A DNA stretch of 64,000 nucleotides. It comes from Pavona decussata (taxonomy: Eukaryota). The notes below the pieces were generated by a model, which saw nothing but the letters and a program-made list of their open reading frames with translations, made no database searches and was not told the DNA's origin. The position numbers and the translations under genes were made by a program. The DNA lies in assembly GCA_977016875.1 (NCBI GenBank), contig CDRNST010000204.1, positions 682,001 through 746,000 of the forward strand. The letters are read 5' to 3'. Of the stretch, positions 1 to 64,000 are shown one piece after another. The stretch's first letter is position 1, and every line of letters begins with the position of its first letter.

Positions 1-235
1 TCTCAGTAAAGCACCGATACATGTCACTTTCTCAAAGCTAAAGAAATCCGTCTCCCTCTACACTACCGGATCTCCTTACTAAACGGAAAATGTTCTGCCA
101 CCTTTAAACCTGGCTGGGAATGCCATTTTATTCTACATTATAATTATCACCTGGTATTTGTATTGATAGAAACCTTAAAATAATGGTTCTGTCAGTTGTG
201 TTAACAATAACCGTACTAGTGCACAGAAAAGAGTA

Positions 236-665
236 CAGTAATAGCCCGCGTATAAGAACCTGGGTTTTAAGAACCTGTTAGGCTAAAATTTCCATTTTAA
301 GCCCCCTCCACATAAGAACCTATTTAGGCTAAAATTTTAAGTTAGGTTCTTATCAGTGGGGTTGCTGTGAAAGTGTATAGGTAGAAACTGCTGAATTAAG
401 ATCGTCATCTATTTAAAAGTAACTTGGCATACATAAAAGTAACTAGACATACCATGTTGTATGTCTATTGTGTTTGCCATTGTACTGTATTATGAGATGA
501 TATTTATAATATATATAGTATATTCAGATCAAATTGATATGAAAATATAAGAACCTATTTTAAGAACCTTGGTAGCCTAAATTTGCTTTAAGTACCATTT
601 ATATAAGAACCTATTAAGGCTAAATTGAAAAATTTAGGTTCTTATATATATGTGGGCTATTACTG
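236..665. mobile_element. Tc1/mariner-type MITE
   Basis: TIR CAGTAATAGCCC...GGGCTATTACTG flanked by TA/TA; repeated internal TAAGAACC and AGGCTAAA motifs. Confidence 0.85.
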
Positions 666-912
666 TATTAATTATGTTTGGCTGCAGATGGCTCGGATGG
701 AAATGGATTGCAGGACAGCTCTTCCCATGTATTTTAGCTTATTTTAGAGAAATCGCTTTAAAAACCGATTATAGTTTGTTCCTCCGCGGAGGAATCCCAA
801 TGTTCTAATAGCAATTTCATGTAAGAAAACAAGTTCTTTGTCAGATTTTTGAGCCGTTTTTGGCCAAAATCGTCGTGACAGTGACGCCGGACAAACGCCT
901 AAGCTACTGTAC

Positions 913-1310
913 CTGGTGGTTGCCTCGAGCTATCATACGCCACAATACCAGTTGGTAGGCCGCTTGCGATGTAATTACTGATTAGATAATCCCCAGTGTC
1001 GGCGTCAAGTATGTGAAGAAAGCTTCTTGCAACCCAATCAGTGAAAAACAAGAAAGGAGGAATCAAGGCCACTCCAAATGGATGAAAACCGTTTATTTTT
1101 AGCAGTAACTTCCTGTTGTTTCCTTGATAATCCACGGATTCTATTCTATCCACGCCTCCATCCACCCAAAAAATGCGCTTGTTTCCTCTGTCGAGTTCGA
1201 TACCATTCGGCCAATGGAGATTTGATGTTACTATGGCAACTCTTTGATTGCCACTTAAGGTTGCTTTTTCTATTTTTGGATTAGTGCCCCAGTCAGTCCA
1301 GATCATTAAT
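913..1310 (-). CDS. Gene A exon 3: YWTD propeller 1, second half
   Basis: TGACAG acceptor, GTACAG donor; LMIWTDWGTNPKIEKA...WPNGI...HPFG...YDSSRQPP. Confidence 0.92.
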
Positions 1311-3570
1311 CTGTCAGATAATAAAGCCAAATATCAGTGATTATAGGACAATGCCCCCTTGTTCTACTGCGCATACGTCCTACTCATGTCGAGACGGTCT
1401 AAAACAAAGATATTTTGCACGGTTATGTTTATGCGGTAAAAGTAATGTTAGCAACGATTTTTTGAATACAAAATCTTACAATGGCAACCAATTTTCGCGA
1501 TTATCTGAAAATTCCTATTTTTATGTAAATTTCATATTTTCCATGATTTTCGTGTTTTTAGTTTTATTTTTATTTTGATTACTTTAGTAGTTTTCTGAAG
1601 TTTTGGGAAAATTAAAAAATCCAAGACAAATCGTACTGTAATTGCAACTCATACAATGTCACTACTTTTCGTTGCGGACCTAATCTATTCTCCAAGTCCC
1701 ATTGTGAGTCATAGCTTCATATTTGCGAAGTTTTTGAGAGGGCGTCCAATTCTTCTCGGTCGAGATAGATAAAATTTATAAGAAAAGGCCATCAAACCTC
1801 GTGGCCTGTTTAAAATTTCGTTGAAGCTTATTTTCAACTGGTTACAAAATAAAGGTGTTCATCGCCAATTGGTTATCGGTGTTCCATGGCAAGCAAATTT
1901 TAGCTCAGTCCTTTTCATGGCTTTCTGAGATTTTGGAGAAATGAAACTGAATTTTCTTGGTCCTAAGGGGCTGTTTACATGGTGGGAGGAAGATCCGAAC
2001 ACTAGGAGGGTGGATCATCCTAGCGCCATATTTTTTCTTTATTCAGTTTACATGCAAAACGTTGTATTTGTGCCTAGCGCTTAAGGATCTTCCTGGCAAT
2101 AGAATCTTCCTAACTAAGATATAAGAAGATCCTAGCACCATGTAAACTACCTTCGCTTGGCCAAGGACTAGGAACAAAAAGAACAAACATATGGTGGCAG
2201 CCGGGCGTTCAGCTGCTCAAAAAAAAAGGCAAATATTTTTTCTCTTTTCCTTCTCCACTTGGTAACCACCCCGACCGAAATTTCTGCATGTCAACTATAT
2301 GAAAAGTTGTTTCGCCTTCTAGAATTTTCCTAATGCTGGGATCTTCCTCTCTCCACATGCATGTTAACAGCCCCTGAGTTCAAGGCTTACCCTTGGTCGG
2401 GATCCAGAGCAATGTCTCTAGGTTCATCAAGCCCCAAGGAGAGCAATGTTTTTTGGTTATTGCCCGATAAGTCTGACACTGATATCTTATCGTTTGTTGT
2501 ATCAGTCCAGTATAACTGTGATGTCCTCCATTCCACTGCCAATCCATCACAGACACCAACGTTTGTGATGATAGTTGTCACGCTTGATCCATCAATAGCA
2601 GAACGTTTGATATTTTGTTCACTCACGTCACTCCAAAATATATACCCCAAACTGAAATGGACATCAATGGCGATAGCGTTTGTTAAACCAGAAACGACAG
2701 ACTGTGCTGTTGACGTTTTGTAGTCGAGGGCTACGATTTCCCTTCTGTTGGTATACAGGAGGCATGGAGGGCTGCATATGGCGGCTATAATCAGTAAACC
2801 AAAACAAGATCGAGGGACATTTGTTAATTTAAATGTAAATGTGATATTTAATAGGGCGCTTAAGCAACGACGACGGCGACGGCAACGACAACGCCGCAGA
2901 ACAATAGGTTAAATGAGCGAAAACAATCGCTCTGCACGTGCGTTTTACATTTTGGTACATTTCTCTGCCGTCCTCTGCAAAACAACAACGTGAAATGACA
3001 CATTTAAGGTTTTTTGGAGAACGTAAACGCACGACGGTGAATTTTTCATTTTCTCTCATAACTTGTACGCCACTCCTACCAATTTGGATAGTTCACCGTT
3101 TTTGTAAAAGTTGAGCGAGTTGAAATAATGGCGAAGTAGCACAAATGATAAAGATATATTTTCAGGTGACGTTTTCGTTGCCGTTGTCGTCGTTGTTGCT
3201 TAAGCTCCCTAATATCCAAATGACTGCACGTTGTACTGTTTGAATAATCAAGAAACTCAGTGTTAGAAACTCAGTTAACAAACTTATATTGCCTTGGCCT
3301 AGAACAGAGCACCTACAGAAGCACAGCTTCTCCTATAGTGGTGCCGCTTTATGGAATTCTTTGCCTCAGGATCTAAGCTAGGCAATACGACTCTCTGGGG
3401 GTTTCGAAAAGAAATTAAAGCCTTCTTTTCTTCATAGGACTCCCACACGGCAATCATGTAAGCCAGTTGATTTTTTTTAGCTGATATTAGTAATTTTTAA
3501 AACAGTTTTAAGCATGCTGGTGATTTTCCGTGAATAAATAAACAAATAGCCTGAATGTGACGCGATATTA

Positions 3571-3642
<72 letters not shown>

Positions 3643-5569
3643 TTAGTACAGTTAGTTATCTATACGGTAAAAATAACAACAACAACTGTAATAATTTGGT
3701 AGTTATTCGCAAAGTAAAACAAAAAATAAATAAATAAATAAATAAATAAACAGTTTTCTAACGTGCGCGCTCATCTTATCTCAGTTCTTCCTTATTGGTT
3801 TTGCTTCTTATCTGAAAGGCTTATTCCGGATAACAAATCTCTTTTAAGATGTTTTGGTGTTTAGTATCGCTGTCTATTTTAATTTTACTCTTAGTATTTT
3901 AAGCCCTACGTCAGGCTCACTAAACTACAGCGAAACTCTAAGAAATATACAGCTTAGTATCTACAACACATTAAAACATCCAATAAGATATAATACTGCA
4001 GACCTTATATCAAAGTGTTGCTACTAACTTCCGTCTTTATAAGAAGTTAACTGGGTGCTTAGGGTACAAAGCTTATGCCAAAATAAATAAATTCATTGTA
4101 TATTCAGTCCCCCCGGGGGGGGGGGGGGTACTCCCCTGTATGGGCTATACGGGGACGTGCCGCTGGATAGGGTATGGTTTTTGGCCTCCCTGTCCTGAAC
4201 AGGGTATATAATTTCAAGCGAGTCTGTCCTCGACCCGTCCTATACAGGGTATGGTTGCAACACTGTCGTCAAGTATTTCGCAATCCAAAATCAGAGACGT
4301 TAGTCTGTATTTATTTTAGTGAACTATGCTTCACGTCAATTGAGTTTCCACTTAAGGTTCACCGCTGTTAATGCGAAATTTTGGGATTTTTCGCCATCAC
4401 TGTTCTAGGTAGTGTATCACTTGTGTAACACAAGAGCTAGATGTTGTCCTTTTTCCTAAATAGGGTCCTAAAATAAAGGACATTGTCCTACACAGGTTAA
4501 GGTTATTTTCGTCCTAAACAGGGTCAGGGTTTCAAACCCCCAGCGGCACCCCTCAGTCCCCTTTTCATATTTCCAGATGTTTCTGGAGTTCCCGCTTGAA
4601 CAGACAGGAAAAACGTCTTACTACTCTACTGGCAGTAATTTATTATCAAATGGCTTATTATTTAGAGTATAGTAAGCGGACTCTACTAAAACAGCGATTT
4701 TTTTCTGGGATACAGAATTAAATGACGGGCCGACATTTTGCCGTATCAGATGTCATGGTTAGTTTAATTGCGTTACGATCGCTCTCAGCTTTAGCCTCCT
4801 ACGCACCTCGTCACGCACTCCTCCTGCAACTTAGCTACTGATACCATAAATCAAAGAAACTATTTGAAACGATTTGACAAGGAAACTAAAGAAAACATAT
4901 AAAGTGGCTTAATATAGAGAGAAAAGACCAAAGGGGTCATTTTTTGAATCCTTACAAAAATATGGAATGAATGCTCTAAATACGATTATTAAATGTTATT
5001 TCAGTATATCTATTCATTTTGCTGACAGATATATAAAAGCCTCGGAGTACAAAGAAAAGTTGTCAAAAGTGAATTATTTTTTTACCTAGTAAGAAAACTG
5101 AACGGTCAGTTGTTAAAATTAGCGACTTTTGTTCAATTTACAGTTTCCAACCTTAGCTTTTAAGGGAACCCTTATGTTTGGTAACCCTAGATGTAAAGCA
5201 AATTGACTGTTGAGAATCAGACGATACATTACATGCCCTGGCGTGTCGGACTAGCAACAAAATGGAACTTGTTTCCTCAAGGAAACTTAATATAGTCTAT
5301 CATGACTTAATATATTTGTTTCCATGCTACAATAACCGAGATTGACTTCATGAACTGGTCCACAACAGGAAAAATGTTCTAACATGCTATTGTAGTTACT
5401 TCATTTCATGACGTATAGATAGAAAAGGTCGATAAGTTCGTGGTATGAATCGCAGCAAAGAAATAATTCGGTTAAAGTTACCTCCAAAAATGTTTGCAGT
5501 TTTCTCTTGAATGAAGGCCAGCACAATCAGTGCGTACATCCACTTTATGAGTTTCCTGAAGTTACTCAT
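913..5569 (-). CDS. Gene A (5' part only): LRP-type YWTD beta-propeller receptor, tandem paralogue of gene B; continues past the left edge
   Basis: Three exons 5482-5569, 2391-2784, 913-1310 splice in frame (phases 1, 2, 1). They give a signal peptide plus one full YWTD propeller (IFWSD, LYWTD, MIWTD, IFWVD, FFTDW). Exon lengths 88/394/398 nt equal gene B exons 1-3. Confidence 0.9.
1967..2374. mobile_element. PIF/Harbinger-type MITE
   Basis: TIR GGGGCTGTTTACATG...CATGTTAACAGCCCC, flanks TAA/TGA, internal GATCC(T/G)AGCAC-type repeats. Confidence 0.75.
2391..2784 (-). CDS. Gene A exon 2: YWTD propeller 1, first half
   Basis: TTATAG acceptor, GTAAGC donor; [20 protein letters not shown]...IFWSDVSEQ...LYWTD...[12 protein letters not shown]. 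Confidence 0.92.
2853..3210. mobile_element. MITE with (ACG/GAC)-microsatellite-containing TIRs
   Basis: AGGGCGCTTAAGCAACGACGACGGCGACGGCAACG...CGTTGCCGTTGTCGTCGTTGTTGCTTAAGCTCCCT; a degraded copy of the interior lies at about 43945-44445. Confidence 0.85.
3265..3545 (+). mobile_element. CR1/L2-clade LINE 3' fragment
   Basis: Translates to KLILPWPRTEHLQKHSFSYSGAALWNSLPQDL*, the typical post-RT C-terminal motif, followed by a 3' UTR ending AATAAATAAA. Confidence 0.75.
3572..3641. repeat. (AAT)n microsatellite
   Basis: Directly visible. Confidence 0.98.
4109..4554. mobile_element. Non-autonomous DNA-element-like repeat
   Basis: Starts CCCCCCGGGG...GGGTACTCCC; recurring CAGGGT/TAGGGT motifs; GCCGCTGG near the start and CCAGCGGC near the end are inverted. 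Confidence 0.6.
5482..5569 (-). CDS. Gene A exon 1: signal peptide [29 protein letters not shown]
   Basis: ATG at 5569-5567, basic then hydrophobic segment, GTAACT donor; near-identical to gene B exon 1. Confidence 0.85.
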
Positions 5570-6479
5570 GTTCCTGAAAAATATCCAGATTCTTTTCAAA
5601 AAACGACTGAAAACATACTTAGTGTAAAATTTTACTGTAATGTCAGAACCGAAAAGTTGAAGTCTGTCTGCGCGTATTGATCTACATGGAAATTCTGTCA
5701 TCTAAAGAACAACCATTTATAAGAATATGGAGGCATGGACCGGTAACCTGCAAAAGCAGAGTAGAAATAAAAACACGACGGCAGTTTTTAGGTGGGCTAT
5801 TAGGTATTGAAAATAAAGAAACTGGAAGTTACGCAGGCCATTAATTATTCCTCCATGGCGTTATCCCAGGCAAGGAGACAAACAGACAGCCTTTTGCCCT
5901 TTGTTTTGTGATTAAGCTTGCTTTATAAAGGGAGAGATTGTAATGTTGTAGTGTGTGGATTAGAACAATACGAAGACTGATGAGAAGTTCGCTTCACTGA
6001 ATGACGGCGAAAGCTGTTTGAGGACAGCAAATTGTGGGTCGCCTAGTAACACTTCCGCTCTCGCGGACTGCTCAACAACCGGAACAAACTTCACCAAGGA
6101 ACTTACCGCACTGAGTTAATGATCCATCATGCGCTCACTAAACCAGGATTTTACACACGCACTCAGCTGCCGTGAGGCTGATTCAAGACTACGCAACTGA
6201 AATGCGTGTTTCGGTAGAATCGTGCCTGAGGGACTGACTGATATGGAAGTGAAGAAGGTTTGAATCATAATACCTTCGGAGCTCTTCAAACATGTTCACG
6301 CAAGCACTCAACCCCTGACCTCAATTCAGCGCTGACTCACGAAAAATACTGGATTAATGAGTCTTGCACGCATGTTTTTGGACTTGCACAATAACAGCCA
6401 AAATACAAGGGGATTATTTTACCTGTTAGGACAGGTTCAAGTGACATGAAATTCCACGAGAACCTGTGAATAGCAAACT

Positions 6480-6530
6480 AATGTTGGTGGGAGGCGGGTG
6501 ATTTCACCACTGTGCCATCCCTGCTCCCCG
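6480..6530 (-). mobile_element. tRNA-derived SINE 5' fragment
   Basis: Minus strand GGGGAGCAGGGATGGCACAGTGGTGAAATCACCCGCCTCCCACC with A-box-like TGGCACAGTGG. Confidence 0.55.
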
Positions 6531-7490
6531 AATTAGGATATGAACCATAAACTTGCTTGGAACTTTCGTTTCCTTACTAAATGTGTGTATATAAAGAACA
6601 CAGTGGATAAAACGAACCTGGTCGTGACGGCACCTGGTTGTCTTTATGATGATTTTTTAAGTCATCGTAATAATCCACGATGTTGGAACATTGAATCGTC
6701 TAGGAAGCAGCAGAAACTCAGCACTGTAATGCCTAATGGATTAATAAAACGGTGCAAACAAACTTGATGTTTACAACGAGTCAAGGCCGACAAAAACGAT
6801 AAAAGACGAAGCTAGTAAAAAATCCCTTTGTAAGCAACTTTAACCGACCTCTTCACACCGATAACTACTTATAAATTAAGATGTTTTCAATACAAATAAA
6901 TAGCACTTATCAAAAGTTAGCGTGTGTAAATATGGGGTTATGCCCCCATCGCAGCCAGCTGCTAAATGAGCCCATTTAAAAAGGGTTTGAAGTTTCGAAT
7001 TCTGACGGCACAGAACTCGGGCGAATTGTGGATACCGTAAACATGTTTTTATCTGTCGTTCGCAATTGTTCGTTAACTCGCTGTGATATTAATTGATTAA
7101 TTAATTGATTAATTAATCAATTAATTAATTCAAATATAAGACCTAAAACTCTTAGCCCATAAGAAAAAGACTCATAGCATGGCATTAGCATAAACAATAA
7201 TAAACCATCTACAACGCGAGGGTATGATCAGTGTGTACGTACGTTCTTCGACTTTAGGTTTTCTTGGATATTTTCCTATGCTGTTAACATTTTGATAATA
7301 TAGCGTCAGCGGCGTTCCAAATATGGACCCTCTTTGGCTTGGTTTTGAAGTGTAATATGGGGGTACTACTCTTTGCGTTTTATGTAAAAGGCCGGTAGCA
7401 TTTTTGGTGAAACTTGGTATGAGAAAGGATAAGAACCACCATTTCACAACTTTCTTGATTTTTCCCTCCCTCTACAAGCGTCTTTTGCCA

Positions 7491-8388
7491 AGGCTCAGCC
7501 AAACGAAAATGCAACATGTTGATGCGACTTCGTCCAACAATGTTGAATCCTCGTTTCGCCTCAATGTTGCACGATGTTGGATGTTGCTGAACAAAGTTCG
7601 ATTTCCGTCAAACATTGTCTTCAACATCCTTCTAATTCTTTTGTTCTCAGGTATGAACAAGAATGTTGCATTGGCATTGGCGCTTGGTCACCGTGTTCAA
7701 CGTTCTTCAGTGAACGCGCGCATGCCCACTAAGCTGACTTTGCGGGTATCTGTATCCATGACGACGATTTTTTGTTTATATTTGCTTCGTGCATTGCCGC
7801 GCGAGTGTTCAAGCTACAGTATGGCGAACGAACAAAGTTTTGAATCTCTCAACGACGAAAGCTTAAACACAAGCGATCTCTCCTCAATTAACTAGAAAGA
7901 GAAATGGTAATAGAGGGTAAAAGGGTAAAAGGGTAAAAGGGTAAAAGGGTAAAAGAGAAAGGATAAGTCGGTTAAACTGTAAGACCAGGAAAGGCGGGAA
8001 GATGGTCCAATGTGGAGGCCGATCGGTCTCGCGCCATATTTTGGGCAAACCGATATGGTGCGAGTTTGTTTTCTCACAAGGACTCTGGGTAGGTTTTGGT
8101 CCCAGGCCCTTGAGTCCAATTGTTGCATCAAACATGTTGCATTCGTTTATGCCCAGTAGAACATTTCACTAGGGCGTCATTCGACAACAACCAGCAGAAT
8201 CTTCAGTCAGTTTTTTGCTTTCTCATGCTATTTAGAGCTATTGTTCTTTGCTATCCACTGGGATTACAAAATTTGAATTTGAAAAGGAAAACGAAATGAA
8301 TTGTGGTCGTTGTGGTCAAACGACGCCATGAAGAGATTGGCCTATTTTGACCAATTTACGATGATGTTGCAATCGTTTGGCCGGGCCT
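7491..8388. mobile_element. Harbinger-like non-autonomous element with CAACA/TGTTG subterminal repeats
   Basis: TIR AGGCTCAGCCAAACGA...TCGTTTGGCCGGGCCT; internal (AAAAGGGT)n at about 7913-7953. Confidence 0.7.
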
Positions 8389-8493
8389 TTAGGACCAGTT
8401 CAATAATATCTTGAAGAACAAAGGCGCACCTTTCGAAATATTGGAATCCATTTAATTTCCTTACCCTGAATCAGCCTTGCTTTCCTGTATTTT

Positions 8494-8741
8494 CTGGCCC
8501 CAGTTGTTCAAAGGGCGGATAACTTTATCCAGTGGATAAGTCACTATCCAGCGGTGCAAATGTACTCCAAACAGCACTTCTGGCAAGTTTTCCACACAAT
8601 CCCATACTTAAATTAGACAAACGTTTCTACTTTATACACAAATTTTAGGGCTATAGTGAAATTCTTGAACGCATTTATTTGCCGCATAGCGACCTATCCA
8701 GTGGATAAAACTATATCCACTCTTTGAACAACCGGGGCCTG
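8494..8741. mobile_element. MITE, copy 1 of CTGGCCCCAGTTGTTCAAAG family
   Basis: Long TIRs with TATCCAGTGGATA palindromes; close copy at 61619-61865. Confidence 0.88.
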
Positions 8742-9688
8742 TCCTTACTACAATTTGTTGCTGATTACATACTTTACTACAAGATCTGACGTTTTTATTT
8801 GACGCGGTGGTTCTTACAAGCCCAGTTACTGGTTTTTCATTATTGATTGTTCATTATTACTTATTAGTAACAATTTCAGGTACGTCTACAGACACAAGAA
8901 TAAAACCTTCTTTGATTGTTCTTATTAAGATTCAGCGCGTTTCGTTGTAACGCAAACTTTACCGTCGGCTTATAAGTCTTCTACTTGAGGTAAGTCTTAT
9001 GCGGAGGTATGGTCCCCCAAAACCTTTTTCGAAACACCTTAAGTTAACCACATAAATTTGCTGTTCTAAAAAAATTGATTCATACTCGTTCTTTCTGTTT
9101 TCTAAAGAACCAACCCATCCCCCAAGCTAAAACTAATGACCTAAGTAACTATGTAAACTAAGCATTTGTTGTTTACATAATTATGATGTTACCAAAAGGA
9201 CGTAAAAGCAGCAATTTTGCGAGTGCTTTGTTGTCATAGATCAAGCAACAACGCGGACACAATTAAAAATCAATGAGGCAGTGCACATTCACTGGGAGAA
9301 ACCCTCCCTAAATCAACAATTGTTTCATGTAAATCTTAATCTTTCTTTGTAAGTAGTTGTTGTATCATACCATTGTTATTCTAATTTTCCGCTATATATT
9401 GTTCATCAATGTAATTCCATCCGTAAACTGACGATGGCACAGGAGTTGCCGAAAAATGTCTTTCCAATTTAAAAGTCTTGTTCTCTTCATTAAAATTATG
9501 ATGTATATCGAAACAAAGTTATGTAAAAGTACTCATGCATTTCATGAGCAAAGAAGCTATATTCACACATCCTTTCTATTCCGGATCAAGATGATTACTT
9601 TCCCCAGCCCTTATTTGACTCCGCTCGATCCCCGCGCTCCTCGATATTTCCCTCTCCTTATTTTTCTCCGCTCGAGCGCGAAAGAGAT

Positions 9689-9836
9689 TTATGCGGGGAA
9701 GAGAGTTCTTGCTTCAGATCTGGAGTACAGTACACTAAGACCTCCAAAGTTCATTTCCAAAATTTCAGTACTAACATAAGCTGGATTGGTAGCACCAACG
9801 AGAGAATTTTGCGAAGTCCCCGTGGTTCTTCTGCAC
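9689..9836 (-). CDS. Gene B exon 27: cytoplasmic tail with NPAY, stop TAA
   Basis: Pyrimidine tract + CCTAG acceptor, phase 2 matches exon 26; [30 protein letters not shown]...LFPA*. Confidence 0.75.
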
Positions 9837-12800
9837 CTAGGATAAAAAAGATTTATTAAAAACTGGATCATTGTTATAATGCATTTCCAGGGATTTGATT
9901 GGCTTAGCGGTTATATGAGCGATTGCACCATGGCCTAGAAAGAGCGACCATTGAGTCATCTTCCGGTTGTTCTCGAAAGCGAAATCAGCAAGACTTAGCA
10001 ACATTGCGTGGTTGCTTTTAATAAAACAGTTATTCCAATTATTGCTTGTTGGGTATGAGATGATAGATACTAGCCTCGTTGGCCATCTATCATGTCATAC
10101 CCAAGGCGCTCTTGTGGAATAATTGTTAAATACACCGCAACTAGAACTGTGCGGTAAGTTAGAAGTACGCTTGGGAACATTCCTTAAAGATTCTCATGCT
10201 TATGCATTACCGTAGGTTAATCACCAATTGTATAATTCGCCTCAAGGTCAGAAAACATTAGTGGATTTTCTCCTCGAATTCGTCTCGGGGAATATTCACC
10301 AATATTTACTTCGCCTTCGGGGAATAATTGTTAATTAGTAAAATTACTCAGATGATTATAGAGATTCCATTGATCTCATTGGTCGAAGATTGCGCCATAT
10401 CTTGCTTATACAAAAACAATTATTCAGGGTCAGGAAATATTGGTAATTTTTCTCTTGACTATATTTAACAATTATCCTGCGAAAACGCCTGATACTTAGC
10501 CCACGAGGCCGTAGGTCTCCAAGAACGTACTTATTGAAAATTGGTTGAAAAATTGAACGGTGAGTGATGGGGTCTATAAGAAGTGTGGATGGTTATGGAT
10601 TATTGGTTGTATCACTATATGAGTTTCCTACCAAACATTCTCAAACTCATTAAGAATTCATGAAGAGAAAACAAAGGAAGTCACTACCGTGAAGGAGGTT
10701 TGGAAATGCGATCTTAATTATCATAAAATTTTGTGAACTTTTGCTTCGAATTTCTCCAAGAATTATCAGTAGTTTGAGAAGCTATATCAAACACTCGAAA
10801 GCCCGGTGTTTCCTCCTATTTCCAAACACCTCGAAGTTGGTTGAAAAAAAAAAAACTCGGCTCCGCCTCGTTTTTCCAACCTACTTCTCGGTGTTTAGAA
10901 ATCGGAGACAACACTTTTCCTCGTGTTTGATCTATTACTTCACACTTACCGACAACGTTTCCATGCACACCAAATGACCACAGCCATTAAAAGAACAGCG
11001 AGAACTGCTATAACAATAATTAAAACAAGCGTCGTCGTGGACAGTCCTTGGCTTGGCTCACTTGGAAGATCTAAAGGAAAAAGGAAAAAATACACTTCCA
11101 CATGACACAGATAACTTGAGATTCTTGGAGGAAATATGTTGGTATTACACTCAAGCTTTGATATGCAGCAAAATCACAGTGGAAACCTAAGATAAAAAAG
11201 TTTCAGGAGACTGGTAATATCCGGGTGTAACGAATTAGTGCCGTGGAAGACGACCAAAATCTTCAATCTTCACTACTTGGAGCCGAGGGGCGGACAGAGA
11301 AAATCCAGAAGGAGGGGGCCGAAGAAATTGTGACGAGAGCCACAAATCAAATTATCGATTCAAAATAAAGTTGACCTTGGCAGTCCTGCCGTTGTTTTGA
11401 TCCTTGCTGTCCAGAGGTTGAAGTCCCGGATGGACAAAGAATGCAGGAGGTCTGGGCTTCTTGATCCTGGTATTGGTCTACTGCGCATGGCTGGCATCTG
11501 GTACCATTAAAGAAGTAACCAACAGGACAGTTGACTAGTTAATTGGAAAAAAAAAGAAGGATGATTAATAACATTTGAAACTGTAATCCTTTATCAGTTC
11601 TCCTTTATAGATCACACTGAGTCTCTCTTTATAACCCTTCAACCCCTAATATCAAGGAACAAATTCTCATATCTTGTCCCCATACTTTTCAGGCAGAAGT
11701 TATTAAAATATACCACGAAAGTTAACCTTGGGTGATCATAAGCTTAATTCTCATGATCTCAGGGGTTGAATAAGTATTGATATTACAAGGAGAAATTTGA
11801 TGCTGATCTCTGTAAGGGCTAATCAAGGATAGGGGAAGAATGTAAGTTCGTCCTCCGGAGTCAAGTGGATAAGAAAGGCTTGTCGTCAGCTTATTGTCTG
11901 ATATTTCTATTTTTTAAAGACTTCTTGGTTGTTGGTTAGTGGGGTTGTTTAGGCCATGAACAGCCTCGTTTTCATTCCTCAACAAACTATTCGAAGAAAC
12001 CGAACTTGTGAACGAGTGACCTCACATCTCTCGGCGACCTGAGGATGACTGGGGACAAGGCTGCTATATCGGCTGGATCGACAACAGTTTTACGGGCATG
12101 TTGGTAATAACAGTCTGCAGCAATACATTAAGCTTGGCAGCAATTAAATATTTTTATTAAATACTGCTTACCACATTTGCGCCCATTTTCCACTTGTCCC
12201 TCATCGCAGATAAGACGCATGGCGGAAACTTCTACAGGTCTTGATGTGTCTTTTACTAACACAGTTCCACTAACATTTAGAGTCATGTCCTCCTTGTTCA
12301 AAGCCGACATGATGTCATTTGATATTTGTAGAGAAGTCCGGTTGAAATCCGATTCGTTGGTGTTGTTAGGAAGTGGAACTTTTATTGTGAAAATGACAGT
12401 CAAAGGAATTTTAATACTTTGGTTTTCCTCATTTATATCTCTCCTTTTACGAGCCTCTGTTTTTTCTCCGCATTCGACCTTGACGTTCCCAATCGTACAG
12501 TCTGGGTGACCATCACAAGCTCCCGCCCTTCCAAGAGAGGTCCTCATTAAAAGCTCAATGAAGTTACCAGCGATCTGTTTGTTTACTTCTTCTGTGCCGC
12601 AGTTGCCAGTTAGGTAGTGATACTTCCCATTCAGTAAAATTCCTTTTGGTTTGTGTGTTTCTATAAAGAAAAGAGAGCGTTTTCTGAACTGAAACTGTTG
12701 GGAAAAAAAAAGTCATCTCATCTGTTTTTTTTTTTTTTTTTTTGCTAAACAAAAGAATTGTATAGACACAGGAAAGGAAAAGGAAAAAAAAGTAAATGAA

Positions 12801-15800
12801 TAAATGAATAACTAGGAAAAAATCTCTTCATAATTTTGTAAGTAGTAGATAGCTTTTGGTAACAGACGTAAAGTATTGTTAGCTGTAGACAAAGTTCATT
12901 GTAAGTTAAGTATTGTAAGCAAAGTATTGTAAGCCGTGTAGTGTAATTTATGTCTTTACAAATGTAACAAAATAAAAATAAAAAATAATAGCTTGTTTCT
13001 CGGCCTCTTATGAAGGAGCTTAGTTTGCAGTGCATATTCTCGCAGGTACAATTAATGCTCTCAAAACCACGCTAAGTTTTTTAGGAAAGGTCCTTAACTT
13101 AAGCATTCGGTGGTAGTGACGAAAGGGTCGTTGCTCAGCTAGTTTTCAATTGCGTTGTGGAAACTGATAATGTACATTTTTTTTTATTGAATCAAAGAAC
13201 TTAGCAAACACAACGTCAACAGAATGAAAATGCGAGTACTTTTGTCACTTTATGGCATAAGTTACATTACTGTGGAAGTCGTTGATCAGGTCAAATAAAC
13301 CTCGGGTAGCGCACCTTTTCAAACTAGTTCAAAAATGGTTCTAATAAATGTCCTTACTTGAGCAGTCAAGAACAACAAGGTTTTTAACTCCCCCTGGGAC
13401 GTGGAAATTAAACCACTTCCCGGTTGTAGGGCTGCACTGGTACGTAGGCGGTTGATGTTCAGCAAATCCGTATCCTTCATTACAGTGTACTGTGCAAATC
13501 ATTCCAGCCAGCCACGTCTCGCACGCTTTGGCTCCATTCTTTGGTGCTTTAAACTCCGCACACGGAGGATCTGAATAGAAGGAAGAAACATGAGAATAAT
13601 GTATTATTTAGTTAGTGACACAGGCATACTCGGAACAAAAATCCGAGAGCTCCTATCAGGAGTCGAACCTAAGACCTTCTGATTATTAGTTCGGATGCTC
13701 TACCAATTTGCTACAGGAGACTCGTGGGTAGGCCAAGGCCATTAAAAGAAAGAAACAGTTGCTAAGAAGCAGCATTGGAGAACGGGGGGGGGAGGGGGGG
13801 GGGGTAGGTTAGGTTATACTCGATAAAGCTGCATACGGAGAGTCATCCCTTGAGGTGTGCCCCTTAACCTTTCCCATATGAAAATCAACAAGTTGCAATG
13901 CTAGCGCTATCTTATAACTCAAAGATAAACCATAGCTTTATATTTTCCTGGCAGCAAGCCTTATCTTTCGCTGAACCGAAACTGGGTGTTCTTCTTTTTA
14001 TTTTTATTTTTTTATGTTACGAGCCTAAAACGTTACTTAGTATCAAAGTTCTGAAAATAGCATAGCATGTTCTGTAAATTCTAGGTCAATTTCAGCCTCA
14101 ACGATCTTATAAAAAAAGATTGTTGAGAAAAAAGTGTACACCCCTTCTTGGTCTTTTCCAGAAAGGACCGGATATATATTAAAAGTGACCGTCATTCCCT
14201 GGAAGCTAAATTTCCCACTGACAGATTACTTTAATATGCATATGCTATAACAATCGAGAGCGTGCTTGTACTCGGACCTCCTGGGCGATAACGGGCTTCT
14301 TATTTTCCAGATAAGCATATAATACATACATACCAGCTACTGTTATAAGGAACCTGCAGTATGCCGCATTTCCCGCCTTATCTTTAGCAGTGTAAGTAAT
14401 GTTGTATTCTCCCCACGTGACCTCACTACCATTAACAGCGTTTGTCGTGAACAGATGTACTCCCACATTGTCCGTGACTGTGACTGCTGGAAGCATCAGC
14501 TTGTACCACCTAGCTGGAGAAATGATCTTGATATCATCAGGACAGGAGGCGATCTTGGGAGGCTCAACATCTGTTGAAGATAAATGATGTTCAGCACTCA
14601 TTAATTAAAAGTTAACACAGTCTGCCTTCATTTCCCCAATATTCATCAGTAGTTCCTTGTAAATGAAAAAAGAAAAAAAAAAAAGATATGACTGTAAATG
14701 TGGAACTCGTTCAAAGGCGACTGCACGTTCCAGGTCGAATTGGACCCGGGGAAAAACCCTCGGGGCAGAGGCGAGAACCAACAACAAAGTCAAGCCACAT
14801 ATGGCGTCAACTCCGGGCATCGAACCTAGAACACAAATAAAGTTACTTGTTTAAGTTACATAGTTGTAAAAGGAGGGTCTCACAAAAACTTAAGAAAAAT
14901 GTCGCTTTAGTTAGATTTATGTTGCTGAATATAATTGCATTTTATTTTCATTTTCCGTTCGTTCTTGATTGACCCATTTTTTGCGAGTTTTTTTTTTTTT
15001 GCATTTTTGTACAATGTCGTATGAGTACACTTGTTTAAATACGTGGTTTGCATTGCCGCTATGTCATTGGTGGACAAAACAAAAGAAAATTTGCTCACAT
15101 AGTTTGCTTAAAAATGCAAGTTAACTCCCAAAAGAGAAAATCTTATTGTCCTGTCCACCAACATGGCCGCCGTGACGTCACATGCAATTCAAGCGAATTT
15201 ACGGCCTAATAAGGTTAATACTTTTTCTTGAAGACGCATTCTCAATGGTGACATGTACAGGCTACCTTATTTAACAGAACATTGTGAACGTAAACAAGAC
15301 GTGAACACCGTCTAATAGACCGCAGGATTTGGTTGCAGTTCTTGAGGATTATCGATCACAACAGAGGCGGTTAATTACAGTAACTACAAATTTAGACAGC
15401 TATACCTTTGACGTGAATGGAGAATACACAACTACTCCTGAGCCCAGCTGAGTCTTTGACTTCATATCTGATGTGTGTTCGACCGACCTTCAACTGTTGT
15501 GGAGGTATCAAGCCAGTGATGTTCAAGGGATCGTCAGAGTTATCAGTTGGACTTGGAACCTTCCACGTAACATTTGCATACGATTCACCTGAATCTGTAG
15601 GAACGTCCATGTTAGCTGGACATGGAATGTTAGGAGGTTGGATGTCTGTTGAGAAAGAGAGGTAAAAAAATTAATGCAAAGCCGGCTCACCGAATCCTTG
15701 GAGGGAAGGGAAGGTATCGGACAGCAATGGTTACTCATTTTTTAACAGTCCATTCTCACTATTACTAGATTACAGCTTGACAGCTCTTTCACGGCAATAA

Positions 15801-18800
15801 GCAGGTATCATTTTACAAGAAAGAGGTAAAATACGTCTGGGACGTTTGTATGGGTAAATTGAAACCCATTCTGAACTCCAACAAACTGAATGGACTGTCC
15901 TTAATGGTATTCTTAATTTTTTGCCTGCGATTGATCTACACAGGGGTTTAAGCAAAATTTCTCATTTCACACCATAGTAAGGAAATCAGGGGAGGGGGGG
16001 GGGGGGGGAAGACCTGAATATCATTCACCATCCTAACCTATACATAGAAAAAAAGAGATCAATTAATGCTCATACCTTTTGATAGAATATCAATTATGTT
16101 ACATTACATAAAATGACCAAAAAGCAGAAAAACATTGACAGAAATATTTCAACTCTGAAAAGCTTAAAGCTAGGATAATTTGATTTTTTTTTGTAACAAA
16201 TTGTTTCGATGTGTTCAGTCGTGTGTTGGCACAATTCGACACCGTGGTGAATCGCACGATTAGAATTATTGAATAGTAAAACTGAACCCCACACATACCT
16301 CTGCAGATCACTTGACTAACGTCTGCACTCCAAGAACCATTTTCAAGGCAGGATACGCTTGAGGGACCTTCCAGTCGATAAGAATTGGAGGTATCGCACA
16401 TGAAAAAACAATATGTCTTATAATTTACACCGAGTGGAATTTTGCACTGAGTAGGATAAACCATTCCATGAGGTGGATCCTTGATGGGTGGACACTTGAC
16501 AACTAAAACAAATCGAAAAATAGAGCAGTTTTCAGTAGAGTTCCGTAGAACCAAAACTAAAGTAATTACTCTGATCCAAATGACGCAAACAGTGCAATAA
16601 AACAATCAGAATTCAAAGCAAATGCATGTACAGCACTAAGCGCGGGAATACGCGTGCGAGCTGCGGCAGGATTGGTTTCAGCTTTGCTTCTTATACTGTA
16701 TTTCGAAAGAGCCAGTGCAAGTTTTGCTAACCGGTCATTAAGTGTAGTAAATCAAAACCAAAGCAAACGCTTATTCGAAAAATCACTCTATATTACCAGC
16801 CACTTTATTTAACACTTTTCTATCACTTTTCTAGGGATCGTTGTTAATTATTGAATGGACGTACTCGATGGGAAGTCTGGATGGAAAGAGAGGAGTACAG
16901 AAGGGTTTCTTGTTTTGTGTGAAGGATAAAGCTTCAAAAGTCATTTACGTTGTCTCTTCACGTGTAAATCATCATCCATCATATCTGTCACCTTTTGGAA
17001 TTACTAGGAGTACTTCAAATGAACAAAGTTAACGCCTGTATGTTAACGCCTGGTGTATTTTTAATTTCCTTTGCAATTGTGGGAACAAAGAAATTCAAAT
17101 GCAACTGCCCCCATAAAAAAAGATATTCCAGTTCTTGTTTTCTTACTGGTACATGTAGTTGTGTTGCCTGACCATCTTCCACTTTCTTCACAGGAACGCA
17201 CACGTGACCCAACCTGTCTGTATCCTTGGTTACAAGAGATAGAGGCCTGGGAACCAAATGACCATCCACATGACAGTGAGGTTATGACACCGTCGACTGG
17301 AGGCTGGAGGGCTGGGCAAGACTTTCCTGTGGATACAATATGTGTTACTGTAATCTGTATAACTCAAATATTGCATGCTGTTCTGCTTACTCAATCTATT
17401 TTTACGAGATTTCGAGGCTGTTACTACGGGAAAGCTAAATGGCCGTTATTTTAACAAGTACAATTAGTCTTTGCTAAAGGTTACGGGCTAAATTCCAATT
17501 ACTTTAATATAAAAGCGATAGTTTAACGTGTTGGACATATCATACTTGCGACAAACACGATGAAGCTGCAGTTTGCTGTGTTTCCTTCGTCATCTCTCGA
17601 TAAATAATGAACACTGTATAGACCAGTAGTTAAGTTGGTGGGAGGGCGCACTGCAGGGTAGCTGATAGTCACGTGACCAGAGTTATCAGTGCCTATTGGC
17701 TCATTCCATGAGACAAGCGCATTGGACGAACATTTAGGAACATAAAATATCATGTTTCTAGGACACGTGCTGTTGAACGAAGGAGGGGTATTATCTGCAA
17801 ACAAAAGAGTAGTGTTAGTTGTGTCGGACTAAACTTAGCTTGTTTGATCCCAACTGGGATCGTTCTTTAATTGTTGTCCTTGCTGTTGTTTTGCAAGTTT
17901 ACATCCCTCGCCATTTGCTAAAGGTTCCTTTCCCTGCTTTCTTTTTTTTTATTTTCTGCCGATTCCTCCCTGTTAACGGCATTAATTTATTATTTCTAGA
18001 GCGCTTCACGCAAGAAATATAAACTATAATATAATCATATACTAATAGAAAAAAAGTTTTCAGTATAGATTTAAATGGGTTTAGGTTATCAGTAGTTCTA
18101 ATTTCATACTAAGTCAAGTGCTGGAGACAAGGTCCCCATACGAAACTGTGTTTGTGCTTACAACTTTTAGTAACATCCTCCATCTACATTCTTGTTACTT
18201 ACCTCTGCATTTCGTGTCATTATTCCCAGTCCATTGGCCATCATTGCTACAAACCTTGATTTTGGTACCCTCCAGAACATATCCTGTCTTTTGGCAGCTA
18301 AACCTGCAGGTCTGCCCATAAGTGCTTCTCGATAGACACGAGGAAGGAGTTACAATGGCATTGGGAGGAGGAGCAAGAGCGGTGCAGTTGATAACTGTGT
18401 GTAACAGAAACAGAAAATTGGAACATTTTACCATTTTATCATTCTCGGAAACTCAGAAGCACATAGTCGGGGCGAGGGAAACCCCAAACGGCCGGAAAAA
18501 TTTTGGAGCCGAAAAGTTAATGGGAAATATTATCCCCCCCCCCCCCCCCCCCTCGTTCTGACTTTCTCTCACCCCCACTATTTACCAATGGGTCTTTCGA
18601 GGATGGATATCGGTTTAATGTTAAACCAACCTCTAAACGTTTTTATCTCTGAGTTTGGACTTAAAGCACGGTAGAGTTATTTTGTTTTGTTTGCGGGGCT
18701 TCAAGTTCTTATCCTCTTTTGAACCCAGTAGAATAAGTGAGGCAGTCACTAGCTTAACCGACCACTAGCTGAGGAGAAACAAAAACAATAATTTTTTTAT

Positions 18801-20061
18801 CTGATCTGTGGGTACGTTTATTCTGAGAATTTGGGCTATTTCAGCTACTTCAATTAAATTTCTCTTCTAAGGAATACCCTTAACATGCTACACTATTAAG
18901 CTAAATGGATGTGAAAATACTTAAATAAACTTTCAAATCGGCGCTAACATTCGGCGTAGGTGCCCTGCTGTTCCCTCGATTCTGAAGACACAAAGGATGG
19001 TTTGAATTTGTAAATTACAGCACCTTCTACAATTGTTAGAAATGTAAGCGTATTCCTAACCTCGACAAGATGCTGCGAGTCCACTCCAGGTCTCGTTTTC
19101 CAGGCACTGCCGCCTTGACGAGCCAGTGAAAATGTAACCAGCATTGCAAGAGAAACTGCATATTGTACCATAGTGTTCGAAGTGTGGATCAGAACAACCA
19201 ATGTTATGTCCATTTGGTGGAGCGGGGAGAGATGGACATCTAATAGCTGTAAATAAAATGGGCATGAGACTGATTTCAGAAATATTAATAATTCATAAGC
19301 CCATTGACCTATCAAATGGTCGATAAAACATCACGTACAGAGGTTTTAACACCTGATAAAACCTCCTCCTTATTAGTATGCGGTGTTTAATGTTTTTCTC
19401 GTATGCTAAATTAAACGTTCACAAAAGCATTATTGTTATGAACTCTCTTGATACACGCTTTTCCAGGAATGTTTTTGAAGCCGTTCAAAATGCTCGCACC
19501 ACGTGTTTTATCAGGTCTAAAACCACTCGGCTACGCCTCGTGGTTTTAAATCCAGATAAAACACTGCTGCTCGTGTTTTAAAAAATTACTAATGTACTAA
19601 TACACCGTGAGAGTCACTTTCGTTCGTGTCTAGGTACTGTGCTGTGGGGAAAGGGATGTTTGGACCCCTCCAATCGAAAATTATTGGATCACCCCTCTAA
19701 CTATTGTTCAGATGATTTCTACTTTCGCAGTTTTAGGCTACATACCGATGAACGTAGGCCCAGGAAACCTAACGAAATGTTTATTTTTTTATTTTTATAA
19801 ACTTCGCCAGAGGAGAACCTCTCACAGGAGAGAACTCACAGAACGATAAGTTCCAATAACAAGACTCCTCCTACTACTAATCATGAAATAGCACAAAGAC
19901 CAGACCAGCACACCGGGAACTCCATGCCCTACTCTTTTCGATTAGTGTGTGGGTTCTTTAACGTCCAACAGGGTTATGAACATTGAAGTGCTGTGAGACG
20001 GGGCCTACGGTTTATCGTCCTTATCCGAGAAGACTAGATAGCCTAACCATTTGCAGATGTC

Positions 20062-20101
<40 letters not shown>

Positions 20102-23100
20102 ATGAGTGTTGGTCCGGCTGGGGTTTGAACCCACAACCTCCCGCACGGTAGTCCGCTGCTCAACCAACTGAGCCAACCGGTCGGCGGTCAAATAATGATG
20201 TGACGTTGAAGTGGAAAAGTAATCCACTAGGTCATCACAAAGTGACACCCAACGGCCAGAAATCAATAGAATATACTCGCATTAGAACAATTAACAAAAT
20301 TCACTCTTTTCAAGGAGGAACAGTTACATGTTTGTTTGATGTATTCACTCCCTGTAAGTTAATTTCTGCCATTAAAGAATCAACTTTTGTCCAAGTTAAT
20401 TATATCCTAACCTTGGCAAACTGGCACTGGATTATCCCAGAATCCTGGAGGTTTGCTCCCACGGGCAACGCACGTGACCGATGAGGAGCCATTCAAGCGA
20501 TGACCAATCACACAAGAAAACTTACAGGTTGCACCGTAATGATTACCACAGCTGCTCATGCGCAAAGGGCCACTAGGAACTATCATAAGCGATGTGCAAT
20601 TGATCACTGGTGAGGAGAGGAAGAAGGAAAAGAACAAAAGAAAAATAATAATTCATTAAGCAGTCACTTTAGATGTATACACTCTCATCACTAGTTACTC
20701 AAACTGACAAGAAGTCATTCCTCATTGAAAAGACTGTTTCTCTATACAGGGTTACAATCCATTGCTAGTAAAGTTGTCCCATTATGCTTTTGATATGCGA
20801 CATTTCGAGGGAACTAACGTTTTCTTAAACTCTTCGGCTAACTAATATATTTGCCCTTACAGTTTAAAGTACCAATGTTTTTATGGAAAAAGTAATTTAA
20901 ACAAGTACTGTATTAAGTATATAATAAACAAACATTTTCAACTCTTTGATAATCATACATGATCCCCCAAAAGAATCATCGTATGATCATCATTGCAGAG
21001 TGTAACTACATATTGATGCTAATCCTCTATTACCTCTCACTTTAACTGTAAATGTACAAGTAGCCTTGTTTCCTGATTGGTCCACAGCAGCGTATGTGAT
21101 CACGTGAGTTCCTTGACTGAATCTTTGAGGTGATTGGTAGTTTGACGTCACATTAGGTGCAACTCCTGAGTTGTCAGTAGCAACAGGCTCGGTCCAGTTC
21201 ACTAAAGCTGTAAACTTGTCTCGTTCAGCATATGCTAGTAGTGGACTCCTGGGACACGATACACCAAATGATGGCGGCTGAGAATCTAAATTAAAAAAAA
21301 AAACTAAGTTTACAAAGAGAAATAACCCTTTTATCAAGTGGAAAGCTCACCTAGCTGATCTTGCCCTTTTCCCCCAGTAACACCCAGACATATCCAAATT
21401 TGTTAGAATAACATTGTCGTCGAAATCTCCCCTCTGCTATGTGTTGAAAAGGTGCTCAAATACCCTACCATCATATGGTAATTGAAGGCCCCTCCTTAAG
21501 TGCTACCAAAAAACTTTCTATTAATTACACTGACATATGGATTAACTGTCAGATTATATGGCAATTACATAAACTTTTCTAACCGGTCTAATCTTAGCTT
21601 TTACTCAGTCAAACTTGACTGCTGGTTACAAAAATATTGACCAGCGAAGGTGAACTTGAGTCTGTCGTTTCCAAATCTTTCAATTGTTACAAACTTTATC
21701 GGGATGAAAAAATCAGACATTCTGTTTACAAATACAATGTTTCAGTACACTTAAAAGACGCCCTAGAATGTGCTGAGCCAGATTTATACAACACACGACA
21801 AGCCACCGAAAAAAAAAATCGAACGGAAAGAAGAAAAAACTGATACACCTTCGGCTTTCCTTAGACACATATACCCCTGAAACTCTGGGAAAACAGGATA
21901 TACGTATATGGAGAGATCGTGCTGATATGGAGTGCAGCGACGTAATAAAACAGGTTTTGCGTGAGATTACCTGTGCAGTGTATGTCGTTTCCACTCCATT
22001 GTCCAGACGACAAGCATGTTCTTGTGACGTTTCCAGATGAGCTGGTATATCCGGTTTGACAGGAATACGAGCAACTTGAGCCGTAAACATCGGTACATGA
22101 AGGGGTCATTAGTATTGCTTTTGGTGGGGTCGTTAAAGAAGGGCAGAAGATAGCTGAAACGCGATCAAAACAAATCTTTCTGAATTATATTTCAAAATTA
22201 AGGAGGGTCATTATATAAATTTAGGATCTTAAAGTTACCTGGCTTGATTTCAAAGACAAGGAATAACAAGAAGTTTCACAGTTATCATAATACAATATAA
22301 AGAACAAAAAAAACCATTTTTTTGATATTCTATAGAGTTATAACTGCCCCTTTCCCTTCCATATACTTAAGCCAATGACACACGGTTCAACATACGTTGA
22401 GTAACAAATGTTGCAGCTCCTGTTCAACAAATGTTGAACAGTGTATCATGTGATGTTTAACGTTGACATATGCCGTTCAACATGTTGAAAGTTGTTGAAC
22501 GAAAACAGAGCTTGGCTCTTTTCCGTTCAACAAGTTGCCGCAAAAAGTCGACAAGTCGCAACAATGTTCAACATTTGTTGATCAACAAAAGTTAAACGAT
22601 GTTGAACCGTGTATCATTCGCTTTAGATATTTTAAAATTAATATAACGTGTAGAAATGAGACCAGTTACAATGCGAGTAGAACTTTGGAAGACAGAAAAA
22701 GTATTGGAGGAGAGTTTCGGTCACTCAGCATTAACTCCCTCTGTAAAGTACATCCCAGTGACTGCTGTTACTTCTCCAGGGTCTCGTGATAGCTAATAAT
22801 TACCTTGGCAACTGAAATCTTGGCCACTCCAGGTTCCATTTTCGAGACATCTTTTTGTTGAAGAGCCAATACCGTAAAATCCGGGAAAACAGGAAAACAG
22901 ACAAACCGTGTTGTAAGTTTCCGTTATTGTCCCTGTGCAGCCGTGACGGACGCCATTGGATGGTTCAGGTAGGGCTGAACACGTGACAGCTGTAGGAGAG
23001 TTTCAGTTACTCAGTATATTTTGATATACAAATTAAATTAGTAATTGATAATCATTACTTCTGCGTTCAATGGTTAGTTCTTTGTTAGAACTACGAAATC

Positions 23101-26100
23101 ACTTGGCTAACACGATTGTTACTTAATGAATGGATGCATATTTTTTGATATATGACTTGGTGTTTGGCCACAGTAACTATTGCGACTTTTGCAAAGAGTA
23201 TTAAATGTGGCCGTCAGATTAGCCATTAGTTAGTTCTGAAAACTCATTCATATCACCTAGACTTGACCTGTTTAGTTTATTCTTTTCTTTCCAGATTTTT
23301 AATGTGTTTTGTTCACAAGTTTGCTGTTGGTTTTTTTTATTTGTTTGTCTGATCTGAATTGCACATCCTAACGGTGCCGGAAACGATATCATTGACATGG
23401 CATTTCATGTGGGCATTATTCCTTCTAGCTTTCTTAATAAAACCTTTTGAACTAACATCCAGGACAGTCAGAGCTTTTATATAGCGTGCCGGTTCTAGAG
23501 GAAGCGAACTGCCTTTAATTTTTCGTTAACTCTTCGTTGCCTTTCGCTTTAATTTGCATGCCATTCAGGCCCCTGTTAAAACAGCAGCTCACCTGTACAC
23601 TGTGTTTGTAGTCCAGTCCAAGTTCCATCGGTTTTACATGTCCTTTGGCTTGCTCCGCTCAATAAGTATCCCTTGTCACATGACAAGTGACAGATTTGTC
23701 CCGGTAGATTGGAGCACGGCCTTAAATCCCCATGGGAAGGTGCAGACAGCTGAGGGCAGCGGTTTACTATTTAGTGGAGAAAAATGAAAAATAATAATGA
23801 CTACAAGGAACTATGTTAATTACTGGCCCACAATAAATGGACATTATCAGTATTTACACCACTGGAAAAGGAAAAAAAAAACTTTGGCTTCAAGGGACGT
23901 TAAATAAGCCAAACCAGCATACGGAAAAATAAAACAATCCAAAATGGATTTCGTTTCTGCTTAAGACATAATCAGTGAACGTCATGTTTTGGGGTGAGGA
24001 GCCGGTTGCTTGGATATCGAAAAATCGCTGAGATGAAATTAAAGACCCGGCAACATTTGACAAACGGATATAAAAGATTAGCTAAAAATTGATGGCTCGT
24101 AAAACAAAGGCAACGATCGACGTATTTGGAATTCAGTTTTCTCCATTGTTATTTTAATTTTACGAAGGCTCAAGTATTACCTCCTTGGCAGGTAAACTGG
24201 TCACCAGGTTTCAGTTGTACTCCCTCTGGACAAAAGCACCGATGGCCAGCTGGGTTTGGAAGGCAAATGTGACTGCATCCTCCGTTTAAGTTTGAACAGC
24301 TGGTGGATCCTGAAACTGGTAGAGTGAATAGGTGTGTAGTTGGGAAGGCTGATTCCTTTTTATCTAAATGAGGACTTATAGTGTAAAACGATAGAGAGAC
24401 AAAAGATAAACGAGCACGGACATGTTTGGTTGAAGACTGCTAAACGTGTAACAAGTGACACAGGCTCACAATGCTTAGGCATTTTTGTTTATTATTACAC
24501 TCAAGGCACTTTTTACGTCGAAAACGTATTCTAATATATCCCAGATTCTCCTATATTCTCCTCGAATGTTGTGTCGCTGCGACTTGATCAATAAATGATT
24601 TTCATTTACATGCATTTCATAAACTTATGCACTGATCCCTATGTTCGTAAACCTAGTGAGTTCCGTTGTTAACATATAACCTGAACAAACATAAACCAAT
24701 GGGAGAAATTTTGGGAGACTGTAAAAATGCTTAGAGGACAGGAATTGCATGAAGAGCATAGCCTGGATTCTGCCTTCTACTCTACCCAGAAATCTTCAAG
24801 ATGTTTGTCTACAATTTCCCAGCAGTACAGCTTTTATTTTTTATCACAAAATGAACATTTTTTATTAGGTTTTGAAAAGAAGGGTTAATTTAAGACGCAC
24901 TTACCAGTAGCGATTATCCTGGAGTCGTAAATGTGAATTTCCATTGGGCGTCTCATTCCGCGGACCAGCACTTCACTGGTTGAAGACGTCATGTTATACT
25001 TGTGGATACTCCTTGTACTCCAGTCTGACCAGAACAGCGCGTCTTCATACAAGGCCAGACCAAATGGATGATGATAAGTGGCTGATGTCAAATTCAGTAT
25101 AAGAACACGGTTGTTGCCCTGGAGGTCGACTCTTTCGATCTTATCGAGCTGTGCATCGCACCAATATAGCAACTTGTTTTTGAAATCTAGTGCTAGGGAG
25201 TTAACCCATGCCAGCCCTGAACTAACAAGTATTGTTCTGGCTGTGCCGTCCATGTTGGCTTGTTCAATCTTCGGCGAGGATCCCCAATCGCTCCAATACA
25301 TTTTTCTAAAATTTAGGAAATACTACTGAGATAAAGCCAGTATGATAACTGAGATATCTACAGAATTCAATTAGAAATTTTCTGTTACCACTTATCATTT
25401 GGCTTAAGGCATGCTATACTATATAGTTTTGCAGTATATACATATGTTCGTGAGACAAACATCCTGCACACTGCAAGGATTTAAATATCGATGAGTCATA
25501 CATTGAGTGGTACATGAACCTAGTTTGATGGCCTGGCTCGCAAGAGTCTCCTATAGCTAACTGAGTGGAAAAACATTCGAACTAGTAATTGGAAGTTGCT
25601 TCAATTAGTCGCGGCGACTTCTGTTGGGGCATCTCGGATTGTCTATTCACCAGTATGCATAAATTATGTCACTGAAAAATATTCTTCTACCATTTATTCA
25701 CCAGGCTAAAGATGTACACATTCTCATCCAAAGATTTACGTACTTGCGTAAATCTTGGAGACAAAACGGTCAAAGATATACAGACGGAGTTAGTTGAAAA
25801 ATATTAGGTCACTCAGTATTGGTGTAAACTATGATCACTTGCATACACCTAGCTCATCCTCTCTTGCGTGCACTGATTGCGATTTTTCAAGTGTCATCAT
25901 CATTAGTATCTTTTGATCAATCAGATCATTTACGTGAATACAGATATGATATCCGGCATGACAGTTGTCTTTGATTAGTTGATTATTATTCAATGTCTTG
26001 ATTTACATTCTAAATGTCTTTTAATTCCAAGTGAACTGCGAAAACAAACGTTTTCTCATTGTGCCTAAACATCAATGAAACCAACAACAATGCTTAAAAT

Positions 26101-35894: not shown

Positions 35895-38800
35895 GTAAGT
35901 AATACTCATTCTCGTTCGATATTGTTTGATGCGGTATAGTTGTAGCATATTTCACTTAAAAACATGAGATGAACTAAGAAATTACTAAAGGGCACTCAAT
36001 TTGCTACTCAATTATCCGGCAGCTATGCCTTGGTTTTAAATATGGTGGTTTCTACCTACAAACACTGGCTAGTATCATAACAAACGGTTTTAAATTATGC
36101 TGAAAATTGCTTACTACGACACAAGACGTCTTCTAGTTTTTCCGGGTCAATCTTTCTCGAGCAGCAGTTCTAACTGAACCACAAGCATTTAGCTCGCTAC
36201 ATAAACCCGGGTTCGATAGAAGGAAGTCTAGCATAGTCAGTGTTAAGAGGGAGAGGACGAGAATGTCAAGGCTGAACTGTACAGTCAACAACGACATTTA
36301 CAGCAGTATTTAATTTTTAGAGTCTCGATTCCAGGGGCAGTCTCATCGAGGACATTTTCAGCAAAATATTTCAACGTATTAATTGTCGCCTGTGTTCTTT
36401 GGTCGTCTTGTTCCCTTTTCGCCAATTCAGATTGGTGTGTCCGGATACTTTAGCTGAAAATTTAAAAGTTGAAGAAAGTTTTAGGAAACGAAATTTTATT
36501 CTACGAATTTACAAGCTGTTTTTGCAGTTTAACGGAAATGCAAATCGATCTCTTTTCGCTTTCAAGACTGTTCTAATTTAAGAGTCAAAAAGGTTTGCCT
36601 GAGACATAAAAATTCGGTTTTGAAAATTAACTATTTCATTTGAGAGAAAATAAGCCGGGTTTTGACAACCTTACTGATGCAGTCCTCTGTGTGTTTATTT
36701 AAAAACCAGCGTTCTTGAAATATAAACAGGAAGTTGAAATTAAAAGCACTATACCAAGAAAGGTTAAACAAAACAAAATATAAGCTTCTAAAAAATTAAG
36801 ACAGACATTTTAACAAGCAAAATAAAGTATGCTAGAGATTATCTTTTCAATACCTTCAACGCAAATAACTTACGCAAGAAAAATGGCAACCATTGTCTTC
36901 TATCGTTTAGTCAAGGTTTTGAATAATATAAGTCGCATACGTAACGCAATCCAAAGCTCTTCGCATGTCACTGGGTTAGTTTTTTCTTATACTAGGCCTT
37001 ACCATAAGTGTTGGCCAATCTTCATACCACATAAAAAAGTTTGGACTTGCCGACATGAGTTCCAGAATAGCTTGGTCATATTTTTTATCCGCATTACATA
37101 TTTTAACTTGCTTTTTCGAAAATAGACCTGAAGGTCCTGCCCTTGTTTTCATTCTTTCGTTTCATTCAATTGAAGCGTGTTCCGCCAATAAGATGCCTAA
37201 ATCCACACTCGGTAAAGCTTTTTTTTTTCTAACATGTAATATTAATTCATCTTTAAACTGAATTATGCCGAAATCAGTAGCTAGACTTAAGAAATTGGGA
37301 ATCCGCCTTAATTCTTGGCAGTGACAGACTGACAGGGAAAAACCCCTAATCATGACGATCCCTGTTTTCAGTTTCTAGTGTCAGCATGCTTTTGCGATGA
37401 CGCGATTTCCTAAATGTTTTTCAATGATTGCTAAGGGTTAACGTTTTCAAAGGCGACAAAACAGTTAAATGAAGATTTAAAAAAAGGATTAAAGAGTTCA
37501 TATGAAACCCGATGGTATTTTATCTGTGGCCATTTCACAGATAGCAGGATTCTCGTAAGTGTTTTATCGCAAAGAAAGCGAACGTTGATCGTTGTTTTTT
37601 TTTCTCTGACTCTTGAGAGGACATATTCGTTTGGGTGCCTTTCAACTATGCGCGAACACTAAATTGGTTAAGTATAGCGGATGTCTTCAACAGGCAGCTT
37701 TCACGTCTTGAGACTGATTGATTTCGATCCATTTTGGTTCTTATTCAGTCTGATTCACAAGGCCGGAGTACCGATGTTTCTGTTGTATATAAAAACAAAC
37801 TGTTAGCCAAGGAAACTGCATGACAAGTAGTAAACAAATTATTAAAGATTGTGAAAAGGCACACGCAGCGTCAGAATTCAAGACTGATTATGCACATTAA
37901 TTTCTTTTAATTATATATTTTTGGCGCATTGGTTTTTAACTCCCAAAAATTCTGGGGGGGGGGGGTGCAAGCCCCCCTGCCCCTCCCCCTGCTACGGGCG
38001 TGCATTTACAGCAGCATTTCCAGGGGCAGTCTCAACAAGAACATTTTCAGCAAAATATTTCAGCTAATTAATTGTCTCCTGTGTTGCCTGATCATCTTGT
38101 GCCCTTTCAGATTGGTGTGTTCGGATACTTTAGCTGAAAATTGAAAATGAAGAAAGTTTTAGGAAACGAAATTTTATTCTACGAATTTACAAGCTGTTGT
38201 TGCGGTTTAACGGAAATGCAAACCGATCTCTTTTCGCTTTCAAGACTGTTCTGATTTTAAGAGTAAACACGTTTGCCTGAGAGATAAAAATTCGGGTTTT
38301 GAAAATTAACTATTTCATTAAAGAGAAAATAAGCCGAGTTTTGACAACCTTACTGAATGAACAGATGCAGCCAGTATTCCACTAGCCCCACCACACCAGA
38401 TTTCTCTCCACTCCCACCCCCCCCCCCCCCCTCCCCCGCTTTCCCTTGCGGCCTGAAGAGTGTCAGCCGAGTTAAATGCACGGTTCCATAAAATTGCTGT
38501 ATCAATGCGTTTTTCTTTGCGATAGAACACTTACGAGAATCCTGCTATCTGTGAAATGGCCACAGTTAAAATACCATCGGGTTTCTACGGATCTAACTTA
38601 TATGAACTCTTTAATCCTTTTTTTTTTTTTTTTAATCTTCATTTAACTGTTTTGTCGTATTTGAAAACCCTTAAGTGTCCCTAAAAAGTATTTCTCTAAA
38701 ACTGAACGGGAAATCGTGTCATCGCAAAAGCATGCTGACACTATAGAAACTGAAAACAGGTATCGTCGTGATTAGGGGTTTTTCCCTGTCAGTCTGAAGA

Positions 38801-41800
38801 AAAACAGTGGGTTCCCATTTTCTTTAGTCTACTGATTTCGGCATAATTCAGTTTAAAGGTGAATTAACCTTTACCCAGTGTGGATTTAAGCATCTTAACT
38901 GAGATAAACTTGGCGGAACACTTTTCTATTGAATAAAAGAAATGAGAATGAAAACAACGGCAAGACCTTTGGTCTATTTTCGACTTCTAGAAGTCACGTC
39001 GGCAAGTCCTAACTGTTTAATGTGGTATGAAGGCTTGCCAACACTTATTAGTAAGCATATAAAACAAGCATAGGTATATAAGAAATAATTCTTTCTGAAC
39101 TACCGTATTTACTCGAATAAGCGCCGCGGCGCTTATTTAATTTTTCGTGTCTCCTGTGCGGCGCTTATTCGAGGGCGGCGCTTATTTGAGGGCGGCGCTT
39201 ATTAAAAGGCTCATACCACAAAGCCAAAACATTTTGATTGTACAAGCAAACGCTGACAATCTCCTTACTGCAACAGTTACAGGGAAGAGAAAGAGGGAGG
39301 TTGGGCTTCTCTTACCGGCAAAGTTTACAGCCTTCACGCAAGAACTGAAGAACGCGAACATTTTGAAGAGAGAACTAAATGAAAGAGCATCAAGATATAC
39401 CCACTTCGAACTGAAAACATCACTATTGATGAAAATAAATTCCCATTGTTGGCTTAGAACCGCATTGCAGCGATTACAGTGTATTTTTATCATCTTATGG
39501 AAATACTCAAATAATCGCCGCACCGGTGCTGCGGCGCTTATTCGAGGGCGGCGCTTATTAACCATTCCGCTCCATGTGCGGCGCTTAATCGAGGACGGCG
39601 CTTGTTCGGGGGCGGCACTTATTCGAGTAAATACGGTAACTTGACACGCACAGTGCCTTGGATTGCGTTACGTGGCGTATGCGACTTATTCAAAAACTTG
39701 ACCAAACAAAAGAAGACAATGGTTGCCATTTTTCTTGCGTAAGTTATTTGCGCTGAAGGTATTGAAAAGATAATCTCTAGTATACTTTATTTTGCTTGTT
39801 AAAACGTCCTTCTTAAATTTTTAGAAGCTCATATTTTGTTTTGTTTTACCTTTTTTGGTATAGTGCTTTTCAATTTCAACTTCCTGTTCATTTTTCAACA
39901 ACGCTGTTCAAAAAAAGTAAACAGGAAGTTGAAATTTAAACAAAGTAAAGCAAAATACATTATGCTAGAAAATTCCTTTCAATACCTTCAAATAAAACTT
40001 AGCTTGTATTTTTAAAAGCCCATTATGCAAAAACAACCCTATCGTGTCACGTTAGTTCAGACATAAATTTTTCTTGCTTATGCTTGTTCTATACGCTTAT
40101 AATAAGTATTATAAGGAGCTTTCGTGCCACATTTAACAGTTAGGACTTGCCAACTTAAGTTTTAAAATGTTCGTGGTTCTAATTTTTACTCGCAAACTCA
40201 ATTGCAATTTCCCATTACATTTTAGCAAATAGACCAAAGTCAAAGACCAAAGTTCATTTGTTTTGTTTCTTTGGCCGTTCCGAAGTTTATAAAGAGACTT
40301 GTCCATAGCTTACACATTTTTCAAATTGCGTCATGTGAAGAAATGAACCCCATTACCTTGAAGATCACATAAAAATTAGCAAGTTTATCAAGTTTAGTTG
40401 TTTTCTGAAATTGCGTAATAAGTAACCAGGGTGGGACATGTCAAAGGTCGCCCAAATTCTATACAAATGTTCCCAAATCCATACAAAGTCTCGATCTCTA
40501 ATTTTTCCGATTTTTGAAAGCCTCCTAGCTACATGGTTGCAATCCAACAACACAACCTCAGACTTGGTAAACTGACTAATTTGAACGGTGGTCTTCCTAT
40601 TTGTAATAGACCTTTTTCATAAATGGTGGCCGATTTATTATTCTTTTCAATATATGTTAATTAGCCCTACTAACCTCATTTCAGAGTAAAAATTCTTTTG
40701 AATTTTGCACATGCTGACGAGGCTAGTAAGGCTAATTTTCATGAAAATAAAAGAATAATTTATCGGCCGCCATTTATGAAAAAGGTCTATGGACTCCAAT
40801 TTCTTATTAAATGAAAATGTAAAAACTCGTCGTCAGAGTGTCTTTATTTGAACTTCGGAACGGCCAATAGAATCGTGTTTCGCCAAGTTAATATCTTAAA
40901 ATGACTAAATCTACACTGGATGATGCTTTTTTGCATTTTAGAGAAATTCTAAACAGAACGGTCAAGGCATGTTGCTGAATATAGTTAAGACATCTCATGT
41001 CATCACAACTAGGAGGGAAAATACCATCGAGTGCTTTCATGAATTCGTGACAAAGCTTATAAACATTACAACCGATGGTATGAAAAATAACTGACCAGTA
41101 AAATACAAAACGCAAGAGGAACGAACGGGAAAGGAGGTGACAGTGCGTTGTATTGCTTGTCTTGCCTAAAAAATGTATTGGGGTTTCGCTCGGGCAGTCT
41201 TTTCATTCAAAGCTTCCAATTACGCCACCACTTGTTAATATGTTATGTTGTGACCACTGAAATAAGAAGTGGTAATCTTGTACCCTTTCCAAACCTGCAG
41301 TGAGATCTGGGTACGAGAAAAGAGAAGTGGTGCTGTTCGACTGAACGATGTTTCATAAGCAATGTTTGTGAAAAACTAGATTTGACAGTTTTTTCCCCAG
41401 TTATCCACATTGCTGCTTTTAGTCAAGTCGGAANNNNNNNNNNNNNNNNNNNNNNNNNNNNNNNNNNNNNNNNNNNNNNNNNNNNNNNNNNNNNNNNNNN
41501 NNNNNNNNNNNNNNNNNNNNNNNNNNNNNNNNNNNNNNNNNNNNNNNNNNNNNNNNNNNNNNNNNNNNNNAAAAAATTGTGATTGAAAGTAGTCTCTGTT
41601 TTAATCGAAATGAATTGTAAATAGGTTTTAAAAGTTCTTCTTTCTACTTTTGACTTGTAAATAGCAATTTACTTGGAATATATTAATAAAGAGATTATTA
41701 CTATAAATTTTATATACATAAAAAATTATTATTATTATTATTATTATTATTTTATTTTTTTATAATTTTTTTCCTTTTATAAATATTTTAAAGCTTCACG

Positions 41801-41909
41801 TTGTACATGTTCTACCTTATATCACAAGAATTTGAATACGAGAATTTTATATTTGCGGATAATGTGCTTAATTTTTAGGAGTGCATAGGGTTGTGTTAAG
41901 AGTTGGTCA

Positions 41910-41983
<74 letters not shown>

Positions 41984-43414
41984 TCTTTTTATCTTATTCT
42001 TTCTTAGCACCAAGGCATGGTAATTGGGGTCCATGGCAACCTTATGACTGGTACTCAGCCCCCTGCTCTGGAGGTTATAGGACCAGACGGCGCTACTGTA
42101 ACAATCCATCCCCTGCATACGGGGGTAGGGGTTGCCGTGGTAGTAGCACGTGGTCGATCGATTGTAATGAGTGTAACGATGGCAACGGAGGATGTGAACA
42201 CCGTTGTATAAATTACCACGGCTCATATGATTGTCTGTGTTTTCCTGGCTACAAACGTCGTTCAGGCAACTGGAAACGATGTGACCGTAAGTGTTTAATT
42301 TTGGTATTATTTTTAAGTGTGGAATTATAAATTACATGACTGGGTTGATGCATGGAAGACACAAGAAAATTATTAGTCACAGACTGGACTCGGGGGGGGG
42401 GGGGGGGAGAGATTAGCTTTTTGGCAATGCAGAAAGAAGTCATTAGAGATCGTAACTCTATCTAGACCGAACTTTTTGACACTTGGAGGATGAAGAGTTC
42501 GCACAAAAATGTTCTCCTTTGGCATCCGTAACAAAACGTTGTGACGTCCCATGACGTTTAATTACGTCATATTGCCAAATGGCGACAATCTTAGATCCGC
42601 GATCTTGGATTTTGGCCAAATATTTGGGAAAGGCCAAAATTAAAGGAAACATAATCACAACAATAAACAGACACTAATATGAGCAAAGAAAGGTAAACTT
42701 TTCAAAAAAAAAAGGATTTTCTAAAACAATTTGCCTGTCAAAAGTTGGTTATCATTGGTAACAATAAAGTCGGTGATTTACACTTCCTAACTACACCCCC
42801 TCCCGATTGTTTTAATATAAATTGCTGAGAAAGTTGTGAAGTTTCATTGCGTTTGCACAAATATTAAAAAAGTTATTCTGGTTAAACTTTTCCACGTTAT
42901 TTCGTGATTTACTTAATGGATGAAAGACTATTGCAGTTATGTACCCAACTTAAGAATTTGCGTGATGAAAACTTATGATATATATGAACTACATTAGAGA
43001 AATCTGATACGGATGAAAGACATCCTCTCTTGTTAAAGATCATTAACTTTTCTTTTCCCGAGCGCTTAAGTTGGGTTCATAATTGCGATGACTTTTCATC
43101 TAAATAACATTTCGAAAACTCGGCTCACTTGTATAGTATTTCGTATAAAGTAGTTTTCAATTGAGTTTCGAAAGTAATTTTGTGTTTGCTTTGGTTTTAC
43201 CCTACTGCGCTAAGGAAACTCTTGAAAATTTCTCAACCAGTGGGAATCTAAACCAAAATCAATTGTACCTTGGTCGCACCTGTTTTCTCACGCTTTACGT
43301 GGGTTACACGAAGTATTTACTTCAAATTCGGATTGGCTCTCTGCGCTGCTTACGTCAACGAAATTACTTTGGTTTTGATTTTACGACACTCAATTGAATA
43401 ATAATAACAATAAC

Positions 43415-43456
<42 letters not shown>

Positions 43457-46034
43457 CTTTTATTCACTGGTCTACTTCAGGTATAGTCATTGCTATATTG
43501 CCACAACATCGCAAAATTTTATGACCATGTTGTGACGAAGTTTTCCAGCATTGTGGAGTGCGACATCTTTATCTTCCTCTTTTATTTCTTTTTATTTAGG
43601 AATCACTTGTGCCACGAGCAACTGGCCATCTCCTAGCAACGGACGGTCATCGTGTGGCGGTTATTCTTATGTGGATTCTGGGACAACGTGTACTGTGACG
43701 TGTAATCCTGGTTATAAAATTAATGGCCCATCATTTTCTCGCTGCGGTAATCAAGGAAGCTGGTACCCAAGTACAGTGCCGAATTGCCAAGGTGAGAAGT
43801 ACTGGGTTAAAATATCGAGCTAAAGGTAAAGAAAAGTCTAAGTCAAGACCTGAGGGACAAAATCTTCTCGAAGAATTTATATTGATTAGTAATTAAACCC
43901 CAGGATTAGCTTAATCGGGCTTTGAACAACCGAGCATACACAGTACATGCTTTACATTTTTAGTAACTTCAAGATGTCCGCTTTAAAGCAACAACGAGAA
44001 ATTGCGAAATTGAAAATTTTAAGGAAAACGACGGTGAAATTTTCCTCCTCGTTTTCGATTTGAGCAACCAATGCGACTTATTGGGCCAGTTATTTAACTT
44101 AGACCGCGGCTTAAGACAATCAGTGGGCCTCCAAATCTGTTTATAAGTGGTTTATTTTAATCAGATAAATAGTGTTTTAGTCTGGGATGCAAGCTAAGCC
44201 TTCTTGTTACCGTCGGCAGTAGACAATGTTTAGATATGATTGCTAGAAAAATTGAAGATGACTTAGAACGTGGTTTTGTTAAACACCGTCTAAACTGTCT
44301 TTTAATAACTGACTCATTATGTTCCTGGACAGTTTTGCCACACCGTACGCACAATTAATATGAGTTGAACGGGCCTGGATAAATTGCAAAGTTTCTCAAA
44401 GAGAATAAGTATTTTTAAGTGACGTTTTCTTTGTCATTGCCGTATTGGTTTACTTTCGACGATCAATTCCTAAATCGATGTAAATCACTTGAAGCAAGCT
44501 AACCTTTTTTTTTTTTGCATTTCAGTAATTGAATGTTCACGTCTGGCTCCACCCGACAAAGGTTACATCACTCCTGAAATCTGCAAGACAAAGCCTTTGC
44601 ATGGCCAGAGATGCTCTTATGAATGCTTCCCAGGATACACTCGGGTAGGGCCTAGCTCTACCACGTGTAACAACGGTTATTGGACTCAGGGAAGCTTTCA
44701 ATGTCAAGGTTAGCGTAGTCTAGTAATCTGAGGAATAAACCCTGTGCTACGAGGTAGGGGCTGTGGGAAAGCAAAGTGCCAGGAAGAGGGGAGGGGGGGG
44801 GGGGGGGTGGGCAATATGCCCACGGTGGCTTTGAATATTTATAACGCGTTCATGGTAAAGGCAAACACTACTAAACTTTGAGGCTTTCTTAAAATTTATC
44901 TGGCAATAAAGTGGCATGATATTTCCATGGCAACGAGACTTTGACAGCCGTTTTTGCTATATCCTCGTCACATTTTTATTATTACCCCATTCTGATTCTT
45001 ATTAAGTGGTTTTGATAAATTTTGAACCAGTTTGGATGATTTTCCTCTTTTTTGGAGATATCGAGAAATCCAAGATGGCGGTTGTGACGAACAAATGACA
45101 CTGGTTGCCACGTGATATAATGTCATCGATCCACTTTGCGGACCTCAAAGAAAACAGTTTTGCGCATACTTTATGACCTGCCGTAGCGTCAAGGCTCTTA
45201 AAAAGCCTAGCTGAATTAGCTTATTAGTTTAGTTTTGGTAGACATCGTTACTTTTAGTTGAGACAAAATGTTGGAATGGCTGGAGTGAATAACATGTGAA
45301 CTAAGCAACTAACTACTCAACCAATTAAATTTAAGACAATCAATTAAAGCGAGTGACACACTCGGACACCAACCCACGGCCTGGCCAGTACTAACCTACC
45401 AATAAAGGAATTAACTGGCTGGCTGACTGTCTGATTAACAGACTGACTGTCTNNNNNNNNNNNNNNNNNNNNNNNNNNNNNNNNNNNNNNNNNNNNNNNN
45501 NNNNNNNNNNNNNNNNNNNNNNNNNNNNNNNNNNNNNNNNNNNNNNNNNNNNNNNNNNNNNNNNNNNNNNNNNNNNNNNNNNNNNACTGGCTGACTGTCT
45601 GACTGGCTGACTGGCTGACTGCCTGACTGACTGACTGACTGACTGACTGACTGACTGACTGACTGGCTGACTGACTGACTGACTGACTGACTGACTGACT
45701 GGACTCAACAACCAAAGAGCACCTAAAATAAATCTGTATCCAAACACTATATGTCACTGTTTCTTTTGTGATTCGTTTTCTTAAAGACACACAGCCACCT
45801 TCGTTTGGAGAAACCTGTCCATTGCCTCAAACAGTCTTTGCTGATAAAGGTAAAACAACAGCCATGGTGACCTGGGGACAGGTCAGAGCTACTGACAATG
45901 ATCACGCTACTGTGACTGCCTCACCGAATGTGATGTCACCATACGAGTTCGCAGAAGGAAGCCACACGGTGATTTACACTGCGAAGGATCCATCACAAAA
46001 TACAAAGTTCTGCCACTTCATAGTTAATGTTCAA

Positions 46035-46127
<93 letters not shown>

Positions 46128-49100
46128 TTTATTAACGTGTCAAGAAATGTAGCTGAGGGGACCTCTACTAATAGTGGACACCTAACTAAATTCTGGCTAA
46201 AAAAGAATTTAAATTCACATTGTATACCATAATAATAAAATTTCATACATCAATCGCAAAAATCATGTAAACCCCAGTCATTCTCGGCATAGGTTGCAGC
46301 CTCAACAGTTACTGACATTTGCAGCTAGGGAAGTAAGGTCCTGATTATGCATGACTCTTTTAAATTGCTGTAGAGAGTTTTGATATCTTATTCTAGGAGT
46401 GAGATCATTCCACAGTTTAGGCCCTAGGTAACGAAGTAGAGAAACTTACTTACTACTACCCTACTGCCTTTGATACTGATTCCTCCCCTCTCCCAATTGT
46501 AATTTATATTGGTACTGCTTTCTACTCGTGAGGGACTTTCATGTGATGTTTCATGTGGGGAATACTGCTATGTTGTGAAAGTCAAAGTCATACAAACAAC
46601 TTTTAAGTTTATTCTCTGCGTTCTTGGGACCGTGCAAAAAGAATTCAAAGTAATTTTCCTTTTCCTTATCAGTTCTTCGATGTCAAGTACTATCACCACC
46701 TGCAAACGGAAGACTGGCATCAGTTGTATGCAGTAATGTGTATGGAAGCATTTGTCGCATGCAGTGTTACAGGGGATATGAATTGAAAGGATCCGTGGCT
46801 AGAACATGTGACAAGATACCAGGAACAGATCGGGTACATTGGACAGGAAATGCAACGTTTTGCGAAGGTAGGGAAATCAATGCGTAATTCTACTGGCTAT
46901 TCTTCGGACGAGCTTGTGAAGGATACATTGTTAATGACTTGGTCTGCAACTAATAATGGAGGCGAGATGCTTGTACCGTGCTCAATTCCAGTGATAAGTT
47001 ATCAGACCTGTAACCAGGATTGCTTTCTAACCAAAAGCCTGGTAAGTCTGGTTGAACCAGGCTTTTGTTTTGGAAGGGTTGGTTTTATTTAGCATAGATG
47101 TCGTTGATGTTACTTTATATTTTTTTTATTCGATGGCATGGTTTACTGGATACATTCAAGCGCCCCAAAATTTGATTGCTGTGAGCGTGGGGTTGGGTAC
47201 GACAAAATAACGTTAACTAAACAGGAAAAAGCCCTCAGCATTCCACCAAGGAACTGACTTAAATTTTTTTTTAAATATGTACAGTGTGAACGTAATAAAT
47301 AACACATGCTATCCCGGCTTTCATTGGACTTTTAATAGTATCATCGTTTAACCGCTCATTTAACCTATTACCAACTTCTCAGCGGATAGTTGAAATATCT
47401 TAAACAGCTTAGCCAGTCTTTTTGCTGTTTCAGCATTCCACCGTCACATGACGCAGCTCGTTTTAATTATTTTTTTCCTAACAGCTGTTGAGTGCCCGTC
47501 TTTGGATACTCCTGCTCATGCGAATAAGACTGGTTACGGATGTAGCAGCTCTACCTCTAGGTACGGCACTTCCTGCTTCTTCAATTGCATGCTGGGATTC
47601 GAGGCAGTGGGAGGATCGCGGCAAAGAACTTGTCAGGAAAACCGACAGTGGTCTGGTACACAGCTCCAGTGTCGAGGTAATAAAAAGTCATCATTTTTTC
47701 CTTTGGTTTCGATCAACACCTATACTACCCAATCGTGAGACACGATTAATGTTGTCTTCATTTCAAACCTTGATGACAAACACTTTTCAAGACAACAGTT
47801 TTTTTTACTACTGTTGTCTCTTAAAGGCGTCACATGTCCTGCAATGACTATGAAATCAGAAGGACTCATGGTCAGCCCGCCCATTTGCTCAAACTCAAGC
47901 GCTGTACTTGGATACGGAACAGAGTGCCGTTTTACCTGCAAGAGCGGTTATCAGCTTCAGGGGCCTGGGCATAAAACGTGTTCTCAGAGTAAGAGTTGGA
48001 TTCCCATAGAAAATCCTTCATGCAGAGGTGTGTGTTTACTACGGCATCATTTAAATATGGCTGTCATTAACTATTTATAATATAGACATTTTTCGATAAA
48101 TGGAAAATCCCGCAAACCGGGAATCTCAGTGAATTGAGATTCGTTTGTTAATTTTAGTACCAGTTCAGCTAATTAAAGACTGTGCTGAAAGATTTTTCCT
48201 GAAAGCTCAGAAGGTGTAGTTGATGGAAAAAATTGCTAACCATTCCACGCTTTCTACTAGGGTCTGTTGTTCTTCACAAGCGAATGCAGCTACAATCTCA
48301 ACTTTTTCATTTGATCCCCTCTTGCCTCTGATTCAATGTGGCATAGAATAAAAAATTGGTCTGAAAAGGAAAGGTTGCGGTTGAAAAGTTATGGTTCACT
48401 CTACGCGGATGAAAGCCATGCAAAATTTTTTATCAAAAAGTAGTCTATTTATACTGACGCTCAACTATTCCATGTTCCCAAATCTTGCAACAATCATGGA
48501 CAAAAGTTGTTGAGACACATGAAAAATACCAACCTTTTTCCCTAGGTGTAAATTCTCCTCTCTCCCCTCTTGAAAGGTAGCTTCCCTCCCCCCTTTTCCA
48601 ATATTGGAAACAAATATACTTCCAGGAAGCATTTTGCAACATTGTTTGTGGGGGGGGGGGGGGGGGGGAAGGGGGGTGACTAGAGATAAAAGAGGTGTTT
48701 TCATTCAAACACGAAGTACCATTGTTAGTTCGAAAGCGTCAGTTTTGGTAAATTGTCTCAACATGTTTGTCCATAATTGAAGATCTCGTTTTGTCCACCA
48801 TCTTCACCTCTAGTACTCACAAATTATTTTCCTTGAAATGATGGCCATTATTTCTAACTGGAGGCAGCCCGCATGGTTTAGTATTAACTAAAGCTAATCC
48901 ATCTTTCATCGTTTCTATTTCATTTTTTATTCAAGACGTTTCAGGACCGACGTTTTCAAACTGTCCTTCAAATATCGTCACAACTGCTGATCGAGGAACC
49001 ACGTCAGCAACAATCACATGGACGGAACCCACAGCTTCTGATAATTCAGGGCTCATTCCTAACATCACACACTCAGGAAAAAGGCCTGGGGAGAAATTCC

Positions 49101-52100
49101 CTGCTGGTGAACATACCATTCGGTACCAGGCCTCTGATAAAACTGGAAACGTTGGTGAATGCAAGTTTAAGGTCTTCGTCTCAGGTAGCTGTCTTGCGTG
49201 AAACATTCGTAGCCTTCTATATATATATATATATAGCGTTTTAAAACGTTTTGTGTTTTAGAAACAGTTATTGAAAAAGTGAGAAAATGGCGAAAACTTT
49301 CTCATATTTCATAACGTCCTTGTCCCCCAGCAGGTCTCTTTAAAGCTAGGAATCGAGTTGTTTACAATTTTTCCAATTTAGAGGGTTGAAAAGCTCATCT
49401 TGTTAGTAGACAAAAGAAACCAATGCGTTGTGGAAGACGTGGGCGAATGCATGAGATGGCGCTCGCGCATTTTTACCGTATCTTTGGAGACATATAATGA
49501 ATGTATCTTACGTTTAAAAAATATCTTGACTCATTTATCCAACTTACTTTGCACTATTGCATTTTTAGTATCTTAGTTAACGTCTTGTTTCTAAGCAAAG
49601 AGCAATGTTGGGAGTATTCACTTCCATATTTAGTGTTTTACAATTTATTGGTTCTTCTTGACAGTGGTCCGGTGCGTGCCCAGATTATACGCCCCCGCCG
49701 GAGGCACCAACATTTGCACCAAGGACAACATATATGGCTCAGAATGTTTCTTTACTTGTCACGTTGGGCATACCATGGAAGGCTCAGCAAAACGAGTTTG
49801 TGAGAAAGATTTTGCCACCTCGATCGGCTTCTGGACGGGAAATGAAACTAAATGTGAATGTAAGTTGGATCTTTATGAGTTAGTCTTTAATTTTTAATGG
49901 GTTACAAGAGATTGAAAAGAAGACTTAATGAGATGTCATAGGTAGTTTCTTTTGCGTTTTAAGGACCCAATGCTTGGGGCAACCTGCACTATTTGCAATG
50001 TTTGACATTATTTATCGACAGCCGAAATAGACCGAACACCAAACAATGCTTCCAGACACAAAAAAGCGATGGAGCTGTAGGTTTTCAAGGTCCATTGAAA
50101 ACATGGCGTAGAACACGAGCAGGTCTATTGCAAGAGTTAAGATATTTAAATTCCTAATTTTATCATTACAGGTTATCGCAGCTTTAACAATCTCGCACGT
50201 TTCTTATTCAAGGTGTTTAATGTTATATAACATCACTACCTAATCTGCAAAGGCAACAAAGTATAATTGGAGGTCTTGCTACAAAGCTAGTTGTGTTTAT
50301 TTCTCTTCTTCTTCTTCTTCTTCGTCTTTTTTGGTCTTCTTCCATGTTATTCGAGCCATGCATCATTCTTTAACTAATGGTATCCTACTTTCTGCTTCGC
50401 AGTGGTCAAGTGTCCTCGTCTGGACCCTCCTCCACACAGTGTACAGTCAGGTTGTGGAGCTGGTGCCATTTATAATGTTTTTGGTGACAAATGCCTTTTG
50501 TACTGCGATATCGGCTACCGACAATTAAACGGATCAAGCGAGAGAATCTGTCAGGCAGATGGCACGTGGTCGGGACAAGCACCATACTGTGAAGGTAGGC
50601 TTTGTAGGTCAATAGCTGAGAAATTGCAATACCAAATGGTTGCTAGTGCCATCTTTGGCGGCCTTCCTTTGCTCTTCATTCACTTGTTCACCAGCCGTCA
50701 CAGTGAAGTTGGTAATGCCTTCATATTTAGAGCCACTGAGCAATGCCTTGCAACCCTTAATGTAATGTGTGAAAATGGATATGTGAACGAACTATAATTA
50801 GGGCAACTTAGCGAATTCGCGTCCTTCTTAGATCACCGTGTCCATGTGCGTAATGAGTTATGTCAAGGAACATTATCGACAAAGACGTGGAGTTGCGGGA
50901 TTGGAAAATAGGCGTTCATTCACTTGGAATGAAAAACAGAATGAGACTGTTACCACGGAGTGAAAACAAAAAAGAAAAACAAAACACCAAAAAAAACAAA
51001 CAAACAAACAAACAAAACAAAAAAACAGGTAGAAGCTGTTATCTCGTCGATTTAAATTTTCTGTCATAAATTCCTTTCTGTTTTATAGTTATTCGTTGCC
51101 AGTCATTGCAAGTTCCAAACAATAGTCAAGTGACGCCAAATTCGTGCAAAGCCTCTCCAGAATACGGTACCACATGCCATTTCTCTTGTCGAAAGGGCTA
51201 CAGATTGCATGGAGAGCCAGTAGCTTCGTGTCTCAGTGACGGACGGTGGTCTACAAACACCACTGTCATTTGTAAAGGTCAGTTTCTGATTTACTTGCTT
51301 AAACTATTTTCTTTTTTGACATGGGGATGAGGGCAACAGCGTTGAGAAAGATTGCTTGTTGGAGAATTAAATTCTGTTGGTAAACCAGACATTCGTAACT
51401 TTGTTTAGTTAATTAGCCTGCCCCTATCAGAAACGTATTCCATTACATTGATCAATGCCTTATAACCAACTGTCTGCTCTCAATGACTCCGAATGTCCCT
51501 TGATTTTCACCTCTGACCAAAAAAAAGAAAAAAAAAAAAAGAATGACTGGCCTCCCACTCTGCTTTGTTTGCTGACGGAAATGTTTTCCATGTATGAGCT
51601 CGTTGTAAGAAAAAAGAAAAACATTGTGACCTGAAAATCGATATTTCTATAGCTATCAGTTCGCATATAATGCTACAAATATAGAAAAAGTTTTCTCATA
51701 CTGTTCTGCATGGGCTTTTCAAACGCGAAGCGCTAAACATCGCGCAGGTTACCCATTAGTCAGAAAGAAAAACATCTGTTCGGGGCTGGTAATTCATTTT
51801 GGTTGTATGTACTAATAAAAATAATTAGCCACGCGATAAATATCGATTATTCACCTCTACGAGTTTGTTGACTAGTTGAGAACTATTTTCTGTAGACGTG
51901 GAAACTCCTTCGTTTGGTGTAACATGCCCCAGTGATATCAGACGCTTCGCCGACAGGGGAAAGAACTACACAACAGTAACTTGGGATCCAGTTATTGCCA
52001 CTGACAACTCTGGTGTTGAGCCCAAGGTGACTGCCAGTGGTGTGAAGAGCACATATGTCCAAGGAAGGCATCTGGTCATGTACCACGCCAGTGATGAGGC

Positions 52101-54404
52101 AGGCAATTATAAAACCTGCAAGTTTTACGTCACAGTTGAAGGTAAGACCCTTTTAGATAAATTATAAGGGGACCATACACCTAAATTTGAATGAAATTTG
52201 ATTTTTGGAACACTAACAAACAGCTGATACCAACGCAAGAGCATCCTAGGTTGCTAGTGGTCTAACTTTGTTTCTGTCTATTGATTATTAACTACAAATT
52301 CCAATTGTAAAACTTCACTAAATCTTCAATATTTCTTATTTCTCTTAATTTTACCAATCTTCAAGTGTGGCCAAGAGAATCATCATTGCGTGTTTTGTTT
52401 TTTTTTTGCTGGGTTTTGTTGTTGTTGATGATGTTCTTGTTGCTGTTATATTTTTTGGTTGGTTGCTTTATCATGTTGAGATCTGTCAGATGCAGTTATG
52501 GAGCCGATTAGCAGCTGCAAAATCTTAAGCTTTATAATGTGTTGGACAGGGAATTAAAATTACTCTCAAATATAAAAAGGGTATTAAATTAAGCGTCGTA
52601 AAGCAATAACCACAATGATCATAACATGAATTACTATATCAAGTCAGATCAAAGGCCACCCACCACCCCCCGCCCTCCTCCACAAACAACGTAGTGAAGC
52701 ACTTAAAATACGAGGTAAGTTCGTGCAAATGATGTCAAACGGTGGAAAATGGGTGCGAGCAAGTTACGATTGGTTTTGGTTCATCTTAGTTAAGTGGGTT
52801 AAGAAAATGGAGAAGTTTGTTTTTTTAATCACAGAGAAGAGTCAAACAAAAGGATAGCAATCGTAAGTTACGTTGGACACTCACTGCGAATGAAAATTGC
52901 TTTAACACAGCTGTATTTTCCATAGTATTGAGATGCCAAACACTTCTTCCTCCTTTAAACGGATTTATCGTTGGAGACTGTGATAACTCGTACGGATCAA
53001 CATGCAGAATGAGTTGTGACGATGGATACAACTTGCTTGGCGCAGAGAATGTCACGTGTGAGGCTACGGCAGGTCATATCACAGGGTACTGGGACGACTC
53101 GGTCCCAGTCTGTAAAGGTAAAAAAAGTAAAACCAAACAATTATATTTTTCTTGATGTAAGGAAAAACGATATGACAACTTTCTATAATTTTCGCTGGCC
53201 AATAAATTAAACGACACACTAGTCTGCTAATCACACTTTCATCAAGTCTGTTATTTTGTGCATAACAAGGAGGTTCTCTCTATTTTTTGTTTCCTCGACT
53301 ATTGCCGAACTAAAGAAACTGTATGTTCAGCAGAATTATAATATAAACGGTCGAATTTATGAAATTAAACTATCATAGTTTTAGAACAGAGTTGTTACCT
53401 TATACTTTAATCTTTTGAATATAAGCCCTGAGATATTTTCGTTCCCAGGAACTACTTGGAAGTTCATTTTCGGGAAGGCTTGTTGTTAGAGGGAATTTTC
53501 CCTTTTAAAATTGTTTTAGTTTGAAAATACAATCAGGCGTCTGAAACACAAAGAATTAATGGCCTAGACCGACACAGATCCAATGGTTGTCCTCGAGTTT
53601 GAGATGATTAATGCTGTTAAAGACAACCTGCAACATCATTAAATCTTTATTCACCCTCGGATTTTAGAGTAGCTTATGCAGCTACCTACCCAACCATGAG
53701 AATATACACGCAAGAAGCAGACTACAGCACCAGGACCTACGTCCCCTACTCTTTGCGAACAGTGAGTAGGTTCTTTAACGTCCCACAGAGTTATTTACGA
53801 ACAAGGGTTGTGAGACGGGGTCTACGGTTTATCGTCCTTATCCGAGAACAAGACTAGAAAGTCTAACCATTTCCTGATGTCATTACAAAGGCAGCACAAA
53901 GGCCGGGGTTTGAACCCACGACCTCCCGCACGGCAGTCCGGTACTCTACCTAACCGGTAACCGGTTAAACATTTCATGCAAACTGAATTAACATACTTTT
54001 ATATTTTAGTGCGGAGGTGTTCATCTTTGCAGCAGCCTCAGTTTGGATTCATCTACCCGTATATGTGCCGGTCATTTCCGGTTAGCGGAACTGTCTGCTA
54101 TTTGGAGTGCAGGCATGGATTTTTGGGTAATGGTGGAATCAATGTGATGAGCTGTGGGAAGGACGGAAAGTGGAGTAGTGATGTGTCTTCCGTTTTAAAA
54201 TGCTTAGGTACGCTTTTTTCCAGTCCCGTTATTGTTTTTTCATACAGGTTGAACTCAAGACGTGTTTAAGAAAATATCAAATGTTGTCTGCCTTTATATC
54301 ATGTTTTCTGTCATATATCACATAGTTAATGATACGATATAATTTAAGACATATAACCTTTTATTTGAAACAAAAGTCAAACAATGGTATCGTATAGTAG
54401 TTTT

Positions 54405-54477
<73 letters not shown>

Positions 54478-57400
54478 CTTACTGGATAGCTATGCTAAAG
54501 AAGAGTTTATTGATATCCTGAGAAGTTCGTGTAAGCACATTTGACAATGCTTTTGAAACTACCTTGAGACAGGCAATATTAAATATATTGTTCATCGACA
54601 AACTTCCATGAAACAAAGAATTCATTTTTCCCCTTTCTCCCAACAACTAAGCCAGTGTTTATTCAAACCAACATCAAATCTAATGTTCATTCTAAAGCAT
54701 TAAAATGAAATATTTTCTTATCCAAAAGTGTTTGAATTGTTTTCCATGACTTTTTGAGCAGGTTTGAAGTTTTGGATAATACTATTTGTATCAGGTTTTT
54801 ATCAATTTCCTTGCAGATGTGGTTCCTCCTGTGTTCATGAGCTGTCCCTTAGATATCCGTACTAGTCTCAGCATACATTCGTCCGCGACGGTAAACTGGA
54901 CAATTCCTGTTGCCTTGGACAACAGCCACATGGCAGTACAAATCACAGTTTCGCCACCAGGCCTTGCTCCACCGTACACTTTTTACAATAACACAGACAT
55001 TGTGTACACTGCGACGGACACCAGTGGAAACCAGAGAAAATGCTCATTCAGAGTGATGTTGGAAGGTGAATAAAAGTGGAAAGTGAACGTAAATCTAAAG
55101 AAAGTCCGTTGTCACACTGTTGTTTGGTTACCCTAAGTGTCCAAATAACAATCAATGAATCTCAGGACCTCATTGCCACTTAACGCGGCCAGAAAACCTC
55201 ACAACTCGGCACCTTAATGTACCAGGTTCCACTCGAGGATTTTTTTCCTAACCACTTATTAAAAGCGAAACAAGATAGGACTGTCGAATAGCAGGTTCAA
55301 ACTGTACACTAATGGGACATTAATGACATAATTTATTAATACGTAGAGCTTTTCAGCACGGGATTACAAACAATGGTTCCATAACTTACATGTCCATCAC
55401 TTTTGGGTCTATCCTTCGTAACATAACAGTATATGAAGAAGTAGCCAAGATGTAATTACTCGTAATGACAAATCCTAGTCTTCGAGCAACTCGAAACAAC
55501 GTGTTTGCTTCTTTTCTTCCAGACAATTCAGGTCCCGAGGTGGTATACTGTCCTCCAAACCAAAACATTACTGTCACCCAAATGAAGACAGTCGTGACAT
55601 GGAACAGTCCACAGTTCAAAGATAATAGCAACGGTCCTTTGGTGATTGCATGCAGTCACAACACTGGAACTGCGTTTTACTGGGGAACGTGGAACGTGCA
55701 CTGTACAGCCTATGACAACAATCCTAATAACAACCCTGCTCACTGCCAGTTTACAATAAGTCTAGAGCGTAAGTAGCATACTGAGCGGTACCTTAGTAAC
55801 CCAAAGGCATGAAGATTGAGAATTTCCTACGTCAACGCATAAGCTTTTAAGCTTCAGTAGTAAACGCAATCTATAAAGCAGAAGTAAATGTTCTCAATGC
55901 TAATTAATTAGGGACTGTGCAATAATTAACTAGAGAGGGAGGGGAGGGGGGTTGGGAAACCAGAGGGGGGCATAGGGACATAGGGGAAAATCACAACTAG
56001 AGAGGGGGGTAGGTGTAAATTTAATACATACGAAGGGGGGGAGGGGGGCATAACTTTTTCTCTCTTTTTCCCAAAATAGAAAAGTGGTAGAAGAGTTTTT
56101 AGAGTTCAAATATTTATACTTGCTTACACTGGGATTAAACTGGGAAAACATCAACTCGAGGTGTTTTGATCTCTGATTATTTAGTATTTTCCTATTTGTC
56201 CTGCAGTTGGAAAGGAATGCCTACGTGACATATTAAAACAGTGCTACTTTATTGGCACCAGATTTTGATAAAGCAGGACCAATTAAGCGTTGTAGAAGTT
56301 GCACTATGATGTTATTCAGTGAAAAAGAAAGATAGCAATGTAGGATAGCCTACATGGTATTAACAATTAAAGAGAATGGAAACCCAATTGCTAAATTGCT
56401 ATGTAACTATAAACAGTATTTAGCAAAGTACACTTATAAGTAAGCCAAAGTAATAAGCTCAATCAGACAAGAACTTCTTAGTCACATTTTCAGATGCTTC
56501 AACATAGCTTCTGGAGTTCAGAAGATCTTTTAAGCAAGCTTTGTCTGTTGCAGATGTAACTTTGGCAATCTGACAACCCAGTTACAAACTGGTCTGGCTT
56601 CCTTCGCGTTGAATTATTCGATCTGTTTCGTGAAAGCGTAATTTTTTTCGCTATGAGCTCTCCAATTTCCACCGTTCAAACTTTTGAGTACTGCTTAGAA
56701 GTTATTATTTCGATTTGCCGCTTATAAAGGGTTTGTTTTTTCTTTCCTGAAACGGCAGATCAGAGTCTTAAATTCATATACGTGGCCGCCATTGAAAAAC
56801 AACCTTTCAAATGATGATTTGCTTTGACGTCCGGATGAGTAAGTCCCCTTCCTCGTAATATACGAGCCGAAAATGATTGGGCTCTTTTTGGTGAAGACAA
56901 TCAGAACAATAGATCCCTTCTAGGAGGAATCAAAATTTAATCCAGGTTTAATGAATAAATCAAATGATGATTTGATATTTGTTGAAGACATTCAGAACAA
57001 TATATCCCTTATAGGAGAGAGCAGAGTTTAATGCATAAACAAGATGCCTATACTGGCATTACGCGAGATGCTGTGGCTGATTCATCTATTCTAACTGTAT
57101 GCTTCGCAGATTTATAAAACCATCATTGCGAATAGTTTGAGTCACGAAGATCGCAATACGTTGTTTCCCTTGTGTTACGCCGATTAGGGTTTCACCGGAA
57201 ATCTCGGAAATTCCATTACAATAACGTAAGCTTCTCAATAACCTTCTTTCAGGCTCCCATCGTGGTCTAAGACTGTCAAACAAAGCACGATTCCTTCGCC
57301 AGGAACTCTCCAATTTCCACCGTTTTAAATGTCGAGTGCTTCTTACAGGTTATTCTTTCGATTTACCGTTTCAAAATGGTGAAATTTCCGTTTGAAAACG

Positions 57401-60400
57401 GCACACTTTAGTAAACAATATGTTAACAATATGGCGCCACAATTTAATCTGGTTTTATGAATAAATCAAATGATGCTTTGATGTCACACAGGTAGTCGTG
57501 AGTGGGTACCCTCCCTCGCGATATAAGCGACAAGAATGGATTTTAATTGACCTGCCTTTGCTGAGGCAATCAGGACAATACATCCCGAGTAGTAGAGGGG
57601 AGGGTTTGATGAACAAATTAATGTACAGATTTGTGGCTACGACGAAGAAAAAAAAAACAAACAAGATGCCTATACTGGCATATACGCGAGATGCTGTGGC
57701 TGATTCATTTATTCCAACTGTATGCCTCGCCGATTGATAAAACTATCATTGCTAATGGAATATTTAGAGTCACGAATATCGCGTTATGTTGTTTCCCTTG
57801 TGTTACGCTACTGAGGGTCTCACCAATAATTTCGCAAATTCCATTACGATAACGTAAGCTTCTCAATGACCTCTTTTCTGTCTCCCATCGTGGTTCGGGA
57901 CTGTCAAACAAAGCACGATTTCTTCGCCAGGAACTCTCCAATTGCCACCGTTTTAGATGTCGAGCGCTTCTTAGAAGTTATTTTTTCGATTTACCGCTTC
58001 AAAATGGTGAAATTTTTGTTTGAAAACGGCACACTTGAGTCCACAGCATGTTAACAATATGGCTCCACAAATTTAATCCGTTTTTAATAAATAAATCAAA
58101 TGATGCGTTGACGTCACACAGGTAGGGGTGAGTGGGTCCCCTCCCTCACGATATAAGCGACAAGAATGGATTTTGATTGGCCTGCTTTTGTTGAAGACAA
58201 TCAGAACAATCAGAACAATACATCCCGAGTAGGAGAAGGGAGGGTTTAATGAATAAATTAATGTACAGATTTGTGGCTACGACGAAGAAAAAAAAAGGAA
58301 AGAAATCGACCCGTTTTTAGACACGGTATGCCCCCTCCGGGCATCCCGCGTAAAAAAGAAATCGACCCGTTTCTAGACACGGTATGCCCCTTCAGGGCAT
58401 CCCGCGTGATTAATGTGCAGATTTGAAGCTACAACGAGGAAAAGAAGAAAAACAATAACTGACCAAAACCTTGACACGGTCTACACTGCGGGCATCCCGT
58501 GTAATTATTAGGGGAGGGGGGTTGACCTTTTTATTATCAGTAGGTGAGGGGGGTTAAAGTTAAGTTTTACTTAGTGAGAGGGCGGGGGGGGGGGGGGTGC
58601 GACTTGAGTTCGAGCCGTATTTTGCCCATTTTCCAAACATACCCCCCCCTTCCCCTTCCCCTGGTAAGGTAATTCTTGCACAGTCCCCTATATTTAGGCC
58701 AAAAAGTGTAACGCTAGCGTATAGCGGGGAGTTAAACTCGTTTGAACTAAAGAATTCAAAAATCATCGATATCAATCAAGCATCAGGTTTTCTCTTTGCA
58801 TTTTACATATATTATAATACCTACTAACTCACAATGTTTCATCCTTCTATAGCAAAAAAATGCACAGACCTTTCTGCACCACGAAACGGAGCTAGAGCTT
58901 GTGATGACTGGGCCTTAGGTCGACAGTGCACTCCCTTCTGTAATGATCAGTGGGATTTTACACACAAAATACCACCATTTACAGTCTGGACCTGTGGAGC
59001 ATCGGGAAGATGGCTTCCACCAACGCGGTGGCCCGACTGTTCAAGTTAGTAGTTTACTGATTCAATTATATAGTTAACTAATAAATACAGTCGAACCTCC
59101 CTTTGCGACCACCTCTCGTAAGCGACCACCTCTCATTAGCGACCACTTTCCCAAAATACCAATCACTATAGATGGAACCTCTTGTACGCGACTATCTTTA
59201 GCGACTCGTAAGCGACCACTTTTAGAGATGATTGCTTAAAATTTTGAATTGTTTTCCACCTCCCGTAGGCGACCATTTGACACACAATCGGCGGTATCTC
59301 TCAAATTGAAATTGAAAAATGTGTCGCTGTAACATATTGGCCACATCATTACAGCAGACGCCGTAAATCTCACAGTCGGAGCTACCGGAAGTGTTTCCCG
59401 ATATAGCATTGAAACAATTGATAAAATACACCTGCACTATACTTCACACTGAAATAAACTTTAATCAGATTGCATCCATCGTAGGAAAAAAAACTTCTTA
59501 TCTTTTATCTTATCTTTTTGCTTATGTTCCTTTCCCTGAAAAATTTGACATCGCTACCTAGAGTAATAAAAGAGTCAAGTATCTTTCATAATAATTGTCT
59601 CAATCGCTGTAATTTGTGAGATACAAACAATAATCACCATAGATCCTAAGATTTTTTTGCCTAGAATAATTTTGGACCAGTCTTAATATACTGGTAGCTA
59701 AGAAAAGTTATTACTATGGCTAAAAGGGTTAGGTCTCCGCAATTACCATATCTGATATTACCCGATATTTAGACCCTCTCTGGTGTGACCTCTGGTAAGC
59801 GACCACCTCCCGTAACCGACCACATATCTTTGACATTATGGGTGATCTCTTACGGGAGGTTCGACTGTATTTTTAGTTATAAGACTTTATTTCCAAAACT
59901 TTGTAGAATCATATGTACCAGGCCAATCAAGAATGGCAATGGATTTGCATTACTATCATGGAGACTGCACTACGCCAGAGGCACAAGCACAGATAAAACA
60001 AAACTTTATTCTGATCCTCAACGGCTCAGCGTTGAACGATATATGCAATGACCCTGACTTAAAGGAGAAATGTAACCCTGAGAATGTCCAGGTCACGTGC
60101 TCTATGGTTGATTCTACTGCAGTCAGGAAAAAGCGTTCAACAGGTGTGTAGAATAGAAATATTATAATGTATAGAAATAGTAACTTTCTAGCTTAGAAGA
60201 ATGAAACCTTGTTTACACTTACAAAGCAAGCATAGTAGAGTACGTTTAGCACTTTAACACGAGTTGTGTGAAAGGTCAAACCAAGAAAGCAATCAAGCGC
60301 ATTATTATTTTTGCCGAGAATAGGCACAAGTGCAAGAGAAAAGTAGTTTTATAATTTTGCTTTCTTCTGCTTTCTTAAACTTATAAGATTGCTTCGATCG

Positions 60401-63400
60401 GTTTCAAAGAATACGAGTTGCATTGACGCTTAATATATGGTTATGCTTGAACTGGAAACTAGCGAGATAAGAATAGAATTATAAATGTAATTGCTCTCAC
60501 TTGTCACTGAGATTTGATGTTCCTCGCCGGTAATTGATTGTTGCACTGGTCATAAAAGATTCAATTCTGCTACGGGTGTCAACAAATGAGTACACTCGCT
60601 AGTCTCCTGGAACTTTTGCAACTTCCATCACCATGTTTTTCTTCTTCTTTTTTTTTTTATTTATTTTTTTTATTTTGTAGATGATGACGGGGCTCATGGA
60701 AGAACGCGACGATCGCTAGTTCCACGAACAACAATCCGTGTCGTCATAGTTGGTAAGTTTGATTTGCATTGTTTATTGCCGGTTGTTATTCGAATTGTTA
60801 AAAGCAAATGTAGCCTTCCACACTGGCGGACCCGATTGTTCGAAAGCCTATAACGCTAATCCAAGATAAAAAGTTAACCGAGGTTTTCATCTCGCTGGTT
60901 AAAAAAATGTTTTAAAAAACTGACGTTAAACTAATAGTACAGAAAAGTCTAATGTAAAACCGAGGAACAAAAATATTTTGGACAAATTCTTTTCGGATTA
61001 GATTAAACTCGAAACACAGTTCACGTTAACACAAGAATAGCTTAATCGGGCCAGCCTTTGAACTACTCGGTGTCGGTCTTCAACCGCCCTGCTGTCCGTA
61101 ATGTGTTCCAGTTGTAATACTAATCTCCAAGATTTTAGTAGTGAACTTGGGTGGAGAAAACCAAGCACTTGACGACAAATGCAAAAAGATTTAATGCTAT
61201 TCAAATCTATATAATTTGGTCTTATTATGCACGTGAGAATCTAAGTGCTCAATTTATCAACCGTTGTAACAGCTTACCCTCTGTCATAAAGGTGTCAGTT
61301 ATCTTGGTGTTAAATGCTGCTCAAAATTAATCGCTTTGCCTCACGATTGTGTCACATGGGTATGTATCAATACTTTGCGACCTCTACAACATCAATCAGG
61401 AGCAATGGGATTAAAATTGTGGGAGCATGGATGCTCCACGATAAAACAACAGCTGATTGGTTCCACAGTGGCTGAGGGAAAAACATATAGCCTGAACAAG
61501 ACGAGGATACAATTCAGCCAATCGGTAATAACCAAAGCGAGGACCGCCGAAATAAACCATCAATTACGGTTATACTTTATTAATACACACAGAGTCAACG
61601 CCATCACCTGATGAAGACCTGGCCCCAGCTGTTCAAAGAGGGGATAACTTTATCCACTGGATAAGTCACTATCCAGCGGAGCAAATGTGCTCCAATTAAC
61701 GCTTTTGGCAAGTTTTCCACACAATCCCAAACTTAAATTTGGCATCTGCGTCTACTCTGGACACAAATAATAGGTCTACCGCGAAAATCTTGCTCATATT
61801 TCATCTGCCGGAGAGCGACCTATCCAGTGGATAAAATTATCCCCTCTTTGAATAACTGGGGCCAGCAGTAAAGCGGTGAAAACTTTGCGACACAGTGAAT
61901 CATGAGACAAAGAATTAGTTTTGGGCTTTCAGCGTAACCACTGGAATGCGGCAAGCAGAATCCCTGCATGATTTTTTTCGAATCCAGTCCAAAAGTCAAA
62001 TTAAGAACTTGACGCACTCCAAGTTTGACCTTCTTTCGCCACCAGCAGCTTAAATAGGCGATTAGACTAACCACAGTAGCAAGAAAATTTTTCTACCCTA
62101 GACTAACTCAGTATTCTAAGACGCTGGACAAGGCAGACATTTTCTGACTTCTCGTCATATATTTTTCCCTCAGTTCTCATCACGGTGAATATCACTGAGG
62201 TAAATGTTACAAAACAAAGGAAGATTTCTGCAGGCTTGGCGGGCGTTGAGGAGGCCAAAAATATTAGTCGTAGGATTACGGAGGCCGTGCAGAATGGCAG
62301 TTTTAGTTTCACTATCAATGGCACTGACTTTGTTCCTGATGTGAAGTCCCTAAACTTCTCAGAGCCTGAACTATCATGTGACAAAGGACAAGCGCTTTCA
62401 GATGGAGTTTGCGGTAATTTGGATATATTCTATGCGCACGCGTAAGATATAAGATGTCATAACTATTCTATATCTAGAAAGTCTCAGTGTATTTAAGATT
62501 ATGTTAGCAGTCAAAACATATTCTGAAATCTTGCTGATTTCATTTTGCAACAACGTACCAGACGGGGATTTAATGGCCTCCTTTTCTGGTGGCATGGCAT
62601 AATGGCTCATATATCCCATATCCCATGGCCGCCTAGCCAATCAAAAAGCTGGAATTTTATTATCCAGTGATCCACTCTTTGAAAAAAACAATAGATTAAC
62701 TACGATAAAGTTCAAATTTCAACTTGTCGCGAGCGTACGAAAGGAAAAAAAGCATGATTCCCGGCCGAGAACGAGCCCATGACAATAGCTAATCGGCCGG
62801 ATACTCTACGAGTGAACTGGGCACTTCTGTCGGGCTTGGTTCCGATGAATCCTGTTTTTCACTATTCCACTGAAGCTGGCTTTATTGGCGTTCGCTAATC
62901 TGAAGGTATTAAAAGCCACTAAACTCAAGAAATTGCTAACTCGTTTACTTAACACGAGAACATGGGGAGTTAGCAACCTCGTTGCCAGAGTCCTCAAGAA
63001 ATTGAAAATTGTGAGTGGTGATGACCCTGGTATATTGCCACGAATAGATCCTTCTCCAAAATGGTGGCAACAGATTTGAATGAGTTAAAATTGAACTGAA
63101 TGAAAAACTGATACCAGCACTGGAAAGAGCACCTTTACTTTTTTAGTAGCCTTGCAACGTTTCAGCATATTAGGTGTTATATCAGCTTAGGAAATGTAAG
63201 ATGAAATTTGACAAATTTAGAGTGACGTTTGTATGACTGGGGGTATATGTCATATCCCCAGTCATACAAATGTCTGTAAATTTTTCATTTTTCAACTTAC
63301 ATTTTCTCAGCTGATATTACACCCGATATGCTGAAACTTTGCAGGGTTGCTAATGTAAAAATGCTCTTTCTAGAACTGGTATACGTTTTTAATTTTAACT

Positions 63401-63755
63401 TATTTGAATTTCAATTCCCGCCACATTTTAGAAGGAGTATCTGGTGAAGACGCCTTGTTATCTGATATGGTTGTTTTCACTTCTTTTTATCTAGTCTGAA
63501 AATAATGCAGCAAAAGCAAAACTCAAGTGTGCCGATTATTAGGAATTCCAAAGATAATAGTAGTTCATTCCAACGTATTTTTGCTTCATACAGTGAGTTG
63601 TTACTACGGAACGTACTTAAATAAGACACTTGGCACATGCGAGGACTGCCCAGTCGGAACATATCAAGATCAAGTGTCCCAAGAAACGTGTTTACTGTGT
63701 GCACCAAAAACCTCAACTGAAGATACCAGAACGTATAATCGCTCCGGCTGTATAG
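35789..63755 (+). CDS. Gene C (3' end outside window): SVEP1/polydom-like modular protein, SP-TSP1-EGF-CCP2-HYR-CCP3-HYR-CCP3-HYR-CCP2-HYR2-CCP-furin linker-ephrin-receptor-like...
   Basis: 22 exons traced, all introns phase 1 with GT-AG boundaries, and no in-frame stop found. Confidence 0.9.
36295..39906. repeat. Duplication-inversion complex in gene C intron 1
   Basis: Direct repeat about 36295-36682 / 38003-38370; inverted repeat about 36707-37589 / 38501-39906; third partial direct copy about 39917-40235. Confidence 0.9.
39103..39636. mobile_element. Tc1/mariner-type MITE nested in the inverted arm
   Basis: TIR CCGTATTTACTCGAATAAG...CTTATTCGAGTAAATACGG, TA/TA flanks, GCGGCGCTTATT subterminal repeats. 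Confidence 0.92.
40606..40790. mobile_element. Short palindromic MITE
   Basis: ATAGACCTTTTTCATAAATGG...CCATTTATGAAAAAGGTCTAT. Confidence 0.88.
41434..41570. other. Assembly gap
   Basis: Run of N. Confidence 1.
41913..41983. repeat. (TAT)n microsatellite just upstream of the gene C exon 2 acceptor
   Basis: Directly visible. Confidence 0.98.
42008..42286 (+). CDS. Gene C exon 2: TSP1 + calcium-binding-type EGF
   Basis: GNWGPW...[53 protein letters not shown]. Confidence 0.92.
43398..43456. repeat. (AAT)n microsatellite
   Basis: Directly visible. Confidence 0.97.
43600..43791 (+). CDS. Gene C exon 3: CCP
   Basis: PSPSNG...CTVTCNPGY...CGNQGSW...PNC. Confidence 0.9.
44526..44708 (+). CDS. Gene C exon 4: CCP
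   Basis: CSRLAPPDKG...CSYECFPGY...CNNGYW...C. Confidence 0.9.
45344..45703 (+). mobile_element. DINE-1/Helentron-like end: terminal hairpin followed by (GACT)n microsatellite (spans a gap)
   Basis: TT then CGAGTG-ACA-CACTCG hairpin (45350-45364), then (CTGA/CTGG)n. Confidence 0.5.
45453..45585. other. Assembly gap within (GACT)n
   Basis: Run of N. Confidence 1.
45787..46035 (+). CDS. Gene C exon 5: HYR
   Basis: DTQPPSFGETCP...ATDND...YTAKDPSQNTKFCHFIVNV. Confidence 0.9.
46038..46442 (-). mobile_element. 5'-truncated CR1-like LINE with (ATT)n tail
   Basis: Minus strand SLLRYLGPKLWNDL...QQFKRV...NC*GCNLC, then a 3' UTR, AATAAA and (ATT)n at 46038-46126. Confidence 0.78.
46673..46867 (+). 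CDS. Gene C exon 6: CCP
   Basis: CQVLSPPANG...CRMQCYRGY...HWTGNATFC (not in the ORF track). Confidence 0.9.
47485..47676 (+). CDS. Gene C exon 7: CCP
   Basis: CPSLDTPAHA...CFFNCMLGF...CQENRQWSG...C. Confidence 0.9.
47827..48027 (+). CDS. Gene C exon 8: CCP
   Basis: CPAM...CRFTCKSGY...CSQSKSW...PSC. Confidence 0.9.
48491..48779. mobile_element. MITE
   Basis: TIR CAATCATGGACAAAAGTTGTTGAGACA...TGTCTCAACATGTTTGTCCATAATTG. Confidence 0.8.
48936..49184 (+). CDS. Gene C exon 9: HYR
   Basis: DVSGPTFSNCP...ITWTEPTASDNSG...ASDKTGNVGECKFKVFV. Confidence 0.9.
49665..49859 (+). CDS. Gene C exon 10: CCP
   Basis: CVPRLYAPAGG...CFFTCHVGH...FWTGNETKC. Confidence 0.9.
50403..50594 (+). CDS. Gene C exon 11: CCP
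   Basis: CPRLDPPPHS...CLLYCDIGY...CQADGTWSGQAPYC. Confidence 0.9.
51089..51277 (+). CDS. Gene C exon 12: CCP
   Basis: CQSLQVPNNS...CHFSCRKGY...CLSDGRWS...C. Confidence 0.9.
51896..52141 (+). CDS. Gene C exon 13: HYR
   Basis: DVETPSFGVTCP...VTWDPVIATDNSG...ASDEAGNYKTCKFYVTV. Confidence 0.92.
52926..53117 (+). CDS. Gene C exon 14: CCP
   Basis: CQTLLPPLNG...CRMSCDDGY...YWDDSVPVC. Confidence 0.9.
53695..53960 (-). mobile_element. Second copy of the Deu/Nin-type SINE, internally deleted
   Basis: Co-linear with 19868-20188 but lacking the segment between AAAGGCAGCAC and GGCCGGGGTTTGAACCC. Confidence 0.85.
54010..54207 (+). CDS. Gene C exon 15: CCP
   Basis: CSSLQQPQFGFIYP...CYLECRHGF...CGKDGKWS...C. 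Confidence 0.9.
54408..54475. repeat. (TA)n microsatellite
   Basis: Directly visible. Confidence 0.98.
54817..55065 (+). CDS. Gene C exon 16: HYR
   Basis: DVVPPVFMSCP...VNWTIPVALDNS...YTATDTSGNQRKCSF. Confidence 0.92.
55523..55768 (+). CDS. Gene C exon 17: HYR
   Basis: DNSGPEVVYCP...VTWNSPQFKDNS...CTAYD...HCQFTISL. Confidence 0.92.
55911..58687. mobile_element. Harbinger-type element carrying a nested Helentron-like tandem array
   Basis: TIR GGGACTGTGCAATAATTA...TAATTCTTGCACAGTCCC, flanks TTA/CTA, G-rich subtermini. Confidence 0.78.
57037..58504 (-). mobile_element. Helentron-associated (DINE-1/HINE-like) non-autonomous element, tandem units of about 622 bp
   Basis: Units start at 57037 and 57659; subTIR TACGCGAGATGC vs GCATCCCGCGTA; stem-loops at both ends. 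Confidence 0.65.
58853..59044 (+). CDS. Gene C exon 18: CCP (post-HYR type)
   Basis: CTDLSAPRNGARACDDW...CTPFCNDQWDF...GRW...WPDCS. Confidence 0.9.
59088..59867. mobile_element. Tc1/mariner (pogo-like) MITE filling most of gene C intron 18
   Basis: TIR CAGTCGAACCTCCC...GGGAGGTTCGACTG, TA/TA flanks, GCGACCAC repeats. Confidence 0.92.
59907..60143 (+). CDS. Gene C exon 19: linker part 1 with furin site RKKR
   Basis: LHYYHGDC...QIKQNF...NVQVTCS...VRKKRST. Confidence 0.9.
60681..60752 (+). CDS. Gene C exon 20: 72-nt exon with second furin site RTRR
   Basis: Long pyrimidine tract + TTGTAG, GTAAGT donor; DDDGAHGRTRRSLVPRTTIRVVIV. Confidence 0.8.
60824..61070. mobile_element. Degenerate MITE (GATTGTTCGAAAGCC...GCTTAATCGGGC...TTTGAAC); half copy about 43835-43935
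   Basis: Imperfect TIRs and a shared interior. Confidence 0.6.
61619..61865. mobile_element. MITE, copy 2 of CTGGCCCCAG family
   Basis: CTGGCCCCAGCTGTTCAAAGAGGGGATAA...TTATCCCCTCTTTGAATAACTGGGGCCAG. Confidence 0.9.
62174..62413 (+). CDS. Gene C exon 21: linker part 3
   Basis: VLITVNITE...FSFTINGT...LSCDKGQALSDGVC, homologous to the end of gene B exon 24. Confidence 0.88.
63046..63442. repeat. Imperfect palindrome of about 400 bp with no spacer
   Basis: Core GACGTTTGTATGACTGGGG...CCCCAGTCATACAAATGTC (63224-63274); pairing extends out to TCCTTCT/AGAAGGA. Confidence 0.85.
63594..63755 (+). CDS. Gene C exon 22: ephrin-receptor-like Cys-rich repeat
   Basis: SCYYGTYLNKTLGTCEDCPVGTYQDQVSQETCLLCAPKTST...GC; GTAAGT donor, so the gene continues. 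Confidence 0.92.
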
Positions 63756-64000
63756 GTAAGTGACCAACTAACTGGTCAAGGATAAGTTAGGTGTGAAAAC
63801 CATGCATAGATGCCCATGATAGATTGTATCAGTACTGTAGCCTGCCGTGGAGGCCTCATTAGTGAGCTTACGCAACAGGGCGGCTGAGGGAAGGGGACGG
63901 TGATGTATCGTTGTGTGACCAACATGACATCTTTGTACCTTCACATTTTTAGGCGATTTGCGACTAAAGCTGGTGTTCTCCCGCTTGTGACAACGTGAAG

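Follow-up and report, generated by a model that had tools for sequence, protein, structure and literature searches.

A coral gene cluster that probably belongs to two old subfamilies of Polydom/SVEP1-like genes

The window analysed here, a stretch of 64,000 nucleotides from a stony-coral genome, shows three genes (A, B and C) from a row of five or more neighbours (in order D, E, A, B and C) that span about 190 kb in total. Pfam scans were done exon by exon, the exons being joined only for a frame check and for trees, and the five architectures were read from home-made profiles run over C204:562-806k; the same profile search found the further members D and E in the DNA flanking the window. All five genes carry the old Polydom core, in which Sushi/HYR repeats close with an HYR-HYR pair and are followed by a CCP-like domain, a predicted SEA-like domain of about 160 residues whose furin site is conserved, and cysteine-rich repeats of the ephrin-receptor-like kind. 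Genes A, B and E are referred to as B-type, and C and D as C-type, the two subfamilies standing head to head. The clustered family proposed in the initial annotation, with an ordered module under different N-terminal heads, is thus borne out by the five mapped genes. The features of A and B are as follows.

902-5701, minus: 5' part of A, 67-85% identical to the equivalent B exons
5399-5701, minus: signal-peptide exon of A
2390-2908 and 902-1333, minus: first YWTD propeller of A
33106-33270, minus: first coding exon of B, with a signal peptide predicted from the hydrophobic N-terminus; conserved with the first exon of A
24181-32515, minus: head of B, three YWTD beta-propellers of two exons each, with an EGF exon after each
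32075-32515, 30896-31369 and 29966-30331, minus: exons of B head unit 1 (Pfam)
28840-29283, 27839-28285 and 27275-27451, minus: exons of B head unit 2 (Pfam)
26308-26789, 24905-25305 and 24181-24315, minus: exons of B head unit 3, ends set by spliced contigs
23766-24181, minus: head-to-stalk intron of B, removed in RNA contigs from two runs of two studies
14248-23766, minus: rod of B (Pfam Sushi and HYR), the first four exon ends taken from RNA joints
23593-23766, 22804-22989 and 21971-22153, minus: first three-Sushi set of the B rod
20993-21285, minus: first HYR of the B rod
20410-20652, 19059-19292 and 18198-18452, minus: second three-Sushi set of the B rod
17526-17828, minus: second HYR of the B rod
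17064-17363 and 16102-16605, minus: Sushi pair of the B rod
15395-15670 and 14248-14604, minus: final HYR pair of the B rod
13344-13607, minus: CCP-like pre-linker exon of B, no Pfam match; matches C 58828-59046 (E 1e-10)
12173-12658 (scanned as 12131-12712), minus: linker of B, a single exon of about 160 residues, no Pfam match
12440-12451, minus: RKRR of B, a predicted furin site in a low-confidence loop between linker strands 2 and 3
11350-11538, minus: Ephrin_rec_like (TKE/GCC2_GCC3) repeat of B (PF07699, E 1.9e-10)
10949-11173, minus: TM exon of B, its TAA stop overlapping a GTAAGT donor-like site; A ends likewise

Gene B runs from three propeller-plus-EGF units through Sushi3-HYR-Sushi3-HYR-Sushi2-HYR2, a CCP-like exon (which precedes the linker in most homologues) and the linker with RKRR to one Ephrin_rec_like repeat and a TM helix. 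Its head exons match Ldl_recept_b (propellers) and FXa_inhibition (EGF), and their nearest solved relatives are LRP2, LRP4, LRP6, nidogen and LDLR. The tandem YWTD propeller/EGF units of A and B resemble LRP4/5/6-type arrays; in contrast to those arrays, the rest of each protein is Polydom-like, and the scanned exons, including every scanned exon of B, gave no Pfam match to LDL-A (Ldl_recept_a). The residues after the TM helix of B, WKRCR, form a very short tail in which NPxY is absent. A search for a conserved cytoplasmic exon downstream of the TM exon found only repeats; the tail may extend beyond the TAA/GTAAGT site.

One transcript covers both the head and the stalk of B. Public RNA contigs from three runs of three studies contain six GT-AG joints of this gene, among them the joint between the head EGF and the first Sushi, which occurs in two of these runs and whose CT..AC ends at 23766|24181 become GT..AG when read along the minus strand. 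Identity between the spliced contigs and B exceeds 97%, and the RNA-joined exons give a single open frame of 618 aa, so that the border is crossed in frame and the propeller and stalk belong to one gene, as initially proposed. This RNA evidence covers B and comes from assembled contigs, rather than raw reads, of public runs. Each of the three Sushi exons defined by RNA has a length divisible by 3, and in B the one Sushi and the one EGF exon whose phase was checked are symmetric, phase 1-1.

Gene A leaves the window at its left end and reaches about C204:642k. Its description as a tandem copy of B holds for the first exons and for the head and tail, which are the same as in B, but not for the rod, since A has 13 HYR domains versus 4 in B. 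Gene E, judging from exon positions alone, is a B-type gene in which TSP1 repeats replace the propeller head. Gene C and the assembly gaps contribute the following features.

41872-42327, plus: head exon of C, TSP1-like plus EGF (FXa_inhibition/EGF_CA; TSP_1 below the cut-off)
43536-43820 and 44474-44710, plus: two extra head Sushi domains of C (Pfam)
45732-46229, plus: extra head HYR of C (Pfam)
46654-55773, plus: rod of C (Pfam Sushi and HYR)
46654, 47394 and 47739, plus: starts of the first three-Sushi set of the C rod
48842-49198, plus: first HYR of the C rod
49634, 50378 and 51070, plus: starts of the second three-Sushi set of the C rod
51880-52164, plus: second HYR of the C rod
52829 and 53961, plus: starts of the Sushi pair of the C rod
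54780-55070 and 55456-55773, plus: final HYR pair of the C rod
58828-59046, plus: CCP-like pre-linker exon of C with APRNGARACDDW, no Pfam match
59912-60145 (scanned as 59846-60148), plus: first half of the C linker, ending in RKKR, no Pfam match
62173-62415 (scanned as 62107-62442), plus: second half of the C linker, an exon of its own, no Pfam match
63506-63760, plus: first Ephrin_rec_like repeat of C (Pfam)
29306-29580, no strand: assembly gap 1, in the B intron between the EGF1 exon and the next propeller exon
41434-41570, no strand: assembly gap 2, upstream of the first recognisable C exon; the C model has neither a 5' end nor a signal peptide
45453-45585, no strand: assembly gap 3, in the C intron between a Sushi exon and an HYR exon

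The order in C is a weak TSP_1 plus EGF, Sushi2-HYR, then Sushi3-HYR-Sushi3-HYR-Sushi2-HYR2, a CCP-like domain, the linker and Ephrin_rec_like. The coding part of the head exon begins at about 42010, after a (TAT)n run, and the exon is 41% identical to the head exon of D. The ordered block common to B and C is confirmed, since the exon-wise Pfam orders agree and the exons that Pfam leaves unnamed match each other in a window-internal BLASTP (pre-linker E 1e-10, linker 1e-7, Ephrin-like 2.5e-7); the peptide motifs quoted for it are all present at the exons to which they had been assigned. The difference between the heads was likewise found by Pfam, with YWTD propeller/EGF on B versus TSP1-like/EGF and Sushi2-HYR on C. 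For C, on the other hand, calling the block a stalk finds no support, because it is not membrane-proximal. To the right of the window it is followed by two more Ephrin-like repeats (three in all), about 23 EGF repeats and a pentraxin exon, and then by a second CCP-like/linker/Ephrin-like module that reaches about C204:759.3k. Apart from two EGF repeats and this second module, nothing follows the pentraxin exon, no Sushi exon being found there as far as 806k. In view of the EGF run, the pentraxin and the second linker module, C is SVEP1-like; no TM helix was found in its model, which is incomplete at both ends, and on this ground alone C, and with it the C type, is taken as probably secreted. 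A pentraxin match is present at every C-type locus, and, as both C and D carry one, they fall between Polydom and Polydom-like.

None of the three assembly gaps lies inside an inferred exon. The open frame of the B propeller exon beside gap 1 ends 22 nt before the gap. In the paralogues A and D, which are free of gaps at the positions matching gaps 1 and 3, the corresponding domains are direct neighbours (EGF and propeller exons in A, Sushi and HYR in D), and no domain-sized exon is therefore expected in either gap, though a small one could fit.

The linker is a conserved multi-phylum domain of SVEP1-type proteins for which Pfam has no model. Its profile matches 448 proteins; those with names are labelled 'SVEP1-like' or uncharacterised and come from echinoderms, hemichordates, amphioxus, molluscs and sea anemones. 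Of 109 homologous linker domains, 88 contain the motif R-x-[KR]-R, compared with about 4% by chance on a rough estimate, and six cysteines are conserved. An AlphaFold2 model (pLDDT 83.6; an earlier one from 8 sequences, with pLDDT 58.7, was discarded) has a floppy loop at the furin motif. VIA-align placed five SEA domains at the top of its matches, with Z of 7.1-9.1, near the background ('common') level of that tool, the best being that of zebrafish Gpr126 (107 residues, Z 9.1). An ESM Atlas search gave a sub-threshold SEA lead (score 0.79), and Foldseek against the PDB returned weak E-values with mixed ferredoxin-like matches only. The linker is thus predicted to be a SEA-like alpha/beta sandwich. 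Like the SEA domains of GPR126/ADGRG6, MUC16 and Notch HD, it is modelled as a beta-alpha-beta-beta-alpha-beta sandwich with the cleavage motif in the loop between strands 2 and 3, the motif of the linker being basic R-x-K/R-R. In contrast to SEA domains, it has six conserved cysteines, lacks the GSVVV self-cleavage motif and has no Pfam SEA match at E 0.01; a PDB sequence search with its profile matched zero chains. Furin is the protease that cleaves GPR126 SEA and also Notch HD. For human SVEP1 a furin site near R997 is mentioned in the literature; the coral furin loop would be homologous to it, a comparison made through the architecture of amphioxus SVEP1 rather than by direct alignment with the human protein. 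The related contig that encodes the best linker match also holds LINE-type reverse transcriptases.

The split between the B and C types is old and predates corals. In a tree of the core module (461 columns), which supersedes a linker-only tree (163 columns) with deep nodes left unresolved, B, A and E group with a YWTD-headed TM protein of starfish (98/96), and C and D with proteins of Ptychodera (hemichordate), Branchiostoma (amphioxus) and Diadema (urchin) (94/98). The AU test rejects a clade made up of the coral genes only (p-AU 0.017), and the lineage-specific origin assumed at first falls with it. Neither type is nearest to the SVEP1 rows. In different phyla, amphioxus and urchin SVEP1 included, last HYR domains cluster with last ones and next-to-last with next-to-last, and HYR1 and HYR2 of SVEP1 correspond in this way to the last two HYR domains of the coral genes.

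The starfish protein, Patiria miniata XP_038050592.1 (YWTD x3, Sushi/HYR, linker, two Ephrin-like repeats, TM), its companion XP_038050591.1 and Actinostola KAK3707436.1 from a sea anemone, all of them automatic predictions, have the order of B: YWTD/EGF, Sushi3-HYR units, Sushi2-HYR2, CCP-like domain and linker, at which the partial Actinostola record ends. Compared with B, the Patiria protein carries an additional Sushi3-HYR unit, two Ephrin-like repeats instead of one, and a tail some 120 residues long.

The link to SVEP1/polydom made in the initial annotation is correct. SVEP1 shares with all five coral genes Sushi-HYR-HYR, the CCP domain, the furin-bearing linker and the Ephrin-receptor-like repeats, and with C and D also the EGF run and pentraxin, which A, B and E lack (these genes close with a TM exon or show no exons of that kind). 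Its long C-terminal Sushi tail is absent from C, whereas A-E have several extra Sushi3-HYR units on the N-terminal side, and the TM anchor and the propeller or TSP1 heads are B-type features. No VWA match was found on C204:562-806k among the best 150 of 691 candidates; the 5' end of C adjoins a gap. The initial statement that no such system had been described does not stand, given the SVEP1 furin site mentioned above and the expanded Polydom/Polydom-like family published for Nematostella, with an (EGF-)Sushi-HYR-TKE core shared by its members and further TSR or Ig domains (eLife 2025, PMC12549020). The Nematostella Polydom-like core, without VWA, pentraxin or terminal Sushi tail and with extra end domains, is one that A, B and E fit, E closely so, as compared by description and not directly by sequence. 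The same paper names no LDL-receptor/YWTD head, TM anchor, furin site, SEA-like domain or gene cluster.

In our reading, to which we give a probability of about 0.8, the cluster consists of Polydom/SVEP1-like genes of two old subfamilies diversified by duplication and exon shuffling. The proteins would be matrix or cell-adhesion molecules: on the B side type I membrane proteins in which a single Ephrin-like repeat is followed by a TM helix and a very short tail, and on the C side long, probably secreted SVEP1-like proteins with EGF repeats, pentraxin and a second linker module. A furin-type convertase would cut the exposed loop of the SEA-like domain; by analogy with Notch HD or GPR126 SEA, the halves may stay non-covalently bound, and the resulting joint could be shed or opened by force. 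Diversity would have arisen via tandem duplication and phase-1 exon shuffling, with a single head replacement (E) and one series of Sushi2-HYR duplications (A).

The best surviving alternative, which we consider unlikely, is that the B type is not old and that cnidarians and echinoderms each came by their YWTD-plus-stalk proteins separately, through phase-1 exon shuffling. Symmetric phase 1-1 exons such as those checked would make propeller-stalk fusions easy, and the starfish row, whose branch is long in either tree (1.8-2.0), is not joined to B in the linker-only tree. Against this, the core tree does join it to the B type, its last HYR is sister to the B-type last HYR, and the two agree in the order of head, Sushi3-HYR...Sushi2-HYR2, linker, Ephrin-like repeat and TM. 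Slightly less probable still is the initial proposal of a receptor array peculiar to corals that serves immunity, allorecognition or the recognition of symbionts, with interchangeable heads on one recently shared cleavable stalk. Such an array would agree with the clustering of genes with three kinds of heads, what looks like one exchange of heads inside the coral B-type clade, the recent stalk expansion in A and the approximately 16 linker-bearing loci of this genome; however, the B and C stalks fall in different old groups with bilaterian members, the whole B architecture is present in starfish and sea anemone, and C resembles SVEP1 in having EGF and pentraxin domains, while no TM helix was found in it. 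Moreover, the Nematostella Polydom-like proteins are components of mesoglea and basement membrane (PMC12549020). Finally, that haplotigs, collapsed assembly pieces or separate side-by-side genes created the picture is highly improbable despite the three gaps and the use of RNA contigs, since the paralogues are 50-85% identical in protein, far under the allele level, the B contigs cross the head/stalk border in frame, and the gaps are intronic or intergenic.

The main value of the Polydom/SVEP1-like reading is a correction: what appeared to be a new receptor system most probably belongs to a family known to be expanded in cnidarians. Three elements are possibly new, namely the SEA-like model of the linker with its conserved furin site, which offers a structural reading of SVEP1 processing; the YWTD-headed, membrane-anchored branch in corals, sea anemones and starfish; and the head replacement (E) and stalk expansion (A) within one cluster. 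The linker, the propeller-headed branch and the recurrent B-type/C-type gene pair may be of relevance to researchers of SVEP1 and of the cnidarian matrix. More tentatively, the B type might be an old cnidarian-echinoderm subfamily of membrane-anchored Polydom-like receptors, undescribed in searchable papers, with a triple propeller, a Sushi/HYR rod and a furin-cut SEA-like joint, a design being varied now in the coral. If so, the SEA-like domain would be a joint in the style of Notch, mucins and adhesion GPCRs, shed or opened by force, and the cluster would display ongoing variation, E having taken a new head and the rod of A differing three-fold in length.

The divergent pair of a B-type and a C-type gene occurs three times in this genome, the heads of the paralogues at C79 and C273 being assigned from exon positions or match coordinates alone. 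Elsewhere it has three VWA-bearing, canonical-looking polydoms (C167, C24 and C144), in which VWA adjoins HYR2-linker-Ephrin-pentraxin, and these match in number the three NvPolydoms of Nematostella (PMC12549020).

The models of genes B and C were obtained by translating the stop-free stretches of the window, comparing them all against all, and scanning the candidate exons singly with Pfam.

Models of genes B and C in the window (exon-wise Pfam scan)
About 33270 to 10949, minus: gene B
B exon 1, minus: signal-peptide-like
B head, minus: three YWTD propellers of two exons apiece, with an EGF exon after each
B rod, minus: Sushi x3, HYR, Sushi x3, HYR, Sushi x2, HYR, HYR
13344-13607, minus: CCP-like exon of B, without Pfam match
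12173-12658, minus: linker of B (the domain between the CCP-like exon and Ephrin_rec_like), one exon, 162 residues, holding RKRR
B membrane end, minus: one Ephrin_rec_like repeat, then a TM exon (clear helix, terminus WKRCR)
From 41872, plus: gene C
C head, plus: weak TSP1 and EGF in one exon, then Sushi x2, HYR
C rod, plus: Sushi x3, HYR, Sushi x3, HYR, Sushi x2, HYR, HYR, then the CCP-like exon
59912-60145 and 62173-62415, plus: linker of C in two exons, the first ending in RKKR; Ephrin_rec_like follows

All the peptide motifs reported in the initial annotation were located at their places, and the domain order that it described as common to B and C is real and above chance, since even the exons without a Pfam match correspond between the two genes (E 1e-10 to 1e-7 in the within-window comparison). 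In both A and B, the stop codon TAA overlaps a GTAAGT donor-like site, and the tail of B may continue past it. Between the two linker halves of C, an open frame on the plus strand at 60590-60850 encodes ...DDDGAHGRTRRSLVPRTTIRVVIVGKF... and a second basic R-x-R-R motif; a (TAT)n run at 41900-42010 lies immediately before the C head exon.

That the propellers and the stalk of B are encoded by separate genes is contradicted by transcripts. The RNA evidence concerns B only and consists of contigs from three runs in three studies, placed on 20900-26890 with more than 97% identity to B. They define six joints bounded by GT..AG on the minus strand; the joint 24181|23766 links the last EGF exon of the head to the first Sushi exon and was seen in two runs from two studies. 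When the RNA-defined exons are joined, they yield a single open frame of 618 residues that extends from propeller 3 across EGF and Sushi 1-3 and enters HYR 1; because the spliced contigs thus cross the border in one open frame, head and stalk of B belong to one gene. Lengths divisible by 3 were found for the Sushi exons defined in this way (174, 186, and 183 nt) as well as for the EGF exon (135 nt), and by the joint coordinates both the EGF exon and the Sushi exon at 23593-23766 have symmetric phase 1-1. Exons of symmetric phase shuffle easily. Summed contig depth is very high, up to about 2700, in the B introns at 22300-22700, 25300-25500, and 26100-26300, where the contigs extend into unlike sequence; these stretches look like repeats expressed from other places, not exons of B.

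None of the three N runs in the window, which were left as they stand with no sequence supplied, falls inside an inferred exon. The runs at 29306-29580 and 45453-45585 lie in introns of B and C, respectively, and in the gap-free paralogues A and D the same two domains are adjacent where these gaps fall; the run at 41434-41570 is upstream of the first recognisable C exon, and the C model begins downstream of it. The region between B and C (36200-40000) contains segments repeated in direct and in inverted orientation, such as 36792-36923 and 39689-39820 on opposite strands (82% at the protein level), probably a transposon remnant between two divergent promoters. A short dispersed repeat (8464-8645 and 61556-61868) is common to the region downstream of B and a C intron, and a block of local repeats occupies 57089-58420 in the long C intron ahead of the CCP-like exon.

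The window is C204:682001-746000; its flanks on this contig (562-682k and 746-806k) were mapped with domain profiles made from the window's own exons, and the cluster was found to comprise at least five genes.

Cluster members beyond the window
C204:571-606k, plus: gene D, collinear with C throughout
C204:614-631.5k, plus: gene E, with a signal peptide, a TSP1/EGF exon, and five more TSP1 exons
E rod and tail, plus: HYR-Sushi2-HYR-Sushi2-HYR2, CCP-like exon, one-exon linker, Ephrin-like repeat
C204:642-687.7k, minus: gene A, head and tail as in B, 13 HYR domains
C beyond the window, plus: two more Ephrin-like repeats, about 23 EGF repeats, a pentraxin exon, EGF x2, and a second CCP-like/linker/Ephrin-like module

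In A, about nine Sushi2-HYR units stand in a row at C204:650.9-672.7k, their HYR domains sharing as much as about 85% identity with HYR1 of B, and the expansion of this block has tripled the rod relative to B; the ten near-copies of the HYR1 type, out of 13 HYR domains, point to a recent tandem expansion of the unit. Gene C runs 14 kb past the window, and D carries the same downstream part at 60-76% identity. No TM helix was found after the second module of C. The shared block, proposed at first as a stalk, is therefore not membrane-proximal in C but a mid-protein segment of a long SVEP1-like protein, since the EGF repeats, pentraxin, and second module come after it. Coding-looking minisatellites (HSFI... 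and CQNPEFKIL...) lie downstream of E and C (C204:631.9-632.5k and 760.6-761.3k).

Nor does the array appear to be lineage-specific, as the initial annotation had it. In a starfish protein (Patiria miniata XP_038050592.1), YWTD propellers and EGF are followed by Sushi3-HYR x3, Sushi2-HYR2, the CCP-like domain, the linker, two Ephrin-like repeats, and a TM helix, and a partial protein of Actinostola (KAK3707436.1) matches this order as far as the linker. HYR domains cluster by position across phyla, and in each coral gene the last one falls with HYR2 of SVEP1 and the next-to-last with HYR1. In a tree of the core (HYR-HYR, CCP-like, linker, and first Ephrin-like repeat; 461 columns), the B-type genes, (B,(A,E)), join the starfish protein (98/96), which is itself on a long branch, and the C-type genes, (C,D), join proteins of Ptychodera, B. 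belcheri, and Diadema (94/98). Forcing the five coral genes together cost 19.9 log-likelihood units (p-AU 0.017), so that the B and C stalks belong to separate groups shared with other phyla. Within the B-type clade, E with its TSP1 head is sister to the propeller-headed A, and B and the starfish protein stand outside; the simplest account is that the head was replaced once within the coral line.

The system had also been thought to lack a prior description. However, published work on Nematostella already covers both the family and the notion of one core combined with differing ends. Besides three canonical polydoms and four Polydom-like proteins, it describes one core-only Polydom-related protein, and all of them are components of the mesoglea or basement membrane that rise at the larva-to-polyp transition (PMC12549020). 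That paper makes no mention of LDL/YWTD heads, TM anchors, furin, or SEA, and no report of the propeller-headed anchored branch, the linker fold, or the gene cluster was found in the searchable literature.

No Pfam model matches the linker. A profile built from its coral copies matched 448 proteins (E <=0.001); the named matches, from sea urchins, starfish, brittle star, Ptychodera, Branchiostoma, several molluscs, Exaiptasia, and Actinostola, are SVEP1, 'SVEP1-like', or uncharacterised proteins. In SVEP1 of amphioxus and urchin, the linker directly follows Sushi3-HYR2(-CCP), ahead of the Ephrin-like repeats. The motif R-x-[KR]-R is the consensus at one aligned position, being present in 88 of 109 full domains; a furin cleavage site close to R997 was mentioned for human SVEP1 (PMC13722417), and we infer that the two sites are equivalent. 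An AlphaFold2 model from 77 sequences (pLDDT 83.6) forms a beta-alpha-beta-beta-alpha-beta sandwich, with the loop bearing the basic site as its lowest-confidence part. In structural alignment of the model against 48,161 chains, ranks 1-5 were all SEA domains, among them that of zebrafish Gpr126 (Z 9.1, rmsd 2.9 over 107 residues); MUC16 SEA gave Z 8.3, and Foldseek by itself gave weak matches. With moderate confidence, the linker is predicted to be SEA-like.

A and B are probably type I surface proteins, the LRP-like triple propeller being held some 12-30 domains from the membrane by a stiff Sushi/HYR rod. A convertase would cleave the SEA-like domain within the secretory path, and the halves would stay bound via their shared sheet, after which the large ectodomain could be shed or detached by pulling. 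C and D would belong to the SVEP1-like matrix proteins and have two SEA-like-linker modules. A matrix or adhesion role seems more likely than immune recognition, because the data on the sea-anemone relatives point there (PMC12549020).

Over the whole 602-Mb genome, the linker profile detected about 16 loci. At three, the linker is preceded by a VWA exon and followed by a pentraxin exon; these loci are probably this coral's canonical polydoms, equal in number to the three NvPolydoms of Nematostella.

Loci with VWA, HYR x2, linker, Ephrin-like, and pentraxin, each on one strand
C167:392.6-411.9k
C24:1834.7-1873.7k
C144:2780.0-2810.1k

On two other contigs, C79:571-638k and C273:1465-1627k, a C-type gene (minus) and a YWTD-headed B-type gene (plus), their heads inferred from the coordinates of matches, form head-to-head pairs arranged like B and C; either block duplication or old linkage may account for this. 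The B-type linker on C79 is 77% identical to that of B. The nearest outside relative of the B linker, 78% identical, is on contig ctg14239 of ERZ26692694 (380 kb), with ORFs for LINE-type reverse transcriptase and endonuclease on its flanks; the assembly is filed as a metagenome, and the contig is probably from a related coral.
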